Source: a virus. From it: 64,000 nt of DNA. A model generated the notes under the pieces. That model was not told the DNA's origin and ran no database searches. It was given only the letters and a program-made list of their open reading frames with translations. Every line of letters starts with the position of its first letter. Positions within the stretch are counted from its first letter, which is position 1. Both the position numbers and the translations under genes were made by a program. Below, piece after piece: positions 1 to 64,000 of this stretch. The stretch is from the IMG/VR virus record IMGVR_UViG_3300018018_000001, positions 64,001 through 128,000 of that record; one strand, given 5' to 3'.

Positions 1-17
1 CTTCATTTAATGCCATA

Positions 18-1460
18 GTGCAAGAGATGAAAAAGCTGAGGGACCCAGGAAAGTATCCTGCTTATGACACTAAAACTTTTGCTACTCAAGCCAGTCCTGG
101 AATTAAAACTGTCATGTATAAAGGGTCAATTCAAGGGGAAAAGAATGAATACCCAGTCTATATTCAGTTTAGAAGAGTAGAATTCAGTGAGGAAGAAAAG
201 CCTAGATTTGTTCCCTTTGAGGAAGTAGACAGAACAGGTGGTAAGGGGTTAAAATTCTATGAAGTACCAGATTTGGGAAAAAATGATTGTGCCTTAAAGT
301 GCATGTGTTTTCCTGGGGATACCTTAATACCTTTACTGGAAGGCTATTCTATTCCAATTAAAGATTTGGTTGGTAAAGATCATTTTTATGTCTACTCATT
401 TGATACTGATAAGAGAAAAATAGTCATTGGAAAGGGATATAATTGTGAAATTAAAGAAAAAAATGTCTCTTTAATTGAAGTAACTTTAGATAATGGAAAT
501 AAACTTAGATGTACCCCTGATCATGAATTCTATTTAAAAAGTAGCCTGAAAAAAGAGGCAAAAGACTTGTTACCTGGTGATTCTTTACAAGCACTATACC
601 GTAGACTATGCCCTGAAGGAAGAATGCAGGGATATGAACAAGTTTTACAGGAAAAAGTTTGGGGATTAACTCATCGTTTGGCGGATTCTTATAATTTAGA
701 AAATAATATATATTCAAAAAGTTTAGGAAGTATTCGACACCATAATAACTTTAATAATAGAAATAATAATCCAGAAAATATTAAAAGAAAAACCTTCCAT
801 GAGCATAGAAAAATTCATTTGGAAAGATCTAAAACTTGGCCTACTGGTTTAAAGATAATGAATGAAAGAGTTAGAGAATTATCCGCTAAGGGAGAACATT
901 GGCTTCAATCTGAAGAAGGAAAATTAAGACATGGTGCAAGGCAAAGAGATTTAGCTAAAATTGGTAAACATCCTTTTCAACAAGAAAAAGTTATTGATTG
1001 GTTAAAATCTGATGAGCATAAAAATATAATGAGTTCTATACAATCTAAAAAAGTAGAAGAAGGTAAGCATCATTTTCAATCTGATTGGATGAGAGAAATT
1101 GTTAGAGAAAGTAATAGAAGAAGATCTTTGGAGGCAAGAAATCATAAAGTAATCTCAGTAAGAAGATTAGAAGAAAAAGAGGATGTTTACTGTTTTTCTG
1201 TAGAAAAATATGGAAACTTTTTTATTGACGTAGATGGAGGAATTGATATAAGTAGCGGAATATTAGTAAAAAATTGTTCAGATTTCAGATTTTTTTGGGA
1301 ACATCCGCTTTTTGTTAAAAAGTCACTGATCGGACAATTTCGTAAATATGTAAGAAAAACAACTACTTATCCACCAAAAAACCCTCAGGGAATTCTGGGG
1401 ATGTGCAAGCATCTTTGGAGTTTTGTTAATGCCCTGAAAGAGGCTAAATTAGTGAAATAA
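18..1460 (+). CDS. SWIM-type zinc-finger protein interrupted by an intein (probably 5'-partial)
   Basis: Removing aa 97-419 joins KCM to CSDFRFFWE...GMCKHL, a CxC...CxH SWIM pattern; the frame is open to the window edge. Confidence 0.75.
   Translation: MQEMKKLRDPGKYPAYDTKTFATQASPGIKTVMYKGSIQGEKNEYPVYIQFRRVEFSEEEKPRFVPFEEVDRTGGKGLKFYEVPDLGKNDCALKCMCFPGDTLIPLLEGYSIPIKDLVGKDHFYVYSFDTDKRKIVIGKGYNCEIKEKNVSLIEVTLDNGNKLRCTPDHEFYLKSSLKKEAKDLLPGDSLQALYRRLCPEGRMQGYEQVLQEKVWGLTHRLADSYNLENNIYSKSLGSIRHHNNFNNRNNNPENIKRKTFHEHRKIHLERSKTWPTGLKIMNERVRELSAKGEHWLQSEEGKLRHGARQRDLAKIGKHPFQQEKVIDWLKSDEHKNIMSSIQSKKVEEGKHHFQSDWMREIVRESNRRRSLEARNHKVISVRRLEEKEDVYCFSVEKYGNFFIDVDGGIDISSGILVKNCSDFRFFWEHPLFVKKSLIGQFRKYVRKTTTYPPKNPQGILGMCKHLWSFVNALKEAKLVK
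306..1274 (+). mobile_element. Intein (323 aa) with HNH-type endonuclease
   Basis: Starts CFPGDT, block B TPDH, HNH-like HHNNFNNRNNNPENI, block F DVYCFSV, ends VKN before Cys+1. Confidence 0.9.
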
Positions 1461-1894
1461 TGGCAGATTCTACAATTTTACAGATAATTGAGGGTGTCCA
1501 CCAAGTTGGTTGGGAAGTTAAAATTCCCGTTTTGATAACCGCTTTGGGTATGAAAGTGTTCATTTATCGAAAACCAGCTTATGATTTAACCCAAGAGGTT
1601 TATGGCCCGGATTCTCAGGCCGATTCAGGGGTTAAAATAGGTGAGGTCAGTGCCCTTATATTAGGGGATGAATGGACCGTATTCGACTTTAGGAATGTAG
1701 GAACCTTTGAGAAGGGTTGGATGTACTGTTTAGCTACCGATCTCTCAACCTACAAGGTAATAGAAGGGGATATGGTCAAATTTGGGGATAGGACAGACCG
1801 AAAGGTAAGACGTTATAAGATTGAACATCCTGAAAGTATTGGCCATACCTTGGAAATATTGAAAAGATTCAAATTATCATCTTTAGGAGACTAA
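1460..1894 (+). CDS. Putative neck/head-closure protein
   Basis: 144 aa, beta-rich, upstream of terminator-like and sheath genes; assignment mainly positional. Confidence 0.4.
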   Translation: MADSTILQIIEGVHQVGWEVKIPVLITALGMKVFIYRKPAYDLTQEVYGPDSQADSGVKIGEVSALILGDEWTVFDFRNVGTFEKGWMYCLATDLSTYKVIEGDMVKFGDRTDRKVRRYKIEHPESIGHTLEILKRFKLSSLGD

Positions 1895-1896
1895 TT

Positions 1897-2238
1897 ATGA
1901 GCAAAGCAATTGATTTCATTAAGAAACTTCATGAAACTGGTGAGATGTCTGCTTCAGAACTTGAGCAGGGTGGTGAGTGGTATGAGTTTCGGCTTGAACT
2001 AGAAGGAATTTGTAAAGCTGCAGGATTAAAGTGTGAGGTTAAGCCATTTGACCAATATCAAGGCCCTTATGCCTATGTTGAAGGATCTGGAAAACTTTGG
2101 GGTTTAGGTGATTTTGATGAAGAGGGTGAATTCTATTTTGAAGGCCCTGGAGAGGGACCTGGAGAAGGGTATTCAGGGGATAAAGAGGATATGATTAATC
2201 ACTTAAAGAGTTTGAAAAAGGGTAAGAAGAGTAAATAA
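1897..2238 (+). CDS. Hypothetical acidic protein with GPGEGPGEG segment
   Basis: Tightly packed ORF in the operon. Confidence 0.6.
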   Translation: MSKAIDFIKKLHETGEMSASELEQGGEWYEFRLELEGICKAAGLKCEVKPFDQYQGPYAYVEGSGKLWGLGDFDEEGEFYFEGPGEGPGEGYSGDKEDMINHLKSLKKGKKSK

Positions 2239-2465
2239 TGGCAAGTTATTTAAGGAATAATGGGCATGCACCAGGATCTTGGAAACCACTGGTGGACTCA
2301 GGTAAAATGTCGGCTTCCTTTGCCTGTCCCAAGTGTGGAAAGGTAGAATTGCTTACCAATCATCAAATTGGTAAGGGGGGTGTTGTAACCCCTAGTGTTG
2401 TTTGTCAGACAGAGGGTTGTAATTTTCATGAGAATATTATTCTGGAAGGGTGGCTCTTTACATAA
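2238..2465 (+). CDS. Small zinc-ribbon protein
   Basis: CPKC...H...C...C; TAATG overlaps at both ends. Confidence 0.6.
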   Translation: MASYLRNNGHAPGSWKPLVDSGKMSASFACPKCGKVELLTNHQIGKGGVVTPSVVCQTEGCNFHENIILEGWLFT

Positions 2466-3097
2466 TGTTTACTATTTATAAGGCAGAAAATAAAATTAAT
2501 GAGAAATTATACATAGGTCAAACTTCAAATAGTTTGAATTATAGAAAATATAAGCATCATTCAAAAAAAGGTTGTGTTTCACTTATTTATTTAGCCATTA
2601 AGAAGTATGGTAAAGAAAATTTTGACTGGGATACAATAGCCATTTGTGATACAAAAGATAAAGCAAATTTTTTAGAAAAATTTTATATTAAATTTTTTAA
2701 TACAAAATCTCCAAATGGATATAATATTACTGAAGGTGGAGAAGGAACTCCTGGTCTTATTGCTTGGAATAAAGGCATTCCTAGTCCTTTAAAGGGAATA
2801 AAAAGACCTGATATTTCTGAAGTAATGAAAAAAAGAAAAGGTGAGAAACGTCCTTTTTGGTCTTCTGAAATGAAAGAAAAAATATCAGGGGAAAATAACT
2901 CTCATTTTGGTAAGCCTGGCTACTGGTTAGGAAAGAAGAATTTAGTTCAGATTGAAAAAATAACTGGTAAGAAAAATCCTGCTATTGGTTTTAGTAGAAA
3001 AGGAAAAACTTACGAAGAAATTTATGGGATAGAAAAAGGTCAAGAATTAAGAAAACTCAGAAGAGAGTCTAGGAATCAAAAATCATTAGGGAATTAA
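2465..3097 (+). CDS. GIY-YIG homing endonuclease with NUMOD3-like tail
   Basis: TIYKAENKINEKLYIGQT, NGYN.T.GGEG; likely start ATG 2465 overlapping the upstream TAA. Confidence 0.9.
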   Translation: MFTIYKAENKINEKLYIGQTSNSLNYRKYKHHSKKGCVSLIYLAIKKYGKENFDWDTIAICDTKDKANFLEKFYIKFFNTKSPNGYNITEGGEGTPGLIAWNKGIPSPLKGIKRPDISEVMKKRKGEKRPFWSSEMKEKISGENNSHFGKPGYWLGKKNLVQIEKITGKKNPAIGFSRKGKTYEEIYGIEKGQELRKLRRESRNQKSLGN

Positions 3098-3101
3098 AAA
3101 A

Positions 3102-3740
3102 ATGCAAGTTATTAGCACGATTGCCTTAGTCCAAAAAGGGTTGACAGATACAATCTTGGCTCTCTACCCTGATTGGAAAATAGTTTATGATGAAAACCTG
3201 GACTATCAATCTTCTGTAGAAAAGCTTAGGAAATATAATTTAATCAATGAAAATTATTCCAATGCTTTTCCTCTGTTTTCATTTAGACGTAGTGTTCTCC
3301 ACAAAGCCAAAAACCTTGAAAGAGCTGTTAATGTAGAAGTTACTGATTTGGGAGAAACTACCCGGAATTTTGCCAATATTTTTAAGTCAAGTTTTGCTAC
3401 ATTTGACATTGAATTTTTTATTTATCATCCTGATATTCGTTTCATAGAGACTATAGAAATTGAATATCTTTCATGGCAGAGTTTGAAGAGTATAAGGAGT
3501 TACCCAGTGGAAATACCTGGAATTACTCCTCCTCTTACATATTTCACAATTTTTGATGATTTGGACGGTATGAAAATCCATGTTAAGGATATGTTCTACA
3601 AAGGATTAACTGGAAAGATTCATGTATCAGGTTGGTTTCTGATTGTTCCTGATGATTCTACATATCCCAAAATTATGGAGATTAGAAAGACTATTTATAA
3701 TTATCAAAAAGAAATCTTAGAACAAGAAGATATTACCTGA
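3102..3740 (+). CDS. Putative tail terminator/completion protein
   Basis: 212 aa, two genes upstream of the sheath; positional inference. Confidence 0.4.
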   Translation: MQVISTIALVQKGLTDTILALYPDWKIVYDENLDYQSSVEKLRKYNLINENYSNAFPLFSFRRSVLHKAKNLERAVNVEVTDLGETTRNFANIFKSSFATFDIEFFIYHPDIRFIETIEIEYLSWQSLKSIRSYPVEIPGITPPLTYFTIFDDLDGMKIHVKDMFYKGLTGKIHVSGWFLIVPDDSTYPKIMEIRKTIYNYQKEILEQEDIT

Positions 3741-3742
3741 TT

Positions 3743-4282
3743 ATGTTTATTATTTATAAAGCAGAGAATAGAATTAATGGAAATTGTTATATAGGTCAAA
3801 CTAGCCGTTCTTTAATACAGAGAATTTATGGTCATAGAAATAGGGCGGGGGATAATACTTATTTTTCTAGGGCTATTAATAAATATGGTAAAGAAAACTT
3901 TGATTGGGATACAATAGCTATTTGTGATACAAAGGATAAATCAGATTTCTTAGAGAAATTTTATATCAAATTTTTTAATACTAAGAAACCTAATGGATAT
4001 AATTTAACGGATGGTGGAGAAGGAAGTACAGGATTTAATCATTCAGAAGATACAAAGAGAAAAATGTCTGGTGATAAAAATCATAATTTTGGAAAAATAG
4101 GTGATAAAAGTCCTTTATTTAGAAGAAAAAGATTTGATGTATCTGATAGAAATAAGAAAAGAGTAGGTAATAAAAATCCAAATTTTGGTAAAGATGCTTG
4201 GAATAAAGGATTAACTAAAGAAATAGATATCAGAGTTAAAAATAGTAGTGAAAAAATGAAGATTACTAGGTGGTATTCTTAA
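3743..4282 (+). CDS. GIY-YIG homing endonuclease (paralogue of 2465-3097)
   Basis: IIYKAENRINGNCYIGQT; shared block KYGKENFDWDTIAICDTKDK..FLEKFYIKFFNTK. Confidence 0.9.
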   Translation: MFIIYKAENRINGNCYIGQTSRSLIQRIYGHRNRAGDNTYFSRAINKYGKENFDWDTIAICDTKDKSDFLEKFYIKFFNTKKPNGYNLTDGGEGSTGFNHSEDTKRKMSGDKNHNFGKIGDKSPLFRRKRFDVSDRNKKRVGNKNPNFGKDAWNKGLTKEIDIRVKNSSEKMKITRWYS

Positions 4283-4301
4283 TCACCAAATTGGAGGAAA
4301 T

Positions 4302-4481
4302 ATGAGTGAAGATAAAACTATGGGAATTTTAAGATCACAGTTAGATCGTCCTGTTATGCTAAGGTATGATGGCCAGGGGATAAAGGTTCCTGCAAGGGGA
4401 AAAACCCTGCCTTTGGAAAAGGGAAAGATTGAGGGGGAGATACCCAAGGGTATTAAATTCTTAGAATTGAGGAGGGCATAA
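4302..4481 (+). CDS. 59-aa protein preceding the sheath (missing from the ORF track)
   Basis: GGAGG SD, ATG 4302, MSEDKTMGILRSQLDRPVMLRYDGQG...; TAA overlaps the sheath ATG. Confidence 0.7.
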   Translation: MSEDKTMGILRSQLDRPVMLRYDGQGIKVPARGKTLPLEKGKIEGEIPKGIKFLELRRA

Positions 4482-6322
4482 TGATTAGTAGTGGAATGCC
4501 AAGAGTAAACATTACGGAACTGTCCCAGGATCAAAGAGTACCCTCTTTCCCTGGAGTTTATGGGTATCTTCAATTACCCGGTGCCCCGATTGGACCTTTA
4601 GAGGAAACTTTGATTTCTTCTGATACTGAACTTTTGCAACTTTTTACCACTAATGGTAAAATTGGTGTTGGTTATGATGAATCCTATTGGGATGCTATAG
4701 CCTTCCTTAAGCAGTCTAATACACTGTGGGCAAAACGTGTAGTCAAAAATGCTTTATTTGGTGGGGTTGCCGTTAAAGAAAGGACTGCTTCTGGTTCAAG
4801 TTATCCTTTCCCAACTGGAGAGTCTGATCCTACCGCTTTCTCATTTGCCGCTCAGGATTCTTTTATCCTGTATCAGGCAAATCCGGGAACATGGGCTAAC
4901 AATCCAAATGGGGCTTTCCCAATTGCTGTGAGATTGTACGCCTATGATACGGAACCCAGTAAGGTAAAGTTACCCAATGCCTTTATGATTGAAGTTTACA
5001 ATGCCAATAACCTCAACATCCCTCTTGAGCCAGCTTGGTTAGTTTCCAAAACTGAAGGGGCAAAAGATGGATTTGGCCATAACATTTATCTTCCTGATGT
5101 TCTAAAAGGTTCTCAGTATATCAGGGCCTTTGATGATATATCTACTGAAGATTCTGTTTATCCCAAAACTACTGATGGTTCCATTTGGAGTGTGGCTATT
5201 GCGATTGCAGGATCTGGATATTCTATTAATGATATTCTCACTCTGACAGGTGGGGATAGTAATGGGACATTAAGGGTAACTCAGGTGGGGGCAGGTGGAT
5301 CTGTAACTAGAGTAACTATTCTCACACGTGGACTTGAATTTACGTCTGGAACATCCTATCCTACTTCTGTTGCTCCATCAGGTGGGGCAGGTTGTCAGAT
5401 TACCGTCACCGCAGTAGGTTTGTTCTTTGCTGCAGGAACAGATGGTGCCCAGGTTACGTCTGTAGAGATGATTGATGCTTTGACCAAAGTACAGAATCCT
5501 GATAATTTGACTGTTACCATTCTTATGGATGGTGGTTGGGCTCATGCTGAATATGCTTCCGCTCTTTGGACTATAGCCGCAGCCCGTCATGATTCTGTGG
5601 CCATTCTGTCTGTTGATCCTGCTGCTGAATTAGCTGCAGATTATATAACTCAGATTAAGGCTTATCGGGATGCAACCCTGGCTGCTAATACTTCCTATGC
5701 AGCTCTTTATACCCCTCACGTACTTATCTATGATAAGTATAATGATCGACCTTTGTATGTCCCTCCTGATGGATATGCAGCGGCTGCTCTTAGCGCAAAT
5801 GCCAGTAATACAGAATTCTGGTTTACCGCTGCTGGTGATAAAAGAGGGGTATTGAATGTTCAGGGTTTAGCTAGAATCTTTACAGATGCAGAAATTGGGG
5901 ATCTTTATGATGATCAAATTAACCCAATACGATTTACTCCAAGTAGGGGTATCCGAATTTGGGGCCAAAAAACCTTGTTACCCATTCCTGAAGATTTGCA
6001 ATCCTTGAATGTCCGTTGTCTCTTGATTGTCATTGAACCTGCTATCAAGTCTTATCTTGAGGGATTTTTGTTTGACCTTAACACCCCAGCTATGAGAAAT
6101 GATGTTCAGAATACTATTAATGCCTATATGAATGATATCAAATCCAGGACCGGGGTTACTGATTTCTATTGTGTTTGTAATGGAACCAACAATTCCAATA
6201 CAGATGAACAAAACCATGTCATGAATGTGGATTTGTACATTCAGCCCACGTTGGATGTAGAGTACATTAATTTCCAAATGATTATTACCAGGGCTGGAAT
6301 TACCTTCCAGACTGCTGGTTAA
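4481..6322 (+). CDS. Tail sheath protein (gp18-like)
   Basis: C-terminal NPIRF...IRIWGQKTL...LNVRCLLI...VDLYIQPT sheath signature; N-terminal PRVNITE. Confidence 0.95.
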   Translation: MISSGMPRVNITELSQDQRVPSFPGVYGYLQLPGAPIGPLEETLISSDTELLQLFTTNGKIGVGYDESYWDAIAFLKQSNTLWAKRVVKNALFGGVAVKERTASGSSYPFPTGESDPTAFSFAAQDSFILYQANPGTWANNPNGAFPIAVRLYAYDTEPSKVKLPNAFMIEVYNANNLNIPLEPAWLVSKTEGAKDGFGHNIYLPDVLKGSQYIRAFDDISTEDSVYPKTTDGSIWSVAIAIAGSGYSINDILTLTGGDSNGTLRVTQVGAGGSVTRVTILTRGLEFTSGTSYPTSVAPSGGAGCQITVTAVGLFFAAGTDGAQVTSVEMIDALTKVQNPDNLTVTILMDGGWAHAEYASALWTIAAARHDSVAILSVDPAAELAADYITQIKAYRDATLAANTSYAALYTPHVLIYDKYNDRPLYVPPDGYAAAALSANASNTEFWFTAAGDKRGVLNVQGLARIFTDAEIGDLYDDQINPIRFTPSRGIRIWGQKTLLPIPEDLQSLNVRCLLIVIEPAIKSYLEGFLFDLNTPAMRNDVQNTINAYMNDIKSRTGVTDFYCVCNGTNNSNTDEQNHVMNVDLYIQPTLDVEYINFQMIITRAGITFQTAG

Positions 6323-6335
6323 GGAGGAGTTAAAC

Positions 6336-6911
6336 ATGCGTATAGAATTGAATGATGTAATCAACCAAGCAGATTGGGCTGTAAAGTATAGGTGGGATTT
6401 GAGATTTTTTGCTGTCCCTGCTGCCTTGGGTATATCCTTTAACCCAACTTTACTCAATCTGAGATGTGAATCTACAGAGATTCCAAAGTCTACTGGTAAT
6501 ACGTTTTCTGTTACCATTCGTGGGTTAGAGGATAACGTAAACCCAGGATTGTGGAAAACTGCTGGAAAGATTAAGCTGGTTTTTGTAGAATCTGTAGACA
6601 ATGAGATCCTTAACTGGATTCAATCCTGGAGAGAGGCTATTTGGAATCCTGGTATTGGAAATGGGTTAACCAAGGCCGATCTGCTTGTAGGGGTGACTTT
6701 AACCCGATTAGGTAGAAATGAAGAACCAGTTAGGTATTACACTATGGCTAAAACATTACTGGCTGATTATGATCCAGGTGGGGATTTAGAAGAGGATGAT
6801 AAGGGGGGAGTAATTAAGCCGAATGTCACTTTAGTATATCCTAATTTTGTGGAAACAGGATATCCAAAAGAGGCTATTCCTCTTGCTCCTGAACCTTCTA
6901 CTGCGATTTAA
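6336..6911 (+). CDS. Tail tube protein (gp19-like)
   Basis: Directly follows the sheath; tube-fold pattern (RCESTEIP, LVFVES, WIQSW). Confidence 0.75.
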   Translation: MRIELNDVINQADWAVKYRWDLRFFAVPAALGISFNPTLLNLRCESTEIPKSTGNTFSVTIRGLEDNVNPGLWKTAGKIKLVFVESVDNEILNWIQSWREAIWNPGIGNGLTKADLLVGVTLTRLGRNEEPVRYYTMAKTLLADYDPGGDLEEDDKGGVIKPNVTLVYPNFVETGYPKEAIPLAPEPSTAI

Positions 6912-6922
6912 AGTAGGGGTTT

Positions 6923-7513
6923 ATGTACCTGAAGAACGTCAATGAGATGGTTTCTATTGAATGGAGTAGGGAGCACCTTTGGGATATAAAATTTCCAGAC
7001 CCTAATGGTGCTCCTGCACCTTTTAATAGGTGGTTTCCCGCTACTAATGTTTTTGTCCCAATGGCAATTTTAAAATCTAAGACTTTTGAAGGTCCTCTGT
7101 CTGAATATAGCATTCCCATAAAGACAGAGGAAAAGAGAATGTCAGTAACTTTTTTTGATGATACTACCCATAAGTTGCTTGATTGGATTACATACTGGAT
7201 GAATTCCACCTTTGGTAGCACTCTGGTAAGTTCCACTTCAGGTTATTTTATTACCAGTTATGTAAAGACTTTAGAAAAGATAACCAGAAGGATTGATATT
7301 TCGAGATTGGATAGTAATAAATCTGAAATTATTCTTAGTAATGGGGATGTTTATGTTGATTCTTACTTGGTTTATCCAGAAGATGTAATTGGGTTTAAAG
7401 GAGGGAATGAACCAAAACCTAATTCTTATGCAGTTAGATTCGTTATAGCAGGAATTATTAAACAGAATTTTATCATTAACATGCTTGGCCGGGGAGTGGC
7501 TATACAACAATAG
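6923..7513 (+). CDS. Second tube-like protein (tube initiator, gp54/gp48-like)
   Basis: Same pattern (WDIKF, VTFFDD, LLDWITYW). Confidence 0.6.
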   Translation: MYLKNVNEMVSIEWSREHLWDIKFPDPNGAPAPFNRWFPATNVFVPMAILKSKTFEGPLSEYSIPIKTEEKRMSVTFFDDTTHKLLDWITYWMNSTFGSTLVSSTSGYFITSYVKTLEKITRRIDISRLDSNKSEIILSNGDVYVDSYLVYPEDVIGFKGGNEPKPNSYAVRFVIAGIIKQNFIINMLGRGVAIQQ

Positions 7514-7555
7514 TGTTGCACAACAATTTTGTTTTACCTCTTGGAAGGAGGGTAT

Positions 7556-8554
7556 ATGGCAAGAGTACAAAGGATTATCAAAAAAGATACTGTAGAGGAT
7601 AAAGTCCCTGCAGCATTTTTACCAGTAGATAAAGAAGAGATTAAAGAGCCGGTTGCTTTTGTTCCTGAAGCCAGGATAAAACAATTGCCCTCTAAATTCC
7701 TACCCTATCCCAAAGACTGTTCTATCTTTTATAAGCCTTATGTTTTCGGAGAATTGACAGAATTCAATGAATCTAAAGTTAATGAATCAGATAAGATAAG
7801 GTTTATACTCCAAGGAATTAGAACATCCTTTCCTGTAATGAATCTAACCTTTCATGACTATATTGTTATTACTCTTTACAGAAGAATTTCTTCTCTTGGG
7901 AATAGTAACTTTAGCTTTTCTTATGTCTGCCAAAAATGCCGAAATAAAAATAGGCATACGGCAACTTTAGACAGTTTTGAATTTCATGACCTTGATGTTC
8001 CAGACTTACCTGTTCGTGCAAAGATTGGTGGGACAGAACTTCATTTTATGCCTCTTACTATAGGAAATTATATTGATTTATTGGAATCAGGGCTTGTGGA
8101 AAGTGATGAAAAAAGAATAGTTAAAATGTTTTCCAAACAGGTAGTGAATATAAAATTTGAAGAGGCAGAAAAGATTATTTTTAATGCTTGGAATGAGGAA
8201 GTTGATATTTTGAACCATATTGATGAGTCCCTTTATCATGGAATTGAACCTATGAAAGTGACTTGTAAGAAAGTAATCAAGTCTCCAGATGTGGTGCTCA
8301 ATGGGGTTATAGCCTTATGCCAAGAAAGAGCTAAGTTAGAAAATAAAGAAGAAAAGAAAACTATATGGGAGAGTGCCGCTTCAACTTTGGAAACATTAAA
8401 TCCCCCTACTGATGGGGAACCTTGTGGCCATATTAATACAATAGCTATTAACAGGCCGGAGGTCCTGGTTCGTCCCTTTCGTCTTGATCGACAATCTTTA
8501 CGAAGTAGGATTCAATTTGGCTTGGGGGGGAATAGTCAATCCGTATCAGCTTAA
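7556..8554 (+). CDS. Tail/baseplate-hub assembly chaperone (gp26-like)
   Basis: YKPYVFGE, CQKC zinc motif, lies just before the tape measure; GGAGG SD with ATG 7556. Confidence 0.7.
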   Translation: MARVQRIIKKDTVEDKVPAAFLPVDKEEIKEPVAFVPEARIKQLPSKFLPYPKDCSIFYKPYVFGELTEFNESKVNESDKIRFILQGIRTSFPVMNLTFHDYIVITLYRRISSLGNSNFSFSYVCQKCRNKNRHTATLDSFEFHDLDVPDLPVRAKIGGTELHFMPLTIGNYIDLLESGLVESDEKRIVKMFSKQVVNIKFEEAEKIIFNAWNEEVDILNHIDESLYHGIEPMKVTCKKVIKSPDVVLNGVIALCQERAKLENKEEKKTIWESAASTLETLNPPTDGEPCGHINTIAINRPEVLVRPFRLDRQSLRSRIQFGLGGNSQSVSA

Positions 8555-8615
8555 ATTTATGCAATATGGGGAAGCAAGAAGATATATGAAATTACTTGTG
8601 GATAAGGCAAAATAA
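8478..8615 (+). CDS. Start-less +1-frame extension of the chaperone (VLIDNLYEVGFNLAWGG...DKAK)
   Basis: Frame open 8445-8615; its TAA abuts the tape-measure ATG 8616; candidate slip sites CCC_TTT_CGT (8474-8482) and G7 (8524-8530). Confidence 0.6.
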   Translation, partial: FVLIDNLYEVGFNLAWGGIVNPYQLKFMQYGEARRYMKLLVDKAK

Positions 8616-10388
8616 ATGGCGGTTGACAGAGCTACATTACCAAAATCTCCTGATAGAATTTCAGACTTGATTTCTAAAATTGGAACAGGGATAGCTCAAG
8701 CTGCATTGGGTGCTGCTGGAATGACTCCCCCTAAGGGTTCTCATACCTTTGGCTTAGAGGGATTAGCTAACCTTGTTAAAACCCATATGGCTGAAAGTAA
8801 AGAAACCCAAGATAAAGCGGAAAAGCTTAATGTCTCTCCTGAAGAATATAGCTCAAGGAAAGAGCTTAAGGAATTACAAGAGCAAATCAAAGAAGTACAG
8901 GAACTTCAGAAAAAAATAGGAATTGGAATTGATTTTGGTAAAGAGTTTCCTAAACTCTTTGAGGATTCAAGCAAGAATATAAAAGATGGTTTTGGTGAAG
9001 TAGCTGATGCAATATCTGACCAGCCCAAGAAACAGATAGAGGAATTAAAAAAGGCAGGATTTGGAAAGAAAGAAGAGGGGGGAATTGGTGAGGCTCTTTT
9101 TGGTGGTGGGGGGTTAGCTAAATATAGACAATCGGCTGTTCAGTTAGCTCTTGCTGGATCAGGTTTAGGTGGTATTGAGGAAGTATTTGGGATTAGTGGA
9201 AGAATTGAAAAAGTAATTGAACAGACCAAAGAACGGAGAGAAAAATCCAAAGAAGAAGAGGAAACTGCTAAAAAGTTAGGGGTTAGTCCAGAAGAGTATC
9301 GGCAAGCTAAAGAGACTTATGACATTAAAAAAGAGCGGAGAGAGCTTCATGAGGAAGCAGTATCCTTGGGATTAAGGGGTTTTTCTGATGTTGCTGCTGA
9401 AATAGAATCTGAAAAGACACAAAAAGCTGCCGCAAAAGTATCTACCAAACCGGGGGCTGCTCTTACTGAAGATACCCTAAAAGATTTTGTTGAGGGTGTT
9501 AGAGAGGGAGTTACTGATGGTTTAAAAGAGGCAGGAATTGTTCCAGGTGGTCCTGGTGGACAGGGAGAAAGTCTTGCCGAAATAGCGGATAATACCCAGA
9601 AAACCCATGAGGAAATTGCCGATCTCCATGATACCATGAAAACTAGAGATCAAAGTTTAGTTCAGCCTATTGTGGATAAATTGGATGAGCAACAATCCTC
9701 TTTAGAGGAAATTTCTGGGAATACTGAGGGTATTAAACAGACTGCGGAAGAGGATAAAGAAGAAAAGAAAAAAGAGGGTGTTGGGGGAAAGGGTCTTATA
9801 GGATCTATTATAAGTGGTGCTGTTAGTGCTATTGGCAGTGCTGTTACCAGTCCTGCAGGAATATTAACAATAGCAGGAATATTAGCTGGTATGGTTGGAT
9901 ATAAATTTGGAAAGAAAGCGGAATTAGCTAAAGAGGAAAGAGAAGATAAAGAGATAATAAGTGAAAAAGAGAAAAGAGATAAAGTAATCGCAGATGAATT
10001 AAGAAAAAGAGGAATGTCAGAAGAAGATATTAAAAAATCCCTAACACCGGGAATGCATCTTGATTTACGGGAAGGGGATATTCCAAAAACAAAAGAAGAC
10101 TTTGAAAAAAGAAAAAAAAGTGCAGGAAAAGGACTGCTTGGTAAATTATCTGACATAGTTGTTCCTGAAGTTAGTGCTGCAGAAATTCCTATTTCGGCAA
10201 CGGGAATTAGGACTGTTCCAGCAACCCCAATTCCTATTCCTTCAGGTGGAATTAAACCTGGATCTGAGGCTCAACCGCAGCAACCTGTGATTAATAATTT
10301 CAATATTCAAAGTCCTCCAGCACCGATAACTATTGAAAGAGAATCTTATGTTAGAGGTTTACAAAATCTATCTTGGCTTCCTTGGTAA
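8616..10388 (+). CDS. Tape measure / baseplate hub protein (gp29-like)
   Basis: 590 aa, helical and charged, Gly/Ala hydrophobic stretch, internal repeat A.KL.VSPEEY. Confidence 0.75.
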   Translation: MAVDRATLPKSPDRISDLISKIGTGIAQAALGAAGMTPPKGSHTFGLEGLANLVKTHMAESKETQDKAEKLNVSPEEYSSRKELKELQEQIKEVQELQKKIGIGIDFGKEFPKLFEDSSKNIKDGFGEVADAISDQPKKQIEELKKAGFGKKEEGGIGEALFGGGGLAKYRQSAVQLALAGSGLGGIEEVFGISGRIEKVIEQTKERREKSKEEEETAKKLGVSPEEYRQAKETYDIKKERRELHEEAVSLGLRGFSDVAAEIESEKTQKAAAKVSTKPGAALTEDTLKDFVEGVREGVTDGLKEAGIVPGGPGGQGESLAEIADNTQKTHEEIADLHDTMKTRDQSLVQPIVDKLDEQQSSLEEISGNTEGIKQTAEEDKEEKKKEGVGGKGLIGSIISGAVSAIGSAVTSPAGILTIAGILAGMVGYKFGKKAELAKEEREDKEIISEKEKRDKVIADELRKRGMSEEDIKKSLTPGMHLDLREGDIPKTKEDFEKRKKSAGKGLLGKLSDIVVPEVSAAEIPISATGIRTVPATPIPIPSGGIKPGSEAQPQQPVINNFNIQSPPAPITIERESYVRGLQNLSWLPW

Positions 10389-10396
10389 GGTGAGAT

Positions 10397-11224
10397 ATGC
10401 CTGATAATCATTTATTTGATCAAATGATGTCTGACCCTAATGCTCAGGTGACTCTTATTATATATTCTAGTAAGGTTGTCCCTCCCCCAAATAATATCTT
10501 GACAGGGTTTTTGCAACAGGATTTTTCTTTTAATAGTCAGGCTAGTTGGAATTCCCCTTTTGAGACTTTTGGTGGAATATTCAAACTTCTTAATAGTGTT
10601 AGGAACTTGGCATCAACTCTTATTGCCTCTACAGGATTTAAAGATCTTGCACAGAAGATTCCTATTCCTATGTCTTTTGCTCAAACTATAAAAGATTACA
10701 TGGGATCTACCCCCCCTGAATTTGATTTGACTATGACTTTTGTGGCGACTAAAGATGCTGATCAAAAAAAGCCTGTGAGTAATATATCTACTTTATTGGC
10801 ATGTACCTCTCCCGTTTCCAGTTCTAGTACCCCGGGTTCAGTTTTGGATTTTATGAAACCTCCTTTGGGTTATGTACATGCTCTTACAAATCCTGAGGAT
10901 GGAGTTGTTAACTTAAAAATAGGACAATGGCTGCAAATACCCAAACTCTTGATTTCTTCAGTTCGTCCTACTTATTCCAAACAGGTTGGAAAATTGGGAT
11001 TTCCTATTTATACTACTGCCCAAATTCATTTTGAATATTTTAGGACACCTAGTTATGAGGAAATTCAATCTTGGTTTACAGGGAAATTTATTTCTCTTGA
11101 TACTACACCAACAGGGGATACTGGGGAAGTGAAGGATAAAACTCCATCTCCCCCAAACAATATACCTGTTGCTCCAATACCGCCACCTAGTTCTATTTTC
11201 CCTAAGTTAGGGAATGGTGCATAG
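10397..11224 (+). CDS. Baseplate tube-cap-like protein
   Basis: Position after the tape measure; tube-like fold pattern. Confidence 0.5.
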   Translation: MPDNHLFDQMMSDPNAQVTLIIYSSKVVPPPNNILTGFLQQDFSFNSQASWNSPFETFGGIFKLLNSVRNLASTLIASTGFKDLAQKIPIPMSFAQTIKDYMGSTPPEFDLTMTFVATKDADQKKPVSNISTLLACTSPVSSSSTPGSVLDFMKPPLGYVHALTNPEDGVVNLKIGQWLQIPKLLISSVRPTYSKQVGKLGFPIYTTAQIHFEYFRTPSYEEIQSWFTGKFISLDTTPTGDTGEVKDKTPSPPNNIPVAPIPPPSSIFPKLGNGA

Positions 11225-11232
11225 GAAATTTA

Positions 11233-12162
11233 ATGTTTTATATAGATCCAAGTAAAAATCTTCCAAAGAGATATGACATTGCTAAATTCTTAGAATATTT
11301 GACACCCCCTCCTGTTTCTGAGGGTCCTGTATTCGATGTTTTAGCAAGTTATTTCTGGAATAAGGTTCCTGATCTACTCTTAGGTGGAAACTACCTTGTA
11401 GTGGGAGAGGCCAATCGCCCGGATTTGATTTCTTACAGGATTTATGGGGATACACAATACTATTGGATTATTATGCTTTATAATGGAATTTCGTTTAATG
11501 AAGATGTTGTAATGGGATTGACATTAAATTATCCCTCTCTGAAAGACTTAGAGGATCTTTATTTTAAACTTAATTCCTTACAGACCAATGCTAATGCAGC
11601 GGCTATTTTGGCTGCTGAAGCCCCAACACCTGCTGTAACTTTAGATTCTATAGTAATATCCCCCTCTGCTCCCAGTCTTGCAATTGGGGCTACTCTAGCA
11701 TTTACTGCTACTGGAACATATTCAGATGGGACAATTAGGGATGTGACTTCACAAGTTATTTGGGCTACAACTTTAGCGGCTATAGCAACCATTAATTCTA
11801 ATGGGGTAGTAACAGCTATCTCAGTAGGAACAGTGACTATTTCCTGTTCCCTAAATATGATTGAGGCAGGAATACCTCTTATAGTTACAACTGTTGCTGT
11901 TACACCTCAATTAATATTTCTTGCTCCTGCAGGACAGAGTATACCACATGGAAGTGTTATACAATTTTCGGCTACTATGGTTTTCTCCGATGGTACTGCT
12001 GCGGATATAACCTCAGCACCAGGAGTAGTTTGGGCTTCATCAAATGCAACAGCGGCTACAGTTAATAGTAATGGTTTGGTTTCAACTCATAATCCTGGTT
12101 CCACAATAATTTCCTGTACTCTGGGGTCTCTTGTAGGGGCTATGCCATTGATTGTTACTTAA
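11233..12162 (+). CDS. Baseplate wedge gp53-like (LysM-like) protein fused to two Big_2 Ig domains
   Basis: RPDLISYRIYGDTQYYWIIMLYN; two ..TGTYSDGT..DVT...W.S.N...AT.NSNG.V repeats. Confidence 0.8.
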   Translation: MFYIDPSKNLPKRYDIAKFLEYLTPPPVSEGPVFDVLASYFWNKVPDLLLGGNYLVVGEANRPDLISYRIYGDTQYYWIIMLYNGISFNEDVVMGLTLNYPSLKDLEDLYFKLNSLQTNANAAAILAAEAPTPAVTLDSIVISPSAPSLAIGATLAFTATGTYSDGTIRDVTSQVIWATTLAAIATINSNGVVTAISVGTVTISCSLNMIEAGIPLIVTTVAVTPQLIFLAPAGQSIPHGSVIQFSATMVFSDGTAADITSAPGVVWASSNATAATVNSNGLVSTHNPGSTIISCTLGSLVGAMPLIVT

Positions 12163-12171
12163 GAGATTGAA

Positions 12172-13311
12172 ATGATTAATCTTTCTGGACAATATTCTTT
12201 GGTCTTTTCTGTGGCGGGATTTGATGATTTTCTCACAGAATTAGACCTCCAATACCTAAAAGTTGTAGAGGAAGCGGGGAATATTTTGCCTACTTTCGAG
12301 ATTGTTTTTACTCTTTTGGACAAGAATATTCTTAAGTATCTTAATGAAGGAAATCCCTTCTACATTTCTTTTGGTGAGGATGGATCAAATCTTACTACAT
12401 CCTCTTTTAGGATTATGGGTAAAAATCTTAATAAGCTTGGGCAGGGAAAATATATTGTTAGACTCATGGGTGTCTATAATGCATTTCCTTACTACACTGA
12501 TTGTAAAATACAAATTACTGATAAGGTTTCTGGAATAAAGGTTATCCAGGATGTTGCTTCGCAGCATTTTAGTACAGTGGATTCCAATATTGCAAACTCT
12601 CAGGATAATCAAGCCTGGATTCAACATAATACCCCTGATAGAGTTTTTGTGAATGAAGTTTGGATGCATAGTCATATTGCTAATTCCTTCCCGGCTATAG
12701 GGATAACCAGTCAAGGAATTTTTGTTCTCAGGGATGTAAGAAAATTATCTGTAGGGGATTATACATGGAAATTTGTTTCGGCATATGATGACATTACTGA
12801 TCCTAAGGAAATTCTCATTGATCCTGCCTATAGTATGGAATCAATGACTGGTCTTGTTAATGCTTGGGTGGGTTATGGTAAGGAAAAGAATTTGTGGGAT
12901 GTAGACAAGAGTGTTGCAAGTGTAGATAAACCCGCACTTACACCCATGTTAGCCTCATCTTCTGCTCTTGACCGTTTGACTATAGCTGGTAAGAGGGCTG
13001 CTGAATTTAATTTAATAAATGAGAATGTAGATTCCCATTATTGGACAGCATATCAGAATAATTTGGCTTATTTGACTGTTTTTGGTTGTACTGGAATGTT
13101 AATCTCTTTTACCAAGAGATTTGCCAATGTGAAAGTTCTGGATTTGGTAAATTTAAGAGACCCAGACATTGACCTTGCTCAATCAGGGGAACTTTATTCT
13201 GGTTCTTATTTGGTAAGCAAAGTAGTTAGAATAGTGGAAAATAAAATCCCTGTTACGATGGTTGAATTGAATCGTGAATCTCTTGCGGGATTGCAGGGAG
13301 ATATTAAATAA
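12172..13311 (+). CDS. Baseplate hub protein (gp27/GpD-like)
   Basis: 379 aa upstream of the spike; C-terminal LYSGSYLVSKVV motif. Confidence 0.7.
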   Translation: MINLSGQYSLVFSVAGFDDFLTELDLQYLKVVEEAGNILPTFEIVFTLLDKNILKYLNEGNPFYISFGEDGSNLTTSSFRIMGKNLNKLGQGKYIVRLMGVYNAFPYYTDCKIQITDKVSGIKVIQDVASQHFSTVDSNIANSQDNQAWIQHNTPDRVFVNEVWMHSHIANSFPAIGITSQGIFVLRDVRKLSVGDYTWKFVSAYDDITDPKEILIDPAYSMESMTGLVNAWVGYGKEKNLWDVDKSVASVDKPALTPMLASSSALDRLTIAGKRAAEFNLINENVDSHYWTAYQNNLAYLTVFGCTGMLISFTKRFANVKVLDLVNLRDPDIDLAQSGELYSGSYLVSKVVRIVENKIPVTMVELNRESLAGLQGDIK

Positions 13312-14423
13312 TGCTGCTTAGCTTGGCGGATTGGTTCTCAAGGAATGATGATTTAAGTAGACCTCACAGGGGGGTTGTTATTGAAAATAATGACCCTAAG
13401 AAGCGGAGGAGAGTCAAGGTTAGGATTACTGGATTCCTTGAGGGAATTAATCTTCCTTGGATATATCCTAAGAATCCCTCTTTCCTTGGTGGAGGTCAGG
13501 GTTCAATTGATTTTGCTATCCCTGAAATTGGATCTGAAGTAATAGTAGAATTTCCTTTTAAGGATATATATTTTGGATTCTATACAGGGCATTGGGGAAC
13601 TAAAGATGAGCCTAAAGAATTCACTGCTTGGTCAATGGATTTATTCCCCTTTGTTGAGTTTGATGAAAATTATCCTGATTCTTATGGGTTTAGGGATTCC
13701 GTTGGTAACTATTTCAGAGTTAACAAAATTAAGAATACCATGGAAATCTATCATAAATCCACTACCAGTAATGAGACTCGAATCACTATTAGAGATGGTG
13801 GACAGGTTGACATTTTTACTCTTGGGAACTTTAGTATAACCAATTCAGGAGATATAGACCTAAATACTACAGGGACTATTAATGTAATGGTTCCACTTGG
13901 TGGTGCTAAAATTAGTTTTAATGGTTTGGCTAATGTTCCCTTAGTGGTGGCAACGGTTAGTTCACTTGGAAGTCTTTCTGTGGCTGTTCCTATAGGTGGA
14001 GTGAGTATAGAAGTTACTGAGGCTTTAGATATTGCTTCTAGTTCAATAAATATAGCTACCTTAGCTAATGCAAATATCTTAGTAGGAGGAGAAGCTAGTA
14101 TTAATGCTGCAGGAAAGGTTACTATTGTGTCTGGTGGGGATACAGATATTACCACAGGAGGAGTAGCTAATATCACTGCGGGAGGAACAGCTAATATAAC
14201 TGCTGGTGGAGATGTAAATGTCCAAACATCAGGTATTCTTAATGCCACCGCTGTAAGTATTGTGGTTCAATCTGCTACTGCTGTGTTAGTTGAATCCTTA
14301 GTATCAATAGCAGTACAAGCACCACAAGTATTATTAGGGCCAGTAATATCACCAAGTGGTTATCAACCTTTAGTAACTGAAGGTGGACATTTTAGTTTTG
14401 GTGTTCTTTGTGCATCATCATAG
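13311..14423 (+). CDS. Central baseplate spike (gp5/GpV-like): OB fold plus beta-helix
   Basis: RGVVIENNDPKKRRRVKVRI, IPEIGSEVIVEF, repeated .NITAGG. strands; no lysozyme domain seen. Confidence 0.85.
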   Translation: MLLSLADWFSRNDDLSRPHRGVVIENNDPKKRRRVKVRITGFLEGINLPWIYPKNPSFLGGGQGSIDFAIPEIGSEVIVEFPFKDIYFGFYTGHWGTKDEPKEFTAWSMDLFPFVEFDENYPDSYGFRDSVGNYFRVNKIKNTMEIYHKSTTSNETRITIRDGGQVDIFTLGNFSITNSGDIDLNTTGTINVMVPLGGAKISFNGLANVPLVVATVSSLGSLSVAVPIGGVSIEVTEALDIASSSINIATLANANILVGGEASINAAGKVTIVSGGDTDITTGGVANITAGGTANITAGGDVNVQTSGILNATAVSIVVQSATAVLVESLVSIAVQAPQVLLGPVISPSGYQPLVTEGGHFSFGVLCASS

Positions 14424-14431
14424 GAGTTTTT

Positions 14432-14617
14432 ATGGAAGAATCAAAGTCAAAAAAGCTTATAAAACTTATGAAAAATGAACAGGGTGGTCCAGGACCGGGG
14501 CCAGGTCCAGGTGCAGGAAAAGGAATAGGGCCACAAGGAAGTGTGGCCACACTTGGACGTATACCACAGGGTTTTTTGACAAAGAGGAGGAAGAAAAGAT
14601 TAGCAAAGGGGGAATGA
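14432..14617 (+). CDS. Small basic Gly/Pro-rich protein
   Basis: GGAG SD; GGPGPGPGPGAGKG. Confidence 0.55.
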   Translation: MEESKSKKLIKLMKNEQGGPGPGPGPGAGKGIGPQGSVATLGRIPQGFLTKRRKKRLAKGE

Positions 14618-14618
14618 T

Positions 14619-15068
14619 ATGGATTGGAAAAATAAAGAAGAAGTTAAACAGTATCAAAAACAATATCAACATAACTATAATGAAAGAAATAAAAAACAAA
14701 TAGCGGAGCGTCATAAAAAATGGCATAAAATTAATTCTGAAAATTATAAGGAAAAGTATAAAAAAGTCATAAAAATTAATCATAAAAAATTATTTGATAT
14801 CTGTTTATCCCATTATGGACAGAAATGTTCTAAATGTAGTAGAATTGAAGAACTTTGTATAGACCATATAAATGGTCAAAATAATGGTAAATATTTAAAA
14901 GGAACTAATCTTTGGAGATGGCTAATTAAAAATAATTTTCCTTCAGAGTTTAGAACTTTGTGTAGAATTTGTAATATTATAGATGGTTATCTGCGAAAAG
15001 CTCAATATAGTAATAATTTAAAAGGAATTGATGATTTATTTAATTTATTAGCAAAAGGGGGAAAATAA
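14619..15068 (+). CDS. HNH-type homing endonuclease
   Basis: HYGQKCSKC...CIDHING...WLIKNNFP...RTLCRICN. Confidence 0.8.
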   Translation: MDWKNKEEVKQYQKQYQHNYNERNKKQIAERHKKWHKINSENYKEKYKKVIKINHKKLFDICLSHYGQKCSKCSRIEELCIDHINGQNNGKYLKGTNLWRWLIKNNFPSEFRTLCRICNIIDGYLRKAQYSNNLKGIDDLFNLLAKGGK

Positions 15069-15069
15069 T

Positions 15070-15489
15070 ATGAGTTTATTACCCATAGATCAATGGGAAA
15101 GTATGACATTAAAGGCTTTGCTTGCTCCTTTAGCTGCTATTTTAGTTTCTGAGTTGGCCAAGCTTAATCTTGATGCTTCTCAACTTACTCAGCTTTTACA
15201 AGCCATTCAAACCAAAATAACTGCCACTGTAGGCTTGGTTGCCGCTACTGCTTCATTTATTACAGCTATGGAAGCCTCAGGGTTTTATATCATAGTTTTA
15301 GATCCTCAACCTGGTGGTTGGTCAAGCAGATTACAATCATATGGTGGAGCACCTCCTAATACAGGATATTCAGCAGGAATGGCTGTGATAGCTCAGGCTG
15401 CAAGTATTAGTCCTGTTCTTAATTCATATACGGCTTTATTGAAGGTTTTGACAAGTCCATTACCAATACCCGGAGTACCCGCTCTATAA
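15070..15489 (+). CDS. Hypothetical virion protein
   Basis: Ala/Leu-rich ORF between the spike and gp25. Confidence 0.55.
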   Translation: MSLLPIDQWESMTLKALLAPLAAILVSELAKLNLDASQLTQLLQAIQTKITATVGLVAATASFITAMEASGFYIIVLDPQPGGWSSRLQSYGGAPPNTGYSAGMAVIAQAASISPVLNSYTALLKVLTSPLPIPGVPAL

Positions 15490-15497
15490 GAGGATTT

Positions 15498-15872
15498 ATG
15501 CCAGTAAAAGCCTTATATTCTGATCTTGATGAATCAAACATTTCGGCAACCTTGTTGTATGACATTGCCGATATTTATCAAGCCTTGGATAATCTCCTGA
15601 ATACAATTCCAGGAGAAAGATTATTCCTTCCAGAGTATGGGACTGATTTAGAACAGTATTTATTTGATCCTTTAAATGATGCTACTGCTTTTGCCATTTT
15701 GGGGGAGGTAGTAAATGCTATAACTCGATGGGAACCAAGAGTGAGGGTAAATTTTGGACAAAGCACTGTAACCCCTAATTATAATCAAAAAAGATATGAT
15801 CTTATTGTTTATTTTGATCTTGTGGGAATAGTTAATCAGCAATTCAATTATCAGGCGGGGGTGAGCAAGTGA
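15498..15872 (+). CDS. Baseplate wedge protein gp25-like
   Basis: NLLNTIPGERLFLPEYGTDLEQYLFDP...ITRWEPRV. Confidence 0.95.
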   Translation: MPVKALYSDLDESNISATLLYDIADIYQALDNLLNTIPGERLFLPEYGTDLEQYLFDPLNDATAFAILGEVVNAITRWEPRVRVNFGQSTVTPNYNQKRYDLIVYFDLVGIVNQQFNYQAGVSK

Positions 15873-16453
15873 TTTGTAAAAAATGTAATATAGATAAATT
15901 ATCAACAAATTTTTCTAAAAGTGGGAAATATTTTAATATTTGGTGTAAAGAATGTATGGTAATTTATAGTAAAGAACATTATAGAAAAAATAAGGAAAAA
16001 ATTATAGCTTATCAGAAAAGCTACCAGGATGATAATAAAGAAAAATTGTGCAAATATAGAAAACAATATCGTAAAGATAATAAAGATAAATTACGTGAAG
16101 ATTGGAGACAATATAGAAAAAATCGTTGCCAAGTAGATACATCATTTAAGATATTAAAAAATTTACGTATTAGTTTACACCACTCATTAAAGAACAATCA
16201 GAAATCGGGGCATACATTAGAATTACTTGGTTGTTCTATTAATAATTTAAAGGCACATTTAGAAAGAAAATTTCTTCCAGGAATGAATTGGAAAAATTGG
16301 GGTAAAGGAAAGGATAAATGGAATATTGATCATATAAGACCCTGTTCTTCTTTTAATTTATCTCTCCCTGAAGAACAAGCAAAATGTTTTAATTACATAA
16401 ATTTACAACCATTGTGGGAAGAAGATAACCATAAGAAAAGTAATAAATATTAG
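15869..16453 (+). CDS. HNH endonuclease
   Basis: ELLGCS...GMNWKNWG...WNIDHIRPC...NLQPLW..DN.KK. Confidence 0.9.
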   Translation: MICKKCNIDKLSTNFSKSGKYFNIWCKECMVIYSKEHYRKNKEKIIAYQKSYQDDNKEKLCKYRKQYRKDNKDKLREDWRQYRKNRCQVDTSFKILKNLRISLHHSLKNNQKSGHTLELLGCSINNLKAHLERKFLPGMNWKNWGKGKDKWNIDHIRPCSSFNLSLPEEQAKCFNYINLQPLWEEDNHKKSNKY

Positions 16454-16461
16454 GAGTGACT

Positions 16462-18207
16462 ATGGGAAATATTATCCAACAAAGTTCTGTTTCACCAGAA
16501 GCCATAAAAGCCGATCTGGATGCTTTTATAAAATCAAAACCACCAGAATTAAGGTGGTTGGATTTTTTTGAAAGTGGTCCAGGGACTATAGTAGAAGAGT
16601 TAATAGCGGGTTTAGGATCTTTTAAATCCTACCAGGATTTAGCTGATAGAATTGAATCAACCCTTGATTTTGCTCGTTTGCTGAGTTCTGTTTATGAATT
16701 AGCATTTAACCGTGGATATTTGGTTCCCCCTGCTGAAGCCGCTCAAATAACTCTTTACATTATTCCTAATGTTACTATTTCTGTAACAGAAGCGGAATTG
16801 GTAGGGACAATAGGAAATTATAATCTTTATTCCCTAGAAAGTAAGACCATGCCCGTAGGGGTTCCTGTGTCTTTACAGACTGTGGTTGGGTACATAGATG
16901 CCCCTGAAGATTGGATTGTATCAGTTACCAGTACGCAACCATTCTCTACAATTGTAGTGGACTTAACTGCAAAGAATGTAGCTAGACAACTTGAAAGACT
17001 TATGAGTGGGTCTAGTGTAATAACTCTGGTTGATGATATTATATCTCCTGGAGGAAGCCAAAGAGTTATCCCCTTGGATACTATAATTGGTCTTACTGAT
17101 CCTCAGATATTGACCATGATTCATAGTCTTATTGCTGCAGGTTCACCTAATCCTGATATTTATGTTCTTAGGAGAGCTAGACCAAATCAGGTTAGGATTT
17201 ATTTGGGTAATGGTACTCTTGGGTTTTATGACCCCAGTGTTACCGAATTGGAATACAGAAGATTAACTTTTGATGACAACGTGAACAATATTTTGGGGGA
17301 TACCCCTGCTTTATCCATTGATGCTAATATAGCTTCTGTAAATGTGGATAATAGTGCCGCTCCTCTCCCCACTACTGAGAGCGTCCGGGGAACATCAAGA
17401 TACTTTCCTGTGGATGGAAGGGTGGTCCAGGATGGTGATTATGGTAGAGTTATTATGAAATACTATTCAGCATTTCTCTATGATGCCTTTGCCAAATACT
17501 TGGATTGGGATATAGATATGCCTGATTTGAAAGCACTCTTTTCAGACATTAATACATCTACTAATATAGTTACTATTGTTGCTCATGGGTTAGTTGAAAA
17601 TCAACCAGTTAGGTATCAGGCTACTGCTAATCCTGTTGGGGGTTTAACTGTAAATACAATCTATTATGTGGTAAATGTTACTACTGATACTTTCCAGGTT
17701 TCTTCTACCCCAGCCGGTTCAGCTATTCATTTTACTTCTCAAGGAACAGGCTATGCTGTTTTTGCTAATCCTGAGGTTGAAATAGTTAAACTCTTGGTTA
17801 ATCCTTCTTTTACTCCAAGTATTTTATCTCAAATCCAGAGTTTGATAAATAGCAGAATGGCTCAGGGAATTAGGGTAGAATATGATCAAATTCCAACTAC
17901 TGTTGGAAAAACTCTTTCCGCTACTTTTGTTACTCTTCCTGGACAATTGACAGATCCACTTAGGAGTCAAGCGGAAATTTTCTTATCTTCTCTGACAAAC
18001 AAGTTTGCTATAAACTATACTATTGTATCTACAGGGATACAGGCTGTTCCTACCCCGCCCCCTGTTTATACGTTAGTGAGTTTGTGTGTCGAACTTTCTG
18101 CTCAATTAGGAATAGCGGTTCTCCCAGGTGATTCCAATTTTGTAACCTTAGCCCCTGGAGAGTTTATACAAGATCCAATAATCGTGACTTGGACAGTTCA
18201 ATCATAA
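16462..18207 (+). CDS. Baseplate wedge gp6/J-like protein with an inserted HGL-type beta domain
   Basis: SVYELAFNRGY, VRIYLGNG, RVVQDGDY; insert AHGLVENQPVRY...TIYYVVN..TDTFQVS. Confidence 0.8.
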   Translation: MGNIIQQSSVSPEAIKADLDAFIKSKPPELRWLDFFESGPGTIVEELIAGLGSFKSYQDLADRIESTLDFARLLSSVYELAFNRGYLVPPAEAAQITLYIIPNVTISVTEAELVGTIGNYNLYSLESKTMPVGVPVSLQTVVGYIDAPEDWIVSVTSTQPFSTIVVDLTAKNVARQLERLMSGSSVITLVDDIISPGGSQRVIPLDTIIGLTDPQILTMIHSLIAAGSPNPDIYVLRRARPNQVRIYLGNGTLGFYDPSVTELEYRRLTFDDNVNNILGDTPALSIDANIASVNVDNSAAPLPTTESVRGTSRYFPVDGRVVQDGDYGRVIMKYYSAFLYDAFAKYLDWDIDMPDLKALFSDINTSTNIVTIVAHGLVENQPVRYQATANPVGGLTVNTIYYVVNVTTDTFQVSSTPAGSAIHFTSQGTGYAVFANPEVEIVKLLVNPSFTPSILSQIQSLINSRMAQGIRVEYDQIPTTVGKTLSATFVTLPGQLTDPLRSQAEIFLSSLTNKFAINYTIVSTGIQAVPTPPPVYTLVSLCVELSAQLGIAVLPGDSNFVTLAPGEFIQDPIIVTWTVQS

Positions 18208-18222
18208 AATTAGGAGGTAGTT

Positions 18223-18651
18223 ATGTCTAATCAGTTGTATGGAAAAGCAAGAGAAAAATTCCTTGGAACCAATGGTGTTAATAGTATTGACTGGCTTGCG
18301 GATGAAATCCGGGCTATGTTGGTTGATATAACCCAATATACTGTAAACATCAATGTGGACGAATTTTTAAGTGATGTTCCTGCACTTGCTCAAGTAACCC
18401 CTGTAGCTGGATGCCCTATTTTGGGGGTTAAGACTGCCACGTTAGGGGTAGCAAATGCTTCTGGGGCTACATTTGGGTCTGTTAGTGGGGCTAATTGTGG
18501 GGCTTTACTTCTCTTTAAAAATACAGGGAATCAAACCACTTCCCCCTTGATTGCCTATATTGACACGGCTACTGGATTGCCTGTAGCACCAAATGGTGGG
18601 CCTGTAGCAATACAATGGGATACAGGAACTAACAAAGTATTCAAATTATAA
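18223..18651 (+). CDS. Conserved small virion/tail protein
   Basis: MSNQLYGKAREKFL...SPLIAYIDTATGLP..PNGG...WDTG.NK.FKL, a family I recall from phage tail regions. Confidence 0.6.
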   Translation: MSNQLYGKAREKFLGTNGVNSIDWLADEIRAMLVDITQYTVNINVDEFLSDVPALAQVTPVAGCPILGVKTATLGVANASGATFGSVSGANCGALLLFKNTGNQTTSPLIAYIDTATGLPVAPNGGPVAIQWDTGTNKVFKL

Positions 18652-18670
18652 GATTGCTGAGGTATAATAT

Positions 18671-19732
18671 ATGCCAGCACTTCAGACTATTGACCTCAGT
18701 GGCCAAGGAATAGGGTCAGAAGAGTTTGTTTCATCAGGCTCAACTTTGACTCAGATTCTTAGGATATCAGGTATTCCTTCAGAAACAGCTTTTGGTTCTG
18801 ACACCTTGACTTATGACCAGACTATCCAAATTTTAGGAATACCTTCTGCTGAAGCTATTGGTAGAGTGGTAATAGTCCCTGGTTTATCAATTATAAACCT
18901 TGTAGGGGAGGGGATTCCTTCTGAAGAGGCTTTTGGGACCCCCTCATTACCTCAAGCAATTCTTTTAACTGGAATACCCTCTGAAGAGGCTTTTGGGACC
19001 CCGTATATTCAAGGTATCCCGGCCAACTGGAGTTTAAAATATCTACCTCCTCATAACCAAGTGCAAAGTTTGTATGACGATTTGATTTGCCCTTGTATAG
19101 ATTTTGTGATGCTCCAGGATTTTGTTGCTTTTAGACCTGTGGTTGATCAAGATATACTTCAACAGGCACGTGCGCTTCTTGTTGCTGGTGACAATGAGGC
19201 CCTTTTAGCCTACTTCAGATCTTTGATTAAGCCTATTGTAGGAACTTATAGGGTAATCAAGCTTGTAATAAGCTTTATGGGATTTGGAGATCAGACTATT
19301 TTGTATTGGTATCAGTATTTTAATCCAAGTTCAATTCCTAGTTCTCTTAATCCTTGTGGGGGAAATGTAGTTTTACCTGCGGGGATAAAAGGAAATGATT
19401 TTTATTTTAAAGTTGTTGCTGGAGTAATAGTAGGTTCTACTTTTGGCCCTATAAAAGCGGATAATCCGGCCAATGCCCAAGCTCTTATGCAAAATTTGAG
19501 TAATAACTATGACTTATTAACAAACTTTATAATTCAGTATAAGAATGAACGAAGCACTCTTGAAGCTCTTAAACTTGCCATTACATATTATATTGGTGGC
19601 CCTTATTATGGGGTTGGAATATTCCCTGGAGAAAAAATTGAGATATATGATCCTACTATTAGTGGACAAACTGCTTTGGATGAGCGGGGATCTGTCTGGC
19701 TGATTCCTAATACTTTCCCTTGTGGCATATAA
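18671..19732 (+). CDS. Baseplate/tail protein with N-terminal GIPS.EAFG repeats
   Basis: Four to five GIPS(E/A)(E/T)A(F/I)G units; C-terminal part resembles gp7/tail protein I. Confidence 0.55.
   Translation: MPALQTIDLSGQGIGSEEFVSSGSTLTQILRISGIPSETAFGSDTLTYDQTIQILGIPSAEAIGRVVIVPGLSIINLVGEGIPSEEAFGTPSLPQAILLTGIPSEEAFGTPYIQGIPANWSLKYLPPHNQVQSLYDDLICPCIDFVMLQDFVAFRPVVDQDILQQARALLVAGDNEALLAYFRSLIKPIVGTYRVIKLVISFMGFGDQTILYWYQYFNPSSIPSSLNPCGGNVVLPAGIKGNDFYFKVVAGVIVGSTFGPIKADNPANAQALMQNLSNNYDLLTNFIIQYKNERSTLEALKLAITYYIGGPYYGVGIFPGEKIEIYDPTISGQTALDERGSVWLIPNTFPCGI
18920..19002 (+). repeat. 23-bp exact direct repeat at 60-bp period
   Basis: tctgaagaggcttttgggacccc at 18920-18942 and 18980-19002. Confidence 0.95.
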
Positions 19733-19744
19733 GAAGGAATTAAG

Positions 19745-21157
19745 ATGGCAAATGTATTTTATTCCAATGGAATTTATGGAATAATCCATAATACAATTAA
19801 TTGGATTTCTGATACAATTAAAGTAGTCTTAATTGATATTTCTAATTATACCTTAGATCAGATCTATGATCAATATCTTTCAACAATTCCCTCAAATGCT
19901 AAAATAGCTATTTCTTCAGCACTTACAGGAAAAAGTCTAACCAGTAATATTGCTAATGCTGATAAAATTATTTTACCTTCTGTGACAGGATCTATTGGAG
20001 CTATTGTCTTATTTAAGGATACAGGGAATCCAGCTACTTCTCCTCTAATTCTTTATATAGATACTTCTATAGGATTACCAACTATAAGAAATAATCAAGA
20101 CTTTACAATTACATGGGATAAAGGAGCAAACAAAATATTCTCTTATGATCCACAAACTGTCGCTTTACTTCATTTTGATGGAATAATTAGTGGAGTTTAT
20201 ACATATCCTTTAGATGAGTCTGGAAATGTTTGGTTTAATGGGGCTCTTGCAGGTAATATTTCTTTATCTTCAGTTTGGAAAGCCTTTGGTCCTACGTCTG
20301 GACATTTTATAGGGGGATCTGCTGGAATTAGTATTTCTGACGATTCCAATTGGAGTTTTGCAACTAATCCGTTTACAATAGATTTTTGGTTTAAAACTAC
20401 ACAATCTCCTACTCAAATTTTTCTGGTTTATAAAGGAACTAATATAGGAACAAATGTAAACTTTTGGTTCCGTATTAATAATGGTAAGCTTGATTTTATT
20501 CCTGATTATAATGCTAATAGATTATTACATTTATTAACTTCTATTAATACTATTAATGATGGAAATCCTCATCATGGAGCTATAGTAAGAAATGGAGATA
20601 CTTTCACTCTTTATGTAGATGGAATATCTCAACAATCTGTAACTTTAGCTGGATTTAATATGTACCAAACATCGGATACTCTTACAATAGGATCTTTAGC
20701 AGCAGGTGGTGTTTATGTTGGATATTTAGATGAATTTAGAATAAGCAAAGGAATTGCTAGATGGACATCTAATTTTACTCCTCCAACAAGTGCTTATAGC
20801 CCTCATATAATTGGTATACCAAATAATTTTCTACCTTTTTCTTTCCCTTTTCTTAATTTTTCTTGTTCTCATCCCATTCCTATTACTGCTATTATAGTAA
20901 CTTCTGTTAGTCCAGGTAGTGGTGCTTTAGCAGGAGGATATCCAGCTAACATCTATGGAAGTAATTTTAATAATTTGAATTCACTAACTACTGTTAAATT
21001 TGGTGGAATTCCGGCAACTAATGTATCTTTAATAAATTCTGGACAAATATCTTGCACTGTTCCACCAGGGTTAATTCCTAATTCCTATGTAGATGTAACT
21101 GTTCAATGTGGTTTTAATAGTAAGACTTTATATAATGGGTTCACTTATACCCCATAA
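19745..21157 (+). CDS. Virion protein: paralogue of 18223-18651 plus LamG/ConA-like and IPT/TIG domains
   Basis: N-terminal SPLILYIDTSIGLP...WDKGANKIF; FTIDFW...HHGAIVR...GYLDEFRISKG; SVSPGSG..AGG...I.GSNF. Confidence 0.8.
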   Translation: MANVFYSNGIYGIIHNTINWISDTIKVVLIDISNYTLDQIYDQYLSTIPSNAKIAISSALTGKSLTSNIANADKIILPSVTGSIGAIVLFKDTGNPATSPLILYIDTSIGLPTIRNNQDFTITWDKGANKIFSYDPQTVALLHFDGIISGVYTYPLDESGNVWFNGALAGNISLSSVWKAFGPTSGHFIGGSAGISISDDSNWSFATNPFTIDFWFKTTQSPTQIFLVYKGTNIGTNVNFWFRINNGKLDFIPDYNANRLLHLLTSINTINDGNPHHGAIVRNGDTFTLYVDGISQQSVTLAGFNMYQTSDTLTIGSLAAGGVYVGYLDEFRISKGIARWTSNFTPPTSAYSPHIIGIPNNFLPFSFPFLNFSCSHPIPITAIIVTSVSPGSGALAGGYPANIYGSNFNNLNSLTTVKFGGIPATNVSLINSGQISCTVPPGLIPNSYVDVTVQCGFNSKTLYNGFTYTP

Positions 21158-21173
21158 ATTTAAGGAGTAAATT

Positions 21174-23060
21174 ATGCCTACTCAATTTTTTGCAGTTATA
21201 ACGGCAGCGGGTCTTGCGGAATTGGCTGCTGCGGTATCTGGTAGCTACTTACTTAATTTCTCTGAAATTAGGGTGGGGGATGGAAATGGTGCTTACCATA
21301 ATCCTGGAGGAAGTATTACCCATTTTGCCAGTAACGGACTTGGAGGAACTAGAGTTACTTCTCCTGGACATGACCTTGTAAATGGGGAATCAATTGATAT
21401 TAGTGGGACTTCACACTATGATTCTCTTCCGCTACACTTTACAGTTTCAAATGCCAATATAGGTGCAGGGACTTTTGATATTAATATAGCATTTACTGTA
21501 GATGATGCTATAGGCCAATGGAATCGACTTGATTTAGTTCATCAAGTATGGCCAGTCTCAGGGGCGGGTGGCCCAATTAATGCTGTTTATGTGCATCCTG
21601 ATCATGCCAATTGGCTTGTTATTGAAGGGTACATTCCAGCGGCTGAAGGTGGATTTACTGTTCGTGAGGTGGCTTTAATTAGTCCTGGAATATCCGGGGA
21701 TGTTGTGTTTTCTGTTGGTATAGTTCCTGTGTCTGAAAAGCCTATTATTACTGATGGGTCTGTTAAAGATCTTTATTTTAGGATGATTTTGGTGACTTCT
21801 AATGTGAGTTCTATAACTTTGGTAACAGACCCCAATGTTGTTTTGGCTTCTCAAACTTATGTCCAATTATTTGCTAAATGGGCTTCTGAAACAGAAAGAC
21901 TCATAACAGGAGTTACTTTTGAAGCCCCTGTAACTCAGGGGGATGCTGTTTATTACAATCCATCAACTAATAAATTTGGACAGGCTATTGCTGATGGAAC
22001 AATCAAACAAAGAGTTCTTGGTTTTGCTGATATATCCCATTGTTGCGTTATTAGGGGTGGATATTTCCCATGGCCAAGTCCTGTATTGACCCCTGGTTCT
22101 GTTTATTATCTGTCAACAACTGTCTTGGGTGGTATTACTATTACTCCTCCGACTAGATATACTGTAGAGATGGGTGTTGCCCTTTCTACCAGTGTTATGG
22201 ACGTTATGGTGGATGATATCCTGAGTGCTTATGAAGATAGGGCTATGACTTTTGATAGTTTGGGGGATGTGGGATTCCTACGTAGCATTACTGCCGCTTT
22301 TGATATTTCTGCAGGAAATAATATTATCGCAGGGGCTTTAGTACAATCTCCTAATGTAAATGTTCTAAATCAATTGGGAGTAGGATCTGCAGGTGGGTTT
22401 CCCTCACTTTTGGTTGATAATGAAGGGGATATTTATGTTAATGGAGGTGCGGATAATATTTGGAAACTTTTCTATGAAGGAACTACAGTAATTTATATAG
22501 GTCCAACAAAGGATGTTTATATTTATGAGGCTGGTAGTTTAAGATCTTTTAGTGTAACTTCAGTTGTTAATGCTATTCCAATAGGTAATTCTTCAGGTAA
22601 AATTGATCCAAGTTGGTTTCCAAGTGGCTCTACTACTCCTTATCCGAATGCTGTAGCTGGAACATCCGCATTTGTAGCTGATACTGGATTTGTATCTCCA
22701 GCAATAGGAGATGGTGGTGGATTTGAGGCAATTTATGCTCCAATGATATATATACCCGCTAATGCTGTTTGGTTAAATATATATGGTACTTTACAATCTA
22801 ATGGTGCTTCCCAACCTGTTGCTGTAGCATGTGCTTCTGTGGGGGGAACATTGGGTTCCGCAGGGAGTAGGATTGCAGAGAGTCAAGTAGTTTCAATTAA
22901 TGATATAGACCCATCTCATGTATACCCCTTTACATTGAGAATTAATTGTACCGGAATAACTCCAGGACCATACCTTTTAGCTGTTGGAACTAGAGGTGGT
23001 GGAGTATCACCTTGGGTTCCACTTTTTGGTATTAGTTTACCTTATTGGAATCCAACTTAG
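21174..23060 (+). CDS. Tail fibre protein (tail-collar/DUF3751-like N-terminus)
   Basis: FFAVITAAGLAE...VGDGNG; EGGFTVREVAL...EKP...RMIL..SN..ITL..DPNVVLAS. Confidence 0.85.
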   Translation: MPTQFFAVITAAGLAELAAAVSGSYLLNFSEIRVGDGNGAYHNPGGSITHFASNGLGGTRVTSPGHDLVNGESIDISGTSHYDSLPLHFTVSNANIGAGTFDINIAFTVDDAIGQWNRLDLVHQVWPVSGAGGPINAVYVHPDHANWLVIEGYIPAAEGGFTVREVALISPGISGDVVFSVGIVPVSEKPIITDGSVKDLYFRMILVTSNVSSITLVTDPNVVLASQTYVQLFAKWASETERLITGVTFEAPVTQGDAVYYNPSTNKFGQAIADGTIKQRVLGFADISHCCVIRGGYFPWPSPVLTPGSVYYLSTTVLGGITITPPTRYTVEMGVALSTSVMDVMVDDILSAYEDRAMTFDSLGDVGFLRSITAAFDISAGNNIIAGALVQSPNVNVLNQLGVGSAGGFPSLLVDNEGDIYVNGGADNIWKLFYEGTTVIYIGPTKDVYIYEAGSLRSFSVTSVVNAIPIGNSSGKIDPSWFPSGSTTPYPNAVAGTSAFVADTGFVSPAIGDGGGFEAIYAPMIYIPANAVWLNIYGTLQSNGASQPVAVACASVGGTLGSAGSRIAESQVVSINDIDPSHVYPFTLRINCTGITPGPYLLAVGTRGGGVSPWVPLFGISLPYWNPT

Positions 23061-23075
23061 TTTTTTTGAAGAAAA

Positions 23076-23109
23076 GGTGTAATAGTAAAGGGGCTTTGGT
23101 GTTATTATA
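23076..23109 (+). promoter_or_regulatory. 34-bp promoter-like motif A, copy 1
   Basis: ggtgtaatagtaaaggggctttggtgttattata; 32/34 identical to the reverse complement of 52529-52562; contains TG-N-TATTAT. Confidence 0.7.
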
Positions 23110-23151
23110 TAGAGTAGGATTTCAAAATAAAAAAATAAGAGGGGGGGTTTT

Positions 23152-25029
23152 ATGCAGATTGTGAAAGTAAATTTGGGGGAAAATCACTTTATAAATATGT
23201 CAGGGGATTGGCATAAAGGGACAAAACTTCATGATGCTGGGGCCGTTGAACAAACAATTGAGGATACTTTACAGCCTGATACCTTTTTTGTTGGCATGGG
23301 GGATTTAGTAGAGGCCATTACCGTAGATGATAAGCGGTATGAAAGCAAACTTCATAAAAAGACTGTAATTGAACAGTATGATGACGTTGAGGAGATTGTC
23401 AAAAGAGTAAAAAGCAAAACAATTCTACACCTTATGGGGAACCATGATTGGACTCTAAGCCGTAGATATGGGGATATGGTTGAATCCATGTGCAAGAGTC
23501 TGAAGGTAAAATATGGGGATTATTCCTCAGTAATTTGCGTTTACGCAGATCCAGGTTATCCCATTTCCCCACGTGATAACAAAGACTTAGAGCTTGAATA
23601 CCTACTGTATAAAATTTATGTCAATCATGGGTTTGGTTCCATTCAATCCAGGATTGATTCCACAAGTGAGCGGAAACATAGTGTAGATAGGTCCCTAAGA
23701 CGAAAATTGTTCATGAAATTCGATGATTGCAGGGTTATGGCTATGGGGCATTGCTTTTCAGAGGATACAGAGGCTTTAACTTTAGAAGGATGGAAGAATT
23801 ATCAAAATTTAAATATTGGGGATAAGATTTTGACTTTTAATATGGAAACTTCCCAATCAGAGTGGCAACCAATAGAAAATAAATATGTTTATCAGGATAA
23901 ATTTGATAATATGCTCTTTTGTGAAAACAGAGTAATAGATTTTGGAATTACTCATGACCATAGGGTAATTTTTAAAACTACTGGAAAAAATTGGAAAGAG
24001 GATATAGCTAAAAATGTATTGAAATATTCTCAAATTGCTATCCCAGTTGCTGCTCCTTCTGGCCTTCCCGAATATCAGTTATCAGATGACAAAATTAGTC
24101 TATTAGGTTGGTTAGTCTCTGAAGGTCATTTTAGAGAAAACGGAGCAGTTCAATTATTTCAATCTTGGTCTAAAAAAGATAAAATTGAAGGAATTTTACA
24201 ATCTCTTGGGATTAAATACTCTTTATATAGAAGAAAATTTGAAGGAAAAGAATTTTTTGATCCAAAAATGGGTAAATACTATAAAACTAAAGAAGATTGT
24301 GCAACTTTTTATATTACTATTGAAGATTCTAAGCCCATTATTGATTTAATTCAAGAAAAAAATATTCCATCTTTTGCTTTTAAATTTTCAGATAGACAGT
24401 TTCTTGTTTTATTAAAATCCTTAATAGCAGGGGATGGAGAATGGCAAAATGAAGAAAGATCAGGATCTTATTATACAGGGGATAAATCCTTGGCTGATAA
24501 TCTTCAAGCTCTTAGTATAAGTCATGGTTGGAGAGCCAATGTAAAAAAACATAAAGAAGGTTGGAGGGTTTTGTTATGTAATAAACCTAATGTCCATATT
24601 TTTAGTAAAAATTCTCATATTCCTAAAAATCCTTGGAAAGAAGATAAAGCAACTAAAACTGTCTGGTGTGTGACTGTACCTAATTCCACTTTATTTGTTA
24701 GAAGAAATGGAAAAGTTTGCGTATTGGGAAATACCCATCGACTGGTCATTATCCCCCCCTCTGATTCTCTTGGCCTCCATGTGGATCAGGATGGGGCAAA
24801 GGGTAAAGAAATTCATTCTCATTACGCAGGATTGGCCATAAGTGAGAATGGTTATATCCCTCCTGAAGGCCGGTGGTATGTGAATACAGGTGGCTACCTC
24901 AGGATGTACGGGGAAGGGGTAACTGGGTACTCTGAAGTGCGCGGTTATGATCCTTTAGAGATTGGATATGCTAGAATAATTTGTGAAGATGGAGAAATAA
25001 CAAATATTAAAAGAGTGGTCTTAGGATAA
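23152..25029 (+). CDS. Calcineurin-like metallophosphoesterase with an intein
   Basis: GDWH, GDLVE, GNHD, NHG and GH|TH motifs. Confidence 0.9.
   Translation: MQIVKVNLGENHFINMSGDWHKGTKLHDAGAVEQTIEDTLQPDTFFVGMGDLVEAITVDDKRYESKLHKKTVIEQYDDVEEIVKRVKSKTILHLMGNHDWTLSRRYGDMVESMCKSLKVKYGDYSSVICVYADPGYPISPRDNKDLELEYLLYKIYVNHGFGSIQSRIDSTSERKHSVDRSLRRKLFMKFDDCRVMAMGHCFSEDTEALTLEGWKNYQNLNIGDKILTFNMETSQSEWQPIENKYVYQDKFDNMLFCENRVIDFGITHDHRVIFKTTGKNWKEDIAKNVLKYSQIAIPVAAPSGLPEYQLSDDKISLLGWLVSEGHFRENGAVQLFQSWSKKDKIEGILQSLGIKYSLYRRKFEGKEFFDPKMGKYYKTKEDCATFYITIEDSKPIIDLIQEKNIPSFAFKFSDRQFLVLLKSLIAGDGEWQNEERSGSYYTGDKSLADNLQALSISHGWRANVKKHKEGWRVLLCNKPNVHIFSKNSHIPKNPWKEDKATKTVWCVTVPNSTLFVRRNGKVCVLGNTHRLVIIPPSDSLGLHVDQDGAKGKEIHSHYAGLAISENGYIPPEGRWYVNTGGYLRMYGEGVTGYSEVRGYDPLEIGYARIICEDGEITNIKRVVLG
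23752..24732 (+). mobile_element. Intein (327 aa) with LAGLIDADG endonuclease
   Basis: CFSEDTEALT start, THDH block B, LLGWLVSEG and LIAGDG, ends VLGN before Thr+1. Confidence 0.92.
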
Positions 25030-25038
25030 AGTATTAAT

Positions 25039-25608
25039 ATGCCTTATAAAGATTCTTTGAAGGCTAAAGAATGTAAACGTAAGCATTATGAAAATAATAA
25101 AGAAGTTTATAAAGATAGAACCAAAAAATGGAGAGAGAATAACTTAGAAGCTCATAGAGCTTCTAATAGAAAATGGTTAGAAAATAACAAGGAATACAAT
25201 AATGATTACTATGAAAATAACAAGAAACATATTAAAGAGTTACATGATAAGTGGGAGGAAGAAAATAAAGAACTCATGAAAGAATATAAATCCAAGTGGG
25301 AAAAAGACAATAAAGAACAAGTATCTAGAAGTAATAAAATTCGTTATGAAAAATATAAAAATTTGGTGTTTGATCATTATGGCCATAAATGCTCTTGTCC
25401 AGAATGTGGTGAGGCCCATTTTGAATTTTTAACCATAGATCATATTGACGGTGGGGGGCGTAAACATAGAAAAGATTTAAAAATAGGAAATTTATATAGG
25501 TGGCTGGTTAAAAACAACTTCCCATTAGGATTCAGAACTCTCTGTATGAATTGTAATTTTTCCATTGGTCTTTACGGATATTGTCCACATCAATTAGAAA
25601 AGGAATAA
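25039..25608 (+). CDS. HNH-type homing endonuclease
   Basis: FDHYGHKCSC...LTIDHIDGGG...WLVKNNFP..FRTLCMNCN. Confidence 0.85.
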   Translation: MPYKDSLKAKECKRKHYENNKEVYKDRTKKWRENNLEAHRASNRKWLENNKEYNNDYYENNKKHIKELHDKWEEENKELMKEYKSKWEKDNKEQVSRSNKIRYEKYKNLVFDHYGHKCSCPECGEAHFEFLTIDHIDGGGRKHRKDLKIGNLYRWLVKNNFPLGFRTLCMNCNFSIGLYGYCPHQLEKE

Positions 25609-25609
25609 A

Positions 25610-25840
25610 GTGGGAATAATTCAGTGGTTAGAACTAATAAGTGCATTTATGGTGCCTTTGGCTACCTTTTTTCTTATGGTTCCCCGCAGGGTTGGTTTTT
25701 GGATTCTCAACGTAGCCAATATTTTATGCGCTGTAGTATTTATTGACAAACATCTATGGTTCTATCTTGGACAAATAATTTTCTTATTTGTATTAAACTT
25801 TATTAGTATTTACAGGTGGAAAAATAGAAAAATTGGGTAG
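25610..25840 (+). CDS. Small PnuC-like membrane protein
   Basis: Three hydrophobic segments; GFWILNVANIL...IYRWK pattern. Confidence 0.55.
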   Translation: MGIIQWLELISAFMVPLATFFLMVPRRVGFWILNVANILCAVVFIDKHLWFYLGQIIFLFVLNFISIYRWKNRKIG

Positions 25841-25853
25841 GAAAGGGGAGTTA

Positions 25854-26477
25854 ATGATTTGTAAAAAATGTAATGTAGATAAGCCATTTACAAAAGAATA
25901 TTTTAGAGAATTTGATAATGGAGATGGTAAAAGATTAAGAAAAACTTGTAAGGAGTGTTATGACAAGCAAGCAAAGATTTGGTTAGAAAATAATAAAGAA
26001 AGAAGTAAAAAAATAAGGGAAATATGGGAAGAAAAAAATAGAACCCATGTAAAAGAAAAACACAAACAATGGGTTGCAAATAATAAAGATCATGTAAAAG
26101 AAACTATTAAAAACTGGTATAAAAATAATAAGGAGCACTGTAGAGAATATATTAAAAATTGGGAAGAGAAAAATAAAGAACAAGTTGTACAAAGGTGTAA
26201 AATTCGTTATGACAAACAAAAAAATATAGTGTTTGATCATTATGGTCGTAAATGCTCTTGTCCAGGGTGTAACGAAGATCATTTTGAGTTCTTAACTATA
26301 GATCATATTAATGGTGGAGGACATAAACATAGAAAAACTTTAACTATTAATTTTTACCATTGGCTTATAAAAAATAATTTTCCTCTTGAATATAGAACTC
26401 TTTGTATGAATTGTAATTTTTCATTAGGTAGACTTGGATATTGTCCACATGGAATTGAAAAAAAGAAGGAGGTATAA
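25854..26477 (+). CDS. HNH-type homing endonuclease (paralogue of 25039-25608)
   Basis: Near-identical C-terminal domain; N-terminal CKKC...CKEC. Confidence 0.85.
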   Translation: MICKKCNVDKPFTKEYFREFDNGDGKRLRKTCKECYDKQAKIWLENNKERSKKIREIWEEKNRTHVKEKHKQWVANNKDHVKETIKNWYKNNKEHCREYIKNWEEKNKEQVVQRCKIRYDKQKNIVFDHYGRKCSCPGCNEDHFEFLTIDHINGGGHKHRKTLTINFYHWLIKNNFPLEYRTLCMNCNFSLGRLGYCPHGIEKKKEV

Positions 26478-26843
26478 ATGGCAAAAGTGGGGATCATAGG
26501 AAGTACAACATACTATTCTAAAATGATAGAACATAAAGCTGAATTAAAAAAAAATGGTTATGAAGTAAAATTAGCAATGTTTGATGGACTCCCCCCAGAG
26601 ACTCCTAATGTAGAGCTTTTGATTAACACCTATAATTTAAACCTGATTAAGTGGTCTGATATAGTTCACGTTTTTTATGATGGTAGATCAGCCTATGCAC
26701 TTTTTGATTTTGGAATTTGTTTTGCTTTAAATAAACCTATAAAGATTATCCATCTTGAGACTAAAACAGTGGGAAATTTTCTTAGGCAATATGAAAAAGA
26801 ATGTGAGAATCAATTAAAGGATTTTCCTGATGAAAAGGAGTAG
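26478..26843 (+). CDS. Nucleoside 2-deoxyribosyltransferase-like protein
   Basis: IKWSDIVHVFYDGRS...FDFGICFALNKPI. Confidence 0.55.
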   Translation: MAKVGIIGSTTYYSKMIEHKAELKKNGYEVKLAMFDGLPPETPNVELLINTYNLNLIKWSDIVHVFYDGRSAYALFDFGICFALNKPIKIIHLETKTVGNFLRQYEKECENQLKDFPDEKE

Positions 26844-26846
26844 AAT

Positions 26847-27053
26847 ATGGCATATGAAGAAATAAAATGCTGCCGATGTAAGGAAACCATTGTCGGTTAT
26901 AAAGATGGAGAAATTACTGAAGGGTATTTTGACATGTCTGATCCTGAATGGGCTGAATATTGTAATCCAGGAGAAGATTTTGTTTGTAATGCATGTATGG
27001 AAAAGGATGAAAGGTATTTAAAAGACTATCCAGAAGGAGGGCCACATGTCTGA
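26847..27053 (+). CDS. Small zinc-finger protein
   Basis: CCRC...CNAC. Confidence 0.55.
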   Translation: MAYEEIKCCRCKETIVGYKDGEITEGYFDMSDPEWAEYCNPGEDFVCNACMEKDERYLKDYPEGGPHV

Positions 27054-27405
27054 AGAATTAAAATTTACAAAAGAAGAGGTTGTAAAGGAATTACAGAAAA
27101 TCAGGAAAAGTAAGTTCAACATATTTTCTTGGTTTGAAGCTAAGAGACTTTCATTTTGGACTCTCTTAGCTGCTTTGGTACTGATTCCTGATAAGAGTTC
27201 TATGACAGTATTATTTGCCATTGGAATTGTTTCTCTTTGTACTATTATGGCTCACTTGGTTAGGAAAACGCTATTTCCTTACCTTGATTTTCGTGAGCTA
27301 TGTGAATCCGCTGCGAAAGATCCTCAGGCATCGGCCAAAATAGTTATGTCATTGGTATTTCTCAATGCTGTGATTATTTGGGCTGTTATATCTTTGCTCC
27401 GGTAA
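27046..27405 (+). CDS. Putative holin (2-3 TM, Holin_2-3-like)
   Basis: AHLVRKTLFPYLDFREL motif; hydrophobic helices; upstream of the endolysin. Confidence 0.7.
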   Translation: MSEELKFTKEEVVKELQKIRKSKFNIFSWFEAKRLSFWTLLAALVLIPDKSSMTVLFAIGIVSLCTIMAHLVRKTLFPYLDFRELCESAAKDPQASAKIVMSLVFLNAVIIWAVISLLR

Positions 27406-27434
27406 AAATACAAAATAAAAGATAGAGGTAAGAC

Positions 27435-27749
27435 ATGATTTCATGGATTTTTTTGATAATAGGAATTATTACTCAAATTGCAGCTATCCCTTTTGCTTAT
27501 AGAGTATTTAGGTTAACTCCTTTTAAATTAGCCAAAGATTCTTGGTCTTCTGGATGGTTAGTCTTTATGATTATAGAGGCGACTATTGCTGTTAGAAGGA
27601 TATTATACGTATACTCTTTTGAAGGTTGTACTATGCCTACTAACTTTTTTACTTTATCAGAAAACCTTTTGACTCTTGTTATAACAAGTGGTTTGCTTTT
27701 GTTCTCTTACATCAAGTATAACTTCTTTAAAAGTCAGAAACTTTTATAG
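27435..27749 (+). CDS. Three-TM membrane protein
   Basis: Three hydrophobic segments. Confidence 0.6.
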   Translation: MISWIFLIIGIITQIAAIPFAYRVFRLTPFKLAKDSWSSGWLVFMIIEATIAVRRILYVYSFEGCTMPTNFFTLSENLLTLVITSGLLLFSYIKYNFFKSQKLL

Positions 27750-27761
27750 ATTGGAGATATT

Positions 27762-28460
27762 ATGCCTGTTCCTACACTTAATGAAGGATTCACTCTTAAC
27801 GTAAACTTTGTTTTGGCTGCTGCTGCCTTATTCATAAGTGCTATTAATTTTCTGTGGGATAGGGTTAGGCTGGAACATCGTATCACGAAGGTAGAGACTA
27901 TGTTGGAAATTTACTTCAAATCAATGACGGAGGATGCAACTCATGTAGTTAAACATGAGACTCAAACAAGAAAAGATGATTTGGTTGATAAGGGAATTAG
28001 GAATCTCACTAATGATGAACTTGAAGAGCTACATGGAATTCTTGTTATGGAAATGCCTTTATTAAGAAAGAGAGAAGATGAGAAGCTTCCAGGCTTTGCC
28101 GTAACCAAGGCCATGATTGAGATAGAACAATTCAAGAGACTATATCCACCCACTAAAGGTTGGCTTGAAGGGTTTTTGGGAATTTTTAGAATAAAAAAAG
28201 TAAAAATTGTTCTTCATAGGGATGTGGTAGGAATTGTTCCAATACACCCTAGAGGTCCTTTCCCAAGTATAATAAATGGAAGTATTGAAGATAAAAATAA
28301 AGATTTCTCCAGGAATGCAACCAGAGATTCCGTTAGAGATCCAGTAAGAGATACAATGAGGGATGGAATTAGGGATGAAGTTAGAGATAGAACCAGAGAT
28401 CAGGTTAGAGATAGGGATAGGGATAGGGATGAGACTAAAGACAAAAAGACACCTGATTAA
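27762..28460 (+). CDS. Membrane-anchored protein with C-terminal RDxx repeats
   Basis: N-terminal TM; RDSV RDPV RDTM RDGI RDEV RDRT RDQV RDRDRDRD. Confidence 0.65.
   Translation: MPVPTLNEGFTLNVNFVLAAAALFISAINFLWDRVRLEHRITKVETMLEIYFKSMTEDATHVVKHETQTRKDDLVDKGIRNLTNDELEELHGILVMEMPLLRKREDEKLPGFAVTKAMIEIEQFKRLYPPTKGWLEGFLGIFRIKKVKIVLHRDVVGIVPIHPRGPFPSIINGSIEDKNKDFSRNATRDSVRDPVRDTMRDGIRDEVRDRTRDQVRDRDRDRDETKDKKTPD
28311..28434 (+). repeat. Coding tandem repeat, 12-nt then 6-nt period (AGRGAT)
   Basis: Eight AGRGAT-N6-type units followed by (AGGGAT)x3. Confidence 0.85.
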
Positions 28461-29385
28461 TTATCTTAAATTTTTCCTATTGTGGTGGTTTATTTACTTC
28501 ACTTTTACCATAACTGCTGGAATTATTAATGATTGTTATGGAGATACCTACAAAATAGGGTCTAAAGGTGCTGAGGTAGGACAGATCCAGACGCAGTTAA
28601 AGGCCCTTGGATACCAAGTAGAGGTAGATAACGTGTTTGGGCCTGAATTAGACACTACTGTGAAGCAATTTCAAAAGGGTAAAGGGCTTGATCCTGATGG
28701 GGTGGTGGGGCCGGGAACTTGGCTTATCCTTTTCGGTAAGCCACAAGATGTGTCAATTCCCCCAAGGGCTCAGGAATATCTCCCCGTTTTGAAAGAAAAT
28801 ATTTTGGATGTTTGGCCAGATATGCCAATAAAATCAACTACAGGTGGTCAAGTTGAGCAGGAAACATGCCCTTCTTTACATTCTTCTGAGTGTTGGAATC
28901 CTCATGCCGAATTAAAGACCTCAAGAGAGTATGGTTTTGGATTGGGGCAGATAACTGCCGCTTATGATTCCCAAGGTAAGGTAATCTTTGATAATTTTAA
29001 ATGGGCTGTTTCCCTGGACCAAAAGTTAAAGTCCTGGAAGTATGAGGATAGATACAACGCCGAATATCAACTTAGGGCTTTGATTCGTTTTGACCAATTG
29101 TACTGGAGAGGGGTTACGTGGGCTAAGGATGACCTAAACCATTGGGCTTTTACCCTTTCGTCCTATAATGGGGGAGATGGTGGGGTCCGTAATGATCGAA
29201 AGCTTTGTCAAAGTCAAGGTGGAGATTGTGATAATTGGTTTGGGGATAACGGAGTGGCTAAGTATTCCTGGAAATCGAAGATTAAAATACAGGGATATGG
29301 AGATTCATTCTATAGCATCAACCGATCATATGTCACTAACGTCCTTATGATGAGAAGACAAAAATATATTTCCTCTCTTGAATAG
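28429..29385 (+). CDS. Endolysin: N-terminal TM/signal, peptidoglycan-binding domain and lytic transglycosylase domain
   Basis: GSKGAEVGQIQ..L..LGY...D.VFG...VKQFQ...L..DGVVGPGTW; QVEQET, GFGLGQIT, SYNGG. Confidence 0.9.
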   Translation: MRLKTKRHLINYLKFFLLWWFIYFTFTITAGIINDCYGDTYKIGSKGAEVGQIQTQLKALGYQVEVDNVFGPELDTTVKQFQKGKGLDPDGVVGPGTWLILFGKPQDVSIPPRAQEYLPVLKENILDVWPDMPIKSTTGGQVEQETCPSLHSSECWNPHAELKTSREYGFGLGQITAAYDSQGKVIFDNFKWAVSLDQKLKSWKYEDRYNAEYQLRALIRFDQLYWRGVTWAKDDLNHWAFTLSSYNGGDGGVRNDRKLCQSQGGDCDNWFGDNGVAKYSWKSKIKIQGYGDSFYSINRSYVTNVLMMRRQKYISSLE

Positions 29386-29387
29386 GT

Positions 29388-29463
29388 TCCCCGCTTGCCT
29401 AAAGTCCTGGATTATCTCCGAATTCAGGCACCCTCCTTCCAACAGGGCAAGCGGGGATTTTTT
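29388..29463 (+). terminator. Terminator-like stem at the point of convergent transcription, with an inner domain
   Basis: tccccgcttgcc (29388-29399) pairs with ggcaagcgggga (29446-29457), followed by a T-run. Confidence 0.7.
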
Positions 29464-29665
29464 ATCTTCCTTTCGCTTTTAATCTCTTCTCATATTGTTC
29501 AGCTTTGAATATTTCCCATTCATCCTTAAGTCCACTAATTTCAATGAAATTTATTGCATCCATGAGTTGATCAGTGGTTTCTTCTAAATTTTTGGACAAA
29601 CCACGATATTCTTTAGGGATAGACATTGGTGGTCTACCTCTTTTCTTTTTTATTTCCTCCATCAA
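29462..29665 (-). CDS. Small protein with AT-hook-like KKRGRPP
   Basis: ORF with SD. Confidence 0.55.
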   Translation of the reverse strand: MMEEIKKKRGRPPMSIPKEYRGLSKNLEETTDQLMDAINFIEISGLKDEWEIFKAEQYEKRLKAKGR

Positions 29666-29671
29666 CCCTCC

Positions 29672-30082
29672 TTAAGATTTGAAACCACTATCAAGACGTT
29701 CTCTGCATCTTAAACAGTCTGAATAATCATGCTCTACAGGTTCATGCTCATCATCACCAAGTTTTGATTCATGGTCCATATCAGGATGACGTAACTGACT
29801 GCATCTAGGGCATCTTCCTTGGCTTATTAACTTGTCTCTGTATGCTTTATTTTCGGCTACCCTACCCTCTCTGTGATCTTGACACATACGATTTCCAGGG
29901 ACAGCCGGTTCATTACATCTTTGGCAAGTCCCTGTAGATACTTTTTTTTCATACCTATCAGCCCGGGTTTTCTTTATTTTTTCTCTACAAGGTTCACAGA
30001 TATCATATCCAGGAAGAGCAAAGTTACCACATTTCCTCCTCCTGCAGAGTCCCAATTGTTTCTTTTTCCAATCCTCTTTCAA
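29672..30082 (-). CDS. Cys-rich multi-zinc-finger protein
   Basis: Repeated C..C...C..C/H units. Confidence 0.65.
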   Translation of the reverse strand: MKEDWKKKQLGLCRRRKCGNFALPGYDICEPCREKIKKTRADRYEKKVSTGTCQRCNEPAVPGNRMCQDHREGRVAENKAYRDKLISQGRCPRCSQLRHPDMDHESKLGDDEHEPVEHDYSDCLRCRERLDSGFKS

Positions 30083-30702
30083 TCGACTACTTTCTCTCCC
30101 CTTATCGCTTTGATAATAACATTTTTAGGGGAAAGAATATATGGGTCAATGTAGATTTTGGAATTTTCCACACTCTGGGCCAGATCCCAACAGAACATGA
30201 GATAGCTACCTAGTCTTTTTTTAATTTCTTCTGGATACCCATGGTCCAGTTTTCCCAAGCAGCAGGGCATAAGGAACATGGCTTTCACATTACTTGTTTT
30301 GTAGATTTCTATGATCCTCTTGGCTAGGTTGCCACAAGCATGAATGGAAATAATGATGGTTTTGTCATTTACCCAGTTCATGATATTGGGATCATAAATA
30401 TCCCCAACAAGATAGGTAAATCCCTGGACCAATTCCCATCTTCTGCTTCTTGTTTTCTTGTCAACGGCATTTGCATAGTCCAGCTTGAATAAATGACAAG
30501 CTAAAACTGAAGTTAGTGCATTTCCTGCACATAGATCCAGGACATTGTATTTTCCTGGATTGGGAGGGATTAAGCTTTTTACCCTTTTAATCATTCCCAT
30601 GCTTTCAGATATTTCCTTCCCAGGGTTGTGTCCAATGGGGCTACAGGCTGCAAGCACATCACTGCTGCATTTTAAGTTTAAGAATTCATTAATATATCTC
30701 AT
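30079..30702 (-). CDS. SAM-dependent methyltransferase (Methyltransf_32-like)
   Basis: VLDLCAGNA, SIHACGNL, LMPCC. Confidence 0.75.
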   Translation of the reverse strand: MRYINEFLNLKCSSDVLAACSPIGHNPGKEISESMGMIKRVKSLIPPNPGKYNVLDLCAGNALTSVLACHLFKLDYANAVDKKTRSRRWELVQGFTYLVGDIYDPNIMNWVNDKTIIISIHACGNLAKRIIEIYKTSNVKAMFLMPCCLGKLDHGYPEEIKKRLGSYLMFCWDLAQSVENSKIYIDPYILSPKNVIIKAIRGEKVVD

Positions 30703-31399
30703 GATAAAACTCCTTTCTTATTCGCTCTTTTATCTTGTCCAAATTTTTTAATTCCTTCCCCCAAATTACTAAAGTCTGATAACCAAAAGGTTCAAATTCT
30801 TTAGCTCTATTCATGGGTGAATCCCCCCTATGCCAGTGCTCTCCAAAAAATTCTATAATCTATTTCTTTCCATTCACATTAACAAAATCAGGGCATTTAC
30901 CATTTATAATTAGTTGACCATCACCAACAAACTTCCATTCATTATTAAAATTATTATTCAGCCAGGATTCAAGAAACAATTCATACTTATTTGGTTTTAC
31001 ATTTAATGCTGAAAATATTCTCTTTGCATACTCTTCATTTTTCCATAATTCCTTCATGATTTTTGAATGTTCCATTCTTTTCTTACCAAACCAATAATTC
31101 TTTTCACCTTTATGGGATTCACTTATTTTTCTTATTGTATCCTCAGTTTTATTTACTCCTGGATTGTTTATTTTCATTCTCTTTGACTGTTCTGGGTTTT
31201 TCTTTCCTAATTGAGTTCCAGGTTTTCCAAACATTGGATTACCGGAGCCAGTATTTGCTTTACTTAAATTTTCTTTCCACTCTTTAGTGTGTTGTTTCTT
31301 TTTAACTGAGGGGCATTGATTCCAACTTTCAGAACAACACCATTTACCATTTTTAAATTGATATTTGGCTTCTTGCTCACAGCCATAATTACAGATCAT
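30689..31399 (-). pseudogene. Vsr/DUF559-like endonuclease with NUMOD3, split by an in-frame TAG
   Basis: CPDFVNVNGKK*IIEFFGEHWH...GYQTLVIWGKELK continues 56 codons in the same frame after TAG 30860-30862. Confidence 0.8.
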
Positions 31400-31830
31400 A
31401 CTTTACCTTTTTGATACTTTATTACATCTTTCATATCATACCCAAAGTAACAAATAAAGGGTTGAGTAGTCTCAAATATTTTACCTTCTTTTAATCCCCA
31501 ACTATGTGATCTCCATAATCCATCATTACTTAAGGCGAATCCTGTTGCAACACTGTCTATTTTGTTGCTGAATAGTAATTTTTTAGAATTTTCATGACAG
31601 TTATTGAGTTGCATCTTTTTATGTAATCTTCCTTTAATGGGAAAGAATTTACCTAATTTTGAAAATAGATCCATCTCCCAAGAAGGAATCTCACTAAATC
31701 TAACAATAACTGTTTTATCTTTGCCATTAGAAGTCATTAGTCTCAACACCTTTTTTGCAATAATGTTATTTTTTACTACTGATTTATTTTCTTTAGACCA
31801 ACGAATATAATGATCAGCTTTAGTATTCAT
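31396..31830 (-). CDS. Hypothetical protein with Cys/His papain- or transglutaminase-like motifs
   Basis: NNCHENS...GLWRSHSWG. Confidence 0.45.
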   Translation of the reverse strand: MNTKADHYIRWSKENKSVVKNNIIAKKVLRLMTSNGKDKTVIVRFSEIPSWEMDLFSKLGKFFPIKGRLHKKMQLNNCHENSKKLLFSNKIDSVATGFALSNDGLWRSHSWGLKEGKIFETTQPFICYFGYDMKDVIKYQKGKV

Positions 31831-32486
31831 GATTGTTTTAGCTTCTCTTTTTTTATTTTGGCTTTGTTATTCTCTACCTTCTTGGCATATCCCTCTTCTC
31901 CCCCAGAGTATTTGGCAAGGTACTGCTGAGGGAATCCCCTCTTATACATCAACAGGATTTCAGATCCTTTCTTGATATTCTCTTCAGCATCGAAATAGTT
32001 ATCCATTTTCCAAGAAGGTTTATGGATCTGCATCAGGCCCCTAGCATCTTTTGGACTGACTGCATTAATCTTAAATTCTGATTCGGTAAGTATAACTGCG
32101 GCTACCTCAAGAGGATCATGATGATTAGCCAAAGCCCACTTGGTTATTAGAAAAGCGAAAATGAATGACCTGTCTGGGTCTTGGTAAGCCACTTTGCTAA
32201 TTGACTTCCGCAGAGAATCTACATCCTGGAAGGCTTTTTCCATAGCCGGTAGGGTAGTGGCCAGCATCTTAATATTTTCGGCCACATAATAATTGGAATT
32301 AACTCCATCTGCTAAAACCCCCGCTGAAATGAAGGGTTGCAGGATAATCATAATAACAACAAGAAATTTGACTAAAGACATGTAGCTATTAATGACTATC
32401 TTTAACCATTCTTTTTTATCATAATCCCAAGCATATTTCCTGAATAATTTTTCAGGACTGCATTTTATTAATTGTTTAGTGTTCAT
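31827..32486 (-). CDS. Membrane-anchored lytic transglycosylase (SLT)
   Basis: AVILTESEF...AVS...ARGLMQI...NIKKG...Y. Confidence 0.85.
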   Translation of the reverse strand: MNTKQLIKCSPEKLFRKYAWDYDKKEWLKIVINSYMSLVKFLVVIMIILQPFISAGVLADGVNSNYYVAENIKMLATTLPAMEKAFQDVDSLRKSISKVAYQDPDRSFIFAFLITKWALANHHDPLEVAAVILTESEFKINAVSPKDARGLMQIHKPSWKMDNYFDAEENIKKGSEILLMYKRGFPQQYLAKYSGGEEGYAKKVENNKAKIKKEKLKQS

Positions 32487-32532
32487 TTATAACCTCCAAG
32501 TTTTTTAAATCTAAAATCCTCCTTTCTTTGTC

Positions 32533-32561
32533 TTTTCGGCAAGTCTGCAAATAATCTTTAG
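32533..32561 (-). promoter_or_regulatory. Sigma-28-type promoter
   Basis: CTAAA-gattatttgcagactt-GCCGAAAA upstream of the SLT gene. Confidence 0.7.
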
Positions 32562-32584
32562 CTATTTATTCCAGAGTCAAATTT

Positions 32585-32959
32585 TTACTTTGGTCCCTGC
32601 AATCTGAAATTACCTCTGATGATTCTTTGCATATCAGGGGGGAGTTTAAGTCCTGATTCCTTTAGCTTTATTTCTTCCTCAACGGCTTTCATTTTTTCTA
32701 AAACTTCATTGACATTTTTCTTATAATCTATTTCTAATCTTTCAGAGACTTCCCCTTGGATTAGAGTATCATTTTCCAGAACACTCAAATTAGGGGCGAA
32801 CTTTTGATCCTTGGTTGTGGAAAATAGAGGTCTTAGAACTGTTGCCTGTGTCATAAATATTACTTCTACAGGATTAATCCAGAACAAATCCCCATTCTTT
32901 GTTTCCTCTATTTCGGTAATGATTGTTACTCCAGTTTTGAAATAGTATTGTTTAACCAT
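32585..32959 (-). CDS. Hypothetical protein (possibly Sm-like)
   Basis: FKTGVTIITEI...NPVEVI pattern; weak. Confidence 0.45.
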   Translation of the reverse strand: MVKQYYFKTGVTIITEIEETKNGDLFWINPVEVIFMTQATVLRPLFSTTKDQKFAPNLSVLENDTLIQGEVSERLEIDYKKNVNEVLEKMKAVEEEIKLKESGLKLPPDMQRIIRGNFRLQGPK

Positions 32960-32979
32960 AAAGACAAATTTCTCCTTTC

Positions 32980-33204
32980 TTATTTTATTATCCCTTTCTT
33001 TTGAACTTGCAACCGTCTAAGAGCATTTTTAACATCTTGGCTGATAAATTCTAGGGATTGACAATCATGAGATTTCAGGTAATAACTTCGGGATTTTCTC
33101 CCTATGAATCCTTGAGTGTATGTAACTACCATTCTTTGTATATTGGTCATGGTAGGTAGAGTCTTTTCCTTCTTTCCAAAAATTTCTTTAAAATGCTTAA
33201 ACAT
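32980..33204 (-). CDS. Hypothetical protein
   Basis: GGAG SD; in operon. Confidence 0.5.
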   Translation of the reverse strand: MFKHFKEIFGKKEKTLPTMTNIQRMVVTYTQGFIGRKSRSYYLKSHDCQSLEFISQDVKNALRRLQVQKKGIIK

Positions 33205-33216
33205 TGACCTGTCCTC

Positions 33217-35415
33217 CTATTTATGGGTTTTGTTTTTCTCTATTAATCCTGCTTGAATTAAAATTATGGTCCCCACCTTGCTCATTTTATCACGTGGAAA
33301 GTATTGAGAGATAAATTTCATTGTAGATCCTTTATCTTTCATTATGTCAAATCCTGCCAGGTTAGCTTTTGCCCAAACCTCATTAACCTCTTTGGCCAAT
33401 ATCATCCTCTCTCTGGCCCATTTCCAAGCTTTTTGGATCTTGGTTGCCGATTTGTTTATCAACTCATGGGAATATTCTTCCAAGAGAAGTGTTTCAAAAT
33501 TTGCAACAGTTGGATCTGAATTGTCTTCAAAGGTGTTGAGGGCTGTATTCTTTAATGCTATCATGGGAATAGAACCAGAAGCTGCCCAATGAATTTTTTC
33601 TATTTCCTCAGGTTTACAGTTATGGACTATACCGGCAGTTGTAACAAAATTATGTGTATCTTCAACATCTATGCAGTATAGTGATTTTTCTTTTTTAGGA
33701 AGAGTGGATTCAGTAACAATGGCTATATCTAATCCAGGTATTCCAAGACCAATATCATATACTTTGGGATTATATTTAGGAGCATCTTTTGTTACTTTTC
33801 TTCTCATGCAGGGAATGATATATGAACCTATTTTTTTCATTAATTCTCTTGTTCCATCTGCATTGAAAATGATAACATTTTGGGTAGTTATACTGCAACC
33901 ATTAATTCCATAATCAGATAATTTCTTTATCAAAAATTCAATTTCATCCTTGGAAAATCCCATTGTTGCTAATGTTGCGATTCTCCCCCCTGATAAACTT
34001 CCGTCATCCATGTACCAAATTGCTAACATTAAACTGGTTAATTCAATGTCTTTCGGAACCATTTTTTTACCATTTGGATACCATTTTTCTCTTAATTGAG
34101 AACACCATATGCAAGATTCTGTACTTACTTGCCATGAATTATTTGCTAGGCTTTCTCTATATTTTTGCATATCTAACTCAAATTCCGATTGAACAAATTC
34201 ATCTAATAATTTAGATTTAAGTTTGGAATAAAGAATATCAGTTTGAGAGAAACGTAATCTTCTTTCTCCTTTGGATATGGAAGCATCCCCAAGTAAGGTT
34301 CCAATAACAATTTCCATCTGTTTTTTATTAGGAGCTAATTCTCCGGTATAGACTACTCTATTGCTTAATTCACCAGCGGGAATTTCTCCTTCTGGAGTAA
34401 TCCATTTATGGTCAACAGTTGAATTAACTCCTCTATAACCCAAAGAAGTTTTAACAGAATTTTTTAATCTGACACGGCACATCTCTCTACCTTCAAGTTT
34501 TGATTTGTGCCAACCATTTACAAATCTCCACCCTAAAGATCCATCATTTAATAAAGTTGCAACCTCTATTCTTAACTTATTTTGAACAATTACACCTAGT
34601 TTTATCCATCCATTTCTTGTCAAAACTGAGGTTCTATAATCTAAACACTTATACATCCTCCAGGATGCTCCCCCGATATAAGCATATATTACCATACCTT
34701 CAGTGAAAAGTCCATCAATATTTTTTATGGACATAGATTCTCTGAAATTATTATACATTGTGGTCAGGACTTCACTTGAGAGTATGGCCTTTCCGTAAGA
34801 TCCCCCTACAGGTAATTTTGTACCACTAACCAAATTAAGCATATTTGGAGGATTAACTTCGGCATCCCATATCTTTACCCCGAATAGGAAATTAACATCC
34901 AGAGGAACAGAATACTGGATTGTTATCTGATTTCTGAAACCAAATAACTCAAAGGAAAGATTGTATTCTGGGTTTGACAGGATTAACCGCATGATCCAGG
35001 AATTTTCTTGTAGACACTCAACCCACATTTGCTTAAATGGGTTGAATTGTGAATCTTGAATAACAGGGGTTAGTCTTGTTTTGTAGGTTATGTATTTTTT
35101 ATTTTGATACCAATAGGCATATGCCAAAACATTGGTTCCATCCAGTTTGTCCCATATCCTTATCTCATGAATATCAGGCCATTGGTAAGTCCCATTTTTG
35201 TCAAAGGGATAGTGAAGCTTTGGGGTTCCATAAATGACTTGTTCACATGCTTCACCATTCACTCTAAAGATTACTAAGGCCCCATATCTGTGATCTCCCC
35301 GGTTACAAAGATATCCATAAAGCCGATTGGGGGAATTAAAGGTATCCTCTACCTCAAATTCCTTCAAGTCTTTGGGGTTATCCAGGCCAAGTAATTCAAG
35401 AGCACGATTAATCAT
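33217..35415 (-). CDS. ATP-dependent RNA ligase with an intein
   Basis: Motif I KLDGTN, III FELFG, IV EGMV, V K|CK after intein removal. Confidence 0.85.
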   Translation of the reverse strand: MINRALELLGLDNPKDLKEFEVEDTFNSPNRLYGYLCNRGDHRYGALVIFRVNGEACEQVIYGTPKLHYPFDKNGTYQWPDIHEIRIWDKLDGTNVLAYAYWYQNKKYITYKTRLTPVIQDSQFNPFKQMWVECLQENSWIMRLILSNPEYNLSFELFGFRNQITIQYSVPLDVNFLFGVKIWDAEVNPPNMLNLVSGTKLPVGGSYGKAILSSEVLTTMYNNFRESMSIKNIDGLFTEGMVIYAYIGGASWRMYKCLDYRTSVLTRNGWIKLGVIVQNKLRIEVATLLNDGSLGWRFVNGWHKSKLEGREMCRVRLKNSVKTSLGYRGVNSTVDHKWITPEGEIPAGELSNRVVYTGELAPNKKQMEIVIGTLLGDASISKGERRLRFSQTDILYSKLKSKLLDEFVQSEFELDMQKYRESLANNSWQVSTESCIWCSQLREKWYPNGKKMVPKDIELTSLMLAIWYMDDGSLSGGRIATLATMGFSKDEIEFLIKKLSDYGINGCSITTQNVIIFNADGTRELMKKIGSYIIPCMRRKVTKDAPKYNPKVYDIGLGIPGLDIAIVTESTLPKKEKSLYCIDVEDTHNFVTTAGIVHNCKPEEIEKIHWAASGSIPMIALKNTALNTFEDNSDPTVANFETLLLEEYSHELINKSATKIQKAWKWARERMILAKEVNEVWAKANLAGFDIMKDKGSTMKFISQYFPRDKMSKVGTIILIQAGLIEKNKTHK
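33619..34647 (-). mobile_element. Intein (343 aa) with LAGLIDADG endonuclease
   Basis: CLDYRTSV start, TVDH block B, TLLGDAS and WYMDDGS, ends IVHN before Cys+1. Confidence 0.93.
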
Positions 35416-35418
35416 TTG

Positions 35419-35766
35419 TTATTCCTCAAATATTGATTTGAAAACTTTCTTTATTAATTCAGCAAAATATTCTTCTGCTACTTTCCAAGTTTCTTTTCTG
35501 GTTTCCCTTGTGTATTCAAATTCCCTAACCTCAGGCCAAAATATTTCATTCTGTCCTTTCTTTTCAAAAATCTTAATTCTTGGACCATAATATCCTTGTG
35601 ATCCACGTGCTACCCAAGTCATATGGCCTTTACTGTATGCCATTAGGTAATGCTCTGTTTCGTGAATAATCTGTAAGGGAACACCAAAATCAACTCCACC
35701 TGTTGTAAAGACAGGTTTTCCCTTATCATCGTCAAATCTGGTCATTGGTAATGGTTGACTAAACAT
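35419..35766 (-). CDS. Hypothetical protein (likely start ATG 35766, not 35871)
   Basis: GAGGT SD before ATG 35766; the upstream extension falls in a long hairpin. Confidence 0.55.
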   Translation of the reverse strand: MFSQPLPMTRFDDDKGKPVFTTGGVDFGVPLQIIHETEHYLMAYSKGHMTWVARGSQGYYGPRIKIFEKKGQNEIFWPEVREFEYTRETRKETWKVAEEYFAELIKKVFKSIFEE

Positions 35767-35784
35767 TCTTACCTCATTAATACG

Positions 35785-35953
35785 GGAGCCAGGGTGTCTA
35801 AACCTCCCATAGTCTGGAATCTTGGGAATTCCCCGCACCAGAAAAGAGGTAATTCCCCGGCTCCTAACCATTAAAAGTGGGGAGCAGGATCTTGATAAAG
35901 GGATTTCAGCAAAAACTGAGTATTCTTTACTCTAAGATCCCCATCCCCTTGTA
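35785..35953 (-). ncRNA. Putative two-domain structured RNA or leader
   Basis: Nested stems 35879-35948 and 35785-35864 begin right after a sigma-28-type promoter. Confidence 0.5.
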
Positions 35954-35959
35954 ATAGTC

Positions 35960-35988
35960 TCTTCGGCAAATCTTCAGAAATAGTTTAG
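35960..35988 (-). promoter_or_regulatory. Sigma-28-type promoter
   Basis: CTAAA-ctatttctgaagattt-GCCGAAGA. Confidence 0.75.
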
Positions 35989-36279
35989 CTACTTTTTAAC
36001 AGCATCCAAAGAATTTTTATAGCAGGAGATTGTACCCTCTAACTCCTTGGAATATTTGACGATAGCATTCATATTGTCCAGGACTTGGTTGAAATTGTCC
36101 GGGTGAGCTATCGTTTTGTTCATGTCCAATGGTTTGGGTGTCGGTTTCAATGGGACTGGGCATTGGGGGATTGGACATTGCACTTGGCTTATTTTTGGGC
36201 TGCAACTCGCTAGAATTAAACCACAAAATAACGTCATTGTAAATACCCTTAGCTTCCTTTTCATAATCATATCCTCCAA
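35989..36279 (-). CDS. o-spanin (Rz1-like lipoprotein)
   Basis: KRK...LFCGLILAS-C lipobox, Pro-rich mature part, overlaps the upstream gene in another frame. Confidence 0.8.
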   Translation of the reverse strand: MEDMIMKRKLRVFTMTLFCGLILASCSPKISQVQCPIPQCPVPLKPTPKPLDMNKTIAHPDNFNQVLDNMNAIVKYSKELEGTISCYKNSLDAVKK

Positions 36280-36748
36280 AGTAGTAAGTTTCTGGCACTG
36301 GTGGGCCAGTTATTGTCCCTGTCTCAGGGGCAGGGGTTGTTTCTACAGGCTTATTTCCCTCTTGGGTAGGGGGTGTAGCCACTCCAGGGGTAGATATGAT
36401 TCCAGGGGCTGCTGGAGGCGTTGGCTTAACCACTACTCCAGGAACAGGCTTAGCACAAGTCTTTTTCAAGGCATCAATCCTATTTTGAAGATCTTGGGCC
36501 TTTTTCTCAATATCCTGAAGGTTTTGAATCTGAATCAACAAGGCATCCCGATTTTGGGTCAATTCCTGATTGACTTTCTTTTGAGCTTCCAGGCTACTTG
36601 TTAGGGTAAGTACCTGATTTTGTAACTTTACTATATCCCCTTTCTCATAAAGATGAAGGGCTCCTAAATACCCACTGGCTGCCAAGAGAAGAACAATAAT
36701 AATGTTCTTAGGATTTTTCAAAATATTGAGTATCATTGTCATCCACAT
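36017..36748 (-). CDS. i-spanin (Rz-like)
   Basis: N-terminal TM, coiled coil, long Pro/Thr linker. Confidence 0.75.
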   Translation of the reverse strand: MWMTMILNILKNPKNIIIVLLLAASGYLGALHLYEKGDIVKLQNQVLTLTSSLEAQKKVNQELTQNRDALLIQIQNLQDIEKKAQDLQNRIDALKKTCAKPVPGVVVKPTPPAAPGIISTPGVATPPTQEGNKPVETTPAPETGTITGPPVPETYYFGGYDYEKEAKGIYNDVILWFNSSELQPKNKPSAMSNPPMPSPIETDTQTIGHEQNDSSPGQFQPSPGQYECYRQIFQGVRGYNLLL

Positions 36749-36801
36749 ATCTTTTCTCCTTTACAATTATGTAAGAAAAATTACCTATTTTTTCTTACAA
36801 T

Positions 36802-39051
36802 TTATTTTGGTGATTCTGTTTTCACTATATCTTTTTGAAGAAATCTGAGTAATTCTCCCTGAAATTTTTCTACTGTGGGGAGATTAAGGCATCGGGGTTC
36901 ATGAAGTAAGCAAGTTTCCCACCACCCCTCCCCCACTACGGCATTCCAGAAACAAGGATCACAGGCCCCTGTGTGAAGAAGAATATCATTGGAATTCTTG
37001 TAGAAGAACAACTCTGGAGGAGTGCATGTTTGCCATACCATTGATGGGGTTCCTACAGAGTGAGCAAGATGATAAAGAAATCCCTCTAATCCAAAATATA
37101 AGCTGGCTCTTTTGAGCACATTGGCCGAATCCATAATGCTCAATCCTCTGAAATCAAGGTCTACATCCTTAATCAAATCATCATCTTTTGGTCCCAATTG
37201 GGCTATGGGATAAACCCCTTTGGCTATTCTTAAAATTTCACTTAGTTCTTCATCTTTGATGCATTTCAAGTTTCCTACTGTTCCTACATTATTATGGACT
37301 ACAATAAACTTTTCGGGTAAGGTATCCACGCCATTTGGCAGTTTAGTAGATTTATAATCTATATCAAAGGATAAATCTTTGATACTTGCATACTTTTCCA
37401 ATCCACAACTCTTTAACATCAAGTCAATTACGTGCATTCCAAGTTGTTTCAATCGGCAATTGGAAAAGGCCCACCCATTGTAAAATTCAATATACTTATT
37501 GGCAAATTCATTATTCTCTTCTCCATAGACTCTACTGACATATCGAACATCATAAAGAGTATCGAAAGTATGCAAAAGAGATTTCAGGACAGTGTTGTAA
37601 TGGACTCCTTTTTCCAGAGTAACATAGTCTACTAATCCAGGTTGAGTTAATAGAATCTCATCCCCCTTTTCAATGATCGCCACAACCCATGCTTTGGGAT
37701 GCTTTCTCCGGATTCCCTTTAATACAGGGATAAGCTGAAGAGTATCACCATACCCACCTAATTTGATTACCCCGATATACTTTCTTCCTTTCAATAATTT
37801 CTTGGCTTCTAAAGCCATGGTCCTAAGAGGTACATTTATTGGGGCAAAGAAATAGGGTCTAACAGGTTCCAGTTTAACTTTGGATAAATTATCTACCTCT
37901 TCTTTCAATTTCTCATAAGAGGCTTCCCAAGAATATTTCTGGACCCACTCATAAGCCGTATCTGTTATTTTCTTGGCCCTTTTCCCCTCTTTGTATTTCC
38001 AATCATCATACAAATCATTCAGAGTATTTACTATTTTTTGCTCAGAAGGGATAGCCATTTTCTGTCCTTGATCCCCTGTTATCCAAGCGGCTACATCAAT
38101 CAAACAACCTCTACCCTCAGACAAAATTTCTGTTCCTGAGGTATAATCGGTTCCTATTGCTACTATCTTTGCAGCCATGGCTTCCAGGTAGGGTAATCCT
38201 AATCCCTCACAAGAGCTATTCAGAAGAAGGGCATGAGATTGAGCATAGATTTTGGCCAATATATCATCCTTTAGAATTTTTCCTGTTCCTGAAGCATCTA
38301 CTAAGTTAATCTTTAATCTCAGGCCGGGGTAATGGGGGATTATATCCAGAAGATCATACCCCTCAGGATCACGGGCTGCGGTGACTAAATACAAAACTGT
38401 ATCATCCTTTTTCTGTGAAAATTTGTGAAATGCCTCAAGGCTTAGGGGTATCTGCTTTCTTACACAATTTTTGGATACTACCAGGACCGTAAACTTATTG
38501 GATTTTGTTTGTTCTTTTACAGCCTTGTCAAATAGATCCAAATCAACCCCATGATATATGACTTTAATATTTCCATTATCAGCATTAACTTTGGAAGGGT
38601 AATCTTTTAGAACTCTAGCTCCCCAGTAAGAAGTAGTTACAACTTTATCAAAAGAATCAAGAATTTCACAGTAAGCAAGACTCAAGGGAGAGGAATCTAT
38701 GTTAATATATCCTAAAACTTTCATTCTCTTATCCCTGTGGTCCCTTGATAGGTTATATTCATTCTTTATGGAGGGTAGGATTCCGAAATGCCAAAGATCT
38801 CCATGACAGAATAAAATATCAGGGGCTATCCTTAGAATATGGCCAGTAAGGGCATCCCTGTCTAATCGGCTACCTATTGGGTGAGTTACATAGGGTAATT
38901 TTATATCAGTTTGTTTATAATTGTATCCAGTACACTCCACATGATACCCATCCCTATGAAATCTGTTAGCCAATTCCCGACAAGTTTTTCCCATTCCCGA
39001 ATAGCTTTGAGGGGAATCAGTCACGAAAAGAATTTTAGCTTTTTTATCCAT
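36802..39051 (-). CDS. Two-domain glycosyltransferase: GT4-like plus GT9 (heptosyltransferase-like)
   Basis: SCEGLGLPYLEAMA; KLGGYGDTLQLIPVLKGIRRKHP; GLEGFLYHLAHSVGTP. Confidence 0.85.
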   Translation of the reverse strand: MDKKAKILFVTDSPQSYSGMGKTCRELANRFHRDGYHVECTGYNYKQTDIKLPYVTHPIGSRLDRDALTGHILRIAPDILFCHGDLWHFGILPSIKNEYNLSRDHRDKRMKVLGYINIDSSPLSLAYCEILDSFDKVVTTSYWGARVLKDYPSKVNADNGNIKVIYHGVDLDLFDKAVKEQTKSNKFTVLVVSKNCVRKQIPLSLEAFHKFSQKKDDTVLYLVTAARDPEGYDLLDIIPHYPGLRLKINLVDASGTGKILKDDILAKIYAQSHALLLNSSCEGLGLPYLEAMAAKIVAIGTDYTSGTEILSEGRGCLIDVAAWITGDQGQKMAIPSEQKIVNTLNDLYDDWKYKEGKRAKKITDTAYEWVQKYSWEASYEKLKEEVDNLSKVKLEPVRPYFFAPINVPLRTMALEAKKLLKGRKYIGVIKLGGYGDTLQLIPVLKGIRRKHPKAWVVAIIEKGDEILLTQPGLVDYVTLEKGVHYNTVLKSLLHTFDTLYDVRYVSRVYGEENNEFANKYIEFYNGWAFSNCRLKQLGMHVIDLMLKSCGLEKYASIKDLSFDIDYKSTKLPNGVDTLPEKFIVVHNNVGTVGNLKCIKDEELSEILRIAKGVYPIAQLGPKDDDLIKDVDLDFRGLSIMDSANVLKRASLYFGLEGFLYHLAHSVGTPSMVWQTCTPPELFFYKNSNDILLHTGACDPCFWNAVVGEGWWETCLLHEPRCLNLPTVEKFQGELLRFLQKDIVKTESPK

Positions 39052-39590
39052 TATTTTACTCCTTTCAAATTTAAAGAAAACGAAATTTGATTTCCTTGAT
39101 TATCTGGTAGCCACCCCCCTGAAACATCCATTCCTTTTCCAGTGGAACTTTCTACCCAAGGTTTAAATCTTTCAACATTTTTAAGTCCAGCCTCTTCCAT
39201 AAGATTAAATAGAGAAAGGCTTGTATATCCCCATTTGTGGATATCCCAAATATTGACTTGCCAGCCATACATGATTTTAATCCAATCATTTTTCAATATT
39301 GGGTCTATTGCATCATTAACCATCCTGGATACAGTTTCAATATCCGGGACCGCTAACCACAAAGTACCTCCATCTTTAAGCATTTTTACCCACCTGAATA
39401 CTAATTCTTCTCCTATATCCCTGGAAAAATGTTCAAGAAGGTGACTGGAATAGATTTCTTCACATGATCCCTCAGGCATTATGAAATCAATTGCATTTGA
39501 GCAAATATCAGGTTTTAAGCTTGGATCTATATCTACTAAAGTCCAATCGGGTCCGGGTCGATGGGTTGATGATCCTAAACTGATTTTCAT
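39051..39590 (-). CDS. SAM methyltransferase (type 11-like)
   Basis: ISLGS, EEIYSSHLLEHF, LKDGGTL.LAVPD. Confidence 0.8.
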   Translation of the reverse strand: MKISLGSSTHRPGPDWTLVDIDPSLKPDICSNAIDFIMPEGSCEEIYSSHLLEHFSRDIGEELVFRWVKMLKDGGTLWLAVPDIETVSRMVNDAIDPILKNDWIKIMYGWQVNIWDIHKWGYTSLSLFNLMEEAGLKNVERFKPWVESSTGKGMDVSGGWLPDNQGNQISFSLNLKGVK

Positions 39591-39601
39591 ACTATTTCCT
39601 T

Positions 39602-40210
39602 TTATTTTAATACAGTATAACAGACAAGTGATTTTTCAAATGATATAACATCCATTTTGGTGGCTATTTCATTTTTGATATACTTAGTTATTAAATGCCA
39701 AGGTTCATTATCACTTAGGGAATAGATAAAGTCATGCCAAGCTATTATTTTAGGGGGTGGGGCATTACTTTTTTTTAATCCCTCTAACGCTAACTCTGAG
39801 TCTGCTTTTGCCCCATTATAGGTATGATCACCATCTATGTATACCATAGCAAGATTGGTAAATGTTTCATAATTTAAGGTTTTAGAATCACATTGGATCA
39901 TTGACACATTTCTTGCATTTTTACACCATTTGCCTCTTTCAGTTCCGGGCCAATCTATTCTTTGATCCTTATGCATTACGACAGGATCAGGGCAATCAAC
40001 AGTGTATATATGTTTGTTAGGATTATACTTAGCTAATAGACAAGTTGTATGACCAAATTGTGTTCCAATTTCTAATATGTTTCCACTTATCTGTTTGGAT
40101 AGCCATATAAGTACTTTAACATCAATAAGAGGGGTGCTTGTATGTACCTCTTTAAGTAGTTCTACGTCAGAATTTAAAATTTCTTCTGGGTAAGGGTGTA
40201 TAAGTAGCAT
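39602..40210 (-). CDS. SAM methyltransferase (Methyltransf_24-like)
   Basis: ILEIGTQFG, VYIDGDHTY. Confidence 0.8.
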   Translation of the reverse strand: MLLIHPYPEEILNSDVELLKEVHTSTPLIDVKVLIWLSKQISGNILEIGTQFGHTTCLLAKYNPNKHIYTVDCPDPVVMHKDQRIDWPGTERGKWCKNARNVSMIQCDSKTLNYETFTNLAMVYIDGDHTYNGAKADSELALEGLKKSNAPPPKIIAWHDFIYSLSDNEPWHLITKYIKNEIATKMDVISFEKSLVCYTVLK

Positions 40211-40215
40211 AGTAG

Positions 40216-41004
40216 TTATTCCTCCTCTTTTTCTATACGATGTTTATCTTCAAAAATATCACAAGGATTGCAATATCCTACATCTGGACATAGCATACTT
40301 GTTATTCCTTCTTGTAACCAATCATCAAGTAAATTTCCTTTTATTCCTTTTTTAGACTGGGTATACATAAAGTAATGGCAAAAGTAAATATCACCAAGTG
40401 GAGATACTATATCTTCACCAAATGTAAAGCATTTGGCAGCAGGTTGTTTTTCATTATTACACCTATAAACCAGATGATGAGGATTAAATGAACCATCTGG
40501 TCGATATCCTATTCTTGGTAAGAAGCTATTACCAAAGTATTCAAATTCTTCCTTATCTGTTATAGGATCTACTAAAGCTGAATAGTGAGTTCCAACACTC
40601 TTAAATTTGGATCTTAGTAAAGATATTTTTTCACAATGTTCTTTAAATCCAATTTGGGTAGAATGATATGATAATTGGAATCGTTGAATGCTGTTTGGAT
40701 TCAGTTTCATTAAGGTATTCACCCCCTGATCTGAGGTATTGGAAGCTATGTCAATCTCTTTAAATTTGCTATAATCAATACTATTGACAATCTCAACAAA
40801 CCCCTCATGTAGAGTAGGTTGACCTCCTGTAATAACTAATTTGTCAACCCCGGATAGCTTATTTATGGCGGTTATCCAATCCTTAGCATCTCTTCTAGGA
40901 TAGTTACGTTTATATCCTTTATTAAACTTATTAATACAATAAGAACAATTAAAATTGCAGTCCAAAACCAGAAATAAATGACAGACACTTGATGGAAATT
41001 TCAT
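40216..41004 (-). CDS. Radical SAM protein
   Basis: CNFNCSYC, ITGGQPT, C-terminal Cys cluster. Confidence 0.85.
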   Translation of the reverse strand: MKFPSSVCHLFLVLDCNFNCSYCINKFNKGYKRNYPRRDAKDWITAINKLSGVDKLVITGGQPTLHEGFVEIVNSIDYSKFKEIDIASNTSDQGVNTLMKLNPNSIQRFQLSYHSTQIGFKEHCEKISLLRSKFKSVGTHYSALVDPITDKEEFEYFGNSFLPRIGYRPDGSFNPHHLVYRCNNEKQPAAKCFTFGEDIVSPLGDIYFCHYFMYTQSKKGIKGNLLDDWLQEGITSMLCPDVGYCNPCDIFEDKHRIEKEEE

Positions 41005-41675
41005 TTAGAATCTCCTTGTTTTTTCTTGATTATCATAAAATTCCTAAGGGACTTGGTAACACTGTAGGAATCTATATCACTTATTAGGTTTCTTCCAATT
41101 ACTTCGTCAATATCTTTAGCAACATGAGGGAAATCAACATAATTGTAGTCATGAATAGTCATAAATTTTAAAGTGACGGGCCAAAATCTAAGGATGTCTT
41201 TTTTTGCTTGAGACTCCCCATGAGCACCATCTATATGAATCCAATCATATGTTCTTTGAAATACTGGGCTGTTAGTTTGTCCCTCAGGCATAGTATCTAA
41301 ATTAAAAATGGACCATAGTATATTATCTAAATGAGGAAATTTACTGGAGTGAAGATTTTTGAAGCTATTTATAAGCCTTCTGGCTATATCATTTGAGTTT
41401 TCAATATAGGATTCATTATCTATACCTATATACTCCTTTAACCTGTGAGATCCTAACATAATGGCGCAAGCCGACATTCCTTTGTATACTCCTATTTCTA
41501 ATACAGATTCAGGATTAATCATATAAGCAATGTTGTAATAAGCTTCATATTCTATGTCAATAGTCTCACTAGTAATTGACAAACCCATTCCCTTATGAAT
41601 AATCTTAAATTTTTCTACTTCTGCAGAAAGAATTTCAAAGGATGCTTCTTTCAATAAATCATTGATAATAGCCAT
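41001..41675 (-). CDS. SAM methyltransferase (Methyltransf_24-like)
   Basis: VLEIGVYKGMS, WIHIDGAH, IHDY. Confidence 0.8.
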   Translation of the reverse strand: MAIINDLLKEASFEILSAEVEKFKIIHKGMGLSITSETIDIEYEAYYNIAYMINPESVLEIGVYKGMSACAIMLGSHRLKEYIGIDNESYIENSNDIARRLINSFKNLHSSKFPHLDNILWSIFNLDTMPEGQTNSPVFQRTYDWIHIDGAHGESQAKKDILRFWPVTLKFMTIHDYNYVDFPHVAKDIDEVIGRNLISDIDSYSVTKSLRNFMIIKKKQGDSK

Positions 41676-41701
41676 ATAAGTTCTCCATAAGTTTTAAAAT
41701 G

Positions 41702-42553
41702 TTACCTGATGTATTTATTTCCTTCTTCAATCATAAGTTTGATCTCTTCACGAATCTCCTTGATTGTAAGTTCAAGAAGTTTGTTAAATACTATGTCATT
41801 TTTGATAAGAGATCTAAATGTTCTAAAGAAATTAATTTGATCATTAGCTTGACTATGAGGATTAAATAATATTTTCCAATATCCTGGTTCTCTTGAGTTA
41901 CCAAGATGGAGGCCAGAAGTTCCTAACCATAGACCCTTTGTTATAGGGATTCCAGCTTCTTCCACCATTTTAGTAAATGCCCATAAATTAGTAAATTTCT
42001 TAGTAATGGGATTATTAAATTCCTCAGGTATTCTACCAGTTTTTCTTATTTTGTCCCTATATTTGACAAGAGTGGGCCATATAGCGTTATACCACTCTTT
42101 CCTTTTGCAGAAATGAATTCCGGTCATTTTCTCAATTCCATCTATATCAGTAAAGGTGCCATTTGAATAGAAAGTATCAAATTCATTCATTCTGGCCAAA
42201 TGACTCTCCATCAAACTTGGTTTTTGTTTCATTATGAATATATCAATATCTCCATAATAAAGATATTCAAACTGATCTGTATGGTCATTTCTTACAATCC
42301 ACCGTAATATTTTAGTAAATTCACTATATATTGGATAGTCTTGAAATTCTATCTCTATCTTGTAGTTTTTATTATCAACAAGAGGGAGCATTTGATCTTT
42401 AACTACTCCACATAATGGTTGCCTTATGGCTATGTAGGTATTGATATTTGGATAAGCCTTACCAAGAAAATATAAGAAAAATGGTATATAATGCTCATAC
42501 CTTTCTGTAACTACATAGTAGATAAGACATAGTTTACTTTCATCTTCTTTCAC
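41702..42553 (-). CDS. Putative GT-A glycosyltransferase
   Basis: YLYYGDIDI DxD motif; cluster context. Confidence 0.5.
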   Translation of the reverse strand: MKEDESKLCLIYYVVTERYEHYIPFFLYFLGKAYPNINTYIAIRQPLCGVVKDQMLPLVDNKNYKIEIEFQDYPIYSEFTKILRWIVRNDHTDQFEYLYYGDIDIFIMKQKPSLMESHLARMNEFDTFYSNGTFTDIDGIEKMTGIHFCKRKEWYNAIWPTLVKYRDKIRKTGRIPEEFNNPITKKFTNLWAFTKMVEEAGIPITKGLWLGTSGLHLGNSREPGYWKILFNPHSQANDQINFFRTFRSLIKNDIVFNKLLELTIKEIREEIKLMIEEGNKYIR

Positions 42554-43101
42554 TTTTCTTTTTCCTTATAAATGAAAGTCATGGGAATCCATGAATTTGG
42601 GAATTCTTTAATCTTATCCCATCCATTGTCACAGATAATTTGATGACACCTAGGATTATTATAAATAATAAATCTTTCCTTTTTTAATCCCTTCTGTTGA
42701 TTTATTTTATGCATTACTCCTGTTACAATTTGACAGGGGAAGGGATTATACATATAAAAATAATTATATTCAGAATAATTAGGAAAGGTAATAGCATTCT
42801 GGTTATAGATTATGCACCTATTATCCCTTAAAATCCTAAAATTGTTTTCTGCTCTCTTTGCAATACATTCAGAGATTTCTATTCCTGCAATTTTCTTGAA
42901 AGAAAATCTAAGCATTATTGACATTGCACTTCCTAAGCCACATCCTATGTCAATGATGGTATCTTCCTTTGTAATTTTTAAATCCATTAGTACGTTAGCC
43001 AGGAATTCATTGCCGGACGGTGAAGAGCGATTTACAAGATTTGGATCTAATCCCACCTCTTGTGGCTCTATTACTGATTCAAAATCTACTTTTCTATTCA
43101 T
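42550..43101 (-). CDS. SAM methyltransferase
   Basis: IIDIGCGLG, AGIEIS, YMYNPF. Confidence 0.85.
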   Translation of the reverse strand: MNRKVDFESVIEPQEVGLDPNLVNRSSPSGNEFLANVLMDLKITKEDTIIDIGCGLGSAMSIMLRFSFKKIAGIEISECIAKRAENNFRILRDNRCIIYNQNAITFPNYSEYNYFYMYNPFPCQIVTGVMHKINQQKGLKKERFIIYNNPRCHQIICDNGWDKIKEFPNSWIPMTFIYKEKEK

Positions 43102-43876
43102 GTTTCAATATCATTTCTTTAGAAACTATTTTAGAATCTAAAAATAATTGATCCTTATAAATTCCATATGTTCCACTGATACTGGAATCTATAGATTTTT
43201 TCCCATTTAAACAGCAATATTTAATCCAAAGAGTTAACATATAGAGTCCTATCCGATCTTTGTTAATAACGGAAGCTAAACCCCATAAGGATTGACTAAT
43301 ACCATCATCTATCATTGAACCAATTCCAATAACATTCCCATCTACGGTTAAAGTCATCATTTTGAACCATTGTGGGGGAATTTTAGAATATGGTTGGCGA
43401 ATACCATTTATGAATTCATTTCCGTTTGAATGAGACTGTCTACGTAGTTTATCATAAATTTCCTTAAAAATAAAATCGTTAAAAATAGTTATGGATAAGC
43501 AACCATGAAGTTTCTCATCCTTTTTCTTAAAAGTTTGCCTTGTGGGAAAATGTTTATTTGGTTTTTTACTAAGAATACTCCTTCGATCTAAGAAATCCTC
43601 AAATGTTGTTAGTCTACAAAACCAAAATGGATTTTGTCCAACCTTTCTATCAGGTAATTCTATACTACTATCATTTGTAAAAATAGGTAGTGGAGACCAT
43701 TGATGAATTAGGTTAGGGGCATACAAATAAACTTTTTTGTCAATTTCTTCAAGAATCATATGGCTATAAAAATATTCTATGTTAAACGAATAGTGCCATA
43801 AGTTACAGACTGGAAAAAGTTTTTTCTGTTCTATTATTTTTTTGGATTCAGCAATAGAGACAAGTGTTTCAAGCAT
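43094..43876 (-). CDS. Hypothetical protein, possibly GNAT-fold
   Basis: Beta-strand pattern and GTYGIYK at the C-terminus; weak. Confidence 0.4.
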   Translation of the reverse strand: MLETLVSIAESKKIIEQKKLFPVCNLWHYSFNIEYFYSHMILEEIDKKVYLYAPNLIHQWSPLPIFTNDSSIELPDRKVGQNPFWFCRLTTFEDFLDRRSILSKKPNKHFPTRQTFKKKDEKLHGCLSITIFNDFIFKEIYDKLRRQSHSNGNEFINGIRQPYSKIPPQWFKMMTLTVDGNVIGIGSMIDDGISQSLWGLASVINKDRIGLYMLTLWIKYCCLNGKKSIDSSISGTYGIYKDQLFLDSKIVSKEMILKHE

Positions 43877-44385
43877 TTTTCTAAATCCTCTCTTTTATAC
43901 CATTTATCAAATCTCCAGCTATGAAGGTATGCTATTTCATCCCTTAATGTATCATTTCCCATCATAACTATCTCAAGATTAGTCGTTTCCCCTGAAATTT
44001 TTAGTCCCTCAATAGTTTCAGGATAATTGCCTTCATTGAATGGGATAACGAAATAATCTGGTCTTAGACCCCAATAGCTTAGAAGTTCTTTCCCTCTTGT
44101 TATCTCTTCTTTTGAAGGAACATGGGTATGGTACAATCCATGTAAGCCTATAATGTCAGCCCTGGTTGTGAGGTAATCATAAACTCTTTCATTGTCTCTA
44201 AAGACATGAATACCAGAAATTCTTTTGATTTCATCATTATCCATTTTTACGTTTATCGGAATGACAGATCCTATTGGGGTAATTGCTTGGATAATTTTGA
44301 ATCCGTACCCATCGCAAAGTTCACAAAACCATTTGATATTATCTAAATTAGCATCGTAGGCTACATCGTCATTTCTTATGAGCAT
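43834..44385 (-). CDS. Polysaccharide-deacetylase-like protein (NodB/DUF2334-like)
   Basis: IRNDDVA, IGLHGLYH, FVIPFN. Confidence 0.65.
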   Translation of the reverse strand: MLIRNDDVAYDANLDNIKWFCELCDGYGFKIIQAITPIGSVIPINVKMDNDEIKRISGIHVFRDNERVYDYLTTRADIIGLHGLYHTHVPSKEEITRGKELLSYWGLRPDYFVIPFNEGNYPETIEGLKISGETTNLEIVMMGNDTLRDEIAYLHSWRFDKWYKREDLEKCLKHLSLLLNPKK

Positions 44386-44843
44386 ATCACTCTCCAGTCT
44401 CTTTCAGGGACATGACTTACATGTTCTTTAGTGAAGTTAAGATTCTTGAATCCACAGACTAACAACAAGTTTTTAAGTTCTTCTTTTTCATAAACATAAT
44501 GATGGGTTACACAATGGGGTATTGCCTTGTCCTGATTTCCATATATTCCCCACATCCCATAAATATTTCCCTTAAGGTATAAGTTTATTGCAGCCGTTAA
44601 TTCTGTAAATTCTATAATCAGTTTTCCTCCCGGCATTAGAGCCCTTCTCCAATCTTTAAGGATAGCAGGAAATTCCCATTTGTAAAAAGATTCAATGACA
44701 TGAATGGCTACTATTTCTTCAACTGATCCATCTGGGTAAGGTAAGGTATTATATAAATCAAACTTAACATCAGCACCCTCACAAAGATCCAAGTTTAAAA
44801 ATCCAGAAATTTTTAAGCTTCCTCCACCCAAATTCAGTTTCAT
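44376..44843 (-). CDS. SAM methyltransferase (type 11-like)
   Basis: KLNLGGG, EEIVAIHVIE, LMPGGKL. Confidence 0.8.
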   Translation of the reverse strand: MKLNLGGGSLKISGFLNLDLCEGADVKFDLYNTLPYPDGSVEEIVAIHVIESFYKWEFPAILKDWRRALMPGGKLIIEFTELTAAINLYLKGNIYGMWGIYGNQDKAIPHCVTHHYVYEKEELKNLLLVCGFKNLNFTKEHVSHVPERDWRVICS

Positions 44844-44844
44844 G

Positions 44845-46233
44845 CTATTTCCTTTCCGCTTTGGCTATCAAGACTTTATAATTTTCATCGTTAGTATGTT
44901 CCCATTTGGTAATGTTGCAATTCTTGGATAACAATTTCTCTATTTCTTTTTCCTGAATTTGGAAATCATGGCCTAAATTTAACTGTTCTATAGTCCTTAA
45001 GTGAACCCAGATACATAATGATCCCCCAGGCTTGAGCATGGATACCATGTTATTTACCGCTTTCTCTACAAGATTCACGTTAAATTGAGTGCTATGATCT
45101 AATGCATTTATTGAAAAAATATAATCGCATGGTGGGACCGAATCAAGAGGTACATCCTCTATGGACATGGGTATTTTTTGTACTTCTTTTTTAAGTTTCA
45201 ATAAATTGTCTTTTTCATAATAGTCAAACATTGGATCTACTGCAATGGATTCTAGGAAAGAAGAGTTTAGGCAAGTTATTCCCCCAAATGGACCTGATCC
45301 GGCATCTAATATTACTTTTCCACTTAAATCTTCAGGAGTAAGTCCAAAACTGTTTAATAATTTAGTGTAGAGTTTAATGGGATCTAAGTATTGACCTGTT
45401 TTTAGCCAGTAATACATTTCATATCTTGTTTTGTCATTTATTATTTCACTCATCATATCCTCATACAGTTTTTTGAATTGTAAACAGACGTTCTTCCAGG
45501 AATACTCTTTTACTTGAGGGTATGTATAAAATTTTCCAATTCCTTTCTTAATCCCCTCTAAGGATCTCTCACATTTATGAATATTGTGTAAACTTGGGAC
45601 TCCAACATCAGTAGTAAGAACTGGCTTATTCATAGCTAAACATTCCATTACTGGATTGGCAAATCCTTCCTGATATGAAGCGCATACATACAAATCTATT
45701 GATTTATAATAATCAGGCATTTTATCAGGGGGTATGCCCCATGCTGGCTTGAATCTAGCTCCTAACTCATCACAAGCCTTTTTTATCAGATTGAAACCTT
45801 TATAATCGTCTTGAACCCCTGCAAAGCCCACAGTAAATTCATGTTGGGGGATATATTGGTCAAAAATACCATCAGGAATGTAAACGGAATTGGGAATCTT
45901 GGCAAGAAGTTCAGGATGAAGCACGTGAACCCTCTTAACCCTTGTTGACCATACAGGAAATAACTCTGGTGGGTATCGGAATGACCTGATTGACATTAAT
46001 GTTTTGTATCCTAATTCCTTTAAACCCTCTGGAAAAAAGACAACACCCCAATTCTGAAAATGAATTAAATCATGTTGAAATCCCAAGTCCAGAAATTCCT
46101 CTTTACTAATACTTAGAGGGGTATTATGAAGATAGCATTTTTTTGTAAACTCAAATGGAATGCCTTCAATCATTCTATCAGTTATCCTGCCTATAATCCA
46201 ACCGGGTTCATCAGCAAGAATGAGTATCTTCAT
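44845..46233 (-). CDS. GT4-like glycosyltransferase fused to a SAM methyltransferase
   Basis: SYQEGFANPVMECLA; ILDAGSGP, INALDH, LKPGG. Confidence 0.85.
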   Translation of the reverse strand: MKILILADEPGWIIGRITDRMIEGIPFEFTKKCYLHNTPLSISKEEFLDLGFQHDLIHFQNWGVVFFPEGLKELGYKTLMSIRSFRYPPELFPVWSTRVKRVHVLHPELLAKIPNSVYIPDGIFDQYIPQHEFTVGFAGVQDDYKGFNLIKKACDELGARFKPAWGIPPDKMPDYYKSIDLYVCASYQEGFANPVMECLAMNKPVLTTDVGVPSLHNIHKCERSLEGIKKGIGKFYTYPQVKEYSWKNVCLQFKKLYEDMMSEIINDKTRYEMYYWLKTGQYLDPIKLYTKLLNSFGLTPEDLSGKVILDAGSGPFGGITCLNSSFLESIAVDPMFDYYEKDNLLKLKKEVQKIPMSIEDVPLDSVPPCDYIFSINALDHSTQFNVNLVEKAVNNMVSMLKPGGSLCIWVHLRTIEQLNLGHDFQIQEKEIEKLLSKNCNITKWEHTNDENYKVLIAKAERK

Positions 46234-47030
46234 TTTGTTCCTTTTACTAACTCTTCATATAATTTTTTGAATTGCAAGCAAATATTTTCCCAAGTATATC
46301 CCCTAACCTGAGGATATGTACAGAATTTTTCAATTCCATTTTTAATTGACTCTATAGATCTCTCACAAGTATGAACATTAAGGAGTCTAGGTATGCCAAC
46401 ATTAGTGGTTAAAACAGGTTTGTTCATGGATAAACATTCCATCACAGGGGTTGACATTCCCTCCGCTATTGAGGCACAGACATAAAGATCTATTGAGTTA
46501 TAGTAAGCTAACATATCCTTGGGTTGAATACCCCAAGCTGGTTTGAATTTTACCCCTAATTCGATACAAGCTTGCTTTATTAAAGGGAACCCTTTATAAT
46601 CTCCCTGGACCCCTGCAAAGCCCACAGTAAATTCATGGTCTGGTCTGAACTGTTCAGAAATACCGTTTGGAATGTAAACAGAATTAGGAATTAGTTTAAT
46701 AAGATCCGGGTGAATTACATGGATTTTCTTAACAATTATTGACCATTTGGGAAACATATCTTGTGGATATCTGAATGATCTTACTGATAGTAATGTTTTA
46801 TGTCCTAATTTTTTTAAACCTTCTTCATGATAAAAAACGCCCCAATTTTGGAAATGGATTAGATCATTCTGTGATCCCAAATCCATGAATTCTTCATGGC
46901 TAATACTGTAGCAAGAATTTCCAAGATGGTATCTTTTTGTAAATTCAAATGATGGGATACCAGCAATTATTTTGTCGGTTACTCTATTTATAATCCAATT
47001 GGGTTCATCGGCAAGGATAAATATTTTCAT
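46230..47030 (-). CDS. GT4-like glycosyltransferase (tandem paralogue)
   Basis: SIAEGMSTPVMECLS; collinear with the N-terminal half of 44845-46233. Confidence 0.85.
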   Translation of the reverse strand: MKIFILADEPNWIINRVTDKIIAGIPSFEFTKRYHLGNSCYSISHEEFMDLGSQNDLIHFQNWGVFYHEEGLKKLGHKTLLSVRSFRYPQDMFPKWSIIVKKIHVIHPDLIKLIPNSVYIPNGISEQFRPDHEFTVGFAGVQGDYKGFPLIKQACIELGVKFKPAWGIQPKDMLAYYNSIDLYVCASIAEGMSTPVMECLSMNKPVLTTNVGIPRLLNVHTCERSIESIKNGIEKFCTYPQVRGYTWENICLQFKKLYEELVKGTK

Positions 47031-47290
47031 TATATTATTTCTCTCATTTTAAAAATTTGTTCACGTATAAATTTATCAAGAGTTTCATTAATTTCTATTA
47101 AATCTCCTATACTAAAGTATCCAAGATTTATGGTATGCCTCTTAGGATGTTCGGGGGTTGGTTCCACTGGCCCTGTCATTTCAACAACTTGTAAATCATG
47201 AATATCTGGTAGAATATGTTCTGATTCAAGAGTTATTGAAAGAAGGTCAGGGGTCAACTCATTAATCCAAGCCCGTTTTAGATTGTCCAT
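47030..47290 (-). CDS. Hypothetical protein
   Basis: In-operon ORF. Confidence 0.5.
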   Translation of the reverse strand: MDNLKRAWINELTPDLLSITLESEHILPDIHDLQVVEMTGPVEPTPEHPKRHTINLGYFSIGDLIEINETLDKFIREQIFKMREII

Positions 47291-47291
47291 A

Positions 47292-47615
47292 CTATTCCTC
47301 TTTTAATGATTCTAATCTAACATAAGGATGTTCATTTCCTTTCTCCATAGAGTCACAATTTGCTTCAGGTGTTACAATTGGTGGGCAGAAGGTTTCTATC
47401 CGTTTGCTGTCGTTCTTTATTCTTTCCCAAGTGGATGAAATTTCTTCCAATATACCTTTCCCTATCTTTACATTTGGATTACTAAAATTATTATCTTCAA
47501 TTAGAATCTTTTTTACTTTAGCCATCAATTGATTCATATATCCAAATCTTTTTTCTAATTTATGTTTACTCATTTTATTCTTCTTTTTCCTCCTTATTCT
47601 TTTTTTCTCCATCAT
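47292..47615 (-). CDS. Hypothetical protein
   Basis: In-operon ORF; start uncertain. Confidence 0.45.
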   Translation of the reverse strand: MMEKKRIRRKKKNKMSKHKLEKRFGYMNQLMAKVKKILIEDNNFSNPNVKIGKGILEEISSTWERIKNDSKRIETFCPPIVTPEANCDSMEKGNEHPYVRLESLKEE

Positions 47616-48189
47616 GTAATTCTCTATGACAGTTAGAACAAAGAGGAGTAGTCTTTTTTAATTCTTCAATTCTTTCCGGTGTTATTATTGTATTCAATAA
47701 GTTACCAATATTAAACTTTTTTTCTTTTGGATCAGAATGATGAAAGTCAATAGCAGCAAAACATCTGTTATATCTACATTTAGAACATTTATCCATTCCC
47801 AATTCATGAATTAAAATCATCCATTTTTCTCTTTTAATTTTTTCTCTTAATTTTAATTCTTTTCTATGATTTTGATAATAACTTTTCATATAAGTCTTAT
47901 CCTTAGGGTGTAATTTTTCATATTTTTTATTACATTCTCTTATTTCTTTTTTGTGCTCTTTACGATATTTTTCTATGTAAATTTTCTCTTCCCTTGAATT
48001 CAATTTATGATATTTTTTATTTAAAATACTTTTTTCTTTTAAATGAAATTTACGGTATTCTTTATTGTAATCTTTAATCTTTCTTTTATTTAATTGATAA
48101 TATTTTTGATTATAGATCCTTATTTCTTCTTTAGTCACCTCAGTTATTAGCCTCCCCCCACAAGTTAATTGTCTTTGTTGGTTCATCAA
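47575..48189 (-). CDS. HNH endonuclease
   Basis: KCSKC...IDFHH.DP..K.F...LCSNCHRELH; true start probably GTG near 48140. Confidence 0.85.
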   Translation of the reverse strand: MMNQQRQLTCGGRLITEVTKEEIRIYNQKYYQLNKRKIKDYNKEYRKFHLKEKSILNKKYHKLNSREEKIYIEKYRKEHKKEIRECNKKYEKLHPKDKTYMKSYYQNHRKELKLREKIKREKWMILIHELGMDKCSKCRYNRCFAAIDFHHSDPKEKKFNIGNLLNTIITPERIEELKKTTPLCSNCHRELHDGEKKNKEEKEE

Positions 48190-48544
48190 ATATTAAATCC
48201 GCTCTATCTCTCATAACCCCTTCGCAGAATAGACATATCCTTTTCTTAACTCCACCTTTAACAAAAGTCCAGGTTGAAGGTACACCCTCTTTTTCACAAT
48301 GCCCACAAATTATAATTTCAATTTTGCTGAGGTCAGCTAATTCCACATTCATTCCCTTTTCCAAAATTAAGACAGGGATTTGAGGATACCCCGCAGCTTT
48401 CAGGAAATTTTTGAATCCTCTGGTCATGGCTTCATAGAGTTGCTTGTCAACAAATTGGTCTACTCTAACAATAAAGATTTCCCCTGGCTTTAATTCCAGT
48501 TTGGCAACATCAAAATTTCCGGTGAAATTTAGGTTAGCATCCAT
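48140..48544 (-). CDS. Hypothetical protein with C-terminal zinc ribbon
   Basis: CGHC...CLFC. Confidence 0.55.
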   Translation of the reverse strand: MDANLNFTGNFDVAKLELKPGEIFIVRVDQFVDKQLYEAMTRGFKNFLKAAGYPQIPVLILEKGMNVELADLSKIEIIICGHCEKEGVPSTWTFVKGGVKKRICLFCEGVMRDRADLIFDEPTKTINLWGEANN

Positions 48545-48873
48545 TATTTTTTCTCCTCTGGAATATTTTCAATGAAAAAGTCAATTAACCAGTCCTTGGG
48601 GTTCCCTTCTTGTTTTCCTACAACAACAGCGATAGCCCCAGATTTATCCCCATTCTCTCCAAACAGCCCATTAAGTAAGCCGATTGGACCCAAGGATGGA
48701 TTAGGATCTCCTTCATATTGGGAATATGCATGGACCTGGACCGTGGGGTGGTTGACAATTTCATCATTTATTGATGTTCTGGTTAGACAAAATTTACTTA
48801 TTCCCTTCCTATCCAGCCTGAGGATTTCATTAAGAATATCGACAGTCTCTTTCAGGGTTATAGTTTTTTTCAT
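48544..48873 (-). CDS. Hypothetical protein
   Basis: In-operon ORF. Confidence 0.55.
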   Translation of the reverse strand: MKKTITLKETVDILNEILRLDRKGISKFCLTRTSINDEIVNHPTVQVHAYSQYEGDPNPSLGPIGLLNGLFGENGDKSGAIAVVVGKQEGNPKDWLIDFFIENIPEEKK

Positions 48874-48882
48874 AGCTACCTC

Positions 48883-49203
48883 TTACTTCTGGTTGATGTA
48901 GCTATTAACAAGAAACAGGATTTCTTGATCCTCACTTCTGAAATTGGTCTTGGCCGATGCCACTATGGTTTTCATTAAATCCTCATGGCCAGTGAAGTCC
49001 AATTCTATCTTTTTGTTAACATTCTCTACTGGCTTGACTCCCTTATCCCTTGCCCTCTTGTTCTTACTTCTGGTTATAACCATCTTGGCAATCCTTTCAT
49101 TAATACAATCTTGGCAAACAAGACGGTTGGGATTAGACTTGGATGGGATAAGAAAAACATTGTGTACTTCACACTTTTTTGGATCTTCTACTTTGTCACT
49201 CAT
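48883..49203 (-). CDS. Zinc-finger plus Arc-like ribbon-helix-helix protein
   Basis: CEVH...CQDC; L...I...AKTNFRSEDQEILFL. Confidence 0.5.
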   Translation of the reverse strand: MSDKVEDPKKCEVHNVFLIPSKSNPNRLVCQDCINERIAKMVITRSKNKRARDKGVKPVENVNKKIELDFTGHEDLMKTIVASAKTNFRSEDQEILFLVNSYINQK

Positions 49204-49215
49204 GGTTTTCTCCTT

Positions 49216-49416
49216 TTAATATTGAGTCATTTTATCAGCAAGATATTTAGGTATTCTTACTTTGACAGGTTCAATGCTAGAAAACATACGCTGTTTTCTT
49301 GCTCTTTCCCTTGTTAGAAAAAAAGCAGGGTACATTTCATTTCCCGCTAAAAAAACCTTCTTAGCAGAAAAGGAAATATCAAATCCGACCCATCTTGTAA
49401 CCATTTTAACTCTCAT
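49216..49416 (-). CDS. Hypothetical protein
   Basis: In-operon ORF. Confidence 0.45.
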   Translation of the reverse strand: MRVKMVTRWVGFDISFSAKKVFLAGNEMYPAFFLTRERARKQRMFSSIEPVKVRIPKYLADKMTQY

Positions 49417-49610
49417 CTTTTCCTCCCTTTCTTCTTGAAATCTAATTTGAGTTCTATATCCTCTCTCTCCAGTGATTTTAATAATTTGTCCATAAATTCA
49501 TCGGTGTTTCCGTACAGATTTCCGCTAACCCCCTTAATGGCATGGTCTGTTTTTAATTCCGAAAATAATTTATCAGAAAGGATAAGCTTAATTTCTCTCA
49601 TAATGGACAA
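49413..49610 (-). CDS. Hypothetical protein
   Basis: In-operon ORF. Confidence 0.45.
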   Translation of the reverse strand: MSIMREIKLILSDKLFSELKTDHAIKGVSGNLYGNTDEFMDKLLKSLEREDIELKLDFKKKGRKR

Positions 49611-52063
49611 TACTCATCATCACATTTGGTTCTGGTTGTAGCAACCCAAGCACCTTCAATAGATCCATCCCGAAAGACAGTAACCCCCTTAACCCCCATT
49701 TTCCAGGCTTTGACAAATATCTGTTTTATATCATCCGCTCCGATATCATTAGGGACGTTTACAGTCTTGCTCACTCCTGAATCTATGAATGATTGAAATT
49801 TGGCCTGTACTTTTAAATGCCATTCAGGGGTAATTTCATGGGCAGTCCTGCAGAATTCGGATTTGTAAATATCCCTTTTCTCTTCTATAATTCTGTCTAC
49901 CAAATGCCTCTCAAATGATTCTGCGAATATTGGTTCAATGGAAGCGGAACAATCGGCCATGATTGACAAAGATCCGGTAGGGGCGATTGACCTTTTGGTA
50001 AATGAGTCCGGGGCCACCTCTTCAGAGGCTTTGACATAGGGTTTGGATAATTTATCTATGAAATCCAGGCATTCTTGAGAGTCATATTTTATTCCAAGCA
50101 TTATCAAAGCATCGGCAAATCCCATGATTCCTATACCAATACTATTCAAATCTCTCATTAACTTGGTTATCTGAGGTAAGGGATACCAATTGATTGTGTT
50201 GATATTTAATAAAGCCCTTCCTGCTAATTTTACAGTATCATAAAATTTTTCAAAGTTAAAATTGGTTCCCTCTACAAATTTACTTACATTTATACTTCCC
50301 AAACAGCAAGCCCCAAATTCAGGGAGGGGCTGTTCTCCACAGGGATTTGTACAAGTGATTTTGGTTTCAGGAAATAGTTTGTTATCCTTATTTATTCGGT
50401 CATAGAAAAGGACTCCAGGATCTCCTGATACCCAGGCCCCTAAAGTTATCAGGTCTAGGATATCTCTTGCCCTAACCGATTTATAAACAACATCTTCATG
50501 AACCAAATCCACCTTTCCATTACTGGTAGTAGCCTTTTCCATAAATTCATCTGTTACCATGACTGAAAGGTTAAAGTTTGTCAACTTTCCGCTTAGCTTG
50601 GCTCTGCAGAAATCTAATATTTCTGGGTGATTATGATTAAGAGCACCCAGGCAATTTCCAGTGATTGATACATGACCTTCACTTAGATTAACCCAAAATC
50701 CATTTTCTACTGTTGGGCACCAAACAGTACCTTTATAGTATCCCTTAGTTTCATTTTTTAAATCACAAAAATGTCTTTTGAAATTAATTAAAACATCCCA
50801 CCATATATATTTATCCCTTGTACTTTTTTTATAGGAGCATCTAAATCCAAGAAGTGTTGAAAGCATTAAAAATCTTTCAGCCATACATTCATTAGCTGTT
50901 GTAAATTTTCCCCATGTTTTTGTTCTACTACCATCACCTTTCATTAAGGTGTCAAATAATATTGTTAATTGCCTCATAGAGAACTTATTAAAAACCCAGA
51001 TTGGTATTATCTTATGATTTTCTTCAAGTTCAAATATATTCCTAGTTTCATAAGCAGGAACATACCAGGATCTTTCTCCTCTCTCAAAGTAATGCTTATT
51101 ATTCTCTGGATATTTGGTATATTTCCACCCTAAATCGTCCCAAAGTTTATCTATTTCTTCACAATTTGATTTGTTAGCTCTTTCACTTTGGGATATATTA
51201 AATCCGTTAAAGTTCAAGTTTTTGGGGTCTTTTCTGCTTCCTTCAGCAATTATCCAAGCCATAACTTTAATTAAATTGTCAGTAATTCCTATATAATCTT
51301 CTCTATTAAGTTGAGTTTCAAAGGAAAGAGGGATATATTTATCCTCTTTTGGTAAATCTTCAGCAGGGGCTATGTTATAATATTTCTCAATCATTGAAGC
51401 CTTAAAAATAACTCTATGATCAGGAGTAACAGATAAGTCTAAGAATTTACTATTTAGAGTGATTATCTCTCCATTATAATCAAAGATGTTCATTTTTAGA
51501 ATTGGTTGAAATTCACATATTTGTTTTTCTGGATTAAAAGTTAATATTCTATCTCCAATTTTTAAATTAGAATATAATTTCCACCCTTCTTCAGTCAGAG
51601 CTTTTACGTCAGAAGTGCAGCAAGCCCCACGGCGGAACCCACCCTGCTTAACGGTATTGATAATGGCATCGAACACACTCATGAAACTTAAAGCCCCACT
51701 GGATGATCCCCCTGAGGATAGTGGGGCATTTTTGGGACGCAAAGCGGAAAAATTGATTCCACATCCCCCACCTCTTTGAAATATTGAGGCCATATTCTTT
51801 GCACATTCGAAGATACTTACTACGCTATCCTCAAGAGGAAGGACGAAACACGCTGAAAGACTACCTTTCTTTGAACCTGCATTTCTTATGGCCGGAGAAT
51901 TAGGAAGAAATATTCCATTGACCATTGCATCATATAATTCTTTTTCAAATTTTTCATCTCTGATTGAGATGTGTTTAGCAACTCTTTTTAGGACACCATC
52001 AGCAGTTTCTTTTTTATGGGCATAACGTGTAACTAAAAGATCCTCAGCAGCTTTTGATAACAT
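49598..52063 (-). CDS. nrdJ: Class II (B12-dependent) ribonucleotide reductase with an intein
   Basis: FLPNSP, LSACFV, GGGCG, QGG.RRGA, TNPCGE, CCLGSIN, SIAPTGS, TVFRDGS; no nrdB nearby. Confidence 0.9.
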   Translation of the reverse strand: MLSKAAEDLLVTRYAHKKETADGVLKRVAKHISIRDEKFEKELYDAMVNGIFLPNSPAIRNAGSKKGSLSACFVLPLEDSVVSIFECAKNMASIFQRGGGCGINFSALRPKNAPLSSGGSSSGALSFMSVFDAIINTVKQGGFRRGACCTSDVKALTEEGWKLYSNLKIGDRILTFNPEKQICEFQPILKMNIFDYNGEIITLNSKFLDLSVTPDHRVIFKASMIEKYYNIAPAEDLPKEDKYIPLSFETQLNREDYIGITDNLIKVMAWIIAEGSRKDPKNLNFNGFNISQSERANKSNCEEIDKLWDDLGWKYTKYPENNKHYFERGERSWYVPAYETRNIFELEENHKIIPIWVFNKFSMRQLTILFDTLMKGDGSRTKTWGKFTTANECMAERFLMLSTLLGFRCSYKKSTRDKYIWWDVLINFKRHFCDLKNETKGYYKGTVWCPTVENGFWVNLSEGHVSITGNCLGALNHNHPEILDFCRAKLSGKLTNFNLSVMVTDEFMEKATTSNGKVDLVHEDVVYKSVRARDILDLITLGAWVSGDPGVLFYDRINKDNKLFPETKITCTNPCGEQPLPEFGACCLGSINVSKFVEGTNFNFEKFYDTVKLAGRALLNINTINWYPLPQITKLMRDLNSIGIGIMGFADALIMLGIKYDSQECLDFIDKLSKPYVKASEEVAPDSFTKRSIAPTGSLSIMADCSASIEPIFAESFERHLVDRIIEEKRDIYKSEFCRTAHEITPEWHLKVQAKFQSFIDSGVSKTVNVPNDIGADDIKQIFVKAWKMGVKGVTVFRDGSIEGAWVATTRTKCDDEYCPL
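50654..51622 (-). mobile_element. Intein (323 aa) with LAGLIDADG endonuclease
   Basis: CCTSDVKALT start after RRGA, TPDH, WIIAEGS and LMKGDG, ends ITGN before Cys+1. Confidence 0.93.
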
Positions 52064-52328
52064 CTATTTTTATACCTCTTTCTTTTTTTAATTGTTCAAA
52101 ATATTTTTCGTCAATATCATATTCACCATTATCCTTTCGGATAATTGGTATTAAATGACCATTATGGCATCGAACTTCGTAACCCCGCTTATCAGAATAG
52201 GCATTTGAATCAGTAAGCATGGGTTCACAGAATAACATTCCCCCACAATTATCCCATGGACATTTTTTATTCTTCAACAGCTTTATCAGGCTGGGGGAGC
52301 TACAAATCGGTTTTCTTTTTGTTTTCAA
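52044..52328 (-). CDS. Zinc-ribbon protein
   Basis: CP..CGG...C..GH. Confidence 0.55.
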   Translation of the reverse strand: MKTKRKPICSSPSLIKLLKNKKCPWDNCGGMLFCEPMLTDSNAYSDKRGYEVRCHNGHLIPIIRKDNGEYDIDEKYFEQLKKERGIKIDVIKSC

Positions 52329-52509
52329 AGTCTTCCTCTAAAATAAGCTTGTCAACAGCTTCCCATACCGTGGTTCCATTTTCCAAAAGTAAACTGACAT
52401 ATTGTTCGTTGTCAGACATCATTCCAATCGTAGCTTTAAATTTGGGGCCAAAATCTTTCCTCAGTATGAGGATATGACCCGCTAAGGAAGAAAAGTCTCT
52501 TTTTGGCAT
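52300..52509 (-). CDS. Small hypothetical protein
   Basis: GGAG SD; first gene after motif A copy 2. Confidence 0.55.
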   Translation of the reverse strand: MPKRDFSSLAGHILILRKDFGPKFKATIGMMSDNEQYVSLLLENGTTVWEAVDKLILEEDFENKKKTDL

Positions 52510-52528
52510 ATTTTTTCTCCTGTTACTC

Positions 52529-52562
52529 TATAATAACACCAAAGTGCCTTTACTATTACACC
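52529..52562 (-). promoter_or_regulatory. 34-bp promoter-like motif A, copy 2
   Basis: Reverse complement ggtgtaatagtaaaggcactttggtgttattata. Confidence 0.7.
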
Positions 52563-52586
52563 CTTTTTTAAAAAAAGTAAAAATAG

Positions 52587-52615
52587 CTAAACTTTTTCTA
52601 AACTCCAGCCGATAA
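52587..52615 (+). promoter_or_regulatory. Sigma-28-type promoter
   Basis: CTAAA-N16-GCCGATAA. Confidence 0.8.
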
Positions 52616-52661
52616 GATTATCAAAGACTTTAACTAAATGTTATCCAAAGGAGAATAACTT

Positions 52662-52871
52662 ATGGAAAAGAATAAGAAAATGTATGAAATTCCATGCCTT
52701 AGGTGCCAAAAAGACTTTAAATATTCAGAAGATGAGATTCCAATTCCCCACCTCTGTGAAGTATGCACCAAGTTTTTTAAGGACTTTAACAGCCAATTGA
52801 ATAAAAAGATTCATAAGATTATTCCCAAGAAAGTGACGGAAAATGTCACTCCAAAAGAGGATAAAAAATAA
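52662..52871 (+). CDS. Small zinc-finger protein
   Basis: CLRC...CEVC. Confidence 0.6.
   Translation: MEKNKKMYEIPCLRCQKDFKYSEDEIPIPHLCEVCTKFFKDFNSQLNKKIHKIIPKKVTENVTPKEDKK
52834..52848. promoter_or_regulatory. Palindromic operator-like site TGAC-N7-GTCA
   Basis: tgacggaaaatgtca, 13/15 identical to 58849-58863. Confidence 0.45.
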
Positions 52872-52900
52872 CTAAACTTTTTCTATCCTCCTGCCGATAA
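52872..52900 (+). promoter_or_regulatory. Sigma-28-type promoter
   Basis: CTAAA-N16-GCCGATAA. Confidence 0.8.
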
Positions 52901-52925
52901 GATAATTAGAGGCAAGGAGGGAAAG

Positions 52926-53168
52926 GTGAAAAAATTTTTTATAATTCTCTTGATATTAGGATTTATTGCAAATTGGGTGTATAATCATGATTGGCATATA
53001 AGTCCTGAAAAAATTCACTATGTTGTAGTAAAAGACCAATTCACAGGAGAAGCATACTTATTAAATACGAAAACTGGAAGAGAGTATAAATTACCTAATG
53101 AAATTTATTCTGTAGACGATCTTATAGGGAATGCAATAACAAAATTTAAAATGGAAAGAACAAAATGA
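52926..53168 (+). CDS. Small protein with N-terminal TM/signal
   Basis: MKKFFIILLILGF. Confidence 0.6.
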   Translation: MKKFFIILLILGFIANWVYNHDWHISPEKIHYVVVKDQFTGEAYLLNTKTGREYKLPNEIYSVDDLIGNAITKFKMERTK

Positions 53169-53887
53169 TTTGTGAATATGGCTGTGGTCAGGAAGGTGTA
53201 TATCAACTTAAGAATGGTAAATGGTGCTGTAACCTTAGCCAAAATTCCTGCCCAGAAATAATAAAGAAATTAAGTAGAGCAGCAGAAGGAAGAAAACACT
53301 CTGTAGACACGTTAAGAAAAATGGGTGATTCCCATAGAGGAATAAAAAGACCTGATCACTCCGCTTTAATGAAACAGAAAATGTTGGGTGAAAATAACCC
53401 AAATTTTGGAAAAACAGGTAATAAAAGCCCAAGATTTGGTAAACCCGGTTATTGGAAAGGTAAAAAGAGACCGGATCTTTCTGGTGAAAATAATCCTTGG
53501 TTTGAAATAAAAAGACCTGATATTGCTGAAATAATGAAACAAAGAATTGGTGATAAACATCCTTTATTTGGTAAGACAGGAGAGCTTAGTCCAGGATGGA
53601 AAGGTGGAATTTCTAAAGATCCATACCCTATAGAGTTTAAAAGAATAAGAGGATATATCAGGGAAAAGTTTAATTATGAGTGTGTTCTATGTGGAATAAC
53701 TGAGGATAAAATTGGAAGGAAACATTCTTGTCATCATGTTGATTATGATAAGAGTAATATTTCTGAAGAAAACCTTACTTTATTATGCCAGGGGGATAAT
53801 GCTAGAGTAAATACTGATAGAGGCTTTTGGGAAACCCAATTCAAGATACTTAATGGGGTATTTGATCCTAAATTTTTAGGGCTATAA
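53165..53887 (+). CDS. HNH homing endonuclease with zinc finger and NUMOD3
   Basis: CEYGCGQ; WKGGIS; CVLCG...HHVDYDK.N...NL..LC...N. Confidence 0.88.
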   Translation: MICEYGCGQEGVYQLKNGKWCCNLSQNSCPEIIKKLSRAAEGRKHSVDTLRKMGDSHRGIKRPDHSALMKQKMLGENNPNFGKTGNKSPRFGKPGYWKGKKRPDLSGENNPWFEIKRPDIAEIMKQRIGDKHPLFGKTGELSPGWKGGISKDPYPIEFKRIRGYIREKFNYECVLCGITEDKIGRKHSCHHVDYDKSNISEENLTLLCQGDNARVNTDRGFWETQFKILNGVFDPKFLGL

Positions 53888-53899
53888 AAGGGGGGTAAG

Positions 53900-54091
53900 G
53901 TGCTTATAAACCAGAAAAAAGTAAAAGCCTACATTAAGGAACTGAACCCAGATACCCAAGTAGCCACTGACATTTGGCCTACAATCAATGAACAGGTTAA
54001 GACCCTTATCAGGTTAGCCCTGAAGCGTAATGGGACCCACAAGAGGCTTACTACAGGGGAATTTGCGATTCTGGACCCATTAAAGTATTAG
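53900..54091 (+). CDS. Putative single histone-fold protein
   Basis: LINQKKVKAYIKE...V..D....NE.V..LI..A...KRLT; 63 aa. Confidence 0.5.
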   Translation: MLINQKKVKAYIKELNPDTQVATDIWPTINEQVKTLIRLALKRNGTHKRLTTGEFAILDPLKY

Positions 54092-54100
54092 GAGGATAAA

Positions 54101-54355
54101 ATGATAATCCCGGAATATTTCTATTATCGTGCATTGAATAATGGAGAGGTTCATGTCTTTTACAAAGAGACAAGAATCTTTATCATGAAGAAGAAATGGA
54201 TAAAGGATGGATCAGGATTTACTATGGACTACTGGACTTGCAAATCCACCCTGTCCTATGTCCCTTCATTTAAAGAACCGGATTTTGATAAGGCTAAAGC
54301 AATGATTATGAAAGAACTGGAAAAATTCCTTAACCTATTTTCGGAGGATAAATAA
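54101..54355 (+). CDS. Hypothetical protein
   Basis: AGGAGG SD. Confidence 0.6.
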   Translation: MIIPEYFYYRALNNGEVHVFYKETRIFIMKKKWIKDGSGFTMDYWTCKSTLSYVPSFKEPDFDKAKAMIMKELEKFLNLFSEDK

Positions 54356-54357
54356 TC

Positions 54358-54615
54358 ATGAGATTAAAAAACCATTTCGAGAAAATGTTTGACGGTATTT
54401 ATTTAAGCTATAAATCCATATCCATAACCGATGATGGTAGACTGATTATGAAGACTGTCGGTTGCGGATGCTGCTCTGATGTGGAACCAGTGGATACGGA
54501 TAACCTCCTGAAGGCGATTACTGAAACTGAGCACTACCTGAACCATCTTAAGGAATTAAAAAACAGGATTAAGAAAAATGCCCCTCTTCCGAAATTAAAG
54601 GAGAAATATAGTTAA
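54358..54615 (+). CDS. Hypothetical protein
   Basis: GGAGG SD; GCGCC motif. Confidence 0.6.
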   Translation: MRLKNHFEKMFDGIYLSYKSISITDDGRLIMKTVGCGCCSDVEPVDTDNLLKAITETEHYLNHLKELKNRIKKNAPLPKLKEKYS

Positions 54616-54640
54616 ACTTTTTATATGTTCCCGCCGATAA
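54612..54640 (+). promoter_or_regulatory. Sigma-28-type promoter
   Basis: TTAAA-N16-GCCGATAA. Confidence 0.8.
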
Positions 54641-54741
54641 GATAATTAAAGGGAGGAATATTATGAACTTAGTAGAATTCTTTGACCCAAGAAACCTGGA
54701 CCATATTAAGGCTTACAAACATCTTTGTGATAAAGGAAAAT

Positions 54742-54924
54742 ATGGAAAGAACAAAAGGAATAAAACATAAATGGAAAAAAGAAAGAAAAATAACTAATGA
54801 AATGATTTTAAAAATCACGGAGTTAAGAAAGAATGGTAAAAAATTAAAAGAAATAAAAAATGAAACAGGAATAAATACCTGTACTATCAGCTTAATTTGC
54901 AATAAAAAATATAGATTTAGTTAA
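54742..54924 (+). CDS. Small HTH protein or endonuclease remnant
   Basis: ITELRKNGKKLKEIKNETGIN..TIS.I. Confidence 0.4.
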   Translation: MERTKGIKHKWKKERKITNEMILKITELRKNGKKLKEIKNETGINTCTISLICNKKYRFS

Positions 54925-54930
54925 AAAAGA

Positions 54931-54959
54931 CTAAACTATTTCTATATCCTTGCCGAAGA
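54931..54959 (+). promoter_or_regulatory. Sigma-28-type promoter
   Basis: CTAAA-N16-GCCGAAGA upstream of the AAA ATPase. Confidence 0.75.
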
Positions 54960-55001
54960 GATATATAAAGAGGCACTAAAAACGCAAGGAGGAAAAGGAA
55001 A

Positions 55002-56477
55002 ATGGCTTCAAAATTCAATCAATATCTTAAAGCGGGGTATCCGGCCATTTGGATTGAAACTCATGAAGAATTCAGGGCTATTGCCACCCTAGCTTTTGAG
55101 TCAAATGGATATTCGGTTTTCTCATGGGATGTAGTCACTGGCCAACGGGACCATGCCACTGATAAGTATACAAAGGAATCCCCTGAAACCCCGATGAAAG
55201 AGATTGGCCGAATTCTCCAGATGAAACCCGGTAGTGTAGTATTTCTTAAGGATTTTCCCAAGTTTTTTAACAATATTGAAGTCCTTCGTTCAATTAAAAA
55301 TCTCATTTCTGAGATTAAAGCTGATGACAGGCATATTATTTTTATCAGTCCTGCGGTAAATATCCCCATTGAATTGGAAAAGGATGTAACCGTATTGCCC
55401 TTTACCCTTCCTACCGTTGATGAATTGGTCCAGGTAGCGGAGAAGATAGTAAAAGATAACAAGTTTGATTCAGATAAATTTGATAAGAATAATAAACTGA
55501 TTTCTAAAAAAGTAGAAGTGGACCGTAAAACCATTTCAGTGGCCAAAGGGTTAACCCTACAAGAGGCCGAAAATGCAATGGCCAGATCCATAGTGGAAGA
55601 AAAGGGATTTTCCCGAAAGATCCTGGAAGAAGAAAAACTCCAGTGCATTAAGAAGTCAGGCATGATGGAACTCTTTGAACCCATGCCCGAAGCCGAATTG
55701 GTTATGGATGGATTGAAAATGTATATCCATAGGAGAGTCAAGGGTTTTGAGCCTGATTCTACTATGCCCACTCCTAAGGGAATTCTCTTGGTGGGTATTC
55801 CAGGTGGTGGGAAGTCATTGGCCTCTAAGGTTATCGCCAGTGTTCTGGGTTGCCCTCTGGTTCGTGTAGACATTGGGGCCTTAAAGGGTAGCAAGGTGGG
55901 GGAATCCGAAGCCCGTATGAGACAGTGTTTAGCCCAAATTGATGCCTTAGGATTCTGTGTAGTGTGGATGGATGAGATTGAAAAAGTCCTGAGCGGTGTT
56001 CAATCCAGTGGCCAATCGGATGCAGGGACAACCTCTACCATGTTTGGAACCCTGTTAACCTGGATGCAAGAATCAAAATTCCCCCATTACATTGTGGCCA
56101 CCTGTAATGAAATTCAAGACTTACTGGCCATTTCCCAAGGTGCCTTGTTAAGACGGTTTGATGATATCTTTTTTGTAGATCTTCCTTCTAAAGAAGAACG
56201 TGAAGAAATTATTAAGATTATGAATAAGAGATACAGCACTAAATTAAATGGAAATTTAGCGGAAAGAACTCAGGGATGGACTGGAGCAGAAATTGAAAAA
56301 TATGTTATAGCCAGTATTTATGATGGAGAAGAAGAAGCTTTCAATAATGTCCATCCAATTAGTGAACAGAACAAAGAGATCATTGAAAATGCCCGGAAAT
56401 GGTCTTTACAAAATGCACGTATCGCTAATTCAAGAAAAGTGGAAATTAAACCTGAAGGAAGAAAGATTAGAGTGTAG
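55002..56477 (+). CDS. Ycf46-like AAA+ ATPase
   Basis: GILLVGIPGGGKS, VGESE, WMDEIEK, LLRRFD..FFVDLP; degenerate N-terminal AAA domain. Confidence 0.88.
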   Translation: MASKFNQYLKAGYPAIWIETHEEFRAIATLAFESNGYSVFSWDVVTGQRDHATDKYTKESPETPMKEIGRILQMKPGSVVFLKDFPKFFNNIEVLRSIKNLISEIKADDRHIIFISPAVNIPIELEKDVTVLPFTLPTVDELVQVAEKIVKDNKFDSDKFDKNNKLISKKVEVDRKTISVAKGLTLQEAENAMARSIVEEKGFSRKILEEEKLQCIKKSGMMELFEPMPEAELVMDGLKMYIHRRVKGFEPDSTMPTPKGILLVGIPGGGKSLASKVIASVLGCPLVRVDIGALKGSKVGESEARMRQCLAQIDALGFCVVWMDEIEKVLSGVQSSGQSDAGTTSTMFGTLLTWMQESKFPHYIVATCNEIQDLLAISQGALLRRFDDIFFVDLPSKEEREEIIKIMNKRYSTKLNGNLAERTQGWTGAEIEKYVIASIYDGEEEAFNNVHPISEQNKEIIENARKWSLQNARIANSRKVEIKPEGRKIRV

Positions 56478-56486
56478 AGAATTAAT

Positions 56487-57116
56487 ATGATTATTTCTAA
56501 ACTTTGTGAATGTAATTGTGGCCAATATGCTAAACCTGGAAATAGATTTATTCTTGGTCATAATACAAAAGGGAAAAAGAATCTTACTCTCTCTGAAAGA
56601 AATAAGAAACGAAATATGAAGGGTGAGAATAACCCTATGTTTGGAAATAAAAATCCAATTCGTTCCGAAATGAATAAACAAAATGTGGGTGAAAAGAATC
56701 CTTGTTTTAAGAGAAAACATACTGAAGATGAATTAAGAAATCTTAGTAAGCTTAATAAAGGTAAAAAGAGACCTTATGTTTCCGAAAGAAATAAAAAATT
56801 GGTAGGTAACAAGAATCCAATATTTGGTAAGAAGGGTGAACTTAGTCCAAATTGGAAAGGAGGAATCTCTTTTGAACTTTATGGTCTTGGATTTAATAAA
56901 GAGTTAAAGAAATATATTAGAGAGAAATTTAATCATACTTGTGTTCTTTGCGGTGAGTTTGCAAAGATCCCCCATCATATAGATTATAATAAGAGGAATA
57001 ATCAGGAAGATAATTTTGTCCTTTTATGTAATTCATGTAATTCCAAAGTTAATAAGAATAGAATCCAATGGGAAATTTATTTTAGATCATATATTCTAAG
57101 ATTAAAGGAGGAATAA
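56487..57116 (+). CDS. HNH homing endonuclease with NUMOD3
   Basis: CECNCGQ; WKGGIS; CVLCG...HHIDYNK.NN..N...LC..CN. Confidence 0.88.
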   Translation: MIISKLCECNCGQYAKPGNRFILGHNTKGKKNLTLSERNKKRNMKGENNPMFGNKNPIRSEMNKQNVGEKNPCFKRKHTEDELRNLSKLNKGKKRPYVSERNKKLVGNKNPIFGKKGELSPNWKGGISFELYGLGFNKELKKYIREKFNHTCVLCGEFAKIPHHIDYNKRNNQEDNFVLLCNSCNSKVNKNRIQWEIYFRSYILRLKEE

Positions 57117-57117
57117 A

Positions 57118-57324
57118 ATGCCAAGGGAAGTATTAAGAGATGAAGTAGAACATGTGGAATTAGAGGTAAGTCAACTGGAGAAAGAGCGGAAAGAACTCAA
57201 TGCCGAAGCTGAATTTGAACTTGAGGTTGATTCCTTGACTTTTGAAATAGCGTGGTCCACAAATTTACCTTATGAAGAAGCCAGAAAACAGGCTCTTAAA
57301 AAATTAATGAGTAAGGGGGTTTAA
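57118..57324 (+). CDS. Hypothetical protein
   Basis: GGAGG SD. Confidence 0.6.
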   Translation: MPREVLRDEVEHVELEVSQLEKERKELNAEAEFELEVDSLTFEIAWSTNLPYEEARKQALKKLMSKGV

Positions 57325-57335
57325 GAGGAAGTAAC

Positions 57336-57518
57336 ATGGAGGCAATATATATTTATGTAAGTACGTTGTTCTTTATTTTTGCCGGATTCGTGGTTAAGTG
57401 GTCTGCAGGATGGGGGAATACGTTTGTAAGGTTTATCGCAATCCTGCTGGCTATCTCAGGGATAGTCTTATCCTTGGCTAAACTGGGGTTTATGCTTCCC
57501 CCTCTGATACATCCATAA
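57336..57518 (+). CDS. Small two-TM membrane protein
   Basis: Hydrophobic helices. Confidence 0.55.
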   Translation: MEAIYIYVSTLFFIFAGFVVKWSAGWGNTFVRFIAILLAISGIVLSLAKLGFMLPPLIHP

Positions 57519-57532
57519 GGAGAAAAATCACT

Positions 57533-57880
57533 ATGAAATTTGCAAGTCCAGAACAATACCTTACCGCAGGATGCCTTTTCTTGGTGGGAGAAAAAAAGAA
57601 CCAAACAATATTCAATGGTCTTCATGAAAATACAAATGGAAGTATCTGTGAGACTGGTTGCGCCTACATTGATAAATGCCAGGCTTATAGGATTCTTTCC
57701 TCAAGGCTCACTGAAACCCCTGAGGAAAAGAAAATACCCATGCCTACCAATGCCCAGATAGCCGCTAAGCTGGGGGTAACAAAAAGGCAGGTGTCCAAGA
57801 TGAGAATCAAAGGAACTCTTAAGGCTGAAATCCTTAAGAGGGGTTTGGAAAACGAATTTAGTAATCTATCACTGATTTAG
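57533..57880 (+). CDS. Protein with C-terminal HTH
   Basis: TNAQIAAKLGVTKRQVSKMR. Confidence 0.6.
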   Translation: MKFASPEQYLTAGCLFLVGEKKNQTIFNGLHENTNGSICETGCAYIDKCQAYRILSSRLTETPEEKKIPMPTNAQIAAKLGVTKRQVSKMRIKGTLKAEILKRGLENEFSNLSLI

Positions 57881-58010
57881 TGGATTCTCAGGAATACCTA
57901 GAAGGTGAGAAAACGGGATGGGAACCGGAGACCCAGAATAACTACTCGAAGGGCTGATTCCCGTATCTGTAGGTCCTTTATCCCTGTGATTTCCTATTAG
58001 AGGGTAGAAT

Positions 58011-58091
58011 GATAAGGTAGCCCAGTGGGGAAGGGCAGCAGACTGTAAATTTGTGGCTTCGGCTGTGTAGGTTCAAATCCTACCCTTATCA
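58011..58091 (+). tRNA. trnY: tRNA-Tyr (GTA), CCA not encoded
   Basis: Acceptor GATAAGG/CCTTATC, D stem GCCC/GGGC, anticodon loop CTGTAAA, long variable arm, T arm GTAGG-TTCAAAT-CCTAC. Confidence 0.92.
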
Positions 58092-58108
58092 TTCTGCTCT
58101 TTATTTAA

Positions 58109-58123
58109 TGACATTTTATGTCA
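58109..58123. promoter_or_regulatory. Palindromic operator-like site
   Basis: tgacattttatgtca, the exact reverse complement of 58849-58863. Confidence 0.65.
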
Positions 58124-58137
58124 CCATTAAAAAATAA

Positions 58138-58165
58138 CTAAACTTTTTCCAGGAATAGCCGATAA
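58138..58165 (+). promoter_or_regulatory. Sigma-28-type promoter
   Basis: CTAAA-N15-GCCGATAA. Confidence 0.8.
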
Positions 58166-58203
58166 GATATTTAGAGGCAAGAAAATAACAAGGAGGTAAG
58201 AGA

Positions 58204-58353
58204 GTGAAGATTGTTAAACCCATCGGATACTTTGAGGACCATCGGCAGAAGAAGTTATTTCTGTTAGACAAAGCCACTTTAACCTTGACTCAGGTTCAGG
58301 AAACCATGTTTAAAAAGTGGAAGGCCATAATTGAGCAAAGGATGGAAAGGTAG
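58204..58353 (+). CDS. 49-aa protein (missing from the ORF track)
   Basis: AGGAGG SD, GTG start, VKIVKPIGYFEDH... Confidence 0.55.
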   Translation: MKIVKPIGYFEDHRQKKLFLLDKATLTLTQVQETMFKKWKAIIEQRMER

Positions 58354-58357
58354 GAAT

Positions 58358-58870
58358 TTGAAAGAGATTCCTCTAATCCCATTAGTCCCTGAAATGGGCA
58401 ACCAAAAAGCGATTGTTGACGATGAGGATTATGATCGTCTTATAAAATACAAGTGGTATTTGAATGCTCAGGGATACGCAGTCCGGTATATTGAGAAGGA
58501 TGGGAAGCGGGTCTACATCCGTATGCACAGGGAAATCTTTAATACCCCTGAAGGTTTGGATACTGACCATAAAGAGAGGAATAATAGGACAGACAACAGG
58601 AAGGAAAATCTGAGGTCATGTACCCGTGGGGATAATTCAAAAAATTCTAACCCTTGGAGTACTGACAGTAAATTTTGCTCTATTTATAAGGGAGTTACCT
58701 GGCATAATAGGAAAAAACATCCTTGGGTAGCAAGGATTAGGGTTAATAGGAAATATATTCATCTTGGGGTATTCAAAACAGAGATTGAGGCTGCTTTAGC
58801 CTATAATGAGGCAGCCAGGAAGTATTTTAAAGAGTTTGCCTACCAAAATGACATAAAATGTCAACCTTAA
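58358..58870 (+). CDS. HNH-AP2 homing endonuclease
   Basis: MHREIF...TDH..N.TDNRKENLR; YKGV.W...W.A.I......LG.F.TE.EAA.AYN. Confidence 0.92.
   Translation: MKEIPLIPLVPEMGNQKAIVDDEDYDRLIKYKWYLNAQGYAVRYIEKDGKRVYIRMHREIFNTPEGLDTDHKERNNRTDNRKENLRSCTRGDNSKNSNPWSTDSKFCSIYKGVTWHNRKKHPWVARIRVNRKYIHLGVFKTEIEAALAYNEAARKYFKEFAYQNDIKCQP
58849..58863. promoter_or_regulatory. Palindromic operator-like site
   Basis: tgacataaaatgtca, 13 bp upstream of CTAAA. Confidence 0.65.
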
Positions 58871-58876
58871 AAATAA

Positions 58877-58904
58877 CTAAACTTTTTCTAACTTCTGTCG
58901 ATAA
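58877..58904 (+). promoter_or_regulatory. Sigma-28-type promoter
   Basis: CTAAA-N15-GTCGATAA. Confidence 0.75.
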
Positions 58905-58949
58905 GATCTATAGAAGTAAGCAAAATAAAAGACAAAGGAGGGTACTACA

Positions 58950-59312
58950 ATTTCTCATACAATGAACATCAGAACTGAGATAAGGGACCGGATAGCTCTT
59001 GAAGCTGCCTGTAAGGAATTGGGCATCAAGATCCTTGAAGGTAATAGCCACCATCTTTATGGTGGAACTGAATATGGAATTGGCCTTAAAATCCCTGGCT
59101 GGAATTACCCGGTAGTAGTCAAGGATAATGGGACCTTGGCCTTTGACGATTATAAAGGGTCTTGGGGTAACAAGCAGGACCTTACCAAACTTATGGCCTA
59201 TTATGGCCTTGAGAAGTCTAAGGCTGAAGCTGAGGATCAGGGTTACACAGTAGAGGAAAGTTATAATTCCCAAACTCAAGAATTAGAACTTGAAATCACA
59301 GTGGAGGAATAA
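58950..59312 (+). CDS. DUF1257 (Ycf35-like) protein; probable ATT start at 58950
   Basis: (M)SHTMNIRTEIRDRIALEAACKELG; AGGAGGG SD 7 nt before ATT. Confidence 0.75.
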   Translation: MSHTMNIRTEIRDRIALEAACKELGIKILEGNSHHLYGGTEYGIGLKIPGWNYPVVVKDNGTLAFDDYKGSWGNKQDLTKLMAYYGLEKSKAEAEDQGYTVEESYNSQTQELELEITVEE

Positions 59313-59314
59313 TC

Positions 59315-59521
59315 ATGTCTAAAAAAATCAAAATGAGATTTGATCTGAGAACGGGAGAAATAAAGGTGGAAGCAGAAGGATTTATAGGCCCTTCTTGCCA
59401 AAAGGCCACTGAATTTCTTAAAAATACCCTTGGGGAAGTAACCGATTTTACCCAAAAATCGGAATGGTTCGAAGAAAACCTTCAGTTATCTGGCTGTATT
59501 GATACTGATCTTTGTGGGTAA
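59315..59521 (+). CDS. DUF2997-like protein
   Basis: GEIKVEAEGFIGPSCQKATEFL...LG. Confidence 0.8.
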   Translation: MSKKIKMRFDLRTGEIKVEAEGFIGPSCQKATEFLKNTLGEVTDFTQKSEWFEENLQLSGCIDTDLCG

Positions 59522-59524
59522 GAT

Positions 59525-60148
59525 ATGAATATTTGTGATCATGGTTGCGGACAAGAAGCTAAGTATTATTCTCAACAAACTAAAAAATGGCGTTGTAGTA
59601 AATGGCCTAGCTCTTGCCCAGAACTTAGAAGAAAAGATAGTGAGTCCCATAAAAAGCCTAAACCAGATCTTAAATTATGTGAATGTGGCTGTGGGAATTT
59701 TGCTAAGCCGGGTAAGAGATTTATACATTGGCATCATACAAGAGGAAAGAAAAGACTTGACTTGGCTGGCAAAAAAAGACCAGATCATTCTATCAAAATG
59801 ACAGGTGAAGGAAATCCAAGGTTTGGCCAACCTGGTTATTGGAGAGATAAAAATAGGCCAGAATTTTCTGGTGAAAATCATCCTAATTGGCAAGGTGGCG
59901 TCTCTTTTGAACCTTATTCTCCTAAATTTAATAAACAATTTAAGACTATAATAAGAGAAAGAGATAATTACACTTGTCAACTATGTGGAGAATATGGAAA
60001 CTTTGTTCACCACATAGATTACAACAAGGAAAATACCAATCCTAATAATGCATTAACTTTATGCAATCCCGATAATTCTAAGGTAAATTTCAATAGGGAC
60101 CAGTGGGAAACTTATTTTAGGCTTTATTTATTGATAAAAAAGAACTAA
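59525..60148 (+). CDS. HNH homing endonuclease with two zinc-finger modules
   Basis: CDHGCGQ, CECGCG, WQGGVS, CQLCG...HHIDYNK..N...LC..N. Confidence 0.88.
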   Translation: MNICDHGCGQEAKYYSQQTKKWRCSKWPSSCPELRRKDSESHKKPKPDLKLCECGCGNFAKPGKRFIHWHHTRGKKRLDLAGKKRPDHSIKMTGEGNPRFGQPGYWRDKNRPEFSGENHPNWQGGVSFEPYSPKFNKQFKTIIRERDNYTCQLCGEYGNFVHHIDYNKENTNPNNALTLCNPDNSKVNFNRDQWETYFRLYLLIKKN

Positions 60149-60172
60149 AGTTTTTTAAAAAACTGACGATAA
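60145..60172 (+). promoter_or_regulatory. Sigma-28-type promoter
   Basis: CTAAAGTTT-N11-GACGATAA. Confidence 0.75.
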
Positions 60173-60199
60173 GATATATAAACAAAAGGAGGAAACAAA

Positions 60200-61060
60200 A
60201 TGGAAACTAACATGCAGGAAAGGGTACTTGTTGTAAGACTACATATTAGTAGATGGTGTCCCTGGGGTTACGATCAAAAAAAGGCTGCAGAGGTAGCTAC
60301 CCAAGAGGGTTCCAAGAAGGAAGATACCCATGTTACCAAGCGGAAAATCAGCAAAGATGCCCTGAAGGATATCAATGATTTGCTGAATCAGGCTTATACC
60401 TATCATATCAGTGTCACGATGCCCTCAGGTGCTGATGGAGATCGGCTGATTACTACCGACCTCTACACCGAATATTGCACCAAGATGAATGAGTTTGAAA
60501 CCAAGATACCGGCAGCTTTGGATAAATTCCTTTCTGAATATCCCACGTGGAAAGAAGAAGCCAGGACCCGCCTCCAGGGATTATTCAAGGAAACCGATTA
60601 TCCCTCAGTGGAAGAAGTCAAGAAGAAATTTTCTATCCGCTATTCTTTCCTGCCTCTCCCCTCAGTCAATAACATTGTGGTCAAGTTAGTCAACGGGGAT
60701 TTGGCCAACGTCCGTAAGAACGTGGAAGAGGAAATGTCTAAGATGTCCGAAATCGCCATGAAAAGCCTGTGGGACAAAACCTATGATGCAGTGGCTCACA
60801 TGGCAGAGATCCTTGGTTCTGATGCCCGTTTACACAAGTCCATGCTGGACAACATGAATGGTCTTTGTAATGTCCTGAAGTCCCTGAATTTCACCAACAA
60901 CCCTGAATTGGAAGAGATGAGGTTAAAGATTTCAGTCCGTTTGGTTGGCCTTGACCCCAATGACCTTCGTAAATCCAGGAGTGTTAGAGAGGAGGTGGCC
61001 CGGGAAGCCAAGTCAATAGCTTTGGAAATATCACAGAAACGTATGATTCGCCTTGAGTAG
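60200..61060 (+). CDS. DUF3150-like protein
   Basis: FLSEYP...EAR.RL.GLF..DYPS..EV.KKF pattern. Confidence 0.6.
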   Translation: METNMQERVLVVRLHISRWCPWGYDQKKAAEVATQEGSKKEDTHVTKRKISKDALKDINDLLNQAYTYHISVTMPSGADGDRLITTDLYTEYCTKMNEFETKIPAALDKFLSEYPTWKEEARTRLQGLFKETDYPSVEEVKKKFSIRYSFLPLPSVNNIVVKLVNGDLANVRKNVEEEMSKMSEIAMKSLWDKTYDAVAHMAEILGSDARLHKSMLDNMNGLCNVLKSLNFTNNPELEEMRLKISVRLVGLDPNDLRKSRSVREEVAREAKSIALEISQKRMIRLE

Positions 61061-61367
61061 TTTACTGAGTATGGGGAGGGGCCTCCAGAGGTCTCTCAAG
61101 AGGGTATCCCCTTCAGTACCAAAGGATTTGCCCCTCCCCATTTTTTTAGACCAATTTAAAGATGCATTCGATAGGGAGGAACACCTTGTTTCGGCTATTA
61201 AGCAATACCTCAGGACAGAAGAACAGAGGAAATGGCTTTATGATCATGATCTTTCAATTGAGGATTGTTTGAATGGAAGGTATCCTGGGGATCTTGAAGA
61301 AGAAGTGGCTGAGGTTTTATATAAACCCTGGAATGAGATTTTAGGATTTCGTGAGTTTGGATCTTAA
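61053..61367 (+). CDS. Hypothetical protein
   Basis: In-operon ORF; start uncertain. Confidence 0.45.
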   Translation: MSSLLSMGRGLQRSLKRVSPSVPKDLPLPIFLDQFKDAFDREEHLVSAIKQYLRTEEQRKWLYDHDLSIEDCLNGRYPGDLEEEVAEVLYKPWNEILGFREFGS

Positions 61368-61369
61368 CA

Positions 61370-61567
61370 ATGTTTTCTTATATTTTTTATATATCTCTTG
61401 GAATAATTCTTATACTGGGAGTAATAGTTATTCCGATTTATGTGAATTTGTCTGAGTCTATTAAAGAAGAGTTAGAAAAGTTAGTTAAAACATCAGAGAG
61501 GATTAAAAATATTCCAAAAGAGGTTACAAAAAATCCAAAGATAGATCGTAAGATCAGATTGGACTAA
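61370..61567 (+). CDS. Small membrane protein
   Basis: N-terminal TM. Confidence 0.5.
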   Translation: MFSYIFYISLGIILILGVIVIPIYVNLSESIKEELEKLVKTSERIKNIPKEVTKNPKIDRKIRLD

Positions 61568-61580
61568 AAAGGAGAATGAA

Positions 61581-61874
61581 ATGGCAAAGAGACCCACTTT
61601 GAAAGACAAAATTGAGGAAGTCAAGAAACTGAAGGAAATGAAACCTCATGTGCTCAGGCAGAGTATATTTGGGGATGACCATCATGCCGCTATTGACGCC
61701 CAGATTGAAGTCATAGATGAATACATGGGACAGGATGACATTGAAGATAGATTCAGTGGTGAGCCAGAAAATGTTTACACAGCGGCTATGGATGCAGCCA
61801 TATGGTTAGAGGGGGAAGAGATAGACGATTTTACAACCCCATCCGAATCCTGGAAAGAACTGGTGAGGATATGA
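61581..61874 (+). CDS. Hypothetical acidic protein
   Basis: GGAG SD. Confidence 0.6.
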   Translation: MAKRPTLKDKIEEVKKLKEMKPHVLRQSIFGDDHHAAIDAQIEVIDEYMGQDDIEDRFSGEPENVYTAAMDAAIWLEGEEIDDFTTPSESWKELVRI

Positions 61875-62116
61875 TAACAAATGCATTTCGACTTCAACCG
61901 CAAGAAACACCAGGAGGGATTGAAGATGTTATTATATTTATTATCATGTGGTTTATTTTTGTTGCAATATATCTTCTCCCGACCATTGTTTCTGTCATAA
62001 GAAAACACAGGAACATGACCGCTATCTTTATCCTGAATGTCTTACTTGGTTGGACATTCTTTGGGTGGGTAGTTGCTCTTATTTGGTCAGTATTTAAAGA
62101 AAAACCAAAAGATTAA
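61871..62116 (+). CDS. imm: Superinfection immunity protein (T4 Imm-like)
   Basis: YLLPTIVS.IRKH.N..AIFILN.LLGWT..GW..AL.WS. Confidence 0.88.
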   Translation: MITNAFRLQPQETPGGIEDVIIFIIMWFIFVAIYLLPTIVSVIRKHRNMTAIFILNVLLGWTFFGWVVALIWSVFKEKPKD

Positions 62117-62484
62117 TGATAACACTAAATGAAGCTATAAAGCTTTTGAATAAATATGCACCTTTGGGAACCCCGGAAGAGATTGAGAGGGCCATATACA
62201 AAGCGGAAGAGATTATAGGTGAATATAAATCTTTGTGATCTCCTGAGGAAATACAGGAAGCTTTGGAAGGGGCTAGTAATCTTCTTGAAAGATATAAGAC
62301 TTTTGGAACCCCTGATGAGATTGAAGAGGCTTTTGATTTGGCCAAACAAGCCCTTGGGGATTTAAAAAGCTTGGATGGATATTTAAAGAGTCAGGGGATA
62401 CAGACCCCAAGAGATCCAGTTATTCCCAAGACTGCCAAGGAAGTAATTGAAATGATTTCTAAAAGAAAGATCATTTTAGACTAA
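62116..62484 (+). pseudogene. Three-repeat (Y..LG.P.EI) protein with an in-frame TGA
   Basis: YAPLGTPEEI / YKSL*SPEEI / YKTFGTPDEI; TGA 62236-62238 sits where GGA is expected. Confidence 0.7.
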
Positions 62485-62509
62485 ACTTTTTTTGTCTTTC
62501 TGCCGATAA
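62481..62509 (+). promoter_or_regulatory. Sigma-28-type promoter
   Basis: CTAAA-N16-GCCGATAA. Confidence 0.8.
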
Positions 62510-62528
62510 GATAGTTAGAGAGGGAATT

Positions 62529-62717
62529 ATGAAAATAAGATGGGGAATTCAAATTAGGGATAAGGGACAGGTGGTTAGTATAAATCAATTCTTTTTGGAT
62601 ATCCCTGATGAAGAATTAGCAGTTTGTGAGACTACAGAGGAAAAGACTTCTTTGATTGAGTATTATGTAAATAAAGAATTTGAATGTAATTCCAATACTT
62701 TTTGGGAAGAAGTATGA
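62529..62717 (+). CDS. Hypothetical protein
   Basis: First ORF after the promoter. Confidence 0.55.
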   Translation: MKIRWGIQIRDKGQVVSINQFFLDIPDEELAVCETTEEKTSLIEYYVNKEFECNSNTFWEEV

Positions 62718-62830
62718 ATGTCATTAATACCATAAATGTCTATCCCCTTCTTGGATTATTGATACTGAGTGGTCTGTTAATCATCTATGGGATAGCCAAG
62801 ATAATAACCTATTTCATTAATAGGAGGTAA
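62714..62830 (+). CDS. 38-aa single-TM peptide (missing from the ORF track)
   Basis: ATGA overlap; MNVINTINVYPLLGLLILSGLLIIYGIAKIITYFINRR. Confidence 0.45.
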   Translation: MNVINTINVYPLLGLLILSGLLIIYGIAKIITYFINRR

Positions 62831-62832
62831 CT

Positions 62833-63048
62833 GTGTCAAGAGCATTGGTCTACAATAATGCTTCGTGTCTTAAATGTGATTGCATAGAGAAAAGAATGGT
62901 CAAGATTGGTGCTTTCATCATGTGTAACAAATGCTTTGCGGAGGAATTTATAACCTCTGATCCTGTCTGCCAAGAGCGTAAATTATATCTCAAATGGCTA
63001 GAGGTCTACAAAAATAAAATAGAGGAGGAAGAGAGGGGAAGGTCATGA
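62833..63048 (+). CDS. Small zinc-finger protein
   Basis: CLKC...CNKC; AGGAGG SD. Confidence 0.6.
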   Translation: MSRALVYNNASCLKCDCIEKRMVKIGAFIMCNKCFAEEFITSDPVCQERKLYLKWLEVYKNKIEEEERGRS

Positions 63049-63464
63049 AAATCAACGGGAAGATTACTCTTTTGTGTGAAGGGGATAGTGTAAAACTTGA
63101 ATTGCATGATGATGATTCCAGCATAACCTTTGTTAGGGTTGAGCTTACTACTAAACAGTTTACCCAAGCTTTGGGCAGACTGGCCCATACTCCATGTAAG
63201 TCAATGGAAGTTAGGGGCCTAGAGCGGGTAGGGACAAAAATGGAAAATAAGGAATTTATTTTTGAGGTTCCTGAGGAATTACCCTATGAGAGAGCAGAAC
63301 GTAACAAGATCCTTATTCCCATTTTGTATAAAATCATTCCTGAAAGTTGGATTGCTGATATGGGTTTCAATTCTCAGAATTCCTTCTTTATGAATAAGGG
63401 GAAAAATTTTGCCAGTACCACAATTAGGAGATGGGTTAAGATCCCCCTACCTGAAAAGGAATAG
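63045..63464 (+). CDS. Hypothetical protein
   Basis: In-operon ORF. Confidence 0.6.
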   Translation: MKINGKITLLCEGDSVKLELHDDDSSITFVRVELTTKQFTQALGRLAHTPCKSMEVRGLERVGTKMENKEFIFEVPEELPYERAERNKILIPILYKIIPESWIADMGFNSQNSFFMNKGKNFASTTIRRWVKIPLPEKE

Positions 63465-63469
63465 GGTAA

Positions 63470-63877
63470 ATGATTTTTGAGAAAACTAAAAATTCCTGTT
63501 TGTTCCTGGGGGATTCTATAGAAGTCATGAGGGATAATTTCCCCTCTAATTCCATTGATGGGATAGTTTGTGATCCCCCCTATGGACTAAAATTTATGGG
63601 TAAAGGATGGGATTATGGGATTCCGGGGATTCCCTATTGGACTGAAATACTTAGAGTGGCCAAGCCCGGGGCATACCTTTTAGCCTTTGGGGGAACCCGT
63701 AAGTATCATAGGCTTGCTTGTGCTATAGAGGATGCTGGTTTTGAGATAAGAGACTGTTTAATGTGGGTATATGGGTCTGGATTCCCCAAGTCCATGGACA
63801 TAAGCAAGGCGATTAAAAAGGATATAGAGGACCAATTAAGAACTCAGGGAGTAATAGGAGAAATTCAGTGGAAATAA
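63470..63877 (+). CDS. N6-A/N4-C DNA methyltransferase, N-terminal catalytic half only
   Basis: DPPY, LRVAKPGA, W.YGSGFPKS; no FxGxG SAM-binding motif before the stop. Confidence 0.8.
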   Translation: MIFEKTKNSCLFLGDSIEVMRDNFPSNSIDGIVCDPPYGLKFMGKGWDYGIPGIPYWTEILRVAKPGAYLLAFGGTRKYHRLACAIEDAGFEIRDCLMWVYGSGFPKSMDISKAIKKDIEDQLRTQGVIGEIQWK

Positions 63878-64000
63878 TCTGTGATAATAAGCTTTGCGGA
63901 AAAATTTTTAAATATAAATATGGACTAGCACACTTTAAAAAAAGTTTATCTCATTGTTGCTCAAGAAAATGTCAAAATACTACTCATGGATTGACAGGAA
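63868..64000 (+). CDS. Probable homing endonuclease N-terminus (3'-partial)
   Basis: AGGAG SD, GTG 63868, CDNKLCGK...CCSRKCQNTTHGL. Confidence 0.55.
   Translation, partial: MEIICDNKLCGKIFKYKYGLAHFKKSLSHCCSRKCQNTTHGLTG

Follow-up and report, generated by a model that had tools for sequence, protein, structure and literature searches.

Which sigma factor reads a set of flagellar-type promoter sequences in the genome of an uncultured phage, and which genes do these sequences serve? The window analyzed here is a stretch of 64,000 nt, and positions refer to it unless they are marked as genome positions. A first-pass annotation of the window had listed ten sigma-28 (FliA/SigD)-type sites, had proposed that they drive nonstructural genes, and had named as their reader either host FliA or a phage-encoded sigma-28 mimic lying outside the window. 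On sequence evidence, and without transcript or binding data, we consider it probable that the ten sites are genuine promoters belonging to a 21-site phage regulon, the likely reader being a phage FliA-family sigma factor acting with host core RNA polymerase (RNAP).

Sigma-28-type sites in the window and in the genome

We searched the window with the pattern TAAA-N15/16-GHCGAWRA. The matches were exactly the ten sites noted earlier (Table 1), with 0.10 ± 0.33 matches in shuffled sequence. The earlier start positions located the right sites; those that included a leading C were shifted by one. Two further observations of the first-pass annotation were borne out: five sites have the exact −10 GCCGATAA, and the virion block is free of sites, with zero matches in positions 1 to 32000. 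As a positive control, the same regular expression picked up the genuine sigma-28 promoter of Escherichia coli fliC.

Table 1. Predicted promoters and promoter-like elements in the window
Feature	Sequence	Position	Strand	Context
Sigma-28-type promoter	−10 GCCGAAAA	32533..32560	−	46 nt before SLT transglycosylase gene 32486-31827 (SLT = PF01464)
Sigma-28-type promoter	−10 GCCGAAGA	35960..35987	−	~88-nt leader, then 150-aa gene 35871-35419
Sigma-28-type promoter	GCCGATAA	52588..52615	+	First promoter of plus-strand small-gene block; predicted +1 = 52623
Sigma-28-type promoter	GCCGATAA	52873..52900	+	Top PWM score, 52.2 bits; heads 80-aa gene 52926 and HNH gene 53165-53887
Sigma-28-type promoter	GCCGATAA	54613..54640	+	Before small ORF
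Sigma-28-type promoter	GCCGAAGA	54932..54959	+	42 nt before AAA+ ATPase gene 55002-56477
Sigma-28-type promoter	GCCGATAA, 15-nt spacer	58139..58165	+	Right after tRNA-Tyr (58010-58092); before HNH gene 58331-58870
Sigma-28-type promoter	GTCGATAA, 15-nt spacer	58878..58904	+	Before 116-aa gene 58962-59312
Sigma-28-type promoter	TAAAGTTT / GACGATAA	60146..60172	+	27 nt before 286-aa gene 60200-61060
Sigma-28-type promoter	GCCGATAA	62482..62509	+	19 nt before 62-aa gene 62529-62717
Second promoter-like class	GGTGTAATAGTAAAGGCACTTTGGTGTTATTAT, extended −10 TGTTATTAT	52530..52562	−	Heads minus-strand RNR operon
Second-class element		23076..23108	+	Before 625-aa exonuclease-like gene 23152-25029

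The first-pass annotation had also called for a position weight matrix (PWM) scan of the whole genome for intergenic enrichment. Our scan of the complete 181.6-kb genome returned 21 sites with scores of at least 36.7 bits. The next candidate scored 9.5, and the genome-wide score distribution is bimodal, with a gap below the 21 sites. Eighteen are intergenic, in a genome of which intergenic sequence makes up 6.5% (P = 4e-19); the remaining three fall within an ORF of doubtful status, at a start that was mis-called, or at the 3′ end of a gene. Two small-gene regions that amount to 21% of the genome hold 18 of the 21 sites (P = 6e-10). All sites but one (20 of 21) are directed into the next gene. 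The sole exception is an orphan site at genome position 57657 (−), which is a remnant from the replacement of an endonuclease gene.

The sites head two small accessory-gene clusters (genome 116.6 to 128 kb and 154.4 to 181 kb), the AAA+ ATPase gene, the SLT transglycosylase gene, and homing-endonuclease cassettes. Neither the virion genes nor the replication module belongs to the 21-site regulon. Hence, as far as site placement goes, the proposed link to nonstructural genes holds. Of the gene labels given earlier, AAA ATPase and SLT stood, but “histone-like” and “RNA ligase” found no Pfam or PHROGs confirmation. No flagellar genes were found downstream of any of the 21 sites. The headed genes look early, being small, unknown, and hypervariable.

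The consensus of the 21 sites consists of an upstream A-rich tract, CTAAACTTTTT, N10, GCCGAWRA, GA, N5, and A(+1). TAAA and CGA are present in every site, and the spacer is always 15 or 16 nt. The −13 C, −12 G, and −11 A, at positions reported to be essential in sigma-28 promoters (Shi et al.), are invariant. All 21 sites have an A at the sigma-28-numbered +1, with a pyrimidine just before it in 20 of them, and the start codon mostly lies 19 to 46 nt past the −10. With a −35 TAAA, fixed spacing, C−13 G−12 A−11, and a purine start about 7 nt past the −10, the set meets the criteria for the sigma-28-dependent promoter class, with transcript starts that are predicted only. With the PWM built from this phage, the promoter of E. 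coli fliC scores below 0, which indicates that the phage sites have extra fixed positions in common (−7G, −6A, and CTAAAC). These positions, outside the bacterial consensus, fit a putative dedicated reader. Judged by sequence alone, the consensus is that of sigma-28 (FliA/SigD) promoters, apart from a few positions whose fixation is specific to the phage lineage.

A second promoter-like class has five copies in the genome and heads replication and nucleotide-metabolism genes. The copy that heads the RNR operon stands back to back with the sigma-28-type promoter at 52588..52615. A palindrome, GTGACGGAAAATGTCAC, is located at 52833-52849, upstream of the promoter at 52873..52900.

The motif is conserved in relatives of the phage, all of them recovered in a form too incomplete to show whether sigma gene and motif constantly co-occur. 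The syntenic relative L048 has five intergenic sites with the −35 TTAAAGTTT and the same GCCGATAA-GATA, L011 has one perfect site and a sigma factor 68% identical to that of our phage, and L016 has an orthologous site. A megablast search with 6.9 kb against catalogued phages gave no match, and searches of IMG/VR with the sigma factor and the AAA ATPase identified no relatives. The strict form of the motif had no match in IMG/VR and 34 single matches in metagenomes, where only L016 is a close relative. We found no published phage sigma-28 regulon in the literature.

A FliA/WhiG-family sigma factor encoded by the phage

A search of the rest of the genome for a gene with sigma70 regions 2 and 4, also called for earlier, identified one sigma factor. 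The phage-encoded alternative to host FliA thus has a candidate: a FliA/WhiG-family gene at genome 28570-29313 (247 aa), 35 kb upstream of the window, which is the sole sigma70-family match in the genome. Regions 2, 3, and 4 (PF04542, PF04539, and PF04545) all scored above cutoffs and there is no region 1.1, an arrangement that fits the architecture of group 3 in the predicted protein. The best family was TIGR02479 FliA_WhiG, with 174.1 bits (SigB/F/G, 74; RpoD, 57); the NCBIfam curated cutoff of 189.6 for TIGR02479 was not reached. The closest solved relative is E. coli FliA (6pmi, 1e-27).

The phage protein keeps the invariant FliA core (T69, R74, R76, D81, R84, R91, R94, R220, and Q223). 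Of the residues through which E. coli sigma-28 contacts the −10 and −35, T69, R74, R84, R94, and R220 are also found in the phage protein, K stands in place of R58 and R98, and Q63 is replaced by R, the bacterial majority residue. The protein departs from E. coli FliA at the contacts H26T, R34S, Q73R, R95D, and K208T. H26, Q73, and R95 are also variable among bacterial FliAs; R34 and K208 are basic in most. The nearest bacterial FliAs come from many phyla, are at most 40% identical, and lack two features of the phage protein, an N-terminal leader, which is new, and ~20 additional aa at the C terminus. No gene for RNAP β or β′ and no FlgM homologue was found in the phage genome. One of the best catalogue “phage” matches to the sigma factor, MT835847, carries the label of a bacteriophage but is in fact a bacterial fla/che operon; hence, the best catalogue matches are not evidence for other phage FliAs.

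The leader, M-x-K-[AS]-x-x-[ILFM]-[ILV]-x-[LF]-[LIV]-E, is common to the sigma factor and at least 22 other proteins of the virion region. It matches 25 of 3,369 candidate starts, and 23 of the 25, including that of the sigma factor, map to the plus strand between 6.6 and 66 kb (P = 2e-16). The genome also encodes a prohead protease of the T4 gp21 type (Peptidase_S77; PF03420, 33.8 bits versus a cutoff of 27). A short shared N-terminal peptide, a hydrophobic-x-Glu end, and a gp21-type protease together meet the sequence criteria for a putative T4-type cargo leader. One of the leader-bearing proteins is EncFtn-like.

Reader of the sites and time of action

We propose that the phage sigma factor binds host core RNAP and reads the 21 sites; since no polymerase is encoded by the phage, the core enzyme would have to come from the host. 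That it reads the sites, that it directs transcription from TAAA-N15-GCCGATAA, and when it does so are inferences, based on the 21 sites in the same genome and on the co-occurrence in L011. Any FliA present in the host could also read the sites. We think it unlikely that host FliA is the only reader, an arrangement that would tie the accessory programme to the motile host state in which FlgM is exported and would leave the phage sigma factor with another specificity or job, e.g., the virion genes, for which no promoters were found. The core consensus is indistinguishable from that of bacterial sigma-28 promoters, as the recovery of fliC illustrates. Moreover, four viral genomes that are rated complete and have no Sigma70_r2 or FliA gene (G010, G009, G004, and G002) carry several near-perfect sites, 3 to 5 per genome (~5 in 57.6 kb for G010 and 5 in 81 kb for G009), with 0 to 2 for the reversed pattern. 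A phage sigma factor is consequently not required for using such promoters, and host FliA as reader remains possible. However, our phage has a FliA-type sigma factor that retains the DNA-reading core, no other promoter class in its genome resembles a sigma-28 variant for that factor to read, and the fixed positions common to the 21 sites go beyond the bacterial consensus. We give very little credence to the idea that the repeats are not promoters but recombination or mobility sequences of gene cassettes, such as the ends of homing-endonuclease units. Some sites do travel with HNH cassettes, and the orphan site is what a replaced endonuclease gene left behind. In contrast, the repeats are bipartite, with a spacer variable in sequence and fixed in length, and they match a known promoter class down to +1; all but one are oriented into the next gene at a roughly constant SD/start-codon distance, and most head genes that are not mobile.

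With the phage sigma factor as the reader, its time of action may be explained in two ways. We tentatively suggest, while leaning against it, that the factor is capsid cargo which is packed, trimmed, and ejected with the DNA, and which fires the 21 promoters as an immediate-early programme; packaging, cleavage, and ejection are inferred and have not been shown. The sigma factor would be made late with about two dozen leader-tagged proteins, a targeting peptide would load it into the prohead, and the gp21-type protease would trim it. Once in the next cell, the factor would seize host core RNAP at time zero, and the promoters would fire without host sigma-70, host FliA, new protein synthesis, or a phage polymerase. 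It is a substantial possibility, if not our expectation, that the factor is the reader but is newly synthesized in the infected cell; the regulon would then be a middle or late class, as with SPO1 gp28 and phiEco32 gp36, and the leader would play no part in packaging the factor. De novo synthesis would match what is known of all the well-studied phage sigma factors that use host RNAP; the site that heads the SLT gene could be lysis related, and there is no evidence of the sigma factor in virions. It is harder to reconcile with a sigma gene that sits in the cargo/virion block without a recognizable promoter of its own (a scan around the gene was at chance level), with headed genes that look early, and with a leader that is retained in the sigma orthologues and absent from bacterial FliAs. 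Another point against it is that canonical sigma-70 promoters show no enrichment in any part of the genome (77 versus 140 in a shuffle); they could therefore not serve to time the sigma gene.

If the phage sigma factor is indeed the reader, the phage appears to have adopted a host alternative sigma factor, along with a promoter code that has hardly changed, to run an accessory programme of 21 promoters. The pair is testable and should be orthogonal to sigma-70. It raises the questions of whether the host flagellar regulon is cross-activated or titrated and whether FlgM restrains the phage factor. Delivery in the capsid would be a new route for a polymerase-less phage to seize host transcription at entry. 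Our wider survey also suggests that uncultured phages commonly carry sigma-28-type promoters, whether or not they encode a sigma factor; standard phage annotation does not search for these promoters.

Comparison with known systems

Bacterial class 3 flagellar promoters, read by FliA in E. coli and Salmonella and by SigD in B. subtilis, have the same architecture: TAAA(G/C)TTT, an 11- to 12-nt gap, and GCCGATAA, with C−13 and G−12 essential. Bacterial sigma-28 likewise has the three domains and the invariant DNA-contact core of the phage protein. In contrast to the bacterial system, the regulon described here consists of phage genes with no flagellar gene, there is no phage FlgM, and the sites add a fixed −7G, −6A, and +1A.

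SPO1 gp28 and gp33/34, T4 gp55, and phiEco32 gp36 are also phage sigma factors that work with host core RNAP on private promoters. To our knowledge, the known phage sigma factors recognize phage-peculiar sequences and serve middle or late genes, whereas here the unaltered core consensus of a host alternative sigma factor stands before early-looking accessory genes. The sigma homologues of jumbo phages without RNAP invite the same comparison of phage sigma with host core (PMC13282480). T4-style late transcription was rejected as a candidate: the genome has no homologue of gp55, gp45, gp44/62, or gp43. The sequence TATAAATA is not enriched, with 30 occurrences versus ~37 expected, nearly all inside coding sequences.

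A sigma factor as a component of the phage particle has a precedent in Salmonella phage Arash, where mass spectrometry of virions detected the sigma factor Gp10 (PMC10585845). The Arash particle also contains the β and β′ subunits of the phage's own RNAP, whereas our phage has no RNAP genes, so an injected sigma factor would depend on capturing host core RNAP. The Arash sigma factor was not among the phage matches listed for ours. T4 has a capsid targeting sequence on internal proteins and on Alt; the cargo enters the next host, where Alt acts on host RNAP (PMC9026906, PMC3012670). Our phage resembles T4 in having a short N-terminal leader on otherwise unrelated proteins, with the same type of ending and of prohead protease. 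It differs from T4 in the sequence of the leader, which is MKTYQEFIAE in T4, and in the bearers, which number at least 23 and include a sigma factor.

Sigma-28-type promoters across the G000 genome

The first-pass annotation had described ten sigma-28 (FliA/SigD)-type promoter-like sequences in the window, five of them with an exact -10 element and none in the virion block. This description held in full: the pattern TAAA-N15/16-GHCGAWRA matched exactly ten times, at the same ten places, GCCGATAA was exact in five of the ten, and window positions 1-32000 contained no match. Dinucleotide-preserving shuffles of the window gave a mean of 0.10 matches and a maximum of 2. We made a two-block weight matrix from the regex matches and scanned both strands of the whole phage genome, G000 (181,621 bp, 36.5% G+C, complete, with a 123-bp terminal repeat, according to IMG/VR), in which the window takes up bases 64001-128000. 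The scores were cleanly bimodal, with 21 sites at 36.7 to 52.2 bits and the next candidate at 9.5; shuffled genomes yielded only ~10 matches, even with a matrix threshold of 0. Of the 21 sites, 18 fell in the 6.5% of G000 defined as intergenic by crude gene calls (P = 4e-19). Of the other three, one falls within an antisense ORF of 53 aa that is itself doubtful, one at a wrongly called start immediately past the DNA polymerase gene, and one in the last 190 nt of a gene.

Aligned, the 21 sites comprise an A-rich tract, C-TAAA-C-TTTTT, ~10 variable bases, and GCCGA(T/A)(A/G)A-GA-(T/C)A-n-n-(T/C)-A. Neither TAAA nor the C-G-A within the -10 element varies, and the spacer from TAAA to G is 16 nt (17 sites) or 15 nt (4 sites). 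In the E. coli sigma-28 initiation complex, the -10 element is numbered C-13 G-12 A-11 T-10 A-9 A-8 N-7, and mutating C-13 or G-12 destroys activity (Shi et al., bioRxiv 10.1101/2020.01.02.893370). By this numbering, +1 is an invariant A eight bases past the octamer, and in 20 of 21 sites the base before it is a pyrimidine. At most sites an SD and start codon follow 19-46 nt past the -10 element, with leaders of 60-210 nt at a few. As a positive control, the same regex recovered the genuine fliC promoter of E. coli K-12; the phage matrix, flanks included, scored this promoter below 0. We conclude that the phage sites are of the sigma-28 type and have their own additional fixed positions (CTAAAC, -7G, -6A, and +1A).

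The palindrome GTGACA-N5-TGTCAC occurs in four exact copies in G000 (control, 0) and is also present in L048, a contig fragment from a relative of G000. Three of the copies are followed, 20-40 nt downstream, by the -35 element of a sigma-28-type site. The palindrome could act as an operator, or else terminate the unit before it.

Two regions that make up only 21% of the genome hold 18 of the 21 sites (P = 6e-10). They contain mostly small genes without known relatives, together with genes for an AAA+ ATPase, HNH endonucleases, tRNA nucleotidyltransferase, and tRNA-Tyr. An SLT-domain gene (PF01464) and a 150-aa gene are each preceded by a minus-strand site. The proposal that these promoters serve non-structural genes was borne out; the virion region at 31-93 kb (sheath, fibres, prohead protease) has no functional site. 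No functional site was found in the replication/recombination module at 128-154 kb (SbcCD, SSB, UvsX-like recombinase, helicase, primase, polymerase). The virion block does contain one orphan site. In L016, a near-identical fragment from a relative, the counterpart of this site drives a 203-aa HNH gene, whereas in G000 that gene has been swapped for a different, plus-strand endonuclease, leaving the promoter and ~24 nt pointing antisense into the new gene. The difference indicates homing endonuclease turnover at one site between close relatives, and the promoter left behind indicates that some sigma-28-type promoters travel with mobile cassettes.

Two further genes of the window are recorded here. 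One encodes a 732-aa protein with a LAGLIDADG homing-endonuclease domain mid-protein (residues 364-543), possibly an intein inserted in a host protein of unassigned family. The other, the AAA+ ATPase gene, is accompanied by a DUF2997 gene in phages as well as in a bacterial chromosome (L050, 57% G+C). The ATPase has >2000 homologues, and contigs binned as archaea or Deltaproteobacteria carry many of them.

Locations of features in G000 and in other records
Feature	Location	Strand	Remark
Site cluster	genome 116.6-126.5 kb		eight sites
Site cluster	genome 154.4-178.4 kb		ten sites
Orphan site	genome 57657 (region 57609-57684)	-	6.3 kb before window
Counterpart of orphan site	L016, 1224-1300
Sigma gene	genome 28570-29313		247 aa
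Second-class element	window 23076-23108	+
Second-class element	window 52530-52562	-
Second-class element	genome 21995, 129354, 133851	+
Palindrome	window 52833-52849; genome 172250, 178321, 25817		exact copies
Palindrome	near window 58100 and 58850		weaker copies
Palindrome	L048, ~3585 and ~9880		relative of G000
LAGLIDADG-domain protein	window 33217-35415	-
AAA+ ATPase	window 55002-56477 onwards
DUF2997 gene	L048, 12398-12592
Head protease gene	genome 57817-59403
EncFtn-like ferritin	genome 51204-51494		leader bearer
Example leader bearers	genome 62897; genome 65897 (window 1897)
Near-perfect TAAAGTTT-N11/12-GCCGATAA sites	L065/L097 (G010), L083/L096 (G009), L080 (G004), L072 (G002), L059, L087, L086		unrelated IMG/VR viral genomes, some rated complete; 3-5 sites each; no sigma gene

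The phage sigma factor and the reader of the sites

Two readers had been proposed for the sites, host FliA and a phage-encoded sigma-28 mimic outside the window. A protein fitting the second proposal is indeed encoded outside the window, with sigma-70 regions 2, 3, and 4. Its best family is FliA/WhiG TIGR02479 (174 bits, ahead by 100 bits and just below the curated cutoff of 189.6), and among solved structures the closest are sigma-28 proteins, one of them E. coli FliA in the initiation complex (1e-27). In an alignment with the E. coli protein and eight bacterial FliAs, it retains all invariant family columns, including contact residues T69, R74, R84, R94, and R220. It differs from E. coli FliA at five contact positions, three of which are also variable among bacterial FliAs; at two of its departures, R34 and K208, most bacterial FliAs are basic. 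No other sigma-family gene was found in the genome, nor were RNA polymerase beta or beta' domains, T4 gp55, gp45, or FlgM.

A search of 5.8 billion proteins identified two orthologues (68% and 57% identity), both on phage-like contigs. Below these came a gap, with bacterial FliAs next at no more than 40% identity, and nothing among catalogued phages was closer than 35%. At least one of the best of these catalogued hits, MT835847.1 (L104, filed as "Bacteriophage sp."), was rejected; it is actually a bacterial flagellar/chemotaxis operon in which SigD follows FlhB, FlhA, FlhF, CheB, CheA, CheW, and other genes. Searches for phage sigma factors may be misled by other short records of this kind from that study.

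Reading of the sites by host FliA remains a live alternative. A general probe, TAAASTTT-N11/12-GCCGATAAGA, matched in 43 IMG/VR stretches. Many of these contigs are unrelated to G000, span 28% to 59% G+C, and carry several sites each, often right before an SD and start codon. Ten matching records, three of them rated 100% complete, lack a FliA-family gene, and the five tested also lack Sigma70_r2. The complete viral genome G010 has ~5 good sites and the 86%-complete G009 has 5 perfect ones, compared with 0-2 for a reversed-pattern control. Sites in genomes without a sigma gene suggest that some phages use such promoters without a sigma factor of their own, and in those genomes the reader is probably host FliA. 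G000, in contrast, encodes its own sigma, and its 21 sites share fixed positions that are not in the bacterial consensus. For these reasons we favour the phage sigma as the reader in G000, with host FliA at least possible as an additional reader.

The sites recur in relatives. The L048 fragment covers 21 kb of a 40.7-kb contig and shares synteny with the window in the RNR operon, a divergent block of small genes, and the AAA ATPase gene (67% identity). Between its genes lie five clean sites, each immediately before an SD and ATG, and L048 has a degenerate one before the ATPase gene; the -35 element is TTAAAGTTT, and the -10 element, GCCGATAA-GATA, is that of G000. L011, the source of the 68% sigma orthologue, contains a single perfect G000-type site, and L016 carries the orthologue of the orphan site. 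Judged from these sequences, the regulon belongs to the lineage, although no relative is complete enough to establish strict co-occurrence of sigma and sites.

Other promoter-like classes and the N-terminal leader

A second promoter-like element of ~45 nt, with an extended -10 (TGTTATTAT), occurs in five nearly identical copies that head the RNR operon, the SbcCD and replication genes, and two others; an HNH gene is among the genes they head. Its sequence, AAAAGGTGTAATAGTAAAGGCACTTTGGTGTTATTATATAG, includes the direct repeat GGTGTwATwrTA with 22-nt spacing, and L048 has a related element, TGATATTATAT, ahead of its RNR operon. Canonical sigma-70 promoters (at least 10 of 12 matches) were not enriched anywhere in the genome (77 versus 140 in a shuffled genome), and only 8 matches in the whole genome were intergenic. 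For the virion genes, no promoter class was identified in the whole genome.

The N-termini of the phage sigma (MDKSQNILKLLEE) and its orthologues (MSKSQNMLKLMEE and MSKSKNIIKLAEE) are unrelated to those of bacterial FliAs. A leader, M-x-K-[AS]-x-x-[ILFM]-[ILV]-x-[LF]-[LIV]-E, is shared by at least 23 otherwise unrelated, mostly small proteins, the sigma among them. When the pattern M-x(0-2)-K-[AST]-x(2-3)-[hydrophobic x2]-x-[hydrophobic]-x-E was tested on 3369 possible starts, 25 matched, 23 of them on the plus strand at genome 6.6-66 kb (window to ~2240); these 23 all start with ATG, and an SD precedes nearly all of them. In sigma the leader precedes region 2.1, and hence its removal would leave the sigma fold intact. 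The leader bearers include an EncFtn-like ferritin, a class that in bacteria is cargo of HK97-fold shells, and the head protease is a T4 gp21-type Peptidase_S77. In T4, a 10-residue N-terminal capsid targeting sequence suffices to load any protein into the head; gp21 cuts this sequence off behind a Glu, and the cargo is passed on to the next host. T4 Alt, a protein acting on host RNA polymerase, undergoes trimming at its two ends (PMC9026906; PMC3012670). Taken as a set, the leader bearers resemble a large T4 CTS-type capsid-cargo system.

We found no promoter belonging to the sigma gene itself, which is located among the presumed cargo genes. The leader, the protease, this gene position, the absence of an own promoter, and the lack of sigma-70 enrichment are together consistent with late synthesis of the sigma followed by packaging and injection, in which case the 21 promoters would be the immediate-early set. 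Packaging and injection are inferred. The ordinary alternative, in which the sigma is produced after infection and serves middle or late genes, is no less likely.

Comparison with known phage sigma factors

Our literature search found no paper on a phage FliA-type sigma or a phage sigma-28-type regulon. Phage sigma factors that redirect the host polymerase are of an already known kind, and sigma homologues are frequent in jumbo phages that lack a polymerase of their own (recent review, PMC13282480). In Salmonella phage Arash, a sigma factor has been detected in virions by mass spectrometry; in Arash it accompanies a phage polymerase (PMC10585845).
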